DNA of 64,000 bases, from positions 20,274,001 through 20,338,000 of the forward strand of contig NC_135761.1 of NCBI RefSeq assembly GCF_052425735.1. Reading direction: 5' to 3'. This DNA comes from Oculina patagonica (taxonomy: Eukaryota). Within the stretch, counting starts at the first letter, position 1; the number at the start of each line of letters is the position of its first letter. The position numbers and the translations under genes were made by a program. This document shows, one piece after another, positions 1 through 64,000 of this stretch. The notes under the pieces were generated by a model. It saw only the letters and a list, made by a program, of their open reading frames with translations, was not told the DNA's origin and did no database searches.

Positions 1-367
1 CGAGTACTGGCAAAGTACACGTTTTCGGTGATAATTTATTATTCTGCCATAGAATTTGATCTGTATTCATTTTATGGAAAGAATTTAATCGCTACTTTCG
101 AACTAAGAGAAAAAAAATGATAGGTCACCGAACTCGTTTACGAAAACATGATGATTTTTCTCTTTCGTGAGTCAAGGCGTATAGAAAAAAGCCGCCATTT
201 TGTTTATGTGCGCGCGCTAATTACGCGTAAAATTCTGCGCAGTAAGGATGCGCAATGCAATACTAGGGAATCACCTTAAGCATAAACCAGTTGTAAATTT
301 TTTTAATGGTACAGTGAAACAATAAGAATAAATAGGCAAAAATGGGAAAAAAACCTTGCATTCTCAC

Positions 368-3300
368 CTGGACCCCCTCCTGGCCAAAGACATCATAGAA
401 TAAGCTATTATCCAACATCATGGTGTGATTTGCCAGCTGACTTTGAATGTTATCAAGGTTCTGTGAAATGTATTCCACTTGATCACCAATATAGTTCCTA
501 AAATGGTAAAAAAAAAACATGATAAGGGAAGGACAGATTGACTGCATCTGAACAGTTAAAAACAATTTGTAACCCTTAACCATTGGCGTAGCCAGCTTTT
601 TTAAGGGTTGTAGGCATGGCCAATGGCTTTTAAGGGGTCACTGGGGAAGGTTTTAAAATCAAAACAATTTTTTCTTGTTCATAAATAAACACATGTTTTG
701 TTAACAGCTCATGCCATTGTGTGTTTGCTTGTCACCTGACTAAACGAGATAGCTCCACAGTTTGCACTTGCTAGATGAGCTTTGATCTAATCGGGAAAGG
801 GGAGTTGTGCGATATGTAATACTAAGAAATGTTAAACATTGCGTTTTATTTCATCTTAAAAGTGCACCAGCTAATTGTTAATAATATTATCAACCAACAG
901 TACCTTTAAGTACTGGTGTATTAAAATATGTGATGATGCATGAAGGTAAGTTTTAAGTACACGACTGTACCTCGCTGAACTGATTATCTTCCTGAAAAAG
1001 CCTCAGCCTTAAACAGACGATTTCTAAATTGCCTAAAACAAAGAATTACCAAAATGCCTGACAAAAATAATAGCTGAAGATACTGCATTTAAAACACCCC
1101 TAGTCATTTTCTCAATCTAAAAAAGTCTCCAAATCATTACCATGGAATTCCTGATTTCTTAAAGCTCTAAGGGAAACCAAAATCGGTTTAAGAAAGTCGG
1201 TAGTTAGTCTATGTCAATTTAAGTGGCCCATACCGCCAGAGCTTATCCCAGTTTCTGTAGAATTAAAGGAACTGTGTCACGGCAAATGGCCATTAAATTC
1301 GGTGAAATATAAAAATAACCGCTTAAAACAATGAAGAAACATTTCAATAACACAGCAAATACAAAAGAAGGCACCAATGGCAAAAAGCGAAGAAGATGGA
1401 AACTGATTGTGTGGGTTTTTTAAAAAAATTGTTGGGCTGAACAGTTTTTAAAGTTAATCTTGTTTGCTTGTAACTTTAAATTATAACGCCTGGGCGACAC
1501 ATTTGGTTGTATTAAAGCTATGGTTGTCTTGTTTAGATAAATAGAAGTAATTTATTTGGAAACATTAAGTTTATAGCAAGTATTTGGCAAAACATAATAA
1601 AATAAACTTAACTCAGTTGTGACACAGTCCCTTTACGTGACCAGGAGTATTTCTACTCCACCCTGGATGGGTTTTCTAGTTGAAACTAAATTTCGGTGTT
1701 TGCCCGAGTAAAGCAAATTCAGGGAAACAACTTTTGGGTTGATCTACAATTACCGGTAAGTGGCAGGAGGTTCAAGATGTTGAGGGTTCTGGACTTCAAG
1801 AAATCAGGACTCCACTATATATGAAAAAAAAATTATGTTTCCGACTGTCTACCTTCAATGCCACTTTTTGAATCATTTATCATCGCAACCTTGTAATGGT
1901 TATGATAAATAATTACAATGGTTCCTGTGACATTACCTTCCTAATATATCATCCTGGTTAGGGTCTTTCTCTAAGGTATCAGGGTTTAATCTGATAGGAC
2001 AGAAAATGTGATGAGTAAGTTGATGAAGTCACATGGCACAGTGCGTACATGTACTGTCACTTGCATATAAATGTAACGCATGCTGCGGAAACATGATTTA
2101 ATAGAGTATTAAACAGGGCATGATTGGTCATTAAACATTTAAAGTTTGGCAGACCACAACAGCAACTTTCACGCCAAAAGTTCAACACATTCGGGGTCTT
2201 GAAATTGCCAAAAGATTGAGTATATCTAGAGACTTCTTTTGAAAAATTGATCCTGATCTGTGTCGATATGCATTTGCACGTTCACTTGAATCACTTCTGT
2301 GCTCAGTGTTATTTGAGTGTGAAAGTTTGTGTTACGGTCTGCTAAACTTCAGATGTTTGATGACCAGTCATGCCACATTTAACATCCAATTAGATCATGT
2401 TTCGGTGGCACATGTTCACGCTTAGATGCAAGCGACAGTACAATAACAAGAGGTTCACATCAAAGATAAAAGTTGATAAGAAAAGAAAGACAAAAAGAAA
2501 ATGATGTGGTATATGTAGTACCGGTATTAATAGCAATGGGTTCAGATCACATAAGTTGACACTAAGTGCTAACTATACAGTCATCTTTCCAATAATTAGT
2601 CACAATGTTTGAATTTCAACCATACTGTTCCTGAAACAACTCTTGGACAAAAATCCTAAAAGGTTTCGTCATCTTAAAAGTAATGCATCAATCAAAGATT
2701 TATCATTCCATTCTCCACAAAACTTTTTGATGTCTCTATCTCATATAAGCTGAACAATGACTCACTGCACTTCCTACAGAGCCATTGACATGAATTATTT
2801 ATCATTTCAGCAATAAAAACATACTGTAATAATAAATAACTTTCAACGGATCACACAATGACACTACCTCTCTGAGATATCTTCCTGAGACAGTCTCTGC
2901 GTCAAAGGAATATTTCTTAAATAAGGACGCTCATCGTACTGTTGAGGCTCCATGATGTGAGTCGGGTGCACAACAGACGGCTGGGTCTGCTCCTCAGGGA
3001 AAGTGACCACACCCTGCGATGGCTGTGCATGTAAAACTGAGGCTTGTGGGTAAGATGGTGCTGAGAAGAAGAACAAACACCAAAATTTCAACAAGTACAA
3101 AATGAAATGAGCAGGGAACAAACCGTTACTATCACTGATCAGAGATCGATAATGGTTCATGTAGTGCTGACATCCATTTGAGATTAAAGAGTACATGCAG
3201 CTACCTTCTTTGATCAGGGACATCACAAACACTAGTGAGAGGCAGTGAGGTGTGCAATCCACTCGGGTAAGCCTAAATAGCACTTTTCATAGCCTAAATA

Positions 3301-6300
3301 GCACTCTGGTTACCCTACTATTAGCTTAGGTAGCTTGCAGTTAGCCTTTTTATTTGGAGTAGGGACAAGCAACTCTGAAATTTCGCTTGCCCCAAGCAGT
3401 TGCATGCTTGTCTCAGTTTACTTTAACTTTTTTACGATTTTAGTTAGCAGACTAAAAAAGTTACTTGAAAAGCTACTTGTCCAGCAGGAAAATTGACTTA
3501 TCCCAGATGAGTGGATGGCACTTTTTTCAAGCCCTGATCATGATTCTAAATAACATTTTCAACAACTGTTGCACTTCAGTTTAAAGGAGCAGCAAGGGGA
3601 CACATGGCCATCCAGTTTTATTTTTTTGCCATGGGTTACACGAGAACTCATTGCACAACTGAGTTACGGGTAACAAGTTTAACTGAGAACAAGTATCCAA
3701 TGATGAAAGGGAATCACTGACTAACAATAACAAGATTACATACACACGTGCACCCTGAAAACCACTGTTGACATTGTACATAAGCTGAAATAACCACAGC
3801 CTGACTAATTGTCAGAGAGCGGTGTGGACAGGCATTCAGGTGACTGGATGCAAGGTGTTTTAATATCCAAGGGACAGCCCTTACCTGCTGATGTAGACAC
3901 AGGGCTGGAAACAATAGGCTGTGACGATGGAACTGACTCCTCTGGGAATCTAATGACTGGTCTGGCATGAGAGATAGTGTCGTCATCTAAAGCAGTTATT
4001 AGAGGTCCACTTGTGGCTGAAAAAGGCAGAAAGATTGGTTCACTTATGTGCTGTGCTAAACATACCATTAACAGCTTTACCATATAATATACAAGTTGTA
4101 TTGTTAATTAGTAGGAATCGTATATTATACACTGTATGTCCTTTCTATTTTCTGGTTTCATCAACATGATGCTTTTTATTTAAATAACCATAATTGAAAC
4201 TTGTGCAAAGCTTTCAAGAGCCAGATAAAGTCCTTTGCTACATGTATGCAGTGATGACCCTACAAAACTCTACATTTGTACATCTGTGTCAAAGAATACG
4301 TAAAACATATTTTCTGAGGATACATCAATTTGCATTTAGCTTTTGTGAATCTTTAAAAACTCACGAAACTAACCTAAATAAAACCCTTTCAAGACTAAGA
4401 GGCATTAGCAAACATGTACGTGACCCTTTAAACCAAAGGAGCCTAAAGGAATAATCATGTTGGTTTTAAACTCAATATAAATTTCAGACTACTAATAAAT
4501 AAAATAAATAAGAAATAAATAAATAAATAAACAAACAAATAAATAAATACATGTACAGGAACCATCAACAAGGCTACCACACATCTTATATCATTAACTG
4601 TAAACTTACAAGGGACACTTGACGATGGAGCATTTGATATATCGGAGATTGTCAGGGTCTGTGTGCTTGGCTGCAAAAAAACAAAACAAAATAAAAACAT
4701 CAAAAAACAAGTTCTACTTGGTACTGGGGTCTAACATTTTGAACTACCATAAAGCTTTATTGATCACCCTGGAAGGGGGAGGGGTTGTTTCTTTTTTATT
4801 TTACCAGTTTCTGATTTGTCAAAAAGTGGTGCAAGATTTTAAACCAATCACAAAGCACTGTAGTGCAAAACCAAAGCAAGCACAAATTATCTTTGAAACT
4901 CAAGTGAAAACTGCTCCAACTGCCTTGAACATCCATTTATCATGACCAGTAAGGAAACTCACTCTTTGCGCACTGTAGCTTGGTGGAGGCTGCCCACTGC
5001 TAGGACCTGACCCATCCCTGTATTCATATCGCCCACGCTTGGAAGAAGAAGAAGAAGAAGAAGATTCGTCCTCTGTACTATCTTGAAGCATCAATCTACG
5101 AATATATTGATCACAAGTCTTAATAAATTAAATATACAACTGTGCATTGCTTACAGTTCAAGGAAATGACACATTGGTTTTGGATTCCAAACTTCCAATA
5201 ACTTGAAAATGATTGGCTGAAGTTTGTCTGACATTTAATTTCAGGGCTTGAAAAAGTTATGAGACATCAAGGGAGGGGAGGTATTTTACTTTTTCTACTT
5301 AGTAACCTAGTATAAAAAACTAGTTAGAAAAAACTAACAAGTTAGAATAAAAAATTAACTGAGATCAAAAATAAACTGCAACACCTACATGACTTTTGGA
5401 GTAAAGATGAACCACAATTGTTTCATTTATGTTTGGTATATTAAATTTAAAGTGACATGATCAAATAACATGCATTCCTTTGAATCAATTCCAAAATTTG
5501 CCAAGATCATATTTTTACCCTAGTCGACTTACTGTTACGGTTACTGAAGTAGTTACTAAAACTGAAATTTGCATTATAAATAAAAAGTGAAATTCTCCCA
5601 CTAAAAACTATAAGGAATGTATGGAAACCAGAAAGGAGAATTTTCATATTGACAGTAAGGCTTTAACTCACCGTTTCCTGTTTGCCATGAGCTTATCATT
5701 TTGATAAATCAACCGCATCAGATACTGAAACAGCTGTAACATAAAATGTGACACAACAAACTTTAGATCACAAACTGCTTCTTAAAAAAAGAATTTAGTT
5801 CCTACAGGACTATTTGTTCTGACAAAGTTCAGATTTGATATTTCTTGTTCCACTAAATCCAAATGGCTGATAACAGTCAGGGCAGAATTTTCTTTCAGCT
5901 TTGCTTCGAATTATTCTTGAGTAATTCCTCCATTAATAATATTCACCTTGTTGACAATCTGCTGTTGTCTTTGATGTTTTTGTCGCAGCTCTACCAGTTC
6001 ATTCCACAATGTTACATTTTCCCTGAAAAGGAGAGCATCATCATCAGCACAACATGTACCGGTAAGTCTAAATTGATAGCTCTTATCTTATCCCCTTCGC
6101 TCCAATGTAGCATAGGGCATCTACAGTTCTCGACCTGGAGTTCCACTTCATTCCATCCTGACCCTACCTGCTGCAGTTCTTGTAGTCAAAACTGTGCCCT
6201 TAGAATAACTGCAGGGTGCCCAATCTTGGGTGCCCAGCTCCTAAAAGCTTTCAGGATAGAAAACTTATTCAAACTGCCCAAAGGCAAAAGTAAGATGCCT

Positions 6301-9211
6301 GTGGCACCCGGGATCTGCTAGAGCATAGCTCTGGTTTTTGCTTATTTGCTTGCTTATTTTTAATTAATAGGAATCTAATAATGTTATTTTGGGTGTGTTT
6401 ACTTATTGCAAATGTCTAAGCATATATTGTCACAAAGTTTTAAAGTACCGGTAGGTGGTTTTTTTGTTGAAGTAGGTGACTAATTTTACAATTTTTCTAG
6501 AGAACCACAAGAACAGCCCAACAGGTACACTGGATCAGCAGGCACAGAACACAGTAAATGGTCAACAGCTTGATGTTTACCTCTTAATCTGGTCGAGCTT
6601 CATGGTCATATCATCCTGTCTTCCCTTCATGTCTTGTACATCATTTAACACTTTAGACACATCTTCATTTTTCATCTTCTTCTCTTCTGGTGTAGCCTAA
6701 CCAAAAACAACCAAATAAAAAATATTAAATAAATACACACTGTACAAAACAGCTTGTTAGACAGGGTTGCCACTCATTAGAACCCAAAAAATTCCCTGAC
6801 TTTTCACTGACCTTGCATTAGACAAATTGTCAAATAAGCAAAATAATTATTTCAAATTTCCCAAGCGATGAAAATCGTGTTCGACCGACCACACCACTCT
6901 CCACCACAGAGGTGATTTTGAACTATTCTTCCATTATGTTCCATGAGAAATGTCCCTTGTTTCCCTTGAATTAAAATATTATGAAATAAAAAAAAGGGCT
7001 ATAAATACTTATTCTGGTGTTTCAATAAAAACAATAATTATTTTTTATCACAACCTTTTTGTAATTTGAGCTCAACTTGAAAATGTAAGCCCTAAATAAT
7101 TTTTCAAGCTTGTTCTTATTCAAATCTTTTTTCCTCATCATTGCTAGTCAAACTCACTTACAGATTGTTGCCATTTTTCAAGTTCTTTTCTTCAAAATTA
7201 CAGCACAGTTTCAGTGAGTTTCCTATGACTTAGAGTGCAAGTATGTTTAAATGTTCTTTAAGCCAAGCTAAAAATAACTAACTTAACATGGTCCCTGGCC
7301 TTTAAAGGAAGCACAAACCTTTCTTTTGACATTCTCCAGCAATTCAGGATGATACTTGTTGAAATTTCCATTAAAAAACTCCCATTCATCTTTCTCTGAC
7401 CTCAGCCCTCCCTGTTCAGCACCGATCACTTTACGGAAGCCATCTGAACATGTTTAAAAAGAACAATACAGCTTTTAGATGCGGTCTGGAGTGATTTTAA
7501 TACAATCACACAGCTTGCAGAACTTATTAACCTTTGTATAACGAGCAGAAAAAATTCATTTCTAACTAAATCATCACTCTCTTTAATTAATAAATTCCTG
7601 TTAACAATGTACATACATACACATGCATTTCCAGCAGTTTAACTTAGTTCAGAGATAAACAACTTGTTGCTCCAGTTACTGGGATACTATTATTGTATTA
7701 TAAGTTTTTATCGATAGCAATATTATAAATAAATATTTCAATTTTGTCTGAAATAAAAAATGTGCCCATGCAGAACCCACTATATCTAAATGTCGTTTCG
7801 CTTGACCTGACAAGCGTCAATGCATCCCACTGAGTTTAATTTGTTGAACTAATAGTGAAATTGACACTTAGGTCATTCAGTTTTGTTTGCTTGTTGTTGT
7901 GAGCATGCTAGTAATATTACTTTGACTAATGTATTCATTGACGGCCAGACATTAACATTCTGGAAGATGATTTTTTTTATTTGTTATAAGCATGATTAAA
8001 ATCCACTTTATAACTTGTCAGCCGGTATACAAAATCCTTGCAACTTGAATGACCACCAGAGGGAATTAATATTTGAAACTAGCGAATTCAAATGTTCACA
8101 TGGCAACTGTGAAGTACACTGATGCAAGAGAGAGTACAGAAGAGACAATTTCAGTAGTAGTTTTATTTTACGTATCATTTTTTGTTATCATTATAGTAGA
8201 AGTGCCAATGCTTCAATCCAATATAGCTGAAAATATTTTTGCAACAGCTCCCCTCCCCCCACCCACACACTGACTAACAGGGACAGCATCAGATTTGCTC
8301 ATGTAGCAATATGCACATGTCTTGATCAATTTCAACTTACAACTGATGGTATCTCTACTGAAATTTACATTGTTATTTCAAATAATTATTTTACTGATGC
8401 AGATGATATTTACACAATCGACGACCAAACTCTGCTCGCAACTACAGTGCAAGTACGTCCACAAAACAATTCATCGAACTCCATTAGTAGACAAAAATTA
8501 TCGACCGGAAAAGCATACGTTTACTTCGCCCACTGCATTCCCGGTTCAAAAGACTGTAGTCCGTTGAAAACAAAATCCCGCATTGCACAAATTCTTTGGC
8601 AAAAAATAATAGCTCAAATTCTTTATAACAAAATCAAATACTTGTTTGATGTTCTCCTCAAAATATTGAAGTGAAATTGATATGAAATCGATTAATGCAT
8701 GCAGCTGTGCGTAAAGAAGCGGATGCTAAACGAATATACTCATGTACCTACACAGGAAAATATCGCAAACCCACAATCCCACCGGCTTATTTTAACAATA
8801 TACTTACACATATTCAGCTGACGAACAAAGCTTGCAAAGTTGTTGTGTTTGAAATACTTGGGAAGGATTTCGCGTGCAAACGTGGCTTGATCGTGAACCA
8901 AGAACCCGCTTCCATTCTATACAGGAAAAAAAATCGAAACGTTGCAATCATTGCTGTTAAAGCTGTTGATGACACGGAAAAGTAATAAAATTATACTCGT
9001 AGTAAATACAGAGGTAAGAGCTACGTGGTTTACAAGTGTAAAAATTCCTTGGGAGCCCATAAAAATGAAAACAGCACGGTTTTGACACCTTGTTCCATGA
9101 AATGTGCTCCTCATATTGTGGATCTTCGACCAGTTTCCACAGTTTCACTAGAAAAGCAGGGACGTTAGAAGGAATTCCGCTCGAATCTCCGTCTCCCGTC
9201 TTCATCGGCAT
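368..9211 (-). CDS. HSF1: Heat shock transcription factor (HSF1-like); 12 coding exons visible, 3' end lies beyond the left edge
   Basis: In-phase GT-AG exons: 9211-9089, 8916-8808, 7443-7319, 6696-6581, 6022-5947, 5733-5672, 5095-4963, 4670-4610, 4016-3885, 3060-2868, 1990-1937, 497-368. HSF DNA-binding domain ([15 protein letters not shown]...[25 protein letters not shown]...LLENVKRK), HR-A/B trimerisation coil ([41 protein letters not shown]), S/P-rich regulatory region, HR-C-like segment ([19 protein letters not shown]). The short low-complexity exons are less certain. Confidence 0.95.
1267..1632. mobile_element. Non-autonomous DNA transposon (Kolobok-like MITE) inserted in a SINE, in an HSF intron
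   Basis: TIR AGG(A/G)ACTGTGTCAC...GTGACACAGTCCCT with TTAA/TTAC flanks; SINE sequence continues on both sides (about 1225-1264 and 1636-1672). Confidence 0.7.
5042..5064 (-). repeat. Coding (TCT)n microsatellite encoding poly-Ser in HSF exon 7
   Basis: (GAA)7 on the plus strand; translates as [14 protein letters not shown]. Confidence 0.85.
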
Positions 9212-9335
9212 TCTTTTCACAGATCGCCCCCAAACAAAATAGCTTTCTCGCTGGTATGCGTGCAGATAAAAGATGCGTAAGTTATCCAGGCGGTTCACAC
9301 ATCGGCCATGTTTTTCCGTCCCCCCGCGCGCAGGC

Positions 9336-9342
9336 TTTTATA
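9336..9342 (-). promoter_or_regulatory. TATA box of the HSF gene
   Basis: TATAAAA on the minus strand about 125 bp upstream of the ATG, in a GC-rich promoter-like patch. Confidence 0.6.
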
Positions 9343-9410
9343 TCCCTTGAGACGTCGAGCGCGTCGGGGTCTGGGTCCGGGTCCGTAGGGCGTCGCTGAC
9401 CTTCGAAATA

Positions 9411-9418
9411 GTAAACAA
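9411..9418. promoter_or_regulatory. FOXO/forkhead site (GTAAACAA, DAF-16 binding element)
   Basis: Exact GTAAACAA/TTGTTTAC about 70 bp upstream of the TATA box. Confidence 0.4.
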
Positions 9419-9563
9419 GTTTTACTCGACACTGCGGTAGACGTGAATTGTTTATTGATTTTCTATATTTAGCATATTGAAATTTTTGGCTCAATGCCGC
9501 CTAGAGGTGTTTTTAGACTAAGGCTCTCAAGTCGTCAGGTGGCGACCTAGGCGGGAGCCTCAC

Positions 9564-9594
9564 TGACGTCATTGGGGCCGGTTGCCATGAGAAC
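9564..9594. promoter_or_regulatory. CRE palindrome, CCAAT box and RFX X-box cluster
   Basis: TGACGTCA at 9564-9571, ATTGG at 9571-9575, GTTGCCATGAGAAC at 9581-9594. Confidence 0.5.
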
Positions 9595-9621
9595 AAGGGG
9601 ACAAAATAATCAAACGTACGG

Positions 9622-9680
9622 GTTCGAGAACGTTCTCCATGGTCCTCGGCCCACGTATCACTATTTGAATGTTCCAGAAA
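9622..9680. promoter_or_regulatory. Heat shock element pair 1
   Basis: gTTCgaGAAcgTTCt (9622-9636) and tGAAtgTTCcaGAAa (9666-9680); both are perfect 3-unit inverted nGAAn arrays. Confidence 0.85.
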
Positions 9681-10274
9681 TCGTATCTGAATCTGCATAA
9701 ATTGATGAAGAATTCAGCGGGTTTTCTGGAGATTTGAGGCTAGTAAAACAATTTTATTTTCCAGAAAAAAAGGGGGAAAAGTCGCAATTTGACTCGAAAG
9801 TATAGATTTAAAATTAAAGTAATTAGTACAACTCCGTAAACCTTTTTTCTTGATTATTTTCTTATCTGGTCTTGATCAAAATCAAGATTTGTTTTCAAGA
9901 GTTCTACCAGACTATTTATTCTAGAGTTAGGGTGTTTACTTTACTAAATTCAATGAAAAGTTATTTAAAAAAAGATCCTTGCTGTTTTGGGGTTAATTTT
10001 ATATTTGTTCAAGTTTTTTTAGCATGTATTTGATATAAAATGAATCAGTTTAAGGGGAGATTTTGGAGTTTTACTAAACCTCAAAGATTAAAAGTTAAAA
10101 GTTTGTAAACATTTTCTAGTTCTATCATCGAAAACGCCTTATTCGATAAAATCAAACACTACTTCAAAACTATATTTCTATCACCGATAATATGCAAATA
10201 TTCGTTCGCTCTTACCGGAAGTGAAATAAACACCACTATATAATTGCTTACTTTGGAAGTCACGCAAACGAACC

Positions 10275-10334
10275 CTTCTGGAACGTTCGCCGCTGCCTTT
10301 GACGCGTGTTGTCGATATCAGAACATTCTAGAAC
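10275..10334. promoter_or_regulatory. Heat shock element pair 2
   Basis: cTTCtgGAAcgTTCg (10275-10289) and aGAAcaTTCtaGAAc (10320-10334); ETS-type CCGGAAGTG at 10215-10223 nearby. Confidence 0.85.
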
Positions 10335-10789
10335 TTTTATGACGCTCGAATCGCCCGGAATCTACGTCATACCATTAATACGGATCAGCATGTTGTAGTA
10401 AGTGCAGTTTAATAGATAGCTGGGTTTTTTGTTATACCAAAAAGCATTTTATACGCTTTTGGTATAAAAACAAAGCGGTGAAAAAAATGTTGTGTGCTAC
10501 GAACCAAAACACACTTGGAAACGGACTTGCAAAGTTTCCTTTCTCTAAGTTTATATTTCCCTTTTAATAACGGTATACGCATTTAAGATAAATAAAAGAA
10601 TGAATAGTTTCATCCAGATCGTGAATTAAACGAAGGAATCAAACATTTTGTCTCAAACGTTTCAGTGAGATCTGGCGACAGTTTATACCGCAAAGTCGAG
10701 AAGATCCACTATTACAAGTCGTCAATTTCAATACAGACCTGAACGTATGGAAAATAATGAAAACCATTTTCTCAGAAAATGTGTAAAAA

Positions 10790-13700
10790 CTGGTCAGTTC
10801 ACTCTAAAATTTTTCAACTGTGGATGTAACAAAATTCATATCTTAAAGAAAATTGAATGTTTCTGACATAGCATTTCTATGAAACAGTATTTCACGCCAA
10901 GTTTTCAAAATGGCGGACAGGAAGAAGGAAACAACAAAATAAACTGGACCAGTAAACATTTTACGTCCGTAAAATTCGAGAAATGTTACGCAATTGAGTT
11001 TTTATTATATTAGTCATAGTCTATTTTTCAGCCTTTGAAAATAAATCAGTGATGATACGGTTCAAAAATGCGGCAGGCTGATTGAATCTTCTGCTAGAAG
11101 ATTCTGTTTTGTTGTCATCTCTAGGCAGGGCACGTCTTTCTTGCTAGACGAAAAGCGTCACAACAAGGACATCGCCCGACGCTTTAGCTGCAGTCTTGAA
11201 TTTTTTGGGAAGATCTAAGAGTTCTTTTGCATGTAAACCATGCAGTATTTCTCGATTACACGTGTCGAAAAACGAGCGGTAGTGAATAATTCTCTTCCCC
11301 GTTGTGGAATTGTTTGTGGGTGTAAAATCAAACCAAAGGCCAGAGGGATGCGGAGTCCTGCACACATTGAAATCGGAGTAAGTGGAATGTTTAAATCGCG
11401 TGTTTATTTGTGTTTGTGCTAAAATCGTGTCGCTTGATTTGTCATCATCTGGCGAGGTACACGCAATAGTTGCTATTTCGAGGGGTAAGACACGCAACTG
11501 GGATTTTAATTTTGTAATCTCAACAAGGTGTCGTATTGTTAGAGGGATTAAGTCTGATTTGTTACGTATACGTTGCGTTTGAAGATCTATTCTGAGAAGC
11601 CAAACAGCCAACTTTATCAGATTAGTTCCGGGTAGAAAATATTTATATTTGGAGATCTGTTAGAAATTCATTGCATAGCCCAGTTGGTTATTTATCCACC
11701 GTTTTGCAATAAATTTTTGTGAGCACCGCACACTAGTTCACCGTCCAAAATCACCGTAATACAAATGCTTAGTAATATCACTCAAATAAATTCAATCTTT
11801 TGTATATAGGACCTATTATCAGCGAAATTATTTTCAGTGAAACTGTATCATTCTAGTCCCTATACTTATGTTTATATATTGTTTACTTTTGAATGTGATT
11901 TAAGGCAAGAAGACCACTATTTTGACTTGATGGTCGATCAGGATCGGACTAAAGGTAAAGCCAGCCTTTTTCTGATATTCCTTGCTACGCTGTAAATGTC
12001 ATAGCAATATACTGAGCATTGAAAAGCTAATGGTGATGTTTTTGAGTCAGCTAATACACCATTGATGATAACCATACACCTGTCTATAAGTGAGAACTAC
12101 CTGAACTTTGTAAATAAGTTGATAATCGATATTTTTAGGGTGACTGACTCGCCTATATGCAAACGCAAACCGTTTTTTACCGTTGACTCCTTTCAGAGAG
12201 ACTCCTAGCCATAAGAACACGAATAAGTGCAGGGAGAAGTTTGATTTTGTAGGGCTTATATTGTTATAGGCATCGATCGCTTATATATAATTACTCGCTA
12301 TGCTGGTTATAGGCCTTTCTCAGTTTCCCTCTAAACTGTACGATTCTGTTTTCATCCACGTTAGTCAGGCATATATCTTCTTAGTCTCATCTTTTGTCCT
12401 CGTTTTTGACTGCCTCTACTATACGGGTTTTTTCCTTCTCTTGACTCCAGCTTCGTGAAGAGTATTGTCTTCCATGTCTGCATGTCTAAACATTCTTGCT
12501 ATTTGACAGGTGTGCCTATTTCGCCATTCCACGAACAAAATTCATAATATCTTTAACTCACGGTTTTTTTTGCTTGTCTTGTTTGGAATCTTTTCTTTAT
12601 TTGATTCATTACTATTTGGAGGCTTGCTAACTTTTTTTAAACAATAAATTTTGTAGTGGTGCAAATGATAAATGTTGTTTACGTACAGCCAGAATTTTTT
12701 CACTGAATCTATTCACCATGCATTTCTGGTGCCTGCCTTCGGTTAAAAACATTCTCTTTTAGTGTCGATTCAGTTGCGGTGATTTCATCGGTTCAGTAAA
12801 ACTTCTGTTTGACATACAATTTGAACAACGTTTTACTGAAAGCGTCTTGAAGCGTCTATTTGTCGTAGATTCTATTTCTTTAAACCCCTCTGATTCAAGC
12901 GGAGCGGGTGATACGTGTGCAGTCACCGGCCGATTGCACGCGCTTTCAGGGTGTGCGGTAGTTGAATTTTCCAGCTTGCCCGAAGGGCAAGCTGTTGCCA
13001 GGATATACCAGACCTAAAGTCAGTTTTTTCAAGCCAAAAAATTCTCATAAGCACGATGCTCATGATGCTTCACTTGCCCGACCTCAAAATCCACTAGCCC
13101 CAAGCTAGCGAACACTAACTTCTTTGCACGCAGTCCGATTCAAGATTCTTATTTTTTCAACTCTGCCTTAAATCGACTCCTTATGCTTAAACGACTCCCT
13201 CCCTCTTTGAGGAATCTTGTGGAGAGCTCTCGCTACAGTACAATAATGTTTATTTCTCTTGTCTTGTCAGGGTGTGCCTAATTATGAATTCCGTTCCGGC
13301 CTATGTTCACTGACTCCGCTCGGCAAGCGAGCAATTTCGTTCCCCGCGCACGCCAGTTTTAAAATTTTTAGCCGTTTATGTGTGCATGCCGCTCTGTCCA
13401 GGAGTATCCGAAAAACCCGGAGAAGTGAGCCCTAAAATGGAAAAAACCCTGATGAACTAGTTCTGTTTTGGCTATTGTAAAATCTAGACCATAAGACGAT
13501 TTCCGAAGGTGCTCGTAAAAATACTGATACAGTACGCCACATTGGTTCAAATACTGAGCTCCGACATTTGTTTGCAGTTGAAACAGTTCACACTGAGAAT
13601 ATTACGCATTTTGACTGTGAGACAGTGATATATTCCTTTACATCCGACTGCAAGCTATTTGTGGGTACACCAATTACATGACTATATAAATGAGTATTTT

Positions 13701-14756
13701 AACAATTCAGTTTGTATTTTCTCTCTTTCAGTGCCAACCATGTAGCAACAACTTCCACGATTCTACCCACCACAGGAAACAGGATTTCTAGCTTGTGGAA
13801 CAACATGCATTTGTTCCGGGGAAGCTTTCAGTAAACGAATGGTAAACCGTTGTTGAATTATTGATTCGCTGGATAGCACGGTAACTGAGGACGGTTTTAG
13901 ATGCCAGTACAACATTTCAAACAAAATTAAAAGATTTTCCCATAATCAAATAATCAATTTTTCAAGAATGAAGACCATTCTCTCCTGTTCTTGTTGATTG
14001 TTACTTAACGTTCACAACCATCTGTAAGCATAACTAACCGCAATTCCAGCGTTTTGCTCTGCCTGTCAATACTGATAATTTTTATCTGAACGGTTACACG
14101 CTAACATAGTTGACTATTCGTTGTTGTTTATTTTATTTTTATTCCGTCAGCCATTTTGAAAACTTGCATTTAACAGAAAACTTTCATGGGAATCCTATGT
14201 CTAATATACTTTTCTGCAAAATACGAATTTTGTCACATCTACAGTGGCAAAATTTAAAAGTGAACTGATCAGATTTAAGGGTTGCACGTTTTAAAAGAAA
14301 GTGTAATTACGAAAACAACTGGACTAGCTAGTAAACATTTTACGTCAGTAAAATTTGAGAAATGTTACGGTAATATAAATTTTATTAGTCATACTCTATT
14401 TTACAACCTTTGGAAAAAACAGTGACGATACGGCTCAAAAATGCAGCAGGTTGATTACTGCTGCTAGAAAATTCTGGGCACGTCTACCTCGCTTGATGGA
14501 AAGCGTCACAACATTGCCACCGCCCGACGCTTTCGCTACTAAGTCTTGAATTTTCTTTTGACAATCTTTAAGTTCTTTTGTATGGATAAGAGGTAGCACA
14601 TAATTTTTCAGTTACTTGTGTCGTAAAACGTGCGGTGAATAATTCTCTTCTCCGTAGAAAAATCTGGCTGTGGGTATAAAATCACTGCCAAAAGGACACA
14701 ATGAATGCGTGAGGGATGCGGGGTCCTGCACACATTGTTTTTATCGCGTGTTTATC
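10790..14756. repeat. Local diverged duplication: block B direct (about 10942-11410 and 14317-14756), block A inverted (about 10790-10918 and 14147-14272)
   Basis: Shared AGTAAACATTTTACGTC...GAGAAATGTTACG...CGCCCGACGCTTT...GAGGGATGCGG.GTCCTGCACACATTG in both B copies; CAAGTTTTCAAAATGGC is matched by GCCATTTTGAAAACTTG on the opposite strand. Confidence 0.75.
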
Positions 14757-14764
14757 TAACTTAC

Positions 14765-15012
14765 CTAAGAACAACCCTGTACAGCATAATCAAGTAATAT
14801 AACGATTGAACAGTACTGCTCAATAGCTTTTTTCAAATTTTCTCGCATTATGGGTTTCTCCATACACTTAAAAGTTAGAACCACGTTGTACTGCATAACA
14901 AACAGTTCCACATGAAAGTACTGCTCAGCAGCTTTCATTTGAATGGTCACACACGAGGGTTTTATTCATAGACTTAAAAGTTAGAACTATGTTTTACAGC
15001 ACAATTAACAGT
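14765..15012. repeat. Degenerate tandem/dispersed repeat (roughly 80-90 bp unit); second array at about 62665-62930
   Basis: Recurring TACTGCTCA..AGCTTTCATTTGAATGGTCACAC...AAAAGTTAGAACCAC..TGTAC.GCATAA units. Confidence 0.7.
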
Positions 15013-16284
15013 ATTGGATTATACCATTTAGCAATTCGATTGTTAGCTGAATTTTATAGTAAAAAAAGAGATCGAGTTTTACAAAGCCATATTCAGTTAA
15101 AATAGCGACATGAACTACACCTTTTCACCTGGGAGTGAAAGAAAATTAGTCATTCATCGTTTCTGCTTTTCTGATACGACTTCTTGCCTCTTTTCTCGAT
15201 CTTTTCTATGACTTCTATGGCAGATCAACTTGTGAACAAGTGTGATGTTAAATATTGCTTTGAGCCCAAGGGCTAGAGATGAAAATTCCAATTTTAGAGC
15301 TTTACTCATTTAAAATAGTACAAAAGAAATTAAACCTCTGTCTATAAACTGTCTTTTCCAGCAAACATCGCTCTTTTTAACCTAGAGAGATTTAAGAGCA
15401 TTGCTCAATGTATTCACTGTTAAAATAAAAGGTAGTTAATGGACATACTATTAAAGAACCATTTAAGAGTTTTATATATAAGATCAGTCTACCTTGTATT
15501 TTCTTTAATGATAATGCATATATAGTAACAAAACGTTGTGTGAGGATTTTATAAACAACAAATAATTCGGCATCTCAGTGTTATTTCTAGATCTAAAAGC
15601 ATTTGTTTGCTCTTTAGTAGACATTAGGACTTGTAGTTTTTTCGCTTGTATTTTACTTCTTTGTCCTCTTGAAGGGAGCCCTAATAAATACAATTTACAG
15701 TTTACCTGCCTCCTTCTAGTATTTACACCTAAGGTATTAGACAGGCACAGAATTCTGAGGGAACTCCCATATGAAAGGGACAGGGGTGCCTATCGTCTTG
15801 TTTAGGGGTGTAAATTACGGATTTGTGTCTTGTTACGAATGTTTAGAACACAACACCTTAACCAATCAGGAATGAAAAATGATATATTTTGGAGGTCAAA
15901 AAAACTTGAGCCACGCCCAGATTGGTCCCCCATAGAGGCTTTATTCAAATTTTCCAACAAGCATCCTCATCCCTTTCGTATGGAAGTCTTTGTCCCGGAC
16001 ATGACATACACGCCCGCCACTTTTAAAATTGAAAAGGGAGCGACTGTAGAATACCCTGCAGCGTTTAGCTAGAATCAAGCTGCATTGCGTATGCGGCTGT
16101 ACTTTCGGATTGGGAAACTTGAAACTGTTGCAACGAGCAACAGAATGAGCGTACAGAATGGTAAGTTCACACACATTGCTAGTTTACTTGGGAAGACTTC
16201 TACACAACCTGTACGCCAGACTAGGGCTACGCAGTTCAGGATTACAGTACTAAGCACATGTAATTATAAGCCGCTACAGTCTCA

Positions 16285-16497
16285 AGAGGGTAGCAAAGGG
16301 GGGTGTCATGATCCCGTTTCACGTACAAATTTTAACCAAATTCACGCGTCACGTATACTTGAAATGAGAAGTCACGAATCACGCGTCTTTTCTAGCTATT
16401 TTCACGCGTCCCGGTGTAATTTTTGCCCTACTTTCACGCGTCACGGACTAATTTTTGCCCTTTTCGCGTGTCACGCATAAACCCTTTGTTACCCTCT
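16285..16497. mobile_element. MITE with internal TCACGCGTC repeats
   Basis: TIR AGAGGGTA(G/A)CAAAGGG / CCCTTTGTTACCCTCT. Confidence 0.65.
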
Positions 16498-16505
16498 CCC
16501 AAATC

Positions 16506-17093
16506 TAGGGCTTTCCACAAGTTGCTCGGCAACTTTTTGGCAACTTTTCATGTTTCGAGCAACTTTTTTCCCTTCGAGCAACTTTTTTCTACTCGAGCAA
16601 CTTGTTGCATTTTGGGCAATTTCCAGACCGAAGATCTCCGAAGATTATCCGAATGTTGTTTAAAGGCCATACGAACGTTTCCGAAGATTTACGAAGTTTG
16701 GCGAAGATTTTCTAGAAACGTCCGAAGACGTTTCAACTTTCGGCTCATTCTACATTAAAACATTACAAAAACTCCTCAGCAAACATGACGTCATCATTTT
16801 TCAAATTTTCCCCTTGATATGTTATTTAGATACTTTTTTGCTGTAAAATTGCATAAAACGGCTTAGAAATCTTTTTTTTTTGTTTAGAAATCTAACCCAC
16901 AAAGGGAAATAAGCATATATTTAACGAAATTGTCTTGATTAGAAGCAGCGTTTTGGATTTTTTGGAGCAACTTTCGAGCAACTTTTAATATCAGAAGCAA
17001 CTTTTTTGGAGTTTTGGAGCAACTTTTGAGCAACTTTTTGAGAAATTACGGGCAACTTTTTGGGAAATCTCGAGCAACTTGTGGAAAGCCCTA
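16506..17093. mobile_element. hAT-type MITE directly upstream of ORC6
   Basis: Perfect 23-bp TIR TAGGGCTTTCCACAAGTTGCTCG; perfect 8-bp TSD CCCAAATC (16498-16505, 17094-17101); subterminal GAGCAACTTT repeats. Confidence 0.9.
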
Positions 17094-17147
17094 CCCAAAT
17101 CCATCGTGTAAAATATACCCGAACTGAAACTTTGACTATTTTCTCAA

Positions 17148-17227
17148 TTTGGCGGAGGGGAGACTAAGCACCAGCATATTCTCAATCGAGGATACCCTGG
17201 GCACTAGCGATGCTTTTGCCGCGAAAA
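17148..17227. promoter_or_regulatory. E2F-type sites in the ORC6 promoter
   Basis: TTTGGCGG at 17148-17155 and near-palindromic TTTTGCCGCGAAAA at 17214-17227; ORC genes are established E2F targets. Confidence 0.6.
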
Positions 17228-17250
17228 TTTCCAACTGAGAAGACGACAAA

Positions 17251-20200
17251 ATGGCGACTGAAACTCTTCGATCTGTATCTAAAAGGCTTGGAATTACGGC
17301 AGTGGATGCTTTAAAGAAAGCTGCTGAGCTTGAGCGCTTGATGGATGTGCGCGGTTGTTCTCTGACTTTATCTAGCGTGGCTAAATCTGTGATTTGTCTT
17401 GAGATTGCTGCGAGTAGTTCACAAGTCCAGGTCGACAAGGTAAGCGGTGAACATACGTACTAGGAGAAATCAGCCTAAAGTGATACTTAATTGCTATGAT
17501 TACATCGGCCTTATCGAATTTAAAGTATGTCTGTGATCCAATGATTTCTAAAGAAGCGTAAACCTTTTTATAATTAGCCCACTAAATCCAAATTTGGCAA
17601 GAGCGGCCTGTCAAAACATTGGTAAGGTATAAAAGTCTGGGCCCAGTGGCCCATCAGGCCGGAGCTTATCCCGGTTTCTGTAGCATTAAGCAACTAGGGG
17701 TATTCTACTCCTCCCAGGATGGGATGCTAGTTTATAGAGGATTACCATGACCTCCAGCATTATTTAACATAAATGTGCTGGAACCCATTTATACACCAGG
17801 GTGAAGAGAGGCACTACTGGAGAGAGAGAGAGAGTGAAGTGTCATGCCTATTAAAGAACACAATGTAGTAGCCTAGTCCAGTCCCTGAACTCTCTCTTCC
17901 GTGCGCCCTTTATAGGGGTTGAACCCAGGCATGCAAAGAGAGAGTCCAGGATAACTTGCCTGCGCATGCTCAGAACGAACCAATCAGAAGCGACAAGTGT
18001 GGCGTCACTTGCTTGGGACGGGCGCCCTCGGTTAAAAATGCTCGCTCAAATGACGAAATCAACTACGCGACCGAGCGCGCGAATAAATGCAAGAAAAAAA
18101 ACTGTGCTCAATTGCATCCAAATATAATTCAATAAACAGCTACAAAACTAGGAGTAGTTGACGGATAGCGATTTGTGTTTTGGCCGATAGCTTTTAGTAG
18201 ACACTGACTGGAAAGCTAGGCTTTTTAAAGTTATTCCGGTGATCCAGCTTTAGTACACGGTCGCGTAGTTGAACTCGTCATTTGTGCGCGCGCGTTTTCA
18301 AAAGTGCTGCCAAATATGGTTTTTCCCCCAATTTTGGGGGAAAAACTGGCGCATGCGCATGCAAGTTATCCTGGACTCTCTCTTCGCGCGCCTGGGCTCA
18401 GCCCCTATGTAGGGCGCGCGGAAGAGAGAGTTCAGGGACTGCACTATGTAGTAGCCTTAAGCAGAAGCCTGACTCAGGCTTGAACCCAGACCACTCGATC
18501 TGGAGTCCAGTGTGCTAACCATCGGACCACTGTGCCTCCGGCCCTATTCTGTCAAAACATGGTTGCCATGAATGATGGATAAAAAATAAAATGAGACATT
18601 AAAACTGTCAACCTATTTTTTATCCTGGACATAAACTATAAGCATAAGCAATAAGCAAATATCTTGAGAATACATTGTGTTGTTCCAGAAAATATCCATA
18701 TCCCTCCCAACGAAGGTTTTTGGTTTGAATCCCCCCTTGGAAATTCTAGTTAAGCCCCATACCTTCCTTAAAAAATTTTGGCTTTTGAGACCCCTTACCC
18801 CCTTATTTCCACTGACCTTCCATGGGGTGGGTATGGACATTTCCTGGAAGTGTATATTAAATGATCATATAGTTGCAGTTTGCAGTGTTTCATACTTTTA
18901 TGCATAATTTTTTATTCCTCTACGATTCTTCTTTATTTGTGTTTTCAATAGAAAATACATAATATTATACTTCACCATTTCCCTCTCTTTATAGACTACG
19001 GCAATTCGTCTTTCTGGAATGACGAAGAAAACATACATTCATGCTTTCAAAACAATAGAGTGTCTGTTGGGAAAGCAAAAGGAATTTACCATCAAAGATC
19101 TTGCTGTGCAGTTTGGTTGCATGGAAGCTTCAAACCTGGCTCAGCAAATTCATCAGAGGTGCAAATGTCTAACTGCATTAAATGTTATTTTTGATTTTTT
19201 ATTAATCTTAAACTAAACCCACCCGGAAAACTTGCCAGAATGTAACCCACAAGTAATACAATGAAAAATTTATGACCCCTCTTTTAAAAAAAATCCCTGA
19301 AATATCACCAAATATTACTTCTTAACCCAAATTGAAAATATATTGTGACTTATTATATTATATCATTATATGCATTACAACTCCACCGCGCTTTAAATGT
19401 GTACCTCAAATTTTGAGGTTATTAAGCATTCATATATTCAAGCTATTGTTTAAACTCATTGCCTATTCATTCCGATGTATTTGCCGACAAGCCGGCAAGC
19501 TTCCAAAGATCGCGAAGAGCGCAACATCTTTGATGTAGGTGAGAAGTATATCTTTTGTTCACAGACTGAAAAATATCTCCTGGGAATCTGCTCGACTGAT
19601 TTTATTTTCTATCACTTTCAATGCTAGGAAATGTAATTCATTTACTTAAAAACTGCAGAAGTTTTACGTAAATTACGTGCGCAGTAAGGATGCGCATAAA
19701 CAATTAGCGCGAACGTCCTTAAGCGAAGATTATATTTATTAAGCTTAACAATTGTCGGCGAAGAATATTAAAACTTGGCGCGCGTGCAGCACGGTTTCAC
19801 ATTACAAGGCTAGGAAAATTGAACGCTTAATTTAGTTTCCTGTGTTCACAAAACTATAAATCAATGTTTAACGCGCATTTTTGTGCGGAAAAATAAAAAA
19901 TCAAATCAAATCCATTGTTTGTTTTTTATTCTGCGGGATACATACTTCATAGACGGCACGGGATAGACGAAAACGCTAAACTTTAAAAAACAAAGTGATC
20001 ACTCAGCTTAGATAGACTATAGAGAACTGTCCTTGATTAAAATCTCTTTTATGTGCACTAAAAACGCTTCGAATAAAATACCAACAACAGAAGGAAGCGC
20101 TTAACTCTATAAAAAGCGATTTTGGAGCTATCTGGGCATAATTAACTTTGTAAATCGAGCCCGCCGCTACGCGCTCAGCGAAAACAAAACTAAAATCGCC

Positions 20201-22010
20201 TACAACGATCAAAATAGCTCTTTCAAGATCTCTTTTTAAAGCTCTCAACAAGCTCTTTATTTTTTGAATCAATATAAAAGCGAAAAATACATCGCAAAAG
20301 GCTTCAATCTGCAAAATGTCTGTAGTGGTTATCGGAAGTTCAATCACAACTCAACAACAAAAGGATACGTTCACAACTTCATTCGCTCAGGGAAGGTTAA
20401 TTGCGCTATTGTTACACTCTTTTGAAGTCACTTGGGCGGCTTCTTCCAAAATATCTCACCTTTTTAGAAACGAATAAAACCGAAGTTGTGCGACACAGTT
20501 TCGGCAGCTACCGAAACTTATACCCAAAGGAATAAATGGAGCCTTCAGACTACAATTTCCAGCGGTATTGCCCATTTCAGAAAGACACATCTAAAGCGCG
20601 GTGAAGTTGTAATGGCTTATTGACTTGTTTCCTAAAAGTACCTACCCTTACTGGGAAACAAATTTATTATGATCAATCTTCCCAAATTTATCAGTGATTG
20701 ATACTAATCAAACTAATTTACATTGTTAAATAACTATAGAAAATTCCTTGATTGTTTATACTGACATCAAGGAAGGGTAGTAAATGGTCCTTCGAAATTA
20801 CTCTAAAATGTCCAATTACTTTTCTTGAGACTTCCTGAAAGTTTTAATTTCCCTTGCAAGGCTACAAAAGTCTTGCACTTGCAGAAAAGCTGCTGGGACC
20901 TGTTTACATGGAGGGAGGGGGCAGTGTCCCAGCTAACCGAGGTACCCTGGGCAAGCCAATTTTTCTTAGGTTTCAAAAAACACATCGAAGTGTTTACATG
21001 CTAGACCCGGGATGGCAGACAGGGTAACCTGCCTTCTCAGGGTAGCCTTTCTAGTTGCCCGGGACACCTGTTTAGGCAGGCTATCTTTTTGCCATGTAAA
21101 CTGTAATTATGCCAGGGTTATCCTGACTTCCTAGGATAAGTCTCTACACGTGTTCTTAAATTAAATTTGAAGTGAATAGCATAAAATGTAGAAATTCCGA
21201 TCCCAAACAGTGCCATTTAATCAAGTTTAGTTTTTTCTGTCCACTGGAAAATATTTCTTTGAGCAACAGCTAATAAATTCAAAATTTTCGTAGGAATGAT
21301 AATGCTAATTCACACAAAAATAAATTTAATTTCAGTTTGGTGGTCAAAAGACTGTTGAAATCCCTAGAAAATGTATGCAGTAAATTTCTAAGTGCTAATG
21401 GACATTAAAATAACAAAAGCTTTGAGGACGGCTAGCCTTGATTCAGTAAAAAACAATTTTTTCTTCAATCATTTGGAACTACATGTTTTTCCCACATTGT
21501 GACAAGCTTCAGTGACTCTGTCTCAACTCGGGTAGAAGGGCTGTAAATTCTGCATGTCAAGGCGGGCTGTGTTTCAGTCCTTTAGCCAGGTAACTCAGTT
21601 AGCCGGGGCACCCTCTCTCCATGCAAACAGGCTCTTAGTCTCCCTGTCTTGCAAGTAACAGATTTACTATTTGCGACCCCTCCAAAAGAAGGTAAAATAG
21701 TCTACCACCATACTACTGGATCTAGATTGTACTGGACAGCCCCTAATCAAAATTATCTGTAGAAATAATGCCCATCCTTTTCAATCAAATTGCAGGTACC
21801 TAAGCACCATAAATAATTGCAATATAATTTTCAACCAGGTATAAACAAGACTTTGTTCAAGAAGTTGAAGACATCAGTCATCCAATCTTTGTTGCAACTG
21901 CGCTATACACGGCTTGCAAGTATGTTTCAATATTAATTAACAATTAGACTATGAGCCCAAGTTTTCTATGAGCGAATAGTGAAAGGCGCAACAGAGTTGA
22001 CTATCGCTCA

Positions 22011-22046
<36 letters not shown>

Positions 22047-24090
22047 GAAACTGTAAAGAATTGTAGTCCAAAACCTACAATTTTATGAACTTTTAGGCCA
22101 AAAATCAAGAAAAATTGACCCTGTAAAGAGCAACGCATACACGATTGTGTTCTATCGGCGAATAGAAAGCAATGGGAGAACCAATCAGATTCACAGATTT
22201 CCAATAGAACACAGTTGAGTTTCTACTAATAACTATTATTAATTAATGATCATTTAATCAACAGAATTTGTTAGTCAATAATGTTATTGACAGTTTGTTG
22301 TCTTCTTATCTAAACAGTGAAATGAACATTCATTCCATCATTTTTTTAAGGTATAAAAAGATTAAAATAGACAAGACCAAGTTACTGAACATGCTGGGTG
22401 CAAAGAGGTCAACATTTGACAATCTGCATAAAAAGATGGAGAAAATACCTGACATGTTAGAATCTGGTAAGACAATTTTTCCATTTCAGTTATGAGTAAT
22501 TATATGAATACTGTAAATCCAATATACTGTTTCTTGTCACTTATCAACAACAGATTTTGGAATTTATACCTCTTAGGGAAAAAGTGAAGTTAAGCCCCCA
22601 CTTTCCCCCCCCCCCCAAAAAAAAGGACGACTTGTTATAGAAACATATTCTTACTAGGACCATCTGCAAACAAAGCCTTAGACTTAAAAAGAAATGGGAG
22701 ACTCAGCCCAAGGTTGCCAGTAACCCCCGATGCGAGTAGAAGGGAGCACCTGTTGAAATTCTGGTTTAGTGCTGCGGGGAGGCGGGTGGGAAGTGAAAAG
22801 AAGCGTCCATAACACCGAAAAAACTGAATGAGCTATCATTTTAAGGGAGTGGCCTAAATAAGGGTCCCTTGCCATTGAGAGTCATGATGGATTGCCATGG
22901 ACTGCATGCCGTATGCTAGGGTTATTGAATCAGCGTTCTAAGGCTATTTTGTGAAGAGCCCCTAGAGAGAATAGCTTTAAGGTTCTTTTTAAATTTCCAA
23001 AAAGCATCTCCTTTACTTTTATTGGAAGTCCTTCTTCCCATCCCTCCCTCCCTTGCCTCACCCCCTTCCCCCCATTTTGCGCAATCTCCCCACCTTCATG
23101 TGATATCCTGTTTCACACTTACAGTGTAGATTGTGGGAAAACAAGCAAAATGTGTAGTGTTCATGCAGTAAATGAGAAAGGGGGGGGGGGGGGAAATGAC
23201 AAGGACTAGGAAGAAGGATTGCTCCCTTCATTCCTTTGCTTGTTTGTTTCTCTGACCTGATCATATTGGAAAAGGAAAAGCCAAGCACATAAACTTATTA
23301 TATGTTTTCCTTTTTTTTCTTTTTAAAGCTGAAAGCAACAAAAGGTCTACAAAAAGAGGTTATGGACTTCTAGAGAAAGTAAATGAGATAATTGAAGGTA
23401 GGTCCCTATACTCTACAGTGATGACCCATTAAACTCAGAACAATTCAAAAAAGCCTCAGAAGCGAGATCCATAAGAATAAACCACAACAGTAACGATGGT
23501 CTAGACTTTCTCTCATGAAAAGCTCTTTTTACAGTGTTTTTAATGTTACACTAGAAACGTTTTCAAGCAAGTTATCCCGGAAAACTCGTCTGGTATAACA
23601 CCCTGAATTGAACGAGTCTCGCAGCGTTTTCTTTGCAGGCGGCACTGTACAAGTCAAAGCAGTAGCAAGTTTCACTTTTCGCAATAACTGCAACAATGCT
23701 GTGGCGATTGGTTGCCTGGGATGTTATACTTTGCAACGTTTCTTTCGTTCCCCAATCGGTATAGCGCAGCATAATTGCGACTGAAACAAGTTGGTCGACG
23801 TTTTATTCCAAAATAAAGTACCCAATTTTTTTGTTTATTTTTAACTTTTCAAGCTGTTACAGATTTTTGGCGAGCTTAGAATTTGACATGCAAGTATTGT
23901 TTTTGAGTTCTGATTAGTGTATTTACTTTTCACAGATCAGTCCCATTCATCTAAACAACCAAAGGATGATGAAGAAGGGACAAATGCCGAGGACAGGGAA
24001 TATGAGGAATGGAAGAAAAGAATCCTTGAATCTGCAGCTAAAGCCATGCAGTCTGCAGGAAAGAAAGATAAAGTGAAGAGTAATTCATAG
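17251..24090 (+). CDS. ORC6: Origin recognition complex subunit 6
   Basis: In-phase exons 17251-17439, 18995-19158, 21839-21919, 22351-22466, 23329-23397, 23936-24090. ORC6 motifs: KKAAELERL, VICLEIAAS, AIRLSGM.KKTY, IKDLAVQFGC, HPIFVATALYTACK, and the C-terminal EYEEWKKRILESA. Confidence 0.95.
17874..18446. mobile_element. Non-autonomous DNA transposon with long TIRs and a 10-bp TSD (Academ- or Mutator-like), nested in a SINE in ORC6 intron 1
   Basis: Roughly 95-bp imperfect TIR starting TAGTCCAGTCCCTGAACTCTCTCTTCCG; TSD TGTAGTAGCC at 17864-17873 and 18447-18456; SINE halves at about 17642-17863 and 18457-18540. Superfamily is uncertain. Confidence 0.8.
20896..21636. mobile_element. Diverged MITE (Harbinger-like) in ORC6 intron 2
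   Basis: Imperfect TIR CCTGTTTACATGGAG...CAGCTAACCGAGGTACC / GGTAACTCAGTTAGCCGGG...CTCCATGCAAACAGG. Confidence 0.55.
21940..22235. repeat. Palindromic interspersed repeat (possibly Crypton-derived)
   Basis: Hairpin ACAATTAGACTA...GTTTTCTATGAGCG...CGCTCATAGAAAAC...TAGTCTAATTGT; family assignment is inference. Confidence 0.5.
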
Positions 24091-24515
24091 TACAGTATTT
24101 TGTAATTTATACATTGTGGTGTTACAACTCAACTTATGAACTATTAGTTTTGGAGGGACTTGTGTTTTGGAGCGATTTTGCTCTGACTCATTCAAAAAAT
24201 GGTTCAGGTTATTTGGTTACTTTTTTCTGCCTTCGGCCCTTTTCTCTTGATATTGTCGTAAACCAATCAGAGTAGGGACGCAGCTCTCTTAGCCAATGAG
24301 CTTCAACTTGGCTTGGTGGATGTAATTTTTCCCGCCTTTTCGTTCCTTCGACCTTCAGGGATAATCGGCCAAGAAGCCAATAAGGAAAAAGAAGAAAACG
24401 ACCGGTGGAAACGTGTGATAAAAATTATTATTTTTGTATTTCTAGAAAGTGTTCCCTATTTTAAATGTGGGCTAAAGCATGCTTTTGTTCTGTACATATA
24501 AGAATATTTATAAAA

Positions 24516-24578
24516 AATAAAGTTAATAAGACATTTGGTATAATATATTAATAGTTGTGATTTATTAGTTATTTTATT
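24516..24578. terminator. Back-to-back polyadenylation signals of ORC6 (+) and the protease gene (-)
   Basis: AATAAA on + at 24516-24521; AATAAA on - at 24561-24566 and 24573-24578. Confidence 0.5.
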
Positions 24579-25160
24579 GCAATTTGTCATAACCCCGTCA
24601 TCCCGGTATTTAAGAGAGTGTTTTGCGCATACGGAGTGCTAAAGGAGATCAAGTCGGATAATGGACTGCCATTCAACAGCCATAAAAAGTGACACTCGGA
24701 TGAGCGAAGGACAACGGTAACGTGAAGCGGTTTATACAGAGAGAAAAAAAAAAGACTGCTCCGCTGCGGGAAAAGTGCACAGGGAACGTAGAGCATATTG
24801 GACAACTTAAGATCCAACTGTTGGAGTTACATCCCATGGGTCAATAGACAACCTAAGCATTAGGATGGTCCATAATCATGACCTAGAAAAGAAATACGCC
24901 GACAAAAGAAGACATGTTACATTTTTTTTTGCTACGAGTCACTTACTCAGAAATCGCCTTCGTTTTGTATCCAACGGTATCGAAGTCGAAAGGAGATCTC
25001 GAATTGAACTCATGGCCGGCATTCTTATTGGTTTATGCTAGACTGGTCGCGTTGTTACAAAACGGACTTGTCACTGCGCAATTACCAAATGACAACACGC
25101 TACAAAACAAAACAACATTTATTTCCATATTGTAGCTGGGCGCGCAATACAGGGTACTGT

Positions 25161-28148
25161 TCATAGCATGTTTGCCTTAATCCAGTAGTACAGTTTAGCA
25201 ATGTTAGTGTACACGCCGTAATACTGCCCAGCGCAGCCCCATCCCCAGCTGGTCGTGCCCACGAGATACCAGCGGTCGTCCTTCTCACAAACAAGAGGAC
25301 CTGGTAGAGATAAAAAAGAGCATGTTGTTGCAAGTTACTGTAGTACTGGCCTCGTAATCGCCTGCGCCAACCCTGCCGCGTGTTCGTCGAGATAGGCGGC
25401 TACAATTGCAAGCTAAAACGAAACAAGGAAGCGGCAACGACTACGGGGAAAAGATGACCACGCCCTCGTGAGCTCCTCCTCCTCTTGAACGCTGCATAGT
25501 ATCGATAAAATTTTCTCTTGATATGCGAGGAAGACAAAAAGGGGCTTAGCTACCGTATACTTGTTACACTGTTCGACTAGGTACATCAGCTTAAGCTGGG
25601 TTGATAAGTAATTCTCGGCTCAGTCATTTATCAGCTCAAATAATTTTCGAAACTGCAAAGTGAGCTGCAGTGTGCACTAAAAATTGAGCTGCAGTTTTCC
25701 TAAATGTACGCTCGCGCTCCCCTTTCTTGAGCTACTTTTGTGAATGTCTGTTCAGGATGGTGCAAGTCAAACGTGTATAACTTCGCAACAACATATTTAA
25801 GAGTTTTGTTGCTTTACCTTTCCTGACACTTCTGCAATTTTCCTAACATATTATATAGTGTGTTTGAGTTAACGTTTGACAACGATAGCAATCGGCTCTT
25901 TAAGAACCAAAACCTTTCCCAAGAAATCTCAGTTGAAGTCTGTGGATTAAATCTTAGTGTGAGCAGTACTTTTATGTGATGTTGTTTTTAAAACTTCACA
26001 AAAAGTTTTTTTTTCAATTTTGAATGTTGGTGCTCTTGCAAGTGAAAGAGTTTTATCCAATAAGAGAACAGTTTATTTATGATATATTTGAGAGCATCAC
26101 TTTTACCTCCACTATCCCCCTGACAGGCGTCAATTCCTCCTCCTGAGAACCCAGCACAGATCATATTGGATGTTATGAGCTCAGGTCTGTAGTTCTGCTT
26201 GCAGTTCTCGTCCGAGATTATGGGGACACTTGCCTCTCTTAAAACAGGAGATGTACTGCCACCTTGACGGGTGCGACCCCACCCTGTGATGTAGCATGGT
26301 GTCCCTGTGCAAGTCGAACCATACAATGACATTAATGAACCGAAGACGTTTCGCCAAACAGCATACCTTAAAGTTTTCATGCCATATTTGAATTTCCAGT
26401 ATAGTGTGAGCTTAATTATGAAAAGAGAGTGACTTCATTTTTAAACTTTAAAAAATGTAAGCACAGCCATCCTCGCCTGGATTTTTAATAAAGAATCCTC
26501 CGCCACGTTTTTTTTGGTTTGAATAGTTTTTCAACAATCAGCACTTAGGTGTGCCGGAATGAGAATTCGCACTCATCTGAAATTCATTGCCAGGCAATAA
26601 AGGTCAGCGATGATCTAGCCTTGACAAGGGTCTTTGGTTCAAGGAGCCGCCATCTTGGAATTAACCGCCAGCGGAGATCCTCGGTACGAGGTTGCTGCGA
26701 CCTTGTCCCCAGGGCGCTTTTCCCGTCAAAAGTGGAAAGGGCCACTTTCGAAGGGAAAAGTACCCTGGGGACGAAGTTGAGGCTGCTATCGCTGGTGCAA
26801 ACAGTCAAAGAGGGCGAGACATGTTGGTGAAAAAAGATAAGAGCTGAATTCTAGTTTTTGCAACCGTGCAAGCAAACTAGTCTCGGAAGGATTTTCTCAG
26901 AAGGTTTAACGACACACGTACCTGGTGGGAAATCAGCATAACTGCTTTGCAGGCACGCTGGTCCCACGCGACTATTGAATTTGGCGGGAGACGCCAGCTT
27001 GATGACAGCAATGTCACGATCATGAGTAGCCGCTACTCCGTACGAGCGATGCGTGTACGCAGCGGCAATATCAATGTCTTGCTCGTAACCTTCAGTGGTT
27101 TCAAAGTGGTGCTCACCAAGGCGAACCTGTGATAAAATAAACACATGGACAGATTGTGTTAGTACTGTATCTGAATTTCGTCCCTACCCTATATTTGGAT
27201 GCCCCACAGCTAGGTTTAACGAGTCGGTTTACAAATTCTCATTTCATAAGTCTACCAGCGCGACATGAGAATATCTGTAGTTGTTAACTCTAAAAACATC
27301 ATAGGTCCCCTTTAAGGAATAGGTTTTGTTGTCAAGAACTAAAACTTGCATGTAGTACCCTTACAGAGAGAAGGGAAAGGACCTATTTAGAGAGAGACTT
27401 GATTTTTGTGGTATGTTGCAGGCCTCAACGAGTAAGGTAATTCACGGTAAAAAAATGTATAAGCCTTGACGTGATCCAAGCAATAACAGTCTATAACAGT
27501 CACTTTAAATTCTCTCCAAAAGCAACAAAACATTCTTGCACGCTCAATGTTATTCTTTCCGGTCATGCTATCTGGAGAAGAATGGAGTACCTTTGTTGAC
27601 ATATGTTATCCTATAAATGAGAAATGGGACCTTGATGGGAAGCTGTTATGAAAATCGTGCGAAGATTGTTCGAAGAATGCTCAAACGTTTCCGATTATTT
27701 TTCCCGAAGATTACCGAGGACTTACGAGTGTTGTTGCAACCGTTCTTTTGGCAAGTCAGTTGCAGCTTGCGAGGAAGCAAAGAGTGTTGCGTGACAACCT
27801 GCAAAGAAGGATACTTCGAGAGAGAGAGGAAAGTGTAACGCAATCAGTGTCGAGACACAATACCCACCTTGTAGTCCTTGATAAAAGTGTCGATACTGGA
27901 GGGGATGCAGTGTGCAGCTGTTACCACGTGGTACGCGGAGACCAAAGTTCCTCCACAGTCTTGAGACTTACAAGTCTTACACATGATAGCAACTTGCCAA
28001 GGCCACGCCCCTGGGGTTGCGACCTTTCCTCCTACGATTTGACCGACGCTCAAACCGGCAACTGAGCGGTTGGTCACCTTCACGCCACAGGAGACCGGAG
28101 GAGGGGGAGTGGTCGTAGGGGGATCGGTCAAAGGATCCCTCGCTAGAG
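25161..28148 (-). CDS. Trypsin-like serine protease domain exons (part of the dual-protease gene)
   Basis: SCG linker, [33 protein letters not shown] (Asp at the S1 pocket position), SWGWGC, GVYT, stop TGA at 25163-25161. Confidence 0.95.
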
Positions 28149-31100
28149 CTGTATAAGGAAACAGACATTCCAAAACACTTGTGAATAAAAGAAAATAAAA
28201 ATGTTTGTGTATTGGATGAGACGGATTATATCTGTTAGAACAGTATTCTAATGACTGTCGTAATAAAGTCAATAAACACGTGACCAATCAAGAGTTTATA
28301 ACGCATTAAGTCACTGCAAAGCGCGGGAAAACGTGCAACCGGTACCAAGCGAGGGAAACGCATATATAGGTACAAGCCAATTGAAGTCCCGTTTGATAGT
28401 GTTTTTTGCAACTCCTGATTGGTTGATCAGTAAGGTAGCATGATTTCTCTGAGTTGAAGTGCATTACATCAGCATTTTTAACCAATCACAGATTTCCAGA
28501 CGGTCGGAAACCTCTCAAACAGATTAACATAAAGGTCGGTTTAACTAACCTGGTTTACAAATGAAGGGTTACGGGTGCGTGCACCGCTTGCCTATCCAGT
28601 CAAAAAAAGCGAGAGAAACAATAGCCACGCGAACGCTTGAGGGCGAGAGTGTTCTTGCGGCTTTTTTTTTCTCGCTTTTCGCTTGACACGCTAAGGGAAA
28701 AGAGGGTCTGCTCAATTCTATAACGTAAGCGAAGAGAAGTTGATCTATAAGCTGCTTTCATCACAGATTGATCTGTTGTGGACTGATTAGTATGGTTACT
28801 GGAAACTGACTAACTTCGCATTGGCGATTAGTGTAATAAGGTTGCTTGGTAACCATGGGACTCATGGGAGAATTCAAAAAATATGTATTAGTGACCTTAA
28901 ACTCACCGATCTCGCATATGAACGGGTGTTGTCTAGCAAAAACCCCTGTACATGCAGTATCCAACCAGCCACCACTATATCTGTACATCTCCACACAGTC
29001 TTCATTACCAAACAGGTTGTTGGGCTCATTGCTGGTCCACTGGGTGTACGTGAGTGGTTCCCCGTTATCCCAACGCGAAAATGCGCCTGAAGCGTCTCGA
29101 CGAAGTCCAATCCAAACCGCGTAGTCCCCGGTAAGCTGAGAAGTCATGCTCTTGATGAAGTTATGTTCTTTAGCGTCGTTAATGGCGACGAGAGTTCCGC
29201 CATGTTGTTGGCAGCGAGCTTTTGCGGCGTACCAGAAAATTTTTTCATTGAATGCCTTGTAGCAGGATGTGCCAAATTTATTCCAGCCTGGTGAGCAGGT
29301 TACTTCTGTAAAAGATTCATACGACATGAGTTTACGGAAACTAACCTAAAGTTTATTCCTCTGAAATGGAACCTGTCCTGAGATTTTTGTCCAACTTTGC
29401 CTATTAGTTAAGCCTGGTTTTCACTAGCGACGCAAGCACAAGCGCAAGCACAAGCGGAATCACGCAAAAAGGACAAATTTTGATCCTTGTGCTTGTGCTT
29501 GCGGCAAGCACAAGCAGAAGCATCGAAATACAGTGCGCTGGTGCTTTTGCTTGCGTCGAAGCCGTTTTCACGGTAAAATAAGAGCGGTTATCCTTGCGCT
29601 TGTGCTTGCGTCGCTAGTGAAAACCAGGCTTTATTTATCTTAAAGGAAGTTTAATTTTGAAATAAAAATATGTTAGGAAGCAACAACACCTTGTTTATAC
29701 CCAATAATTCTTACACTCTGAGTGTATAGTAAAGTTATGTAGATCTGTCGTCCTCGTTCAATAGGAGGAGGCCTTGCTATAATAAGAACATGAGTAAAGT
29801 GCACTTAATGGAATAAAACGCATATTAATGAGAGGATGTTGTCCAAGATTCTGCAATACTGAGAAATCCAATTTTTTAATACTTGCCTTCTATCTTCGTT
29901 GCAGGAATGATTGTTGTTGTAGTCAGTGACATGGGCGTGGTGGGTGCAGGGGGCTGAGCTGCAACACATTTGCCAGGGATCAGTCTGATCTCGTCCAGTG
30001 CTATGTCACTTCTATACCCGCTACCACGGACAGCTTCAAACACAACCTGTGTTAGAATAAGACAAAAATGACATCAATCGAACTGATGACGGTTTTCACT
30101 AGTGGATAACTAGCTTACTCTCGAATCTCCTGGCAGAGGTGAAACGATAAGATAACACAAACGTTAGGATTAGCTGCATCCAGATTAAGTGTCTAGGAGT
30201 GTTGCTAATGATAATCCATTGCAGATTAAACCCCAGCATTTTCGCCCCAACAGTTCGTTGGTACCCACATTTATAGTAGCTAGTGCCTTACCCTACTAAA
30301 CCATTATGATTTATCACTCAAGGAAGAAAAAATCCTCCAGGGGGTGGGGTGGTACTCCATGTAAAAGCCGTATGGGTATGTGCAGTACCGTTGGATTGAG
30401 AAAATGAGTTTACCGATTTTCAGTGATTATATTCTTGGAATTAAAATTTATTTATTGTAGCAAATGTAACCGTTTTGTATTAGAAGAAAGAACAGGTACG
30501 GGTTAGGTAAGTCTTCAGCAGGGGCTAAAGACCCTGCCCGGGCCCCTTCTATTAAAAGACCGGCTCCCGATGTTCAGGAAGTGATTGACAGTAGCAGGAG
30601 CGAGTTGGTAATGGGCTTCCGATTTTGGCTTCCCTTTGCATGGAGTGCCAGTGCAATGAAGGTAGTTCCCCAGACTTATTCATATGTTGCTTCTAAACAG
30701 TTGGTCGTGAGATTTACGTGTTCCGTTCATGACAAGAGTAGACAGAGTACACTGACACAAGAAATCCCGCAAGGGCTCGACCCAGGCCTCTTGATCCATT
30801 GGGCCACTACGCTAATCAAAATGAGACTACTTATGGCCTCAACTCTTTTCGTTATTTTGCATCTAAGGCCTGGAACTCCTTACCTAATAATTCACTATTG
30901 GATGAGAACCTGTGAAAAACCTGTGAAAAACCTGTGAAAAAGCATGTGACACAGAAACACCCTCTGAAAAAACATGTGAATTTTGCAAGGGCTAAATTTT
31001 GTCCAAAAATCACAAAATTTAGTACCTGTGAAAAAACCTGTGAATTTTAGGACCTGTGAAAAAACCTGTGAAAAAATATGTGAACAAAATATGAAAAAAA

Positions 31101-34100
31101 TTCACTTTTAAAACCTGTGAATAGACCTGTGAATTAACCTCTGAAGAAATAACATTAAAAATCTCTCAACAAACATGTGAAAAAACCTTTCAAAATTAAT
31201 AATCAATTAATTTAACTATCAAGGAGTGTTATTGTAAAAACAGTATAAAAGTCTGCCAACATAATTTAACACAAAAATGTACAAATGGACAAACATACAG
31301 TTGAAAGCCAGGTCACAAGACTTGCAAGATTTCATCAGGCCACACCTGACTCTATCTTTTGTAAGGACTAGACAGGTCAAACAATTGAATATTTTGTTTG
31401 CTTGTGTGCTATTGTGCCACAATTAAAGTCAAATTACATGTATGAGTGGGTTTGTAATACCAACTAGGGCTCAAAATAACGGCCAGTCAACGGACAATGT
31501 CCGGCCAAGATGATAAATCATTTGTCCAGACAGATGTTCAGTTCAGTTTGCCAGTCATTTTGACCAGTCATGCACTGGACCAGAAAAATTTGTTATACCA
31601 ATTCGTAATTCTAACAACCTTTTTAACATATTTTGCTTAATATGAAGTATCAGAAAACTCTACAAGAATCCAGGGAGGGGAGGGGGGGGGGTGGGGCACT
31701 CAAAAAAGTTTTATACGGGGAGGCTCCGCCCTAAGTTCTAACCCCTTTAAATATACCATTTTTGACAGAAATTGTACCCCTTTTGTATACCTTTAACTGA
31801 AAAAGGTACCCCTTTCATATACCTAAGAGAATGGCGTGGACTTAAAATAAGACGTTTTCTTGTCATTTTTATGTAGCGCTTAATAAATTAAAATAATACA
31901 GCCATAAATTGCGTCTGTTTGAAATATTTTAAATAAAGGCCCTTTTAAATAGCCAAATGACAGATTTCCATACCCTTTCATATACTTAAACTAGTGAAAT
32001 CCCTACCCTTTTATATACCTGAAGCCTAAAAAAGGTACCCCTTTCGGGCGGAGCCTCCCCGTATAGGCCATTATAGGGAGTACCCCCCCCCCCCCCTGGT
32101 ACAAGAGCCGTGTAGGTTTGTTCAAGTCAGTACTATACTTCAATATTATGCGAAATGTCAACAAAAAGAACGTGCATGAAGAAATATTTGAAGTTGGTAA
32201 ACAGGTATTTCATTCAAAAAAGGTGAAACAACGTGAAAGATGACTGAATTTTGTCTCAGGTAATTGACTTGTTGTTATCGCATCCTAAAAGGGTATTGAG
32301 AAAACACAGGGAATAAAAATGGAAAGAAAGCAAAGCAACAAATTTAAAATGGTTGCACCCGCCTACATGATCCAGACTTTGACTTCTTTACGCACTTTTG
32401 AGTTCAAATAATAATGGAATAAATCCCTTAAATTCAATGGTGTAACATATAATATGCTCAGACATCTTGCTCACCGTCTGCTGCATTTTCCCTTCAGGGC
32501 TTGGATTTTTTTGCATGTATATGAATGACATAATCTCATAGGGGGAAAAGGTGTGTACATGTGTAGGGCTGAAACCAGTCCAGAAAATTCTATCCCAGGA
32601 CAAAAAATATGTACATGGAAATGCTCAGTGTTTTTCACATGTACTCATCATCTGAGTACATTGTAGTATTGGCATGCTACATGTATGTTCCGTTAAAGAA
32701 AAAACAAAGCGGCAAACAAAAAACATAATAAACCAAAACCTTGTGAATTGTAAAGGTGACACTTAGTTGCACTTGCTTGCTAAAAAAATAAAACAATGAG
32801 TAATGAATGGTACAGCAACAAAGTGTGCAAGATAACCTTTCTTTGCAAAATCTTGCTGTCAGTGTTTGTTTGTTTGTTTGTATACTGTTCTGGGTAACTC
32901 TATGCCGGTACTCAAAACAAAATCAGAGCAGATCTGCTCAAAGTTTATACAGGGCTCGAAATTAAAAAGAAATGAAGTTCCCACCTGGCACCTAAGTGGT
33001 AAGAAACGTTGCTAAATTGTGAAAACAAACAGATACTAGTTCACAAGTGTTTAAAAATCATTTGTACTAGTAGAATTTAATTAATAAAGGACAGACTATG
33101 TTAATATTAGAAAAGAAACTATCAAACAAGTAAGTGTTCTATTGCTAGAACTCCATGTTTAGCCTCGATTTAGCCTGGTTATAAATTGTCAGTATTCAAG
33201 GGTGTGCAAAGGATCATGGGGCGATTCAAACAAGGTCGGCCATTTGCAAGTTTTTCCGATGCAAGAGAATCTTTTACAGCTAAGGAAAAGGATGAATTTA
33301 CTTCTTTTCTTATTTGAATGTTCTAGAAACAAAGATCTTCCAATGTAACTTTCTGGATGGGCAAAATGGCTGAGAAAGTGACTGTTATTCATCTTCAACA
33401 CAAAGAAAAATAGTCGCCATTTCGGCGACTAAACCAAAACTTTTAGTCGCCAAGGATGAAACGTTTATCGCACTGGAAACCATATCAGTCAAAACTTCGA
33501 GCCCTGAGTAAAACAGATAAGTACAAGCTTCTTCATACCACTGGTGTCAGCTTCTTTGCTTCCAGTTTTCGGATTCCAAATCACTTCAATCCAAGGTTTC
33601 ATTGTCTTTTTCGACACTCCAAATGTTGTCTAAATGTCCTCTTCATTTTTGCGTTAGGTGGGGAAAGATAGTTTTCATATTAAAAATGCACCTTCGTTGT
33701 GCCTTCGGATTAACTCTCCTTTCCAGAGGAAGAAGAACTGGAATAATTTCGCCGTCACTCCATCTCCATATTGTATTTTGTAAAACTTGACAAGAACTTA
33801 GTAACCCCTCGTTTATGCGACCACGACAAAAGTACAGCGGTGTTCTTAAAAGCATGCTCAGTTGGGGTGGCAGCCGCGTTTTTTGGCGGGCTTTTTACCG
33901 CCAAATCGTGAAGAGAATCAACTCATTTCTTCAAGCTGTTTTGCCGGATTCTTGCTGCCTTGAAAATGAAAAATGTAGTGCACAAAATCTCACCCACGTG
34001 CACGGAGTTCAAGAAATATCGGGAAAGGAATTCTTGGTATAAAGATGAAGGTAAGCGACTTTTCTTGTATAGATACAGGCCAGTAGGCTAGCGCTGGGAA

Positions 34101-37100
34101 CACCTTTGCGCTCGGACTGTGAGCTTTTTATAAATGTAAATAAGCTTAAGTTAACCTTAACTTTCAAGCTGATTTTTTTTAACAACCTGTACAAATAATA
34201 CTTTGTTTTTTTACCCTATCAAATGTTTATCCATTGGCAGTGCGTGTACTGAGAATGTACATGTGTATAATTTGCCCTGCCACTCATGATCAGTCAGTAC
34301 AGCCTGGGGATTAGTTTTACGAGCAAAATCGTTGCACCTTATTCGATTGTATTTTACATTGTAATCCTAGCAAGGGCACTGCAGTTTTAAGATCTTTTAT
34401 AATTCTTTTCAGCAAAGATCAACGAAGCACCACGGCTGAACAAAAAATCGGCAAATTCTGCAGTGTTATAATCTGGGAAGCGGTTTCACTGTTGCGAGGA
34501 CAACAATAACTAGGTATTGGTGAAAGACTGAATGAAAAATTTGTGGTGTATTTTATTGTATGCCAGATGAAAACTTTGCACTATATTAACACAAATAAAT
34601 ATCATGGCGCCTGATTTTCAATGTGAAATAGTTGAATAATTCTTAAACAGATGTATGTCTTCCATTGTTAACACTACGGTTTTTATATCCCTGAGCACAT
34701 TGTTACACATGTTTATGTGTATGTACAAGCTTTTCCTTAAATGAAGTTTTTGTAGAACAAGCTTTATTAGTTGATTTCAATCAATCTAGTTTTTTTATTC
34801 CATTTGTTTAGAAATCACCCCTAGTCCAGTTCTTGAAAGATGGAATTTGGAAGACTTACTTCCATATTAATGTTATGGCTAAAGACAATGAGAAAGTTGA
34901 TAAATATAAAGACAGCATCACTTCAAGCACAGTTCGCAAAACAACAACAGCAATCAAAAGACCAAGCCAGCAACCATGTGAACTGAATATCAACGAGTCT
35001 GAAGATGATGAAGCTAGCTTAAACAAGACAATGATGAGTTAAAAAGAAACCCAGAGGAAATTTGACAAACTAAAGGTAAGCTTATGTGTACTGCTGCAGT
35101 AGCTACTGCATGTAATTAGTACCAGTACCTCCAACCCAGCATTTGTACATCAAGTATAAGCCCACAGTGAGTCAAACAAGTCCAGTGATGCAGACTCAAC
35201 TGAATCAACCATTTTTTTAAACTCGCCCGCACTAAAAAGGGATTCTTAAACAGTTGAATTGATTTGCTAGACTTCAAATTATCTTCAAGATGCATTTTGT
35301 TAAAAAACAATCACATCACATGATGTTCTAGAACCACCATGAACTAAGAGGAGGGGCAGGTGGCTATGCGCACAAGAATGGCTTTCTCTATCTTATTAAC
35401 ATGGGGCAAAAGCATTCCTGCTTATCAGGCCAGCTGGGGATAATTGGAAGAATTCTGAGCCCAAGATGCACTTGTTAAGTGGTACATTGGCTGTCTAAAT
35501 GTACGATTGATGGGGATCCTCTTATGTAATAAGCTAAGTACATAGTCATATAATAAAAAAAATGATTTTATTTTTTTATAGGTTGCATTTCTACCTGCTA
35601 TTTGTAATTTAGTAGTTATTAATGATTAACTTTTCATCAACTGTCCATAATTTGTATAATTGCTTTATTTGTAGATAGTAGAACTCATCCCAGGTTCACA
35701 TGGGTATGTTTATGCCAACATGTTTTGGCCATGCTGGCCTCCAGATGAGCATAAGGTTCTGGCTGTACAGTATTCCTGCTGAATGCTTTTTACACAAATG
35801 AGGAATTAAATGGAGCAAATGGCAAATTGCTAATAATTACTGATCCACACATTTTAAATAAGCATCTGGTAAGCATAAATTTAGAGATCTACAAGTTTAT
35901 AACTTAGTCTGATTGCCATTAATTAACTTAATACCCTAATGAATGCTGCATTCAATTGATTTGTCACTTCGTTTTTACCCATTTTCTATGCCACTCGATT
36001 TACAAGCAGTACAGAAAAATACAAGCACCATTGAACATTTGCAAGACCATTACAGCATTGCAATAACATTAACACAATGATGAGTGATGAGTGTCAAAAG
36101 TACATGTAGTTTGAAAAGCTTTGATTTATACTTAGTAACTTGTTTTAATGTCTGTTTTATTGATTTAAAATAGGATTTACATTGAAGAGGACAGGGATGC
36201 ACTAAATCTACCATCAAGATAAGTCTCTGAAACAAACTTACCACACTTGACTGCCATAAAGGAATTTTATATGGAACTAGCTGAGCTCTTTATTCTTTTG
36301 AAAACCTCACCTGGCCATATACAGCCTATAGTGTTAGAAGATACTTAGTTTTCTCTTTATGTACTTAACTTTCTCTTTTTAAAACATCTGGTGTTGAAAA
36401 GGTTTCTACTTGACTTTTCCATTACTGGTTATAATAAATCATTGAATATTGTTGAATCTAGATGTTTATTTATTTCTAATACTTATCACCGAGGCTGACG
36501 ATGTATACTTTTAAGTCTGTTCTCCCAGTGGAATACATAATGGGTTGTCCTAACTCCCGAAATGCCAGAAACCCGAAATGCCGGAAATCCAGATAAGAAA
36601 GCCCGGAATCCTAAAACCCAGAATGACCTTTTTGCGTACGCCTTTTTCAAGATAAATACGTGGAAATATGTTATATTTTTGGGAAATTGGAAGTTTGTTA
36701 CGAGTTGCCATTTACGTTGCGAGTTATTGAATCAAATTGTCAATTTCGATACAAAGTTCTCAACTTCGGCCCAGCTGAAATTCGCAATTCGCTAGTTGAG
36801 GAGAAACAAAACATGTTGTTTCAAAGTCATGGCGATATCTGAACTCCATAATTTTAAAGGAAACAAGTTGCGGCGGGAATATTCCAGCGATTCTTGCCGC
36901 TCAAGTTGAAAATCGAAAATCACAGTCCGGCTGTATTTTATTTACTGCGCCTCAGCGGTATTATTAAATTTGCTGTGCATTTTCGTTGTTAGTTTTAAAA
37001 TTTGTTTCTTTTCACACTTTCTTCAATAATCATCTTTAAAACTGGTTCCTTGTTTCTCAGATTTTGCCAAGGTACATCGACAAAATTTTAAAAACTCAAA

Positions 37101-40100
37101 ATCACAGCGTGCTGTAATCACAACATTACAGGATAATATCCTAGCATTCCGCTGAAGTAATTACAGTTGATGCCGCTTGACTGATCCCCTCATGATTTTC
37201 GTTTGTTTTTTTTACAGGTTCTGGCCCTGTAAAAGTGCCCGTTAATTTTTAGGTTTTCAGATCTTCAGAATATATAAGTTCTGTGAAAAGCTCCAAAACA
37301 AAATTATTTTTCACAGGTTTTCTTATGTAGGAACTGCATTCACATGTTTTTTCACAGGTTTTGACCCTGTGAAACGTTCCCTGTTCACAGGTTTTGAGAT
37401 TTTAGACCCTGTGAAAAACCCTGTGAAAAAGCTCCCCAAACGCTATTCTTTTTCACAGGGTTTTTCATAGGTTTTTTCACAGGTTGTATTTCACAGGGTT
37501 TTTCATAGGTTTTTTCACAGGTTTTGACCCTCTGAAACGTTCCCTGTTCACAGGTTTTCAAAATTTCACACCCTGTGAAAAACCTGTGAAAAACCTGTGA
37601 AGAAACATGTGAAAACTTGTAGTTCACAGGTTTCTTCACAGGGTAATTCACAGGTTTTTCACAGGTTTTTCACAGGTTCTCATCCAATAGTGATAATGTA
37701 AGATCTGAACCTACTTTAACTGGTTTTAAAAGACTCCTTAAAGGAATCTCCTTTCAGGCATAATGGTATATCTTAACATTTTTTTTTTCATCTAAATATA
37801 TGTAAATAGATTTTAAATGTATGTTTCTCGAAGATATTAGCATTTTTCAGGCTACTCTAAAATTCGAGTTTAAATAAAGTTCATGTTATGTTATGTTATC
37901 TCACACTAACCTGAAATTGTGCTACTGTCTCAATGTTGATCTGAGTACCATCCCACGTGTCTCCCGTGTCAGCATTGTGTTGCCACATAACTTGTTCCGC
38001 GGATCCCACCTTGCCGTAGACCTTCAGACTTCCCATTTGTGAACCGTGCATGTTGAACCTAAAAGCTAGGCACGTGGTACCAGTCACGAACGGAGAGAGC
38101 AGGCGGGCCCGGTCACCAGGCACCCGAGGATTGGAAGCCTCGGCATAAATGTAATAACCTGGATGCGGTAAAGAAGTAAAACTTATTATCAGTGTGCACA
38201 GAAGCATATCACCTGGTGATATGCTTCTGGTGTGCATCAAAATCGATCTCTTAGCAAGTGTTTAGAAATTATGGCTTCGTTTAGTTTCTTTTGCAAATGT
38301 TGTTTGGGCTGGTCACGCAACGCTTCCTCCCCATTTCCTCCTCACTCCTTCTCCCCTCAGGGAGAGGCGTTGCGTGACGACCAAACTATCGACTGCGAAG
38401 GAGACACCACACATTGGTCACGCCTGGAATTCCTCAATGATTCCTGTTATTGCAGTACCCACGTCACCAAGACCTCATGCTCATGTGTTTTCGGCCAATA
38501 TAAAGCTTAAAATATTTGTGCTAGAATGCGTTTGGGGGAGTTTCTTAATGGAAAGTTGAGATTTTCAGTAGTTGTGGGCAAGGGGGGGGGGGGGGGGGCG
38601 AATTTAGCAAGAAATTTTCTGTCGGAAAAGAAATGCCTTTCACTTTGTATTTGACGCCGGAAGTCTGGGTCGAACCTCATAACGAGGCAAGTTCGTACCC
38701 AGTTCCGCACGGGAAATGGTGGTAAATTCAAAATGGCTTCCAAGCTTACCAGGAAGTTCCAGAAGTTCTCTGCTTTTCAGCGACGTTTTCGGCCTTATTT
38801 GTCACACAGGATGTAGAAAGTGAATGGTAAGTGTTTACTTAAACCAGCAATTTAGATGTTTGTAACTGATTTACACCAAAACAATTATAGATTTGCAAAG
38901 AATAAGGTGGCTCGTACCGGTTTTTCTTGCGTGGGAAGTCTGGTGACTAGCGCGCGCGTCACGCTTCACGCCCACGAGTCACGCGCGAGATTTGAACAGG
39001 AAAACAAACATGGCGGCCGAGTGCGAGGTTGCTTTTCTTCATTTTAAGAAAAAATTCCGCGTTCAACTGAAGTTTTTTCAACAAGAACATCTTAAGTCAA
39101 CTTAATGTTCGACAGTCAAAATGTTTTCGGATCTCGCTGCTCGAGTTACAAAAGAAAATTCGCATGTGCTACGATCGATCTTGTCGGAAATCGTGACTCA
39201 ATTCCACTTTTTTCGTTTCAGCTTATTTGAGTTCGCTTTCAAACACATGATTATTCAGACAAAGAAATACTAAAAAGTAAGACCTAAGAGGCACAACTGG
39301 CGCCAACTGAAACTGGCTAAATCCCATGAAATCCTGAGCCGAAAAATTTCGCAGACAAGGCGAGGGGAAGTCCACGCGTGTTGCGCGCGTATGTGCCCGC
39401 AAAGATCAGCGGTAGTCAGAACTGAGCATGAGTAAATACCAAACTTTTAAAATCGAAATTTTAAAGTGCGCGGAAACGCGCGTGGGAATTATTGAGTTCG
39501 CGAAGGCTTTAGCAAGAAAACTAACCCGATTACCCCTATTTTTTATTGCCCTAATATTTTCCTTTTATGTAAAGGAAACGCCAGAAAAAATCTAAAAAGA
39601 TTCTACGAAAGGAATTTTTAATTACTTACAAATTGCTCTTTTTTGCATTTGCAAAAAATCCGCTTCGTAGAATTTTTTTTAAATAATTATACAGTTCCTT
39701 TTTCATATGCTTAAAGTTATCACGAGAAAAAAAATGGGGGTCATCGAGTTAGTTTTCAAGATATAAGCACTGGAAGCTGAAAAAGGGTCCAAAAAATCAT
39801 TGCCTACCATTGCCATGGTAACCACTGATGACGTAATTATTGGTATTTTGGATCAACAACACAATGGGTAATTTAATTATAAAAAAATTTTGTTACGATC
39901 TTTAATTATTTTTTTGGCCATTTTCTTCCAAACGTCGCACAGTCAAAAACCTGAAAACTGGTACGAGCCACCGTGTTTCGATTTAATAGTTAGGTATTTG
40001 ATCGATTAGTTATTTGAAAGCTTTATAATATAATGAAGTTTTGAAGTTCATCTGAAAAGTAGATGTTCGAGAGCATGGACGGCAGTATTCCGACACTCAA

Positions 40101-43100
40101 CTGACATGACTTGACAGACATGATTCGATTTACTTCAGTTACGTTGTGTAAACGTCTCACTCGTCTCCGCATTTATATCATATGCGAAGTAACAAACAAG
40201 CTTGCTATTGAAAGCTGCAACATGCGTTATGATCAGTTATATAAAACGCCAACTCGAGTGAACTACCGGTATATCGATTTCTCACAATGATTACACATTG
40301 AAACATGACTGTTTTACTTTTCACTCCCCGGGGGGAGGGGGGTACTCAAAAAAGTTTTGTACGGGGAGGCTCCGCCCGGAGATCCAACCCCTTACCCTTT
40401 TATATACCATTTTGATAGAAAAAGGTACCCCTTTTGTATACCTTTTATTGCAAAAAGGCACCCCTTTCATATACCTACACGACATCACATTTACCTAAAA
40501 CGGGAAGTTTTCTTGTTATTTTTATGTAGCGCTTAATAAATTAAAACGATACAGCCAAAAGTTGCGTCTGCTCGAAATATATGATATAAAGGCCTTTTAA
40601 AATAACATCATGGCAGATTTCCCTACCCTTTCATATACCTAAACTTGTACCCCTTTCGGGCGGAGCCTCCCCGTATTTTATAGGGAGTACCCCCCCCCCC
40701 CCTGTTTCACTTCTTGTTCACCGTCTCACTTTATAGTAAAAGCCACTGGATTACTCAGTGTGATACAAATATGAGATACACGCAAAGGCCGGTCGCAAAG
40801 GAGTCACAGTGAGAATGGAACAATACAAATACTATAAAATATGATAGCGCGTCCAGAAAGATTACCACCAAAGATTTTTCAACGGAGAAATAATGATTAC
40901 CCTTGAACCATTTTTTAAATGAATGAAGTGATCCTTGCAGCGTGCTGAAAGACTTTATGTAATCGCGTTCAAATTTCAACCGGTGCTGAAAGTGAGCTTA
41001 CGGATGAGCATTGATGGTTTTTAACGAAAGAAAATGGCTGCCCGATTAGTTTTCAGTTTTAAAAGTGTTCAACCAAGGCTGAAATTCGCCATATAATCGC
41101 AACAAAATTCTAGCCCGGCAAATCGAGCTGAAATTTAAGCCCGAGCTGAAATTCGCCATGTACTCAGGACCTAAGCCGTCGCATATTTTAGCCTGAAAAA
41201 ATCAAAGCTACAACGGGATTTAAACCCATTATTTTGAATCATTTTTCTTACCAATTCTCGAGAAGTCAGCCGTGGGTCCTGTACTGGGGGTGCTACTTGT
41301 GGTCCCCTTGTTTAGAGACCAGTCGAAATCATCACTGTTGTCTTGAGTAAAGCCACACAACGAGTTTCCGTCAAAGTTGCAATACACTGAAACGTAAAAG
41401 TAAGTACCTATGAGCCCGCGTGTCCGCATGTCATGTGTTCGATCGAGGAAAAAAATCATAAACCTACCCCAAAGGCAAAGTTTCTCAAGAGTCTTCGATT
41501 TTTCCGCTGTCTTGTAATTAAAAAAAGCTCATTGTTACCCCCACCCCGCTATTGTCTCCGTTACTGGATCCCCTTTCTTGCTGGTGACTTTGTGCAACAG
41601 AGCTTCGCGCAAACGGCTGCGTTATCCTTGTAATCAAAAGGTGGTAGTTTTTTTCTTAATCCCATTTACAATGTGATGCAAAGAAAAGCGACGTGATGTT
41701 ATTGTCGTGTTGGTAACCATAACGTCATCATTTAGTGAACACTGATTCTCGAAACGTTTCTGGAATATTCATTGTCAAAACCTCCCCACCCTACCACAGA
41801 ACGTACCTTGCTTGGCTGCTGGAGTAGGAGGAGGAGGAGGAGGAGGGGGAGTGGTGACCACAAATTGGTTACAGTCTCCTGGTGTTAATTTGATTTCGTC
41901 CAGCGCGATATCTCCAGTGTATCCCAGGCCTCTCTCAGCTTCAAATACGATCTGAGATGATAATGTTATGTAAACAAGGCATAAGATAAGAAACTACAAG
42001 AGATGCAGTAAATCGACGTTGGATAGAAAAGAAAAAAAAGAAAGCATAAATTATACCCTTAAAAAATAAAGTAAAACAATGACGGTCAGTTGTTAAACAG
42101 GAACTAAACAAATTACAGCAGACTTATGGTTTATTTTAAAAATGTCTCGTAAAATTGCAAAAATACAAGTTTGAACTCTATTCCACCTATACTTCTCTTA
42201 AAATAATTAACAGATGCACTTATAATAAATTGCTATGCAGAACAAACCTTACCAAACTAGCGTACATTGTACAATTTGACACTAGGTATTCTGAACTAAA
42301 TAATGACCCAAAAACGTGCATTTTCATTGTGGCAAACTAATGCATGTCTTTTGGGGAAAATAAAAGATATTATAGCAATTAGGAGTAAGAGAGAGCAACC
42401 ATCTGGTTCAAACCCAAATGGGGGCGCAACTCCACCGGGGGGGGGGGGGACTCCCATATCGAAGGGACGGGAACGTTCGTCGGAAAATTTGAATCAAGCC
42501 CCTAAAGACAACCAATCTGGTCGTGTCTCAAGCTTTGGACCGCAACTATTTCCGAGCTTGTTGAAGATCTAAAGTTTAATTTAGCCATTATTTTGATCCC
42601 TGTTATAGTATTTAAAGAAATCCCTCTTTTGCATAGTTCACCTGGTAAGGTTGAACGCCACGAATAGCAGCTTTGGCAGTAAACCATGTATTTCCTTGGT
42701 TACCGCTGTACGATCCTAGCAACGTCGCTTGTGAGCCCACAAGCACATAAATTCGTAACGTTCCCATATCAGCACCGTACATGTGAAAGTAGAACTGAAG
42801 ACAGTAGTCACCAGTCAGTGTGGGCGAGAAGAGATGCGCGCGATCCTTGAATTGACGCGGAAATGACGCTTCAGCGTAGATGTAGTAACCTGAATGGTGC
42901 ACAAAAGACAGAATTGCAGGGGCTATGTCACGGGATTTAAGGTAATTTTATTTATTTTCTTTATTTAAGAGCTCTAAACTTCAAATTGGCAGAGCAAAAG
43001 TCTTTTATTGGCAAAATCACGGCCACATGACAAACAAGAATGATTTTCGAGCACTGTAAATGGCACTTTCATACAAATTGAGAAAAACTTGAAATATGTC

Positions 43101-46100
43101 GGGCCGACGTTTTTCAAGTTTACCCGAACGCAATCTGTTTTAATCTTCGCGAATTTTGCCCACCCATACCCCTTTTTGGCCTTTCTGTGTTTCTTTTTCC
43201 TGTTTTAAGCCGTTTTTGTGATATTTCAGTTAATTCAATGACCATTTGGTCAGTGCCGAAATTGCCTAAAATTGCGTGACATAGCCCCTTTAAAAACATG
43301 AGCCACCTTTGTTGGTCGCGGGCTTTTTACAGTCCACCGCCAGCGAGGGACTAAAAATTTCATACTGATAACGTGGCACTACAGAGATTCGGGCAGTGTC
43401 GCTGATTCTTTGTTACGCGCACGTGAATTTCGCACCTGGTCAACAATCAACTGGAGAGCTACGTCACCAGCATGAAGTTTTGAAGCAAAATCTTAGATGC
43501 CCCTCGGAACGGACAGGAAATAAGCGCGCCGGGCAATTCGAACAACTTTTCCTCAGAATATTTTTTTTACGCAATAAGTTTCTTAATGTATCACAAACAG
43601 TCAGAATAATCAATTTTCACAAGGGAAGATTTTCGTTTTCATTAAGGTGCAGTCAAACAGAAGAAAAGCAATTCAGGGCATAAGCCGTAACACTTTTGAA
43701 AATTCCTCAAACGGTGTTGTACATATACAAACAATAAAAGAACTAAAATCCGTTTAGCTCATGTTTTGTTGACAATAGAATGTTTGAAAACTAATTTTAA
43801 CCGGAGGTAAACTTCTATTAACGTGAACGTTATTATTGCTGTGCAATATTGGCCCAGCTGACTGATGTCTCTCATTATTGTATTAAATTTACTACTGAAC
43901 AGGTTTATCGTACAAGAGATTCTTCCAATCGCTGACCTGTGTTGGAGACATCATTACTTGGCCCAGTGTCCGGCGCGCTTGATGTGGTTCCCTTGTTGAA
44001 CAGCCAGTCGAACTCGTCACCAGTTCCCTGAGTGAATTGACACAAAGACTGGGCATCGAAGTTGCAGTACACTAGGAAATGACGAAGGCCTAAGGTCAGT
44101 TTCAGAATTTTCATGTCTGGGTTTTTTCTGTGACCTTACCTTCCGCCCTTCCTCAGATCCCCAATTTTCCATATCAATGTTGTTAATGTCTTAATCTAAA
44201 CTTTAGCCTCCACATTACTTCCGAGAACATGACTCACCAAAAAAACAAAACTTTATCCCTCTCCCCCTCCCTCCAAAAAAAGAAACCCAACTGTAATCGC
44301 CAATTTAAAACCACTAAAGTTCTTCGCACCGCCCCCGGGTGGTTACACTTTTGGGTGTTTTGCATCATATGGCTGATGTAACAAATCTTCTGCAATGACC
44401 GTCGAAAACAGTCCCCCATTCGAGCTTTCGCATTTTCAATGTCAAACTTCGACTAATTCGACATCAAAAAATGTTCTCTTAATTGTTAGCATGAGTGATG
44501 TAATGAAGAACGCCTCCTCACCTTCACCGCTACTAGGTGGGATGGGCGTAGTAATTGGTCCGACCGGGATCGGTGTGGTGACTGGCGGAGCAGGGGTTGT
44601 TGTCGGGTCTTCACATTTCCCTGGGGTTAGTTTAATTTCGTCCAACGCGATATCACTTTGATAACCACTTCCGCGAGTAGCCTCAAATTCAATCTAGCAA
44701 TGAGATATACTATTAGAAAATTGATGTAGTTTGTACTCTTAGCGTTTGGTCTACTAACGTTTTAATCCATGTCATTAAGTACAAAATCTGTCACACCTAT
44801 GAAGGCATTTTACAATTTCAACTACGTCTCTTACTACACGCTTAGCAAATGTGTCTCCACGACACAATTTTCCTTTGCGAGGCCAAGGCCATGCGCTTAT
44901 CCATATATATTTACATATAGAAAATACAGATTGGTTGTTTGGTTCTTTTTTTTTTTTTAAAGTGCACTTAAAAAGTAAATTTCTTTAACTTGTTTCACCT
45001 AGAAACATGTGCCTCCCTTGTTGAATAGCCAGTTGAAATATGTCGGTTAGTTTTTTAAAACCAAATTAAGCCAGAGCAGATTATTAGTAGCGGCTCCAAT
45101 TTCAGTTTTATACGTTGTTCTTTACCGAAACTTAGAAGAAAAAATCGTTGTTGAACAAGAGGAATAAACTTTTTTTTCCAATCCGTGAGCTTTTAACAAC
45201 TGGTAACCTGCAAACAAGCTCTTCTTTGTGTTTCACTGACAAAAAAAAGGGAAGAAGGGCCTCGCTGTAGGTTACACAATTAGTGCCCGGTCACTTAACC
45301 GTTTGTTGCTCCCCCTTTAGAGACCGTTGGCCCTTATTGCCGTTGCGTCGCATTTTATCTGCTACTTATCGGAGGCTGGATTTCCTGCCGATAAATATGC
45401 TTGTTTGTCAACTCAACCGAATAAACGTTTTGTCATCACATTTTTTCTAAACATTTTGTGATCACCTGAAACTGCTCTGGACCTGTAAGTGACGTCTGCG
45501 CCATATACCACCGGTCTCCTTGGTTACCGTTGATAGAAAATACCTCGGTTCTGCTCGAAGCTGTATTCTTGTGCGCCTTTAGAGAGCCCATGGACGTGCC
45601 AAGCATGTGAAAATGAAAACGAAGGCAGTAAGGTCCCGTCAGCCGGGGTGACATCAAAACGGCCCTATCACCTTGTACACGTGGCCTAGATGTTTCCGCG
45701 TAAACGTACAAACCTGTGAAAATAACGAAATGGTTGTTTATTTCATTGTTAAGTTATTTTTTGTAAAAAAATCCTCTAAGTTGTCGTGATGGACCAGGTA
45801 GTCACTGACTCAGTGAGTGATGTTTATATGTCACACCAATCAGATTGGGGCTAGGAGGTATTCACCTATTAGCTAGCCTGCGAAAACAGCCGCCTCTCAC
45901 GCTCCGATCCGCTGTTTTCGCAGGCTACCTATTAGCCTTATTTCGCCATTCCCAGGATGTGCACTTTATGTAGATTACCGCGAGGAGTTTGTGTGTGAAT
46001 TTGAAGCCGAAAAGCGTTCTGAATTCGTCATACTGGCGTAAGATCGTAGTCTTTGACATATACCAGCATCTGATCAAGGCTCTGGTGTTTTTGGCGTGGA

Positions 46101-49100
46101 ACACATGTTGTAACGCGCTTTATTCGGTGATTAGAAGACTTAAGGTGTCCATTCTTTGACAGGACAGACAGGATCGCGTGTTACAGCTAAGGTGTAAGGT
46201 AATTTAGGGTTAATGCAGAACAAGTGCCAACTTGCGATCCAGCTTTACGATTTATCAATAATGATTTCTTTCATGTGCTTTTGTCAAACATTAGAGTCCT
46301 TCACATAATACTTACAATTTGAGCAGAAATACTTGCTTTTGTAGACCTTGGTTAACAATTAATTTCGAAAATAATAACGGGACCTGTTTTTTACACTTTT
46401 GGGTTCCCTCTAGTTAATGATTTTAATTTATTCTCATTATCTGTCTGTTTGAGAACAGATTAACAGTGTAAAGAAAAATCGATGTTGATCACCTTTTCCA
46501 GACATATCTGTTCTCGGCCCAGTCCCTCCGCTTGAGGTGGGGCCTTGGTGGACGGTCCAGTCAAAGTCGTCTCCAGTACCTTGATAGAACTCGCACAGTG
46601 AACCGGTGTCAAAACTGCAATACACTGTCGAAAGTGAAAGTGTCAGCAATGCACTTAAAACACGTTAAGATTAATGTAACTGGCTCTTTGCTGGTGTGAA
46701 ACGCGTTATTAAAAATACAGGATATTTTTTGCAGGATATTTCAGATATTACAAGTACTTTTGCACTGAAATATCGCAGCGTGTGTTTTGAGCCAAGGTGA
46801 CCGAGCAAACAGGCGCATTCAAATTCTAAAGTACTGAGTGACTGATAATCTCACTATTCCGCCTGTATTGAGACAACGAAAACGAATACAATTGTGAAAT
46901 TTACCAACAATAAAATTGTGCGAGCGTCAACTAGTGCTATTTTGGCAGAAAAAAAAAACGTGGTAACCATCTTCGTTTTACACTTTAAAAGTAGAGTGCT
47001 TTGCAGAGTGCTGGAGTAATGGCCAGCTAACCATCTTTCACAGCTCGGATCTTTAGAACCGGAATCCAGTGCACTAACCACTAACTCACAATTCACAAAT
47101 GAATCAAAATTACTCACCCACAGAATTTTCATCTGGTCCAGGTACAACCGGCTCTAGAAAGAAACCAGTAATTTTTGTTAGTTTTGTTTCAGCTTTATAG
47201 TAATCTCTGTAACTTTGGTGCAGCCTAGCCAAGTTATCTACACCGCCGGAGTTATTCGTGACATAACTGTTACTAGAGCAGTTTTCAATTGAGTGTCGTA
47301 ACACCAAAACCAAAGTAATTACTCTGGCCAATCAGAAACGACATTGACAATCCAGTGAACCAATCAAAACTCGAAGCAAAAACATGAAGCTGACGCGAAG
47401 CGCGGGAAAACGTGCGCGAGCGAGTCACGATTGGTTTTGGTTTTAGTTCTGATTGGTCGAGAAAGTGGCGCGAGATTTTTAAACCAATCACTGAGCGTAG
47501 CAATGCAAAACCAAAGCAAACGCAATTTACTTTCGACACTCAAGTGAAAACCGCTCTATTTCCTTTGGATGGGATGGCAGTCCAACGCAGGTTTTCACCA
47601 AGCATTTTGTCTGTAGAGGATTTTTTTTCGCGCACGTTGAATACTTCAGCGGCCGAAGGCTGTCGCCATAAACCGCGCAAGAAAAACCTCTGGCACCCAG
47701 GGTATAGCTGGTACACATTTATACACTTGAGTGGAGAGAGGCACTGCCAGAATAAAGTTGTTTGCCCAACAACATAACACAATGGCAAGGCCAGGGCTCT
47801 AACCCGGACCACTTTATCCAGCATCTAATCATAGTTAATATAGGGAAATGGTTAGGAAGCCCGGCAAACATCAAAGGAGCAAACAAAGAGGCCAAGATTT
47901 ATGTTGGAAGGTCCACGACCCTGCACATCTTTTGTTTTGCGCTCATACACTATGCATGAATTACGTAATCGCAATGTTTTTATTGGTTAGTTACATGAAC
48001 ACACGTAACCACCTATTGTATTTTGTCAGGTTTTGTGTAGGGTCAACCCACAAAATAGCGAACAAAAACATACAACAAAGAACTTTGTCGGGATTCCTAA
48101 CCATTTCCCTCTATTAACTATGATCTAATTCATTAACCATTTGATAACCGCGCCTTCCGCCATCTGTTTCAGTCTTAGTCACAAAGATAAGTATGTCTTG
48201 GTACCTGGAATCTGTCTGCAATGGACAAGTATCCCATCCGGGAGGGAGTAGAAATACTCCTAGGTACTTTCATGCTACTGAAACCGGGATAAACTCCGGC
48301 CTGATGGAAGACTAAACCTAACCTACCTACCTGGTATCTGTGCTGCTTATAGGTAAATTTCAATAAATCTTTATTTTCTCTTTTCCTCAAGTTTCAAATC
48401 CTCTAATCCCTCATCCTGTTCGTTCTTCATAAGCATCTTAAAAAGTATCAAAAAGTTCTCAAGAAAATGTTGCTGGACGTTCTACTACAAACCACTGACG
48501 ACATTTTAAGTTTGGGTAAAACCTCAGGAGAAAACGGCAGACAAGTGCTAAAACGTATGATAAACGTTGATCTGCATGTCGCAAAGTTCACATATCGGCA
48601 TGCATAAATAATCGTGTTATATTTTTCAACTACCGCCTAGCCGGAGCGAGGCGTGGAAACGAGAATTAGGTGTTAGTAAAAATTTAAATAAGGACGCTAT
48701 CAGTTGCAATGGTCGCTATTAGGAGCAACGGACGCTATCAGTAGCAAAGGACGCTTTTCACTAGAAGCTACTAGAAGTTCGAACTAAAGGGATTTTATTG
48801 AACCAGAAAACACAAATTGTAAGTACATTTGTTTCGAATTCACGTTTATAAGAAAGCTTGTACAAACAGTGACTTGCGTATTTCGAATATAGTAATTGCA
48901 GTTGACTATGACTTCGATTCACTACTATGGATCAAGTGTAGTGCAAATAAAATTCAGAGTTCTTTAAATCCCTGGTGTATCTTCAATAAAAGTACAGACG
49001 AGAGCGCGAAACAAACGTTATATTCAGGTATAAGCCCCCCAGCCCTCACCCCCCAAGTATAACTTACTTGTCGGACACTTGTACAACTTGTTTATCTGGC

Positions 49101-52100
49101 GAACGTCGTTAGCGCTAAACCCCTTCCGCTGACCCATTTGATTGGCGCTACTCTTCAGTCCAACGATGGTAGATCGGCCATTTCTGCTGAAGGCTTTTGG
49201 TCCATAATGCATTATGCTTCCATAGTCGTAAGATTCGCCAAGATGTTGGATCTGTCCTTGACCGAATTTGTCGAAGTTGCTTTCTTTGCCTAGTGGAACA
49301 AAAAAAACCACAATGTCTAAGTGCTGTTTCGGTTAGGCTAATAAATTCTTCATCATTTGCTCTTTCATATTTAAACAGTATCAAAAAACAAATTCGTTTT
49401 CATACGTTTGTTTTTCAAAACCTCAGCCAAAACAGAGTGGCAAGTCCACGCAAGCCGCGCAAACGTTGAAACATGAACTTGCGTAGAGACTTGCGTTGTA
49501 TGGCCAGTGGGAATTTGGTCGCAAGCAGTCGGAATTCCCAAAAAAGTCATTTCAAACTTCAGAGCCAGATGCGTCCTGCCCTTGGAAAAACGTGTGTGTG
49601 ATGTGAAATTAATCACAGTTGGATTAAATTTCGTTTCTGATTGGTTGAAAGACAATATGTCTGTTCTGATTGGTTAAGGCACTTTTTAACATTGGAGAAC
49701 TAAGCCAACGCAAACCTATACAAGGCAAGCGCAATATTACATTCAACATTCGGTCATGCAGTATGGGGAAGTTGGGCAAATTTGGAAATGAAGCTGACGA
49801 TTTCGAGCGATAGCTCATCGTCGTAGCGATTATGTGAGAGGATTGTAGGGGTAGCGTTAGTATAGTAAACTAAGGAGTTATGCTATTGGCTAATGAAGGA
49901 ATATGGCAAGCCTCCTCTTACCCAGTTCAATGTTTTCGTACAGGACCTTGACGTAACTATCTCTGTCCGTTCGTGACTGCTCGTGGAAGAAGCCAATAGC
50001 GTGCGCTAGCTCGTGGATGACAATCCCCTTGTACCAGCAGTATCTGTGAAGGTTTACCTTCTGCTCTCCGCGTGCTGTGCGACCCACAGATGATGAGCAC
50101 CTGTCAATCACCATAAACCGTAAGTTAATTAACTTATCATGTCTTATCATGGATATAAGGGAGGGATGGGAGGGGAGGGGTTTTGGAAGGGAGTGAGGTT
50201 GCGTGATCGGTTAATGGGAGGAGTCTCAACAAGAGCAATGTAATTACGAAAGACATGAGGTGTTAAAAAATTGACTGTACATATTTGATGCAGTGAAGTG
50301 ACATCTTTTACATCACAAACGTGTCAGTTTACGGGTCTAAACTCCAAGGCGATCGAAATAGCAAGCATGTCTAATACTCACTGCGTGTTCAAGTCGTTAA
50401 AGCAAATTTAAGTGCCTCGTACGAGTCGTACAATAAGGTTTACCATTTGCACAATTGGTTCAAGTGGTAAATGTGATACTTTTCAGTCAAATAAAATGTC
50501 ATTTTACGTAAACAGTGGCCAATGTTGACACATTCAACTGGTACAACTCACGCGACTCGTGCAACTGGTGAAACTGCACCTCATTATATGCACTTGGAAT
50601 TATAATGGCGGAATTGTACAGCTAAATCTATTCCAGACACTATTAAAATATATATTGAGCATCAGTTCCACATCCGATCTAAAACACTCAGTTTGCAATG
50701 CTTTTGAATGATAAAAAGTACACTATATTGGCCCACCATTGCACGCCCCTGTACTGTATTGCCGACCAACTGTGGCTTACCCATCACCGTTTGTGAACTT
50801 GATATAGTTTTTCTGAGTGGTCCTGGCGACAAATTTCACGCAGGTCAGCTTATGATAATCCGCAATAGCGTCATTGATCGCTTGAACGCCAGCTTTTTCT
50901 GTGGATGTCGAAAAGCAAAAACAAACAAAACATAAATCAAACATTTTGTTGTATATGAAAGTGGTATAGTTTCTCTCCTGGTAAGTGTAGAATTAGTGTG
51001 TTCCTTATATTATATTTAACATTTTCGCGTTGCGAAACACTATTTTTAACCGGGGTTGACAACAAATGAATTGAATGCGGCTTCAATACTGAATCCTGAG
51101 ACACACGAAATGTACACCAATGTCTGAGAATAAGATACTCAAACGCAGTCTAAGTAGGGATGTGACATCCCCTACCCTATGCGCCGTTTCAGATTAACTG
51201 TTCCAGGCCTACTCACCAATGTTTCTATCTATGACATAAGGCACGGTGTTGCTTGGCCACAGACCGTGCGGGTGTGTGATGGCATTGCGGGAGTTTGGGT
51301 CTTGTGTTATAAACCTCAGAGTCTCGACGTCGGAGATGATATCTCCCAGGAGTATACCGGCACCAGTGTTGCCTAAAACTAAAAGTTAGAAATGTTTTTT
51401 TTTGTGATGAACAAGATTAAATGTTTAAATTCCTGAGGAAGAAAAACAACAAAGATGTTTTAATGAAGCAAATAGGAACAAGGACGTTTAGATACGAGAA
51501 GATTGGTGCAGAATGTTAACTTTAAGTTAGAGATATCCGCAAATCCCTTCTTTACGAATTTCCTGAGCCCGCGAGCCTTTACGATGGCGGCATAGTAACG
51601 TGTGTATCCTCATAGCAACAGGCTGACGAAAACAGGTTTTTTAGTTATGTTTTTATGTCATTTCTGATTTACCAATGAGCAATGAAAATTGCTCATTCAT
51701 ACCTCCATATGCTTCACATTCATTTATACCATCGCTAGGACACCAATTCATATTATTTGGCTCATTCTGCGGCGTTAGAGTGATTTTTACTTGAGTATTG
51801 AAAGTAATTCGCATTTGCTTTAATTTTAAAAACCCCGCCATTTTTACGACCAATCATATGTAGAACCAAAAACGATCATGACTCGCTCACACGCGTTTTC
51901 CCGCGCTTCACGCGGGCTACATGTATTTGCTTCGAGTTTTGATTATATCACTGGATTGTGCTGGAGAAATTTCTTTGGTTTTGGTTTTAAAACACTTTAA
52001 AATCGAAAGCCGCTATAAAGAGGAGTTGCGAATTATAAACTTATCTGTATGTTACGTAAGGAAAGTTGGCGTACTATACCTGTGCATTCTCAAGTTGTGT

Positions 52101-52817
52101 TCTAAAGTTCACTGACATGATATTAAGTTGGAGATATTTTGTTCCTGCTTTGTTGATGTTTTTGTTTAATTTTGCTTTTGATTCAGTGAATTATAAGAGT
52201 CAATGACAGGAAACAAGGTTGTCAAATTAAATTGAAAATAACCCCGTTTATTGAGCCCCGCGAGCCCCAAATAAGCGCCCCGTCTGCAAGGTCTGGTTCA
52301 GTTTGAAATATCGTTCCAGGAGTTTAATCGAGAAAGTACGGTATGCGTAAATAGACAGGAACTAGTTGTCAAAGATGAAATTGTCGTTTAAAAATTTACA
52401 TTATTTAGGGATCATTTGTCTCCTAGCCTCCTACACAGACGCTTTTTGGGCTCGTCGCGTAGGAGGTTAATCGTCACTCAGTCTCTTTACAGAAGAGCGA
52501 GAATGCTCTTTTTCAATCAAAACGGGTTTTCTCTAAGCGGGGGAAAAACAACGAAGGCTTTCTTGTGCTAATGGCGTCTGGAGTTTTAATCAACGTATAT
52601 TTATTCAGCCGCAGCTCGGTTTTATCGATGTTAATAACTTTGTTCATTAAATAACACTAGATCCTAAGATATGTCAGGAAAAAACTCAGGGCAGCTATAT
52701 GAAAAAAGTAATGTCAGTAATAGCTACTGACTCACCGCATTTAAATGAAGTCACCCGCTTGTAACAGATGATACTGAGATAACAAATGACTGAGATAAAA
52801 TTTGAACACTTAGTCAT
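25161..52817 (-). CDS. Secreted multidomain dual protease: signal/pro-peptide, astacin (M12A), MAM x3, C-type lectin, trypsin-like S1A serine protease; about 1244 aa, 22 exons
   Basis: Phase-consistent exons summing to 3735 nt: 52817-52736, 52111-52080, 51766-51703, 51372-51217, 50898-50781, 50100-49922, 49289-49068, 47153-47118, 46624-46493, 45713-45466, 44693-44522, 44071-43937, 42889-42642, 41951-41807, 41386-41252, 38158-37911, 30046-29887, 29305-28907, 28148-27868, 27126-26922, 26304-26107, 25300-25161. Motifs: [32 protein letters not shown], three CxFD...FDW...GYYIYAEAS...DIALDEI MAM units, lectin WIGL...EPNN...EDC, IVGG, TAAHC, DIAVIKL, GDSGGPL. The first three exons are the least certain. 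Confidence 0.85.
26698..26779. mobile_element. Short hairpin MITE
   Basis: TIR CGACCTTGTCCCCAGGG / CCCTGGGGACGAAGTTG; similar 9-bp flanks AGGTTGCTG and AGGCTGCTA. Confidence 0.6.
28907..29305 (-). CDS. C-type lectin domain exon (part of the dual-protease gene)
   Basis: [23 protein letters not shown] (EPN motif), EDCVEM, WLD..C, FICE. Confidence 0.92.
29411..29630. mobile_element. PIF/Harbinger (Tourist-like) MITE
   Basis: About 38-bp perfect TIR AGCCTGGTTTTCACTAGCGACGCAAGCACAAGCGCAAG; TTA on both flanks. Confidence 0.85.
29887..46624 (-). CDS. Three MAM domains with Pro/Thr-rich linkers (part of the dual-protease gene)
   Basis: Each domain is encoded by three exons of 132/135, 248 and 145-172 nt with the same phases. 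Confidence 0.92.
31670..32099. mobile_element. G/C-tailed MITE nested in the large transposon (same family as 40328-40704)
   Basis: Internal inverted ATACGGGGAGGCTCCGCCC / GGGCGGAGCCTCCCCGTAT; flanks TACAAGAAT and TACAAGAGC. Confidence 0.75.
32950..33506. mobile_element. hAT-like MITE nested in the large transposon
   Basis: TIR CAGGGCTCGAA / TTCGAGCCCTG; subterminal AGTCGCC/GGCGACT; no clean TSD. Confidence 0.6.
34812..35868 (+). pseudogene. Degraded spliced gene inside the transposon, with a BEN-domain-like segment
   Basis: Exon-like blocks with AG/GT ends at 34812-35075 and 35675-35868; the second reads [13 protein letters not shown] then, after a frameshift, [32 protein letters not shown] similarity is by eye only. 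Confidence 0.4.
38906..39972. mobile_element. About 1.07-kb non-autonomous DNA transposon (Kolobok-like)
   Basis: TIR GGTGGCTCGTACC(G/A)GTTTT at both ends; TSD not intact. Confidence 0.6.
40328..40704. mobile_element. G/C-tailed MITE with a 9-bp TSD-like flank (Mutator-like)
   Basis: Highly similar to 31670-32099; flanks TTTCACTCC and TTTCACTTC. Confidence 0.75.
42918..43289. mobile_element. Kolobok-like MITE
   Basis: TIR AGGGGCTATGTCACG / CGTGACATAGCCCCT followed by TTAA. Confidence 0.7.
45874..45927. mobile_element. 54-bp minimal MITE with a 9-bp TSD
   Basis: 17-bp perfect TIR TAGCCTGCGAAAACAGC; TSD CCTATTAGC at 45865-45873 and 45928-45936. Confidence 0.85.
47274..47558. mobile_element. 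MITE family member (partial copies near 4830-4917, 28310-28370 and 51775-52015)
   Basis: TIR TAGAGC(A/G)GTTTTCA(A/C)TTGAGTGTCG; internal CCAATCA and AAGCGCGGGAAAACG motifs shared with the other copies. Confidence 0.8.
47830..48122. mobile_element. P-element-like MITE nested in a SINE
   Basis: TIR CATAGTTAATA(T/G)AGGGAAATGGTTAGGAA; 7-bp TSD ATCTAAT (47823-47829, 48123-48129). Confidence 0.8.
49068..51372 (-). CDS. Astacin zinc-metalloprotease domain exons (part of the dual-protease gene)
   Basis: HEXXHXXGXXHEXXRXDR zinc motif ([19 protein letters not shown]), Met-turn SIMHY, aspartate-switch GDI in the prodomain, mature N-terminus RNA...LWP..VPYVI. Confidence 0.95.
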
Positions 52818-53517
52818 TACTCCGGCTCATCTCTTGTTCCGTTTTTTATGGACGATATACTTCTTTAAGCATATAATTCCTCCCACAATGTTAAACATGC
52901 TCACAAATTGATATCAACAGAAAGTCACCACTTCCACTTATTTATGCCAGACTAAAAAAGAAATGGTCTTTCTGCGACTGGTCACAGGGTAAATGAGTAA
53001 ATTAATGCCAGAAATAAAGTTTAATTTAATTTGTTTTGGCACACGAAAACCCACTGATCTAAATCTTGCCAGCGTATTTTTTTTTGTCAGATTGGACATA
53101 AATGCTAGGCAAAATAATATATGTCCGTTTGGAGCGGCGGACATTTTCTTCTTCCTTTTTTACTCGATACTTTGAATAAGCGCAGCCCGTAAGATGTGGA
53201 AATATTTGGGAAATTTCTTATTTACCAAGCGGGAAATGTAATGACTTGTTACATTACGTACCAGACGAAGGAGAGACAAGGGAACTTTGCCGCACATGCG
53301 CTGATGCACCTGGCGTCAGGTGCTTGTCGGAACAAATAATTAAATATGCAGTTTCAACAAACCGCCATCAATAATGCATTCGACAGGTATTATGGTTTAC
53401 TCAGTGGGTGAGACGTCCATTCAAACAATCGGCCGACCAAAAACGTGAAATTGAAATTAGCATTACTACAACGGGAAGATACATCAAACTGACAACGACT
53501 TCGCCGAGAAAAAGCGA

Positions 53518-54243
53518 ATGGACGTCCCTTTACACGAAGATTTCCTCAAAAAAGAAGAAGAGAAGGAAAAATGGGTTGAATACTGGGTAATTTTGAGGAA
53601 TTGTGTTTTGTATTTTTACGATGAGAAGACGGATTTGTGGCACGAGTACTGCGACAAAATCGACATCACTGCGAACTCGCGATGTGCTGTTGTGAAGCGG
53701 AAGACATACAGCCATCGATTTAAACTGGTCACCGAAGAGGGAACGTGTCTTTTGAAATGCCACACAAACCTTCAAAGACATCGCTGGATGCATGCGATCG
53801 AACTGGCGGTGAGGGAAATTTCCTCTAAAGCCACAGACCTCGCACCGGTGGCAACAACACCGCGTGGTTGTTACTACGAGCGAGATTTGTTTGGAAGAAG
53901 TATGCGAAGGGAAATGAGGCAACAAGAAGCAGCGCGCCAAAATAACAACAACACGCTTGAAGAACTAAGTTTGAATTTGGATTTGGAAAAAGAAGGCAAG
54001 CGTGAAAGACAGACTTCACGAAAGAGCTCCAAGTTACAGAAAAGCGCTCAAAGGGATAAAGACTCATCCATCGCATTCGAATCACTACAATGCGATTTTG
54101 ATCCAAATCTTGGGAGCCCGGTGGAAAATCTCGCTTTCTCCGACGATGAAGTCAGCGTAGATGGAAATATAAAGATGCGAAGCATTCGTTCGGCACCTGT
54201 AGCGAAATTTATTCGTGTTGGAAGTGCTAGTAAGCCAATATAA
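53518..54243 (+). CDS. PH-domain protein, paralog A (241 aa, intronless CDS)
   Basis: N-terminal PH fold pattern HEDFLKK...W..YWVILR..VLYFY...F.LVT...LLKC.....RWM.AIE, followed by a charged low-complexity tail; clear paralog at 57413. Confidence 0.85.
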   Translation: MDVPLHEDFLKKEEEKEKWVEYWVILRNCVLYFYDEKTDLWHEYCDKIDITANSRCAVVKRKTYSHRFKLVTEEGTCLLKCHTNLQRHRWMHAIELAVREISSKATDLAPVATTPRGCYYERDLFGRSMRREMRQQEAARQNNNNTLEELSLNLDLEKEGKRERQTSRKSSKLQKSAQRDKDSSIAFESLQCDFDPNLGSPVENLAFSDDEVSVDGNIKMRSIRSAPVAKFIRVGSASKPI

Positions 54244-55649
54244 TTCGCAGGCGAGTAAATTTGTGGTGAGTTATTGGCGCGAAAAATGCGGATAAAATTT
54301 ATCTGGAAGTAGTTGGAACTTTACTGTGAAGTAATTTACTGTAATATTGGTCGCCTAGCTCGGCCATTCTTGCCTAATTTAAACATAAACCATACATCTT
54401 TTGGTGACAAGATGAAGAAAGCTGTCTAGCTGCTAGAATTTATTCTAATGTTGAATATGAAAACAAGTTTTACAAATAAATACTTGGCAAAGTAGATGCT
54501 TTTAAATCAAGCTGTCCGTTTTGGACTCATAAAGTTGTAGGCATTAATTTTTTCGACGTCGTGTCTCGCACTTATTCATTAAAAATACTGTATAAGGCAA
54601 GGGAGAAAACTTTTGGCACTCATGTTCAAAAAATTTGAATTACCTAGTTTTATTCTTTCCCGCTGACAAATTTCTGGAGCGAGCAAAGAAATTACCTTAT
54701 TTCCAAATTGTTTGCGCATTTTAAATTGTTTTGCGCAGTTTCTTGGACGATGAAAATAACAAGAAAATTAGATTTTGATGGCGAATGACATCATTTAAGG
54801 AAGTTTTCAATTTTCAAAGTCGTTTTCTGGAAAACAAAATCGTGAAAAAAGATTTGAAAGCGTTTTTTTATTAAATTCATGAATTTGCTTTGCATGCCGC
54901 AGACGGCGTTCGACATATCATGTCATTACTTTATTAACAGGAAAGGATTACTGTCTGTTCCAACAGAACGCAATTAGTTTAAATCGGTAATATAAAAGCG
55001 CCCTAGAGGTGAAAATAGGAGATATGAGTTGAGCTTGCGACAGGAAATTAAGAACCTTTTAAAATTTAAACTTTTTTACTGTCAAATGTAGTTTCTGCAA
55101 GCAGGAAATTTGGCCAAAGTAAATACAACCGAAGTAATGTTGCTCGTTCGAGCAAACAGCTTAATTTATACTATAAAATAAAATAAATATGATAAAAATG
55201 TAAGATAACAAATTTGAATCTTAGTCACAAAAGATATTATTTAAATAAAACAAGGTTTTATTAAGATTTTAAAATAACTGAAATATGTCGGGGACATGTA
55301 ATTTTTTAAATAAAAAATAAAAACAAGTAATGAATAATCGAAGAATATTTTATGAAGTTTTTTAATCCGATTGATTTCCATGTATTAATTTAAGGAAATA
55401 AAAATTATCTTTTGCGTTTTATTGTTTTTTTGTATGTAGTTGTGAATATGACAGCCGCCCCACACCATAAAGCAAAAAGCCCTATATTATTGTTTTTCTT
55501 ATGCGACAAATGTAAGCAAACCAAATAAGGTGCCATCAAACTTGTGTGCGGTGACTTATGACGCGATTTTTGTCGCCCACATTTTTCTCACATGAATGCG
55601 ATCATTTTGACTGCCTCAAGTGAAAAGAAGAAGTAAAGCCTTTTGAGCC

Positions 55650-55892
55650 CAATTGGCTCATAGCTCACGGCGCTTGAAAAATTCTGTAGCGTGAATCAGC
55701 TAGGAGTATTGTTACTCCCGCTGAATGGGATGCTAGTCCATCAAAGGGTACTCCCCAGCATTCTATCAGGTTTACCCAATAATTCGCCAGTACCCCTTGG
55801 TTAATAGAGAGATATTGTGAGGGTAAAGTGTTTTGTCCAAGAACACAACACAATGACTCCGGCCAGGGCTTGAACCCCGCTGCGTCTCCCAC
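55650..55892 (-). mobile_element. tRNA-derived SINE copy
   Basis: Same family as 61165-61463 (GGGATGCTAGTCCATC, CAAGAACACAAC, CCAGGGCTTGAACCC). Confidence 0.7.
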
Positions 55893-57412
55893 ATGCTAGC
55901 CTTAGTTGTTTACGTTGTTGTTGTCGAAAAAGATCCCTATTGCCCAGAAACGTCCAGTGTCATCTGCAATCAGTGCAAATGTGCTAATTTAAAAAGTAGT
56001 TTGCGGTATCACAATCAGCACATTAAAGCTGATAAGAAAATCCACTGACTGCGATAGAGTGACATTGGGTACGATAGCCGGGTTTAGGGTTTTTATAAAT
56101 TAACTCGTATCGTGGTATTTTTTATTATTTAAAACGGCGATTTGCGAAGATTTTAGTCACGATGACGTCACTTAAGGAATATAAACAAACGAGATAAAAG
56201 GAAAACCGACGGAATCAGATATTAAATGAGAGCAAAAAGATAGGACGTCCTTTTACGTTGATCGGAACGAAAGAGTACATAACAGACAACTGACGGAAGA
56301 ATAATTTTTAAGATACAACACAGAGTGTTTTTTAATAGCCGTAGTGCAAACAGAATATCATATCATCCCGGAGTCATTCAGGCAATTTTAGACCGAAAAA
56401 CATTCCGTATTTTAGCGCGTTGGGAAACGGAAACGCGTCTTTCAAAAAGGATCTAGGACGAGAAGAGTGGGACTGGGGAGAAAACTTAATAAAAAGAAAT
56501 CGTAGTGGACTGGAAATCACTTCGAAGCATTGCTTCAGACCATGTGGAGAGAGCTGATGACATATTATACCACGTTAGATTGCTTGCGGTTAGCTCTTAT
56601 AATGGAGTTGGGATTTCTATCCAAAAAAATCACGGTCCTGGCAGCTGGTCGTCGGTGGCATAGTGGGGATGAATCCCGCTTGGTAAACCGACGACCCGGG
56701 TTCTATTCTTCTTGGTGTCAACTTTTTTTTTAACTTAAAAAAAGGTTAAGTGTGATGTTTACTTCATGTATGAAAAAACAAGAAATCTCACATGGTCAGA
56801 AGCAATGCTTGGTAATGCTTTCCTAGTTGACTTCACTGGGTAGGTACGTTATATATTGGGGACATAATAGTTCCCCATACATAACGTTCCTACCCTTCAC
56901 TGCAGGTTTTGTGCAGTGTACGTCATATCAAAAGTCATTGTTCATTAAAGTCATAGTTTATTTATCCACGAAGAGCTCAGCAGCCATAGCTCGTTAAAAC
57001 GCTCTCGTGAAAGGTTTGAATGTATTTGTATTAAGGCTGTAAACTTGGTATTATTATTTATTTCCCTGAACCTCTCGACACTTTTAAGTCAACTACCAAT
57101 GATCCGTTCTTCAATACCCTGTTCACTTTTACTTCAACAGGTCGAATTTTTGTACAGGGAGCTATTTTACCATATATAAAATCGATGTACAAAATGGCCT
57201 TTAGACTGAATTCAAGTGTAATTTTGTCCACATAGGCAAGACACAAGAATTAGCCATTATTGTATCAACGTCTAAGAAAAATAAGGCAACCCCGTAATTT
57301 ATTCTTTATATACTTATTACTTTTTCTTTTCCCTCGAGAATTCGAGTGATCGGGGTCTTGTTTTTCAACACGAAGATACTTGACAAAGACCTTGTCGCCC
57401 TATACGAAGCAA

Positions 57413-58132
57413 ATGGACGAGCCTGCATACGAAGACTTTCTCAAGAAAGAGGAAACGAAGGACAAATGGGTTGAATACTGGGTCGTTCTGAGGAATTGTG
57501 TTTTATATTTTTACAATGAACAGGCGGACGTGCGGGAACAGTATTGCGACAAAATAGAAATCACGGCGAACGCGCGATGTTCTATTGTGAAGCGAAGAAT
57601 GTACAGCTATCGTTTTGAGTTAGTCACCAAAAAAGGATCATGGCTTCTTAAATGCCCCACGATCCTCCAAAGAGATCGCTGGATGAATGCTATCGAGGTG
57701 GCAGTTCAAAAAATTTCCTTCGGGGCAGCAGAACTTGCACCTGTGGCAACAGTTCAGACTGAGCAAGATTTATCCGGGGGGAGTGTGCGAAGGAAAAAAC
57801 AGCAGCAACTTGAAACTTCACAAGAGAATAACAACAATACCCTGGAAGAACTGAGTTTGAAGTTGAATTCGGAAGAGGGAGGCAGACGTGATAGACAGAA
57901 TTCTAAAAAGAGCTTCAAGTTGATGAAAAACGATCAGAAGGAAATACACACGTCCGATCAAGATCTTGGCAACCTTGTAGAGAACCTCGCCTTTTATGAG
58001 GAAGAAGTCGACGACAAGAAGAGACGGTTGAAATTCAAACTGAGTGGAGATGGAAATGCTTGGAGAAGAAGCATTCGTTCAGAACCAGGAGCAGCCAAGT
58101 TAATCCGTGTTGGTAGTACTTGTGATGACTAG
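57413..58132 (+). CDS. PH-domain protein, paralog B (239 aa from the ATG, intronless CDS)
   Basis: MDEPAYEDFLKKEETKDKWVEYWVVLRNCVLYFY...RWMNAIE aligns with paralog A. The ORF track's TTG start at 57380 is replaced by the aligned ATG at 57413. Confidence 0.85.
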   Translation: MDEPAYEDFLKKEETKDKWVEYWVVLRNCVLYFYNEQADVREQYCDKIEITANARCSIVKRRMYSYRFELVTKKGSWLLKCPTILQRDRWMNAIEVAVQKISFGAAELAPVATVQTEQDLSGGSVRRKKQQQLETSQENNNNTLEELSLKLNSEEGGRRDRQNSKKSFKLMKNDQKEIHTSDQDLGNLVENLAFYEEEVDDKKRRLKFKLSGDGNAWRRSIRSEPGAAKLIRVGSTCDD

Positions 58133-60959
58133 TTTATTATAGCTTAAATGATCATACGCGGCCGACAGGAACTTTTGTTAAGTTCTTGGCGCTAAAAAGT
58201 ACGGACAAAGCATTATCTGGAAATGATTGCCCCATTATTACAATGTTTTACGTGTAGCTCGGCCATTTCCTAGCTTATTTCAAATAGAAACGTGCATCTT
58301 TTAGTGTAAAGTTCGGTAGTTTGTTGCACCTTGTTTTTGTTGAAATGAAAAAAAAAAAAAAACACGTTTTGGCTAAGTAGATGCTTTTGAATAAAGCTAC
58401 CCGCGTTTTGGAACCTCGAAGTTGAAGCTTTCACGAATTTTGGCATTCGTGATAAATAAAAACCATCACTTGTTTTGTCTCTTTGAGGAGGGAAATCGCC
58501 TTGTTTGTCATATGCATGTTTGCTTGATTAAATTGACGTTTTTTGGACGCTGTAAAATCTCATTTGGTACTCAGCGAAATCGTTTGAGGTTATTTTAAAG
58601 ACGAAGCTGTTTTTCTTTAAAACAGCTGAGAAAGGAATAAGAAAGTATACGTTTTATAAAAAGTTTTTAATTTTCTTAGGCGCTTTTATACTACCAAATT
58701 GGTATTATAAAAGGATTAAAAACTAATAATATTTATAAAATGTAAACTAATTGCGTTCTGTTGGAACAGACAGTAATCCTTCCATGTTTATGAGCTCGTG
58801 TTAATCAATTTTGTAATTAAAAAAGTTCAAAGTTTACCGAAGAATATCTTATGAGTTTTTATCGACCGATCGATTGCAGCATGTCATTTTAGGAAAATAC
58901 TAATTCTCTTTTGTGTGTTAATGCTTTAAATTGTATATAGGCAGGCGCACATTGTTGCAAAAAAGCCCGATTTTTTAATAATATTTTCAATATTTCATCT
59001 TTTTTCAACATTAAGACTTTTGAGTGGTTTAATGAAAAAGGTAACAATAGGGAACTTGTGCGTGTTGTATAGTGTTATTCAAAGTTTGTAAAATGGACTA
59101 ACAAAGCTGCGAAACCACTTTACTGTGATTCGCTCGCGTACTCAGTTTTATTAACTTTTACGAACCTTTTGTCGTGGTTAATTGATTTGTGAGCTCCATT
59201 ACTGGTAATTATGTAATAACTGGACATCTGGTCGAAGTAATAAACACATTTTGTTCACCTTTACAATTACTTTTAAAATTTAAATGTTTACGACAAGTGT
59301 TTTTCAATGATTTCTGCAGATTGGCAAGGATTTGTAGAGCTGTACTTGTAGTTGTTTTAGTTAAAAGAACCATTTTGTATGACTTTATTTTGATTGCTTG
59401 AAGAGTAAACTTTTGTATAATAAGTACTTTGGTCGTATACCTGAAAGAACTGTGAAACCTATAGTTTCCGTGACAATCGAACAATGGAACACTTTAATTA
59501 AATTTTATCTATTCACGCCAAAATATACAGCTATTTCAATAAACGTTGTCGGGTTAAAGCTAAAACCTAAAAGGCAAGACCGTAGGGCGTTTTGGGTATT
59601 CACTGCAAATTTACATATAAGCTTCATTAAATGCACAAATTTGTATTTCGCACGGGAAGAATTCACGAGTTTGTTTTTCATTTCAGGAAGCCTTTCTGTA
59701 GCTTTACTTTCACTGTCTCTTGCCTCTGAGTTTTGAAAATTCTTCTTTAATTCAGTGTGGCTAAAAGCACCTCGTTTCACATGTTTGAAGAAAATGAAAA
59801 CGTGGAAATTTGCGTTTACCATGTCACTATATATTTTAGTATTCAACACGTGCAGTTACTCTCTTCTTCTACCCATACTGCCTTTCAGTCTTGTCTTTAA
59901 GCTTTCATTCGGACAACGTTAACTGAAATAGCTGTATACACTCGAGTCTCATAATGTAGTTTTGTTAAAGAAATGGGGTCAAGGTCATTTTGGTTCTGTC
60001 CATTCACTGTAGTGGTTGGTAGCAAAACTCACAGTTTCGAAGCTACTTTTAGTTGAGCGTAGCCTAGTCCCTTGACGTTCTCTCTTGTCTCGGTCACCGC
60101 GCAAACCCTGGGACGCGAGGCAGGCGAGTGCTCTTTGGTGACGTCACCGCTCACGATTGGATCCAGACTCCCTTGAGCTAACAACGCCTAGTCGAGCGAA
60201 CTTATGACTTCAGTCCGGATTATTATTAGCTTATTCAAAGCGCGTTTTTTAGTATCAACTGCGACGGCACTGCTGTTTATGAGCACCTTTCCTTATTTTT
60301 GTTCAAACCAATCGCTGCAAGAGCATAAGCTTTTACATTAGCATGTCGCCGTCAGGTCACGCTATGTTGCTTAGCAACGGTCGTAAAAAAAACCGCTGAC
60401 TGATGTTCGAACAATTCCCCTTTGCACGGTAATGATAAAGTTAAGTATTAGTTGTGGTAATACCTTATTTTCTCGGATAATATCCAGGGGCGACTGTTAT
60501 TTTTTTGCGTCAGAAGGGGGCGATTATTTAACATATATGCTCGCTGGAATTCGCGCCATAAATATTTTAATTTGTTTTGTTATCCTATTCAATCAAAATA
60601 ATCAAGAACGCTGAACACGGGCTTTCGAAGTGTTCCAAATTTGATTTCTTTGACTAATTTTTCAATGTCAATACCTTGTCAGAGCACGAATCATTCCTAT
60701 CCCAGTTGTAATTTTTTCACATGACAAGGAGAGGGTGAAAGAAAGGAGAGGTAAAAAGACAAAGAGGGCTGATTATTCGAACGAGGTCGAGGGGTGGGAC
60801 GATTATTTTAAATATTTCTACCAAAGACGGGCGATTATTCTAGCAGGGACGATTAATAGAGGGACAACTGTTATTCGAAGAAATACGGTATTTATACAGT
60901 GGACGAAGAAAAGAGCAGAAATTTGATAAACCAAACCACTTAGAGGATTAGCTTCATAC

Positions 60960-63669
60960 CTTGATTTATGTGAGTCTCGTCACTGTCTGGAGTAATGCTT
61001 TTCAAATCACCTGAAAATAGAATGAAAAGATCGAGCACGTGTTCAGTTATAAGCTGATGATCAACTCTGTCAGTTCCAAGCTCAACATAACAATTCTCCT
61101 TACTAGTTACCATATATTTCTTTTTAATGTCGGTCCTGAGAATTTTGTGGAACATGGAAGATGATAAAAAAGTCTGTGTTGCAGCCTAGTGGCCCATCAG
61201 GCCGGAGCTTATCCTGGTTTCCGTAGCATGAAGCGACTAGGAGTATTTATACTCCCCCTGGATGGGATGCTAGTCCATCACAGGTTTACCCCCCAGCATT
61301 TAAGTCAGCAGTACTCATTTTATACACCTGCTGGATGTAGAGAGGCACTATAAGAATAAAGTGTCTTGCTCAAGAACACAACCCAGTGACCCCAGCCAGG
61401 ACTCGAGTCCGGACCGCTCGATCCGGAGTCTGGCTCGCTAACCATGAGGCCGCTGCGCCTCCCGAAATTCGAAAATAAGCCCCTCTCAAATATAAGGGCA
61501 TGGGCTTATATTCAGTTAAAGCTCTTAAAGACAGAAATATCTTTTCCGATTAGAAGCCTTTTTTGTTGGGCTTGTTTTGTATTTTACGTTGTTTGAGAAT
61601 GCTTAGACATCTAATGACTGTAAGAGTTGTTTGGGTTTCATCAGAAACCCATAATGGGTTTCTGGTTTCATATCATTATGTTTAGTGAGATTTGATTTAC
61701 CATGTGGTATTCTTGTATGCACCAAAAACATTTTCAGACACGGTACCCCGTTCATATAGAGACCCAGATATTTTTGAAACGCAAATTTTCATCTGAAGGT
61801 AAGCCCCACCCTCCACCCCCCCTCCCCCTCCCCATAAACCTTCCCTGAAAATTAGCCCACCTGAAAGGAACATTTAGCAAATATAAGTCCAGGGCTCAGT
61901 TATTTTGCGGAATTTTACCTTAGAGCTGATAGTTTACTGTACTCTGTGTTACCTTTATGACCTCAGATTTTTAGGAAAACATGCTATTTTTTAAGACAGT
62001 GAAGTGCAGAATTACCTAAAAAGTCAAACGGCCTGGTTAATTCCCAGTGAAGGTTAGTTCTGTTTTTGTACAGTTGTCAATGTCCTCAGTCCAAAACGTG
62101 TCTGATAATATTAGGCTGTTCACAACCTCTTCATTATTTCAACGCAAAAAAACGCAAGAGAAATTCTCGCCCCCAAGCCCTACCCCCTCCAGCCTCCAGT
62201 TTTGCGCTGGTGACCAGTTCTCTCGCAAAACTTTTCGCACATTCAACGATACATTCAAAAGTAGGAAAAAAAGAAATACTCCAGAATAAGAATACTGTAG
62301 ATTCCTCACGTGACTAATTAGTAATATGAGACTCACCTTGACTCCCTGAACCGCCGTCAGGAGGGGGGAGTAGGGACTGGGAAGGAAAAGACGAAACGTT
62401 ATTAAACCAAAACCCTGTCGTTTTCAAAATGTGAAGATTTGTTGTTGACATACTTTGTTGCGTATCAAGCTATCACTCTACCGAGGTCAAACGCAGTTAT
62501 TACCTTTAGACGATTATACTATATAGGATTGGTGCATTGCCAGCTTTTTTGAGAGGGATATCAAATGCTGCATAACCCGTTAACCCCGCACCTCCTGAAA
62601 GTGCCATAATACAAATTTGTCAAATTTTCTTAAATACTATTTGGGATGTACAACATTACCACTTGAAAGTACTACTTAACAGCTTTCATTTGGATGGTCA
62701 CACTAGGGTTTTATTCACAGACTAAAAAGTCAAAACCACGTTGTCCAGCGTAGTAGACAGTACCGCATGAAAGTGCTAAGTAGCTTAGATTGAATAGCCA
62801 CACGACAGGGTTTCATCCACAGACCAAAACCACCTTGTACGGCGTAATATACTGCATGAACAGATGAACGTATTGCTCAATAGCTTTTGCTTGAATGATC
62901 AGACACGGGTTTATTTTACAGTTTGAAACATTAGAATGGTATGACGGCTCAAATCTCAAGGTCAGGCTGAAATTAGATCTACAGTTAAATTCTCCTTTCT
63001 GTTTTCCATACTTTTTCTATAGAACCTCTTGGGAGAATTGAATCCCATCTGAGATGATCAAGTACGTCATTCTCGTGACCTGTTTACTCGGATTTGTTAT
63101 AAAAAGGTTAAAAATAGACAAGAACAAGGACGAGAATCTAGAGAAACATTTGAAACAGTCACGTCGTGTTTGAACTTTCTCTCCGTTGAAAGATAATAGG
63201 ATGTTGTAGCACTTAGAAAATCATCATTCGCAATTCATTTATTTATTTATTTATTTATATTTATTTATTTATTACAATCGTCATTGAAAATACAGAAAGG
63301 TCCATAACGGTTCGCATAATAAATTATTGGTCATTATTGTGATCGAGTTAAATATTGGAGAGGGTGGAAAATCGGATTGAGAATTCCGCACGTAAATTTT
63401 GATAGCTTTGTCGATCAAGATTGTCGAGGTTGACAGTCGCGTGCAGTTCTTACATTGCAGCGTTTTCACATTGATGCCTAACTGTAGGAGATAAGTGAGT
63501 TAGTTCTGGTCTCCTTCTCTTTGAAAAAATTCGCTCAAGTTCACCTTGCAGACCTTGGAAATCTTGATGCACGTTTGGCACAGATGTAATTAAAGTTATT
63601 TAAAGCATTAATAGGTTTTACTACAGCAACAAAATTACTCCCTTACCTGGTCTAACGAGTACATTTCCT
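60960..63669 (-). CDS. Small exons of an unidentified gene entering from the right edge
   Basis: Three short exons with good splice sites and compatible phases: 63669-63647, 62376-62337, 61010-60960, reading EMYSLDQ-SLLPPPDGGSGSQ-GDLKSITPDSDETHINQ. No recognisable domain; the terminal exon was not established. Confidence 0.45.
61165..61463 (-). mobile_element. tRNA-derived SINE with a CORE-like central domain, best-preserved copy
   Basis: Minus strand starts GGGAGGCGCAGCGGCCTCATGGTTAG (A-box-like) ...GGACTCGAGTCC (B-box-like), then GTTCTTGAGCAAGACACTTTA resembling a CORE domain. Other copies near 1225-1672, 17642-18540, 47000-47085, 47710-47825, 48220-48310 and 55650-55892. Confidence 0.8.
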
Positions 63670-64000
63670 CTGCAGAGCGAAGCCAAAACAGTTAGTATAA
63701 AAACAAGTCTTCTAACACCGAAGATTTCAATTGTACAGTGATCACGGGGTTTCATTATTTACAGCAGCTGAAAGACCTTCAGCTTTCCGTGAGGATTAAA
63801 ATCGGCTGTTAGCACTGAAACAACAATTCAGTAAAGTGACCTTTAAATTTAAAAGGTCATATGCTATTATTATTGCGTATTTCCTGTTGACTGATCTTTA
63901 AATGATTTGGATGGCGCGGATTGACTGAACGGAACCTTGAAGACGCTCAAAACAGCTCAATTTTCAAACTGCTTGGCCCATAGTTTTCAGTTTTACCCTC

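What the first reader, a model, noticed from the sequence alone, without database searches (positions are those of the whole stretch)
9622..10334. Four perfect heat shock elements upstream of the HSF gene itself: candidate autoregulation
Seen: four perfect 3-unit HSEs within about 710 bp, 0.4-1.1 kb upstream of the HSF ATG. A rough estimate from base composition (about 63% AT assumed) gives about one such site per 80 kb by chance, and I noticed only one other in the window (41757). Established: HSF trimers bind nGAAnnTTCnnGAAn, and vertebrate HSF1 is regulated mainly after translation. Inference: this HSF induces its own transcription, a feedback loop relevant to thermal tolerance if the host is a coral.
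Basis: partly seen in the sequence, partly recalled or inferred. Interest (0 to 1): 0.8.

Follow-up and report, generated by a model that had tools for sequence, protein, structure and literature searches.

The report
Conserved heat-shock elements upstream of coral HSF1
A stony-coral heat-shock factor gene carries four perfect binding sites for its own protein in two upstream modules that six coral genera share, so it probably boosts its own transcription under heat; this kind of loop is already known from other organisms.

Summary
Four perfect 3-unit HSEs lie at 9623-9635, 9667-9679, 10276-10288 and 10321-10333. About 1.2 are expected in the whole 64-kb window, and P for four in 711 bp is about 1e-9. 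The HSF gene is on the minus strand. It is a scleractinian HSF1 orthologue with its ATG at 9211, a TATA box at 9342-9335 and cDNA 5' ends at 9314/9317. The HSEs form two symmetric pairs, each TTC-type then GAA-type with a 44-45 bp offset, at -306/-365 and -959/-1019 from that start.

Both modules lie in conserved islands separated by unconserved sequence. All four sites have orthologous counterparts in Pocillopora, Stylophora, Porites and Acropora; Orbicella has the two proximal ones, and an assembly gap hides its distal region. The GAA/TTC cores are conserved while the N positions vary (p=0.002). Papers report heat-induced HSF1 mRNA in Acropora millepora and Nematostella.

Positive autoregulation is therefore the best reading (about 0.65), but neither occupancy nor heat induction was tested in this species.

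One complication: the proximal pair lies only 47-103 bp from a divergent plus-strand noncoding transcript start at 9726, so the promoter may be bidirectional.

This is a new member of a known kind, of moderate interest.

The parts
10321..10333 (.). HSE site 1, outer site of the distal module, perfect 3 units (GAAcaTTCtaGAA on +)
   Evidence: The orthologous site is perfect in Pocillopora, Stylophora and Porites and has one mismatch in Acropora digitifera.
10276..10288 (.). HSE site 2, inner site of the distal module, perfect 3 units
   Evidence: It is a perfect 4-unit array in Pocillopora and Stylophora and has one mismatch in Porites and in Acropora.
9667..9679 (.). HSE site 3, outer site of the proximal module, perfect 3 units
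   Evidence: It is perfect only in this species. Orbicella has 1 mismatch and the other four species have 2, with the form nTCnnGAAnnnTC kept.
9623..9635 (.). HSE site 4, inner site of the proximal module and the best-conserved site
   Evidence: It is perfect in Orbicella, Pocillopora, Porites and Acropora, with the N positions differing, and has one mismatch in Stylophora.
10302..10308 (.). ACGCGTG core centred between the two distal HSEs
   Evidence: The block CAACACGCGT is conserved in window, Pocillopora and Stylophora and nearly so in Porites. Assigning a binding factor is inference.
9652..9656 (-). ACGTG core between the two proximal HSEs
   Evidence: ACGTGGGCC is conserved in the four robust corals and is ACGTGCG in Porites.
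10192..10245 (.). Conserved tail of the distal module: octamer-like ATGCAAAT, ETS-like ACCGGAAGTG (10214-10223) and a TATATAA-like stretch (about 10237-10244)
   Evidence: CACTTCCGG is invariant in the five species with sequence there. The factor names are motif resemblance only.
9564..9575 (-). CCAAT box overlapping a perfect CRE (TGACGTCA)
   Evidence: TGACGTCA is invariant in all six species.
9397..9472 (-). Further conserved promoter blocks: CTAAATATAG (9472-9463), TGTTTAC (9417-9411) and AGGTCA (9402-9397)
9335..9342 (-). TATA box (TATAAAAG) of HSF1
   Evidence: The TATA core is invariant in all six species. It lies 25-28 bp upstream of the mapped 5' ends.
9314..9317 (-). HSF1 transcription start
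   Evidence: Template-switch-oligo sequence abuts contig ends at 9314 and 9317 in run X1. Contigs in X4 and X8 end at 9328 and 9345. A Porites transcript contig begins at the equivalent place.
9089..9313 (-). HSF1 exon 1: 5' UTR with a conserved mini-uORF (9309-9295) and coding sequence from the ATG at 9211
   Evidence: The splice joint 8916/9089 is seen in four runs. Translation is and the uORF.
8808..8916 (-). HSF1 exon 2 (DNA-binding domain)
   Evidence: Pfam HSF_DNA-bind, E 1e-11. It is 100% identical to the Nematostella and Pocillopora proteins over this exon.
374..7443 (-). Remaining HSF1 coding exons; the C-terminus probably lies beyond the window start
   Evidence: tblastn of coral HSF1 proteins; exon 3 junction.
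9695..9704 (+). TATA-like GCATAAATTG for the divergent transcript
   Evidence: It lies 22-31 bp upstream of the plus-strand 5' end at 9726. AAATTTATGC is conserved in five of six species, not in Porites.
9726..11377 (+). Divergent low-abundance noncoding transcript, apparently a long first exon that runs through the distal module to a GT donor at 11377
   Evidence: A template-switch-oligo-tagged 5' end lies at 9726, with X1 contigs at 9726-10614, 10668-10995 and 11192-11377 and joints 11377/11905 and 11952/13730. There is no ORF over 60 aa and no Rfam family. The region is present in contigs of at least 11 RNA-labelled runs.

Best explanation
The four sites are functional HSF-binding sites. 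They are organised as two ancient cis-regulatory modules in the 5' flank of the coral HSF1 gene. Each module is a symmetric pair: a TTC-first trimer site, a 31-32 bp spacer with a central (A/G)CGTG core, then a GAA-first trimer site. On heat stress, pre-existing HSF1 trimerises, occupies these modules and raises transcription from the TATA-box promoter of its own gene (start 9314-9317). This is a positive feedback loop that amplifies the heat-shock response. The proximal module probably also fires a divergent noncoding transcript from 9726, which would make the promoter bidirectional. Shown here: the sites, their statistics, the gene model and start sites, and the conservation with its core-sparing substitution pattern. 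Taken from papers: heat induction of HSF1 mRNA in related cnidarians. Inferred: occupancy by HSF1, direction of the effect, and heat induction in this species.
For: Enrichment: there are four perfect HSEs in 711 bp against 1.2 expected per 64 kb. Gene and starts: the gene is the HSF1 orthologue, with a TATA box and 5' ends tagged by template-switch oligo. Perfect HSEs in relatives: they recur at matching distances from the ATG in Pocillopora (-1061, -1016, -421), Stylophora (-1082, -1037), Porites (-942, -403), Orbicella (-407) and Acropora digitifera (-385). Outside these promoters only 3 perfect HSEs occur in 158 kb. Conservation pattern: alignments place all four sites in register in two conserved islands (55-86% and 58-74% identity to the window), separated by a 38-51% middle. 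Core columns vary in 6 of 36 cases and N columns in 10 of 16 (Fisher p=0.0024). No rival target: no protein-coding gene is on record within 6 kb upstream in Pocillopora, Stylophora, Porites or A. digitifera. Orbicella has only a partial HSF copy there. Papers: HSF1 mRNA rises at 1.5-3 h of heat in A. millepora and HSF1 is needed for heat survival. HSF1 is upregulated at 38 C in Nematostella. Expression range: HSF1 contig depth differs about 100-fold per million letters between runs. This is weak evidence, consistent with a strongly regulated gene.
Against: There is no HSF occupancy data and no heat time course for this species, and the conditions of the runs are hidden. The sites lie 306-1019 bp from the HSF1 start, further than the classical -50 to -100 position. 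The proximal pair is much nearer (47-103 bp) to the divergent start at 9726. Site 3 is degenerate in every other species. In Galaxea fascicularis HSF1 is reported not to be heat-induced, and its promoter could not be fetched. Conservation beyond Scleractinia (anemones, octocorals) could not be tested because the look-ups failed.
Confidence: 0.65

Rival explanations
1. The HSE modules are bound by HSF1 but mainly drive the divergent plus-strand noncoding RNA (start 9726), or act as a heat-responsive enhancer producing eRNA. HSF1 mRNA itself would not be appreciably raised through them.
For: A template-switch-oligo-tagged plus-strand 5' end lies at 9726. It is 47-59 bp from site 3 and has a TATA-like motif at about -30, which is the classical heat-shock promoter geometry. 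That TATA-like motif is conserved in five of six species. The upstream region is present in contigs of at least 11 RNA-labelled runs. The modules are symmetric and so independent of orientation.
Against: The transcript is rare, with depth 60 against 3708 for HSF1 in the same run. Its 5' end rests on a single contig. It has no ORF and no Rfam match, and its body is not conserved. The site nearest to it (site 3) is the least conserved, while site 4 on the HSF1 side is the best conserved. HSF1 mRNA is heat-induced in relatives. The two readings are not exclusive.
Confidence: 0.15
2. The sites are conserved HSF1 targets that serve basal or developmental HSF1 expression, or feedback attenuation, rather than heat-triggered positive feedback.
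For: The promoter also carries invariant CRE, CCAAT, forkhead-like and MEF2-like blocks, which suggests multi-input control. Galaxea shows no heat induction of HSF1. HSFs have known non-stress roles.
Against: Multiple perfect trimeric HSEs are the signature of strongly heat-induced genes. In Nematostella only one typical HSE was found among nine in HSP promoters. HSF1 mRNA does rise with heat in A. millepora and Nematostella.
Confidence: 0.12
3. The cluster arose by chance, or was delivered by a repeat or transposable element, and has no function.
For: The spacers of the two pairs are about 50% identical, which hints at an old duplication of one module. A nearby segment (about 10.8-11.4 kb) is duplicated at about 14.1-14.8 kb.
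Against: P is about 1e-9. The modules are not part of any repeat family in the region. They are orthologous and conserved across six genera with core-specific constraint.
Confidence: 0.02

Closest known systems
Heat-inducible plant HSF genes with HSEs in their own promoters (HsfA2 / HsfB class; for example LpHsfA2 self-regulation, PMC11583844, abstract listed)
   Same: An HSF gene carries HSEs upstream and is itself induced by heat through HSF binding, giving feed-forward or positive feedback.
   Different: Plants have large HSF families in which a master HsfA1 induces other members. Corals have essentially one HSF1 (Orbicella has an extra partial copy), so here the loop would be true self-activation. 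The plant case rests on my own knowledge plus a listed abstract; it was not examined here.
HSE on the human HSF1 promoter (HSF1 and HIV-1 Nef co-recruitment, reviewed in PMC12366260)
   Same: An animal HSF1 gene with an HSE in its own promoter that can raise HSF1 transcription.
   Different: It is a single element described in a viral-infection context, and vertebrate HSF1 is otherwise controlled mainly after translation. The coral locus has four perfect sites in two conserved modules.
Divergent heat-shock gene pairs sharing HSEs (for example C. elegans hsp-16 pairs; from my own knowledge, not tested)
   Same: HSEs lie between two oppositely oriented TATA-containing core promoters.
   Different: Here the starts are about 410 bp apart, one partner is a rare noncoding RNA, and the other is the transcription factor gene itself.
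Predicted HSF1 sites in cnidarian heat-response promoters (A. millepora and Galaxea preprint 10.64898/2026.04.01.714264; Nematostella PMC13104882)
   Same: The same motif definition (GAAnnTTCnnGAA). More sites correlate with stronger induction, and HSF1 mRNA is itself heat-induced.
   Different: Those scans cover 500 bp upstream of every gene, and the text read here does not discuss HSF1's own promoter or use the word autoregulation. The distal module at about -1 kb would fall outside their 500-bp scan range.

Membership tests
Canonical heat shock element (trimeric HSE) | At least three contiguous inverted nGAAn units in 5-bp register | tested here: met
   Four perfect 3-unit arrays. Site 1 has a fourth unit with one mismatch.
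Canonical heat shock element (trimeric HSE) | Lies in the regulatory region of a gene, and is conserved as a binding site | tested here: met
   The sites lie at -306 to -1019 from the mapped HSF1 start. Orthologous sites occur in five other genera with core-specific conservation.
Canonical heat shock element (trimeric HSE) | Occupied by HSF in vivo on stress | not testable with these tools
   No ChIP, CUT&Tag or ATAC data were available.
Positive transcriptional autoregulation of an HSF | The factor's own binding sites lie in its own gene's control region | tested here: met
   The gene is the HSF1 orthologue, and its DNA-binding exon 2 is identical to that of other cnidarian HSF1 proteins. HSEs lie upstream.
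Positive transcriptional autoregulation of an HSF | The factor's mRNA rises on the activating signal (heat) | tested here: inconclusive
   Not testable for this species, because run conditions are hidden; HSF1 contig depth varies about 100-fold between runs. Papers report induction in A. millepora and Nematostella but not in Galaxea.
Positive transcriptional autoregulation of an HSF | Induction depends on the sites and on the factor | not testable with these tools
   Needs mutated reporters, CRISPR deletion, or measurement of HSF1 transcript in HSF1 mutants.
Bidirectional heat-shock promoter | Two divergent transcription starts flank shared HSEs | tested here: inconclusive
   5' ends tagged by template-switch oligo lie at 9314/9317 (-) and 9726 (+). 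The plus-strand end rests on one contig in one run.
Bidirectional heat-shock promoter | Both products are heat-induced genes | tested here: not met
   The plus-strand RNA has no ORF over 60 aa and no Rfam family. Its heat response is unknown.

The most novel reading that the evidence does not exclude
The dual HSE-pair architecture dates back to the common ancestor of all living stony corals. Each pair encloses an (A/G)CGTG core of the kind bound by bHLH-PAS or bZIP factors, so the HSF1 promoter would integrate heat with a second stress signal such as hypoxia. Under this reading, lineage-specific decay or perfection of the HSEs sets the gain of HSF1 self-activation. This species has four perfect sites and Acropora digitifera has one. 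That gain would contribute to species differences in the size of the early heat response and in thermal tolerance.
Probability: 0.15. Interest if true: 0.75.

Novelty: new member of a known kind. Interest (0 to 1): 0.5.

Why it matters
HSF1 is the one transcription factor shown genetically to be needed for coral larval survival under heat. The size of its early induction differs between a heat-sensitive and a heat-tolerant coral. A defined, conserved pair of cis-modules that would make HSF1 self-amplifying gives a concrete target for explaining and testing that difference. The modules are small and alignable across Robusta and Complexa. Their HSE quality varies between genera. They can be deleted or mutated in the corals that are now genetically tractable. 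If the loop is real, the number and quality of HSEs in this promoter is a candidate marker for the gain of the coral heat-shock response.

Tried and rejected
Chance: rejected on shuffles, the iid rate and the empirical background.

Repeat or transposon origin: the repeat finder shows no repeat family covering either module. The only duplication nearby is 10.8-11.4 kb against 14.1-14.8 kb.

Pair A as a recent copy of pair B: the spacers are only about 50% identical. This is inconclusive; at best it reflects a very old duplication.

A protein-coding divergent neighbour as the real target: the nearest coding gene upstream is ORC6, at 17251 and onward. No gene is on record within 6 kb upstream in four relatives.

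A heat-specific HSF1 start just downstream of site 4 (the conserved GATTATTTTG stretch): depth is zero at 9388-9584 in all four runs, so it is unsupported, though the conditions of those runs are unknown.

Pfam on exon 1 alone gave no hit because the piece is too short.

Deeper conservation: look-ups failed for Montipora, A. millepora/muricata, A. palmata, Nematostella and Paramuricea. Anemones and octocorals are therefore untested. The Orbicella distal region is an assembly gap and was left as such.

The Aiptasia paper (PNAS 2020, PMC7682557), which may already mention HSF1's own promoter, is not held.

The scan's earlier notes gave nothing relevant.

Full report
OBSERVATION. Exact searches find perfect three-unit heat shock elements at 9623-9635, 9667-9679, 10276-10288 and 10321-10333. 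Both sit inside a MAM/astacin gene region and their number fits chance. Dinucleotide shuffles give 1.2 sites per 64 kb. Coral DNA outside HSF promoters holds 3 sites in 158 kb. Four sites in a given 711 bp has P of about 1.4e-9, or about 2.5e-7 after correction for the whole window. The cluster is real and not chance.

THE GENE. The HSF gene is on the minus strand. Exon 2 (8916-8808) matches Pfam HSF_DNA-bind. Coral HSF1 proteins align to eleven exons from 9211 down to about 374, at 79-84% identity. The closest relatives are the Orbicella-containing cluster and Pocillopora. Nematostella HSF1 is 68% identical. The promoter is most similar to that of Orbicella (86%), so the window comes from a robust-clade stony coral.

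Laying contigs of four RNA-labelled runs confirmed the first intron (8917-9088, GT..AG on the minus strand). It also showed template-switch-oligo sequence abutting contig ends at 9314 and 9317. That these loose letters are the Smart-seq-type oligo, and so mark cDNA 5' ends, is my own knowledge. These ends lie 25-28 bp downstream of TATAAAAG at 9342-9335. The four HSEs therefore lie at -306/-321, -350/-365, -959/-974 and -1004/-1019 from the start, and 424-1122 bp from the ATG at 9211.

ANATOMY. The sites form two pairs with the same symmetric layout: a TTC-first trimer site, a 31-32 bp spacer, then a GAA-first trimer site. The layout reads the same on both strands, and start-to-start offsets are 44 and 45 bp. 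Each spacer has a central (A/G)CGTG core, at 9656-9652 and at 10302-10308.

CONSERVATION. I fetched the HSF1 loci of Pocillopora damicornis, Orbicella faveolata, Stylophora pistillata, Porites lutea and Acropora digitifera. Perfect HSEs recur at matching distances from the ATG:
- Pocillopora: -1061, -1016 (4 units), -421
- Stylophora: -1082, -1037 (4 units)
- Porites: -942, -403
- Orbicella: -407 (its distal region is an assembly gap, left unfilled)
- Acropora: -385

Alignments put all four sites in register. Site 4 is perfect in five species and has one mismatch in Stylophora. Sites 1 and 2 are perfect or have one mismatch in every species that has sequence there. Site 3 is perfect only in this window.

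The flank resolves into two conserved islands. The proximal island (9212-9720) is 55-86% identical to the window and the distal island (10180-10400) is 58-74% identical. Between them the identity is 38-51%. Within the sites the GAA/TTC columns vary in 6 of 36 cases and the N columns in 10 of 16 (Fisher p=0.0024). This is the pattern expected if selection acts on HSF contacts.

The proximal island also carries blocks that are invariant or nearly so: TATA, CCAAT plus a perfect CRE (TGACGTCA), TGTTTAC, CTAAATATAG and AGGTCA. The distal island carries CACTTCCGG and a TATA-like stretch. Because Porites and Acropora belong to Complexa and the others to Robusta, the architecture predates the split of living stony corals.

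THE COMPLICATION. In run X1 a plus-strand contig (9726-10614, depth 60 against 3708 for HSF1) is preceded by template-switch-oligo sequence. This marks a plus-strand 5' end at 9726. It lies 22-31 bp downstream of GCATAAATTG (9695-9704), a motif conserved in five of six species. It is only 47-59 bp from site 3 and 91-103 bp from site 4, which is classical heat-shock promoter geometry.

Further contigs (10668-10995, 11192-11377) and GT..AG joints (11377/11905, 11952/13730) suggest a spliced plus-strand RNA. It has no ORF over 60 aa and no Rfam match. The upstream region appears in contigs of at least 11 RNA-labelled runs from four studies. The interval 9388-9584 is silent in all four runs laid.

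The promoter therefore looks bidirectional, with HSF1 on one side and a rare noncoding RNA on the other. The plus-strand start rests on a single contig, so I hold it at moderate confidence. No protein-coding gene is on record within 6 kb upstream in four relatives. Here the next coding gene upstream is ORC6, at 17251 and onward.

LITERATURE. A 2026 preprint reports that HSF1 mRNA rises at 1.5 and 3 h of heat in Acropora millepora larvae but not in Galaxea fascicularis. It also reports that HSF1 mutants survive heat less well, and that genes with more predicted HSF1 sites in the 500 bp upstream are induced more. The text does not contain the word autoregulation. Nematostella HSF1 is also upregulated at 38 C, and CREB and HSF motifs are enriched in induced promoters. 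In Nematostella HSP70/HSP90 promoters only one of nine HSEs is fully canonical, so four perfect sites is a strong signal. An HSE on the human HSF1 promoter has been described, and plant HSF genes with HSEs are well known. The Aiptasia study that may already comment on HSF1's own promoter is not held.

MECHANISM AND VERDICT. The best-supported reading (about 0.65) is that the two modules are functional HSF1-binding sites giving heat-triggered positive autoregulation of HSF1. The proximal module probably also drives a divergent noncoding RNA.
- Shown: the sites, their statistics, the gene model, the starts, and the conservation with core-specific constraint.
- From papers: heat induction of HSF1 mRNA in relatives.
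- Inferred: occupancy, sign of the effect, and induction in this species.

The rivals are these. The modules may mainly serve the divergent RNA or act as an enhancer without raising HSF1 (0.15). They may serve basal or developmental control (0.12). They may be chance or repeat-derived (0.02).

The finding is a new member of a known kind: HSF genes carrying their own HSEs. It is of moderate interest because it gives a small, conserved and experimentally tractable element for the gene that governs coral heat survival.

Noticed in passing
window 9295-9309 (- strand): A mini upstream ORF (ATG GCC GAT GTG TGA) begins 5-8 nt after the mapped HSF1 start. An upstream ATG followed by a short ORF is kept at the same place in all six coral species aligned, inside a very conserved 5' UTR. 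It may control HSF1 translation.
   Followed up: partly
window 9652-9656 and 10302-10308: Each HSE pair has a conserved (A/G)CGTG core in the middle of its spacer (ACGTGGGCC proximal, ACACGCGT distal). This is the core recognised by bHLH-PAS, bHLH and bZIP factors. From memory, Drosophila Hsf is induced by HIF-1 through such elements, so the coral promoter may integrate a second stress signal.
   Followed up: partly
window 10786-11407 and 14146-14755: A segment of about 0.5 kb is duplicated about 3.35 kb downstream (73-95% identity in blocks), together with an inverted arm pair (10786-10852 / 14210-14276). A spliced plus-strand noncoding RNA (joints 11377/11905 and 11952/13730) runs across it and reaches depth 230-646 in run X2. 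The GT donor of the first copy is absent from the second copy.
   Followed up: partly
L002 251-2439 (Orbicella faveolata): A second, partial HSF gene (143 aa, HSF_DNA-bind) with an identical first coding exon lies about 3.5 kb upstream of the full HSF1 gene in the same orientation. It looks like a local duplication specific to that assembly or lineage. The interval between the two copies contains an assembly gap.
   Followed up: no
window 17251-19213 (+ strand): ORC6 (Pfam ORC6 and ORC6_2nd) is the nearest protein-coding neighbour. It is divergent from HSF1 and about 8 kb away. In the relatives an SPMIP8-family gene follows HSF1 downstream.
   Followed up: partly
window 33316-33328 and 41758-41770: The two other perfect HSEs of the window lie within a minus-strand region encoding MAM domains (37896-38237, 42612-42899, about 45436) and an astacin domain (49024-49308). 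Their number fits the chance expectation, and they were not tested for conservation.
   Followed up: no
window 25988-29327 (- strand); 53518-58129 (+ strand): The window also holds trypsin-like serine protease exons, a C-type lectin exon, and two tandem paralogous single-exon PH-domain genes.
   Followed up: no

Follow-up and report, generated by a model that had tools for sequence, protein, structure and literature searches.

One coral chain with an astacin and a trypsin: a mosaic protease precursor whose two activation sites suggest reciprocal activation

The gene LOC144651650 of Oculina patagonica raises the question of whether one chain can carry both an astacin metalloprotease and a trypsin, and of how two such enzymes would be activated. 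The window analysed here is 64,000 nucleotides long (GCF_052425735.1 NC_135761.1:20274001-20338000); positions are counted from its first letter, and all the gene's exons lie on its minus strand. Taken whole, the reading we regard as very probable is of a single-copy gene giving one mRNA and a mosaic protease precursor, one that would be secreted as a double zymogen, with the chain's own astacin as candidate activator of the trypsin. The evidence settles that the two-protease chain is the product of a real, expressed gene kept across stony corals and is not an artefact of prediction.

LOC144651650 has 22 coding exons spanning about 38.6 kb (63664 or 63755 to 25161), and their translation is identical to the RefSeq protein XP_078367722.1 from this species (1223 aa, "uncharacterized"). 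From the N-terminus the chain consists of a propeptide, an astacin, three MAM domains, one C-type lectin-like domain and a trypsin. Every exon junction from the astacin to the trypsin is in phase, with no internal stop, and the segments encoded by the individual exons cover the Pfam profiles piece by piece: Astacin 21-54, 57-113 and 117-189; MAM 1-38, 44-130 and 131-158, three times over; Lectin_C 4-106; Trypsin 1-50, 52-120, 120-181 and 183-220. These results show that the product is one mosaic precursor: an Asp-switch propeptide and an astacin are followed by three MAM domains and a C-type lectin-like domain, and a Pro/Thr linker bearing a tether cysteine leads to the S1 domain at the C-terminus. 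A search of the 529-Mb assembly found a single copy of the gene, and no retrocopy or haplotig that could account for the spliced contigs or for the frame problem in exon 2 described below. Its mRNA is present in several RNA runs.

A preliminary description of the locus had given 22 exons and 3735 nt, starting at 52817. The model that reproduces the RefSeq protein has 22 exons, but only 19 of them lie within the span described; the other three are at 61010-60960, 62376-62337 and 63664(63755)-63647, and the true start is about 11 kb upstream. Nor was the length reproduced: the RefSeq CDS has 3672 nt, and a start at 52817 gives 20 in-phase exons totalling 3639 nt. Its account of two complete catalytic sets proved correct, with the zinc motif (49983-50015), SIMHY, TAAHC, DIAV and GDSGG all in the places given.

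At the 5' end of the gene, coding exon 1 (63647..63755) contains the RefSeq ATG at 63664 (MYSLDQ) and an upstream ATG at 63755, which opens a signal-peptide-like reading frame, MKPRDHC...LVFILTVLASLCRGN. The exon has a strong donor (CAG/GTAAGG after 63647) and a weak alternative (AAT/GTACTC after 63663). Exon 2 (62337..62376), part of the propeptide in the RefSeq model and in orthologs, has a run of six cytosines at 62363-62368, where the register changes between the ancestral frame (VPTPP, running into a stop at 62357-62359) and that of the annotation (SLLPPPDGGSGSQ). Exon 3 (60960..61010 in the RefSeq model) encodes the propeptide stretch GDLKSITPDSDETHINQ, which is conserved in orthologs, and in ortholog N-termini the stretch NV(L/S)I.PVPTPP comes after a signal peptide. 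With the strong donor the signal-peptide frame from 63755 is out of frame with the gene body in this assembly, which is why the RefSeq protein begins with MYSLDQ and has no signal peptide. The Oculina product is presumed to be secreted.

The sequenced Oculina might instead carry a null or decaying allele, in which the 1-nt register shift in exon 2 parts the signal peptide from the body and no secreted protein is made. Through the strong donor the frame from 63755 gives NVLVRPVPTPPS before meeting a stop codon, and the remainder of exon 2 encodes PPPDGGSGSQ in a different frame; both halves match orthologs, and the Oculina lineage has already lost a second lectin exon. This seems improbable to us, as some 1200 downstream codons are intact, all catalytic residues and cysteines are retained and the mRNA was found in several runs. 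The shift lies at a C6 homopolymer, a classic site of assembly error, and the weak donor, which is in frame, could restore the signal peptide.

Exon 4 (51217..51378) holds the Asp-switch LLGDII (51335-51352), the predicted maturation bond Arg67-Asn68 (within 51275-51292) and the first part of the astacin domain, which continues through exon 5 (50781..50898; Pfam profile 21-54). Motif and Pfam matches place the zinc site (49959-50015) in exon 6 (49922..50100) and the Met-turn SIMHY (49204-49218) in exon 7 (49068..49289), where the catalytic domain ends. Exon 8 (47118..47153, RefSeq model) is a 36-nt linker between the astacin and MAM1. The exon pieces match PF01400 at 1e-22 and 1e-20. The zinc motif HExxHxxGFxHExxRxDRD (residues 159-177) is kept in all orthologs covering the site, and the Met-turn, SxMHY, is SIMHY at residues 214-218, with MHY invariant in all eight sequences. 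The Asp-switch is conserved among orthologs as L(L/M)GDII, the prodomain motif for which an aspartate-switch role has been described in astacins (PMC9848320), and the mature N-terminus, NAIT...WP...VPY, aligns with residue 3 of mature BMP1. With the M12A zinc motif, Met-turn and Asp-switch prodomain and mature N-terminus all present, astacin proteolysis is predicted. The predicted activation site, Arg-Asn, is tryptic and invariant in orthologs.

Three copies of PF00629 follow, each spread over three exons and each with four conserved cysteines that are invariant in orthologs. MAM1 and a Pro/Thr linker occupy 44522..46624 (46624-46493, 45713-45466, 44693-44522; Pfam, RefSeq), MAM2 and a poly-Pro linker 41807..44071 (44071-43937, 42889-42642, 41951-41807; Pfam, RefSeq), and MAM3 29887..41386 (41386-41252, 38158-37911, 30046-29887; Pfam, RNA, RefSeq). 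MAM3 is interrupted by a 7864-nt intron, and the donor of its last exon is of the GC type (GCAAGT).

Exon 18 (28907..29305) encodes the single C-type lectin-like domain. The fold signature is clear (PF00059, E 1.6e-21, positions 4-106, with WIGL and paired cysteines), and the nearest solved relatives are the C-type lectin-like domains of PLA2R, DEC-205 and Endo180. The Ca/sugar-ligand pattern, EPN or QPD together with WND, is incomplete. EPN is kept (29016-29027), with EPD instead in Porites and Pocillopora. In all eight sequences, however, WND gives way to WLD or WMD (WLD within 28950-28970 here). The WND asparagine is a Ca/sugar ligand in MBP-type lectins. The suggestion that the enzyme pair is glycan-targeted does not fit this replacement in every ortholog, and glycan targeting by the domain appears doubtful. 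Some coral genera have two lectin domains and Oculina has one; a decayed relic of the second lectin exon lies in intron 18 (28551..28598), ends in a GT donor and is not spliced into RNA.

The trypsin is encoded by the last four exons. Exon 19 (27868..28148) carries a Pro/Thr linker, the tether Cys970, the activation bond Gln986-Ile987 (IVGG), a CxxC insertion and TAAHC with the His57-equivalent (27907-27921); exon 20 (26922..27126) the Asp102-equivalent (DIAV, near 27004-27015) and the Cys122-equivalent; exon 21 (26107..26304) the Asp189-equivalent and GDSGG with the Ser195-equivalent (26105-26119); and exon 22 (25161..25300) the end of the domain, the chain ending five residues past it (stop codon 25161-25163). 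The S1A triad (H1029, D1081, S1176) is invariant in eight of eight sequences, and the PF00089 pieces tile 1-220. The Asp189-equivalent, D1170, on which S1A specificity for Arg/Lys depends, is also invariant. The activation bond is different: IVGG is present, but in most genera P1 is not basic. Oculina and Montipora have Gln at this position, Acropora has Glu and Pocillopora has Val; only Porites and Orbicella have Lys. Outside this family P1 is Arg or Lys at all 26 of the other cnidarian sites and at 223 of the 238 other S1 sites surveyed (249/264 in total).

Such a bond invites the explanation that the trypsin domain is never activated and serves in binding or regulation, leaving the astacin as the only working enzyme, since Gln, Glu or Val at P1 (Oculina, Acropora, Pocillopora) could not be cut by trypsin-like activators. 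We rate this slightly lower again than a null allele. The six coral genera compared show no change in the triad, Asp189, Gly193, the oxyanion region, IVGG, Asp194 or any of the five S1 disulfides, which is the pattern of a working enzyme and not of a pseudoprotease.

The exon proposed earlier as the first (52736..52817) lies inside the 9581-nt intron 3, outside the RefSeq model, and has no ortholog counterpart. With its ATG, a hydrophobic stretch (11-aa Kyte-Doolittle maximum 2.58), a GTGAGT donor and an in-phase join to exon 4 at 51372, it could be a true alternative first exon, with a second promoter and a shorter propeptide. This is very improbable: it resembles no ortholog N-terminus, it would bypass the conserved propeptide exons 2 and 3, and chance ORF fragments of this kind are readily found in 9.6 kb of AT-rich intron.

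That the two halves form one chain is seen most directly in RNA. Spliced contigs from three runs (X1, X2, X3) support the junctions 29887/29305, 28907/28148, 27868/27126, 26922/26304 and 26107/25300, covering all junctions from the last MAM3 exon to the stop codon and including the MAM3-lectin and lectin-trypsin junctions that had been put forward as a check. Intron 17, between the last MAM3 exon and the lectin exon, is spliced in these contigs as a GC-AG intron, and they place the exon 20 donor at 26922. In the 529-Mb assembly neither the MAM3-lectin nor the lectin-trypsin spliced junction was found as genomic DNA. For the junctions upstream of exon 17 the support comes from the RefSeq model, with which the translation is identical, from the continuity of the domains and from cDNA of orthologs. 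Exon-sized shares of the astacin and trypsin halves occur together in six runs (X3, X7, X9, X10, X11, X14), and run DRR169405 contains an intronless 4378-nt cDNA contig, of the Acropora protein cluster, with Astacin, MAM, two Lectin_C and Trypsin in one 1398-aa reading frame. The RNA junctions, the ortholog cDNA and the identity with RefSeq bear out the original claim that one chain carries both an astacin and a trypsin and lacks a second start.

The locus is indeed split in older annotations of three Acropora species, A. digitifera, A. muricata and A. cervicornis ('MAM and LDL-receptor...' vs 'trypsin-like'/'enteropeptidase'), and read-through of the exon 17 donor meets a stop after three codons (IEGKY, then stop), but two neighbouring genes, astacin-MAM and lectin-trypsin, fused only by gene prediction, are a reading that is largely refuted and scarcely credible when the junctions on either side of the lectin exon are spliced in frame in three runs, MAM3 itself spans the 7.9-kb intron, neither a signal peptide nor a start precedes the lectin and trypsin exons, and the Acropora-cluster cDNA is full-length. 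The only hydrophobic ORF in intron 17 was considered as a second signal peptide and rejected, as it belongs to a MITE-like repeat that has inverted ends of 54 nt and an RNA depth so great that it must come from many copies; a weak Rfam match to MIR530 there (26 bits vs a gathering score of 85) was set aside. The 378-aa Acropora 'trypsin-like' models and contigs were likewise rejected as a separate short transcript, their start being an internal Met of lectin domain 2.

The single chain is not peculiar to Oculina. RefSeq and UniProt hold orthologs of the architecture from at least six coral genera, and the same architecture in Acropora, Montipora, Porites, Pocillopora and Orbicella has 64-82% identity, with catalytic and disulfide residues all kept. 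In the representative search P0073 was informative; the lectin-exon query was swamped by multi-lectin proteins. A literature search by accession and locus names gave no match. The association of trypsin with Astacin in cnidarians has been on record since 2019 (PMC6767649), and astacins with trypsin-like domains are mentioned in a review (PMC9848320), so the caution that related fusions might already be recorded was well placed. The family to which LOC144651650 belongs extends across corals and is already annotated, and its kind had been noted in cnidarians earlier. What is new is the combination, in this coral family, of an invariant tryptic astacin site and a non-basic trypsin P1.

Residues 65-430 align in one stretch with meprin alpha (50-419) and meprin beta (38-406), at E ~5e-51. 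The human meprins (PDB 7UAB, 4GWM) share the Asp-switch pro-astacin, with the catalytic domain followed directly by MAM, and the Arg-Asn maturation bond, cut in meprins by tryptic serine proteases (PMC5215381). The coral chain, however, lacks the TRAF/MATH, EGF, transmembrane and inserted domains (no TRAF/MATH, EGF-like or membrane-anchor Pfam family appears on P0073 or in the lists for P0153 and its orthologs) and adds two MAM domains, the C-type lectin-like domain and its own trypsin. It is not a meprin ortholog.

The cnidarian 'tryptome' (Babonis et al. 2019, PMC6767649) likewise has trypsin combined with MAM and Astacin, the latter in Anthopleura, Edwardsiella and Podocoryna, and the gland cells that express such proteases in Nematostella lie in the pharynx and mesenteries. 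For its only stony coral, Acropora digitifera, the domain list has neither Astacin nor Lectin_C (PMC6767649); the gene models of that species at this locus are split. A family with three MAM domains, a lectin and a non-basic activation site is not described there (PMC6767649). The review of helminth and cnidarian astacins (PMC9848320) has an astacin domain followed by a serine-protease domain on one chain, but reports the domain combination only, with no coral example and no functional work. We found other astacin-trypsin chains, P0352 (Oculina, 896 aa) and P0339 and P0225 (JGI, TSP1 repeats), which differ in having TSP1 repeats or no linkers and several trypsin domains; the activation sites detected in P0352 and P0339 are canonical Arg/Lys, and none was detected in P0225. 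The trypsin domain itself best matches the solved structures of TMPRSS2, plasmin and enteropeptidase (E ~1e-50). Mosaic S1 proteases of the enteropeptidase/TMPRSS type share the C-terminal S1 domain and its Cys1-Cys122-type tether to a mosaic stem, but are membrane-anchored or plasma proteins, have no metalloprotease and are activated after Arg/Lys.

How the coral precursor might work can be sketched from its residues. The product would be secreted as a double zymogen, most likely by digestive or gland cells. Its pro-astacin-MAM part is meprin-like, and removal of the prodomain would need a trypsin-type cut after Arg67; meprin beta is activated at Arg61 by tryptic proteases (PMC5215381), and astacin prodomains run in reverse orientation, and no intramolecular cut is possible (PMC9848320). 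The S1 domain is expected to be specific for Arg/Lys because of its Asp189 pocket and, once cut before Ile987, would stay on the stem through the Cys970-Cys1101 disulfide. As the trypsin activation bond is non-tryptic in most genera, its likeliest activator would be a primed-side-specific protease, the obvious candidate being the chain's own astacin, whose primed-side specificity would explain the drift of P1 to Gln, Glu, Val or Lys in this coral family alone. A tryptic astacin site beside a non-tryptic trypsin site suggests reciprocal activation. It is possible, though we advance it tentatively, that a self-contained zymogen circuit has existed since the stony-coral ancestor, with the trypsin cutting Arg67-Asn68 and the astacin cutting x-(I/V)(I/V)GG. 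Even a little of one activity would in that case be enough to set off both, either in cis or among molecules joined via their MAM domains. The Lys at the trypsin activation site of Porites and Orbicella argues against reciprocal activation.

Cnidarians abound in mosaic astacins and trypsins, and the two-protease kind is not in itself new. The two activation sites of this chain nevertheless point to a built-in mutual switch that could repay bench work. If true, the switch would provide a compact model for the origin of protease cascades through the fusion of domains, and would open a way into the study of extracellular digestion in corals.

The gene LOC144651650 carries an astacin and a trypsin separated by three MAM domains and a C-type lectin-like domain. 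The catalytic motifs named in the preliminary description are all present on the minus strand at the expected places: the astacin zinc motif at 49983-50015, the Met-turn SIMHY at 49204-49218, the trypsin histidine motif TAAHC at 27907-27921, the Asp102-type DIAV near 27004-27015 and GDSGG at 26105-26119. Between the two catalytic sets lie three MAM C-terminal motifs and one lectin WxD motif, and enumeration of GT/GC-AG pairs gave an available in-phase direct junction between each neighbouring pair of conserved cores. In Pfam scans the exon pieces tiled the profiles without gaps or overlaps (Astacin 21-54, 57-113, 117-189; MAM 1-38, 44-130, 131-158, three times; Lectin_C 4-106; Trypsin 1-50, 52-120, 120-181, 183-220). 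The lectin exon, searched against protein-cluster representatives, matched P0073, a protein with Astacin, three MAM, two Lectin_C and Trypsin domains, which as a query matched KAL9975855.1 from Oculina patagonica. The RefSeq entry in the same cluster, XP_078367722.1 (‘uncharacterized protein LOC144651650’), is identical to the 22-exon model from the window at 1223/1223 residues. The gene is annotated already, though only as uncharacterised.

The claim that both enzymes lie on one chain was upheld at the MAM3-lectin and lectin-trypsin junctions, both of which are spliced in contigs from three presumed RNA runs (X1-X3) placed on 24700-30300. Exon depth was about 10-48, with zero over most intron sequence, and five minus-strand joints had GT-AG ends or, in one case, GC-AG: 29887 to 29305 (last MAM3 exon to lectin exon, the GC-AG intron), 28907 to 28148 (lectin exon to trypsin exon), 27868 to 27126, 26922 to 26304 and 26107 to 25300. 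As the two spliced junction sequences are absent anywhere in the 529-Mb assembly, where the gene is single copy, these contigs come from spliced transcripts. The 7.9-kb intron, named earlier as a place where a gene boundary might lie, splits MAM3 itself, and the integrity of that domain places exon 17 with the upstream portion. Both halves of the gene had exon-sized word shares in six runs (X3, X7, X9, X10, X11, X14). For the junctions further upstream the support comes from profile continuity, ortholog cDNA and the RefSeq model; in a relative, an intronless contig of 4378 nt from run DRR169405 encodes the complete architecture within a single ORF of 1398 aa. Acropora millepora XP_029195953.2 belongs to the same 90%-identity cluster.

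The contigs also contained other material. One contig of 826 nt, present in X1 and X2, extends from intron 16 into exon 17 without splicing (minus strand, 30020-30300 and beyond). Its depth is about half that of the exon and it differs from the window by about 3%; pre-mRNA, a divergent allele and repeat-inflated depth are possible explanations. Intron 17 holds a 236-nt MITE-like element (29403-29638) with 54-nt terminal inverted repeats that are 89% complementary. Its RNA-contig depth in the thousands and many variant copies mark it as a highly transcribed multi-copy repeat. A second repeat, in intron 18 (28253-28439), reached a depth of about 80-110, several-fold above the flanking exons.

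The 5' end had to be revised. The first exon proposed earlier, at 52817-52736, falls within a 9581-nt intron, and the propeptide segment PPPDGG...ITPDSDE.HINQ, present in the annotated protein and all orthologs, is encoded at 62376-62337 and 61010-60960. This 9.6-kb intron 3 also contains two intronless plus-strand ORFs, opposite to the host gene, with PH domains: 241 aa at 53518-54243 (E 1e-12) and 250 aa at 57380-58132 (E 7e-11). They are apparently tandem paralogs. Upstream, an ATG at 63755 starts a typical signal peptide, whose hydrophobic core is LVFILTVLASL. Spliced through a strong donor after 63647, this ORF reads exon 2 as VPTPPS, a reading whose start agrees with Pocillopora NVLILPVPTPP, and meets a stop at 62359-62357; the remainder of exon 2 agrees with the orthologs in another frame (PPPDGGSGSQ). 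On the minus strand, the register of the signal-peptide ORF (63647-63755) gives way to that of the gene body at a C6 run (62363-62368), and an assembly error at this homopolymer is, in our view, the most likely explanation. The same shift could be a real frameshift allele. It could also be bypassed by an alternative donor that rescues the ORF: a weak donor after 63663 would give one 1248-aa ORF. The RefSeq protein starts at MYSLDQ (ATG 63664) and has no signal peptide, whereas that of the Acropora and Pocillopora orthologs is intact.

The same domain order is found in orthologs from Acropora (millepora, palmata, cervicornis), Montipora, Porites, Pocillopora (damicornis, meandrina) and Orbicella. 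An alignment of eight sequences gave 64-82% identity to the Oculina protein, and throughout it the zinc motif, Met-turn and aspartate-switch motif, the Ser/His/Asp triad with Asp189, and all S1 disulfides with the tether pair Cys970/Cys1101 are retained. So is a family-specific ten-residue CxxC insertion (minus strand, 27955-27984; residues 1005-1014) between the WPWQ motif and the trypsin Cys42-equivalent; all three of its cysteines, namely the CxxC pair and the next Cys, show no variation among the six coral genera compared. Among the matches listed in word-seeded searches, none of the proteins with all four domain families came from a sea anemone or octocoral.

The lectin-like domain is more variable. 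Two copies occur in Acropora, Montipora, Pocillopora and Orbicella, against one in Oculina and in the Porites model. In Oculina the single copy reflects a secondary loss, because intron 18 retains a 48-nt relic of the end of a second lectin exon (28551-28598, minus strand), encoding 15 residues followed by G/GTTAGT with its GT donor and matching the last part of lectin domain 2 of the Orbicella, Acropora and Pocillopora orthologs. The relic has an in-frame stop, the bulk of the exon is lost, and the X1-X3 contigs skip it. Canonical calcium-dependent sugar binding is doubtful for the domain: every ortholog has Leu or Met in place of the Asn of the WND motif, and among solved structures the closest domains belong to PLA2R, DEC-205 and Endo180. 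The lectin-like domain may serve in target binding, and the MAM domains may mediate self-association, as in meprins.

Residues 65-430 align with meprin alpha and beta as a single stretch covering the catalytic domain and MAM, and the mature N-terminus of BMP1 aligns with the predicted one here, Asn68-Ala-Ile-Thr. Astacin prodomains run backwards through the cleft, and their own domain cannot cut them intramolecularly (PMC9848320); meprin beta is activated at Arg61 by tryptic proteases (PMC5215381). The predicted maturation bond is (S/G)R-NAI, with the cut after Arg, in every ortholog covering the site, and the same chain holds an S1 domain with the Arg/Lys-specific Asp189. At the S1 activation bond (Gln986-Ile987 in Oculina) P1 varies: Oculina and Montipora have Gln, Acropora Glu, Pocillopora Val, and Porites and Orbicella both Lys. 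Elsewhere it is Arg or Lys, in 26/26 sites of other cnidarian S1 domains and 223/238 sites in the other fetched proteins, a count that takes in other astacin-trypsin chains. The non-basic residue therefore excludes a trypsin-type activator, self-activation included, in most genera. Metzincins are proteases that read the primed side, and such a metzincin-like protease would fit as the S1 activator. From the two bonds, we infer that the trypsin and astacin domains may activate each other.

The preliminary description had allowed that related fusions might be on record, and astacin-trypsin combinations are indeed published (PMC6767649, PMC9848320). According to Babonis et al. 2019 (PMC6767649), the association arose in Cnidaria, and the supplement to that survey records Anthopleura, Edwardsiella and Podocoryna as genera in which Astacin partners trypsin; for Acropora digitifera this pairing is not listed, and our searches found the models for the orthologous locus split in that species. 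A 2023 review (PMC9848320) also records astacin catalytic domains that are followed by trypsin-like ones. We found further astacin-trypsin chains (P0352, P0339, P0225), one of them in Oculina itself. The coral family and its accessions were named in no paper of the literature searched. The protein is an uncharacterised new member of a known astacin-trypsin kind, and the family-specific oddity, its non-basic trypsin activation site, merits experiment.

Follow-up and report, generated by a model that had tools for sequence, protein, structure and literature searches.

Introduction

Meprins combine an astacin domain with MAM domain(s), and trypsin-like serine proteases remove their pro-peptide after its terminal Arg; the coral protein analyzed here has the same combination and a pro-peptide ending in Arg that would be removed in the same way. 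The enzymes that activate meprins include kallikrein-related peptidases and plasmin (PMC3573791). In the meprin/kallikrein web, however, the metalloproteases and serine proteases are separate gene products, whereas in the coral both domains lie in one chain. In the astacin family, a GQR arginine goes with Asp or Glu at P1', and astacins without it favor Gly, Ser or Ala; this arginine is found in meprin alpha too, whose specificity is broader than that of meprin beta (PMC3186203).

Among solved structures, the coral protease domain best matches type II transmembrane and mosaic trypsin-type proteases such as TMPRSS2, enteropeptidase and plasmin (E about 1e-51). This TMPRSS2 group and the coral protein have in common the Asp189 pocket, a Cys in the linker ahead of the activation site, and the Ile at which the catalytic chain starts. 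Enteropeptidase carries a MAM domain. In the TMPRSS2 group the linker is short and P1 is Arg or Lys; the coral linker is about 9 residues longer and contains a sequon, and its P1 varies and is mostly non-basic. For the astacin domain, the nearest relatives with solved structures are the BMP1/tolloid astacins (E about 1e-43), which have the GQR S1' arginine in common with it. BMP1 has a vicinal Cys pair together with CUB and EGF domains, whereas the coral protein has a single Cys there and is joined to MAM, lectin and trypsin domains; BMP1 is activated at a furin-type site, and the coral junction is monobasic or RxR. Horseshoe-crab Factor C resembles the coral protein in being a trypsin-type zymogen of mosaic build that combines a pattern-recognition domain with an activation site lacking a basic P1, but its P1 is a conserved Phe (PMC11836539) and it has no metalloprotease domain.

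Proteins that unite a trypsin with an astacin domain reportedly arose in Cnidaria (PMC6767649) and have also been described among helminth astacins (PMC9848320); in the available excerpts of these two papers, architectures are given without activation sites. No description of the protein turned up when the literature was searched for this architecture in corals. Coral extracellular proteases number in the hundreds, and next to nothing is known of their activation. The gene described below is a clean case, conserved, transcribed and single-copy, in which the trypsin-type zymogen has lost the tryptic activation bond that its 49 readable nearest paralogs keep, and the same chain carries another protease whose own activation bond is tryptic. 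It raises the question of which enzyme class starts a coral protease relay, and whether that relay is wired inside one molecule.

Results

The window analyzed is a stretch of 64,000 nucleotides of the Oculina patagonica genome (contig NC_135761.1, positions 20,274,001 to 20,338,000). Our exon model places on its minus strand a gene of 22 exons, from about 63755 to 25164, which is single copy in the O. patagonica genome. The model is 100% identical to the partial NCBI protein P0153 (ACROYT_G013067) across the shared exons, and the domain identities are backed by Pfam. The encoded order is a signal-peptide-like start, a long pro-region, an astacin domain, three MAM domains, a C-type lectin domain and an S1 protease. 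The gene thus extends well beyond the span of 27868-51372 given in the original prediction.

The probable first exon, in an open reading frame at 63624-63755 with a signal-peptide-like MKPRDH start, resembles the N-termini of P0018 and P0151 and is missing from the NCBI partial model; no in-frame join to exon 2 was found using the strongest donor. Pro-region exons follow at 62337-62376 (SLLPPPDGG..., matching the start of P0153) and 60960-61010 (DLKSITPDSDETHINQ). An ATG at 52817 was considered as the start and ruled out, since the NCBI protein and the orthologs put upstream exons at 63755, 62376 and 61010. Downstream of the astacin exons, a mini-exon with a leading K (47118-47153) joins the astacin domain to the first MAM domain, and nine exons (29887-46624) encode the three MAM domains by Pfam and the exon model. 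The last MAM exon (30046-29887) has a GC donor, and the resulting GC-AG joint (29887/29305) is present in spliced contigs, as are the joints of the C-type lectin exon (28907-29305; Pfam Lectin_C, E = 4e-21). The protease domain lies at the C-terminal end of the protein, about 980 residues from its start.

Spliced RNA-like contigs from three runs reproduced five exon joints and confirmed the 3' exons. The related sequences P0018 and P0152 are unbroken open reading frames on RNA-run contigs of 4.3-4.4 kb, so both protease domains are on one mRNA.

The activation site lies in the first protease exon (27868-28148). SVGQ is encoded at 28050-28039 on the minus strand, with the Gln codon CAA at 28041-28039, and IVGG follows directly at 28038-28027; since both are within one exon, the junction is no splice artifact. 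The same exon encodes the linker Cys (VSCGVK, 28095-28078), an N-x-S sequon (28074-28063), the CKTC pair (27981-27970) and His57 (TAAHC, 27921-27907). Asp102 (DRDIA, 27021-27007) is in the second protease exon (26922-27126), supported by the exon model and spliced contigs. The third (26107-26304), supported by spliced contigs and the TMPRSS2 alignment, carries Asp189, Asp194 and Ser195 (DACQGDSGG, 26131-26105), and the last (25164-25300) contains Gly216 (SWGWGC, 25250-25233), Gly226 (YGVY, 25220-25209) and the stop codon.

Alignment to TMPRSS2 showed that the catalytic triad, Asp194 and the Asp189/Gly216/Gly226 pocket are all present, bearing out the trypsin-type S1 pocket that had been predicted. 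The Ile of IVGG is the first residue of the catalytic chains of TMPRSS2, enteropeptidase and trypsin in the alignment. The trypsin-like domain therefore keeps everything for classical Ile16 insertion, but has Gln in place of the Arg or Lys usual at P1 of trypsin-type S1 proteases. The predicted SVGQ-IVGG site is real: RNA-like contigs, including contig X14, which spans 27866-28148 with zero differences, have no listed change at the CAA codon. An assembly error was thus ruled out. A recent CpG mutation of Arg (CGA to CAA) was also ruled out, as Gln is found in both major ortholog groups, including in Montipora foliosa.

As a paralog control, we took the 51 nearest trypsin-like first exons of the Oculina genome. 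P1 was basic in all 49 that were readable (R in 47, K in 2), which makes the Gln exceptional, beyond chance. Among 276 related trypsin domains of other organisms, P1 was basic in 81% and Gln in 3. The coral MAM-trypsin paralogs and the 49 same-genome exons combine a basic P1 (R or K) with a short linker of the form CGxRPxxR. In contrast, the ortholog linker, about 9 residues longer than that of the short-linker relatives, contains a sequon and mostly a non-basic P1. An invariant basic CG[VI][KR] site lies 13-17 residues upstream of the activation site.

The orthogroup (astacin, three MAM, one or two lectin domains, and trypsin) was found only in stony corals. It includes five full-length proteins, and fragments were placed in it by similarity and the CKTC motif alone. 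A homolog search with the P0153 trypsin region returned mostly multi-domain polyserases and no further orthologs. In 16 coral ortholog clusters, P1 was Q in seven, V in three, E in two, G in one, K in two and R in one. P1 is thus non-basic in 13, so the outcome that the original prediction had named beforehand as evidence against itself, orthologs mostly having R-IVGG, did not occur. The clusters with K or R are Porites evermanni P0155, P0156 and P0012.

P1 had the highest entropy among positions P8 to P48' of the orthologs (2.22 bits), compared with 0.67 bits for the P2 Gly, 0.34 bits for the P1' Ile and 0 bits for the GGK at P3'-P5'; P1' was always Ile or Val. On the 16-sequence tree at least seven changes of P1 state are required. 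The P1 codons of the Oculina-like clade are CAA, CAA, GAA, GGT, AAA and CAA, and in a pair separated by a dS of only 0.076 the P1 codon differs at all three bases. Inside some clades P1 is constant (Val in one, Gln in another). The first protease exon has a dN/dS of about 0.1-0.2, indicating purifying selection, and the five full-length orthologs have unchanged catalytic sets (HEXXHXXGXXHE, SIMHY and GQR of the astacin; His57, Asp102, Ser195, Asp189, Asp194, Gly216 and Gly226 of the protease). The activation loop has been lengthened, the basic P1 has been lost, and P1 has been left variable. In these alignments P1 is not conserved as non-basic but is free to vary.

The astacin domain was recognized by Pfam on two exons (E = 1e-23 and 7e-22). 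The HEXXHXXGXXHE zinc motif, including the family-specific Glu (49980-50015, supported by Pfam and orthologs), and the SIMHY Met-turn (49218-49204) place it in the astacin family (MEROPS M12A). MGQRK (49137-49123) aligns to IGQR of BMP1 and TLL1, with the S1' Arg corresponding to BMP1 Arg182. All five full-length orthologs contain GQR, which by motif places the domain in the subgroup with a predicted acidic P1' preference (GQR/K).

The exon at 51217-51378, which starts at 51378 and not at 51372 as had been proposed, contains both LLGDII (51352-51335) and the pro/mature junction. LLGDII, which is [LM]GDII in orthologs, is aspartate-switch-like and a putative zinc switch. DPNSR is encoded at 51301-51287 and NAI from 51286, so that the scissile bond (arrow) lies between 51287 and 51286 on the minus strand. 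This R61↓N62 bond aligns with the start of mature BMP1 and of mature crayfish astacin, as well as with G34↓A35 of pro-astacin, and R↓NAI is present in 5/5 full-length proteins. The predicted DPNSR-NAI motif is real. The ortholog alignment that had been suggested as a check bears out the comparative prediction, with R-NA conserved and P1 mostly non-basic, but the non-basic state of P1 is not itself conserved.

Discussion

By its sequence, the protein is a secreted mosaic zymogen of stony corals with two intact catalytic domains. The reading we tentatively prefer, at somewhat less than even confidence, is that activation runs one way, from an outside protease to the trypsin domain and from there to the astacin domain, on one lectin/MAM scaffold and with no closed loop. 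The first enzyme would be an endoprotease that ignores P1 and reads Ile or Val at P1', Gly at P2 and an aliphatic P3. The best candidate would be an MMP- or thermolysin-like metalloprotease whose S1' pocket is hydrophobic, ahead of both the in-chain astacin and any trypsin-like enzyme. The active trypsin-type domain, or another coral trypsin-like enzyme, would then remove the astacin pro-peptide at R↓NAI, as serine proteases do for meprins. Judged from the sequences, such cutting is plausible.

It had been proposed that the two domains activate each other, the trypsin domain cutting R↓NAI and the in-chain astacin cutting X↓IVGG in a self-contained positive feedback that lectin/MAM clustering might trigger. 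We consider this unlikely as a whole, and its two halves fared differently. The first half fits the Asp189 pocket, which like R↓NAI is invariant in the full-length orthologs, and the meprin precedent (PMC3573791). In addition, astacin and protease are inherited together in every full-length ortholog, and P1 variation would be no obstacle to a metalloprotease whose specificity lies on the prime side. There is also precedent in both directions, as kallikreins activate meprins (PMC3573791) and meprin cuts proKLK7 near its activation site (PMC3186203). The second half, however, is unsupported. The GQR arginine predicts Asp or Glu at P1', the other astacins Gly, Ser or Ala, and none favors Ile, whereas Ile or Val occupies P1' in every coral ortholog. 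In proKLK7, meprin cleaves at G↓DKII, ahead of an Asp and two residues before the mature N-terminus (PMC3186203), whereas the coral bond is X↓Ile. No acidic residue that could serve as an astacin cut point is conserved in the activation linker of the orthologs, and the Oculina linker contains none.

The idea that neither zymogen self-activates also does not hold across the orthogroup. An Asp189 enzyme could cut after the K or R that three clusters have at P1, which would allow autoactivation there; the orthogroup therefore does not conserve a switch in which each domain must depend on the other. Another astacin-trypsin fusion of Oculina, P0212, retains R↓IVGG and R↓VIGG. If the astacin departs from its family rule, P1-indifferent activation would be equally compatible with the in-chain astacin.

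Slightly less likely again is that clustering at a surface through the lectin/MAM domains lets the trypsin domain cut the non-basic site of a neighbor, in the manner of Factor C. Factor C also has a lectin-like domain, and in the coral a C-type lectin domain is directly upstream of the protease. The horseshoe-crab enzyme is a trypsin-type serine protease that self-activates autocatalytically at F↓I, which makes the earlier claim that a non-basic P1 bars self-activation too strong; but F↓I is kept in all canonical Factor C (PMC11836539), whereas six residues occur at P1 among the corals (Q, E, V, G, K and R). A single Asp189 pocket is unlikely to accept all six residues.

A variant of activation from outside, to which we give only a small chance, is that P1 is under diversifying selection and that the trypsin zymogen is a bait. 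Foreign (microbial) metalloproteases would cut it before Ile, and it would then fire the tethered astacin while the lectin/MAM domains hold the microbes, forming a danger sensor in one molecule. The logic is analogous to that of the bait region of Drosophila Persephone. If P1 is positively selected, the site would be a candidate interface between coral and microbial proteases.

We regard as improbable that an upstream endoproteolytic cut is followed by exopeptidase trimming to Ile16, in the style of dipeptidyl peptidase I, which activates granzymes and neutrophil proteases by trimming. Such a route would be independent of P1, and the invariant basic CG[VI][KR] site could be seen in this light. 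The P2-P1 pairs G-E, G-Q, G-K and S-R also resemble the pro-dipeptides of granule proteases (e.g., G-E before IIGG). However, the coral protease domain is internal and not N-terminal, and it is not preceded by a two-residue pro-peptide right after a signal peptide. No conserved cut site lies an even number of residues from Ile16, the route would not account for the Gly kept at P2 or for the aliphatic P3, and we know of no precedent for activation of a C-terminal domain by exopeptidase trimming.

Least probable of all is that the site is never cut in the Gln, Glu, Val and Gly lineages, leaving the trypsin domain as a single-chain enzyme or binding module: the non-basic P1 and the loop glycosylation sequon could shield the site, but those same lineages show purifying selection and no change in I[IV]GGK, Asp194 or any part of the catalytic apparatus, which is hard to explain without N-terminal insertion.

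Identity of the two activation sites

We aligned the trypsin-like domain of the coral protein with known proteases. The coral Ile981 aligned with the catalytic-chain start of TMPRSS2, enteropeptidase, trypsin, and plasma kallikrein, and Asp189, Gly216, and Gly226 of the domain also aligned. The alignment thus confirmed that SVGQ (28050-28039, minus strand), which directly adjoins IVGG (28038-28027, minus strand), forms a true activation site with Gln at P1, the residue before the scissile bond, in a protease with a trypsin-type S1 pocket. The serine motif DACQGDSGG was located at 26131-26105 on the same strand.

For the astacin domain, the coral R61-N62 bond fell, in the alignment, where BMP1 and crayfish astacin have their mature ends and where pro-astacin has its G34-A35 junction. 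The residues before NAI were DPNSR (51301-51287, minus strand) or DPRGR in the full-length orthologs, and not a furin R-x-x-R site. The junction is therefore trypsin-type and non-furin, as the original prediction had stated. The 12-residue zinc motif was found at 50015-49980 (minus strand).

Gene model and transcript support

The window contains no runs of N, and separate exons matched the Pfam families Astacin, MAM, Lectin_C, and Trypsin. We assembled an exon model from splice sites and compared it with P0153, the NCBI protein of the gene ([quoted passage not shown]). The model was identical to P0153 across all shared exons, and the comparison mended it at three places, giving a 36-base mini-exon (47153-47118), the start of the pro-peptide exon (51378), and upstream exons at 62376-62337 and 61010-60960, all on the minus strand. 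Since a signal-peptide-like open reading frame also starts further upstream, at 63755 (minus strand), the gene extends from about 63755 to 25164, and the bounds first assigned to it (27868-51372) were too narrow. An ATG at 52817 was considered as the gene start and rejected as lying outside the gene. The gene is single copy; the next best genome match of the first protease exon was only 50% identical.

Four sequencing runs were then compared with positions 24900-30100 of the window (5,201 letters). Contigs of three runs skipped exactly 25300/26107, 26304/26922, 27126/27868, 28148/28907, and 29305/29887. The intron at 29305/29887 is of the GC-AG kind, with the donor AAG/GCAAGT, and was confirmed by the spliced contigs of three runs. 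One contig was identical to the window over 27866-28148, and no run had a listed difference at the CAA codon at 28041-28039. In two orthologs, P0018 (1,398 amino acids) and P0152 (1,357 amino acids), the protein was an uninterrupted open reading frame on a single sequencing-run contig (4,378 and 4,262 bases, respectively), and the astacin and trypsin domains are therefore carried on one mRNA.

Two intronic spots had raised contig depth. In the intron that separates the lectin exon from the last MAM exon, a stretch of about 225 bases (29408-29633) reached depths of thousands in each of the three RNA-like runs, compared with tens to a few hundred in exons, with numerous loose ends at both borders and numerous internal joints; the stretch resembles an element that is present in very many copies or strongly transcribed. 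At 28206-28379, upstream of the first protease exon, the depth was 160-300 with joints going back 44 bases at 28358/28315, probably a short repeat. In addition, a contig from run X20, labeled as another organism, joined 28907 to 28129 and not to 28148, reflecting an alternative acceptor or else a linker that differs between species.

Variation of P1 among coral orthologs

As a paralog control, we took from the same genome the 51 trypsin-like first exons nearest to that of the window, and P1 was basic in all 49 that were readable (R in 47 and K in 2). Coral MAM-trypsin paralogs and P0212, another Oculina astacin-trypsin fusion, also had R or K at P1 and a short CGxRPxxR linker. In a set of 276 related domains drawn from many animals, P1 was basic in 81% and Gln in 3. 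The P0212 gene (G000:C2, about 42.97 Mb; locus L027) encodes an astacin domain with GQR, the motif carrying the S1' arginine, and three trypsin-like domains, all with canonical R-IVGG or R-VIGG, and sits within a trypsin-like gene cluster at C2:42.88-43.0 Mb.

When the whole library was searched with the first protease exon, and by two word-seeded searches, five full-length proteins that share this architecture were obtained: P0153 (the protein of the window itself), P0018, P0151 (Montipora foliosa), P0152, and P0155 (Porites evermanni). One long partial sequence and ten exon-sized fragments were also found, the fragments being placed in the orthogroup by 58-86% identity and a common CKTC motif. 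All orthologs are apparently from stony corals. Across 16 ortholog clusters, which are not independent species, P1 was most often Q (7 clusters), followed by V (3), E and K (2 each), and G and R (1 each). The P1 entropy (2.22 bits) was the highest from P8 to P48' in the alignment anchored at the scissile bond, while P2 was Gly in 14 and P1' Ile in 15 of the 16 clusters and GGK at P3'-P5' was invariant. The R-NAI junction, zinc motif, Met-turn, GQR, and all protease catalytic residues were invariant in the full-length set.

On a tree inferred after removal of the P1 column, P1 changed at least 7 times, and Gln was present in both large groups. Within the clade closest to Oculina, dN/dS for the exon was roughly 0.1-0.2, and the P1 codons were CAA, CAA, GAA, GGT, AAA, and CAA. 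One sequence pair (dS 0.076) had 4 synonymous and 6 non-synonymous differences in 78 other codons, and its P1 codon differed at all three bases. In this small sample, P1 is thus unconstrained at the least and perhaps diversifying.

Proteins that combine an astacin and a trypsin domain are already known, having been reported from Cnidaria (PMC6767649) and helminths (PMC9848320). We found no description in the literature of a conserved astacin-trypsin protein with a non-tryptic, variable trypsin activation bond, and NCBI labels the orthogroup members uncharacterized or hypothetical.

Possible routes of activation

It was originally proposed that the two domains activate each other, and conservation of both a non-basic P1 and the R-NA bond among orthologs was named as a test. 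Both features were indeed retained, the former in 13 of the 16 clusters and the latter in the full-length set. Judged from sequence, a trypsin-like enzyme cannot be what activates the trypsin domain in most of these corals. Indifference to P1 with a fixed Ile at P1' is the pattern expected of a metalloprotease that reads the prime side. We therefore considered the routes below.

Our tentative preference is a one-way relay, in which an outside protease indifferent to P1 would cut and activate the trypsin domain, and the active trypsin domain would then activate the astacin. The second step, shared with the original prediction, is chemically plausible, with meprin activation by serine proteases as precedent (PMC3573791), but it is not specific, because the genome has well over a hundred trypsin-like domains.

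A closed loop, in which the in-chain astacin also cuts Q-I, appears unlikely, as this cut fits the family rules poorly. In specificity profiling, Asp or Glu was the preferred P1' residue of astacins with a GQR-type arginine, and Gly, Ser, or Ala that of astacins lacking it (crayfish astacin, LAST); Ile is favored by neither group (PMC3186203). The coral GQR aligned with Arg182 of BMP1. The single documented astacin cut in a pro-kallikrein, G-DKII, is before Asp (PMC3186203). The activation linker had no acidic residue in Oculina and none conserved among orthologs. Furthermore, three clusters have K or R at P1 with no visible astacin change, so a lineage can evidently return to a putatively self-cleavable P1.

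Clustering-driven autoactivation of the trypsin domain is somewhat less likely still. The claim that a non-basic P1 excludes autoactivation is not safe, because Factor C, itself a trypsin-type zymogen, is able to cleave its own non-basic activation bond (PMC11836539); however, the variable coral P1 speaks against a Factor C-like route here. A role of the site as a rapidly evolving bait for metalloproteases of foreign origin seems improbable. An upstream cut followed by exopeptidase trimming is slightly less probable than that, and a trypsin domain that is never cleaved marginally less probable again.

Other features of the orthologs

Two C-type lectin domains were present in P0018, P0151, P0152, and P0156, an additional ortholog, and one in the Oculina and Porites models. 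The single Oculina domain is real, because spliced contigs join 28907 directly to 28148. Most orthologs carried a linker sequon N-x-S/T (NRS, NRT, NLS, NET, or NTS; 28074-28063 in the window), and a putative glycan in the lengthened activation linker could limit protease access to the bond. Two cysteines in the spacing Cys-x-x-Cys (27981-27970; CKTC in all orthologs but one, which has CKNC) were found in 16 of 16 orthologs and in none of the same-genome paralogs examined. They lie just before the conserved Cys42, in the 37-loop by our own numbering, and near the prime side of the cleft they may constitute an extra disulfide or else a metal site.
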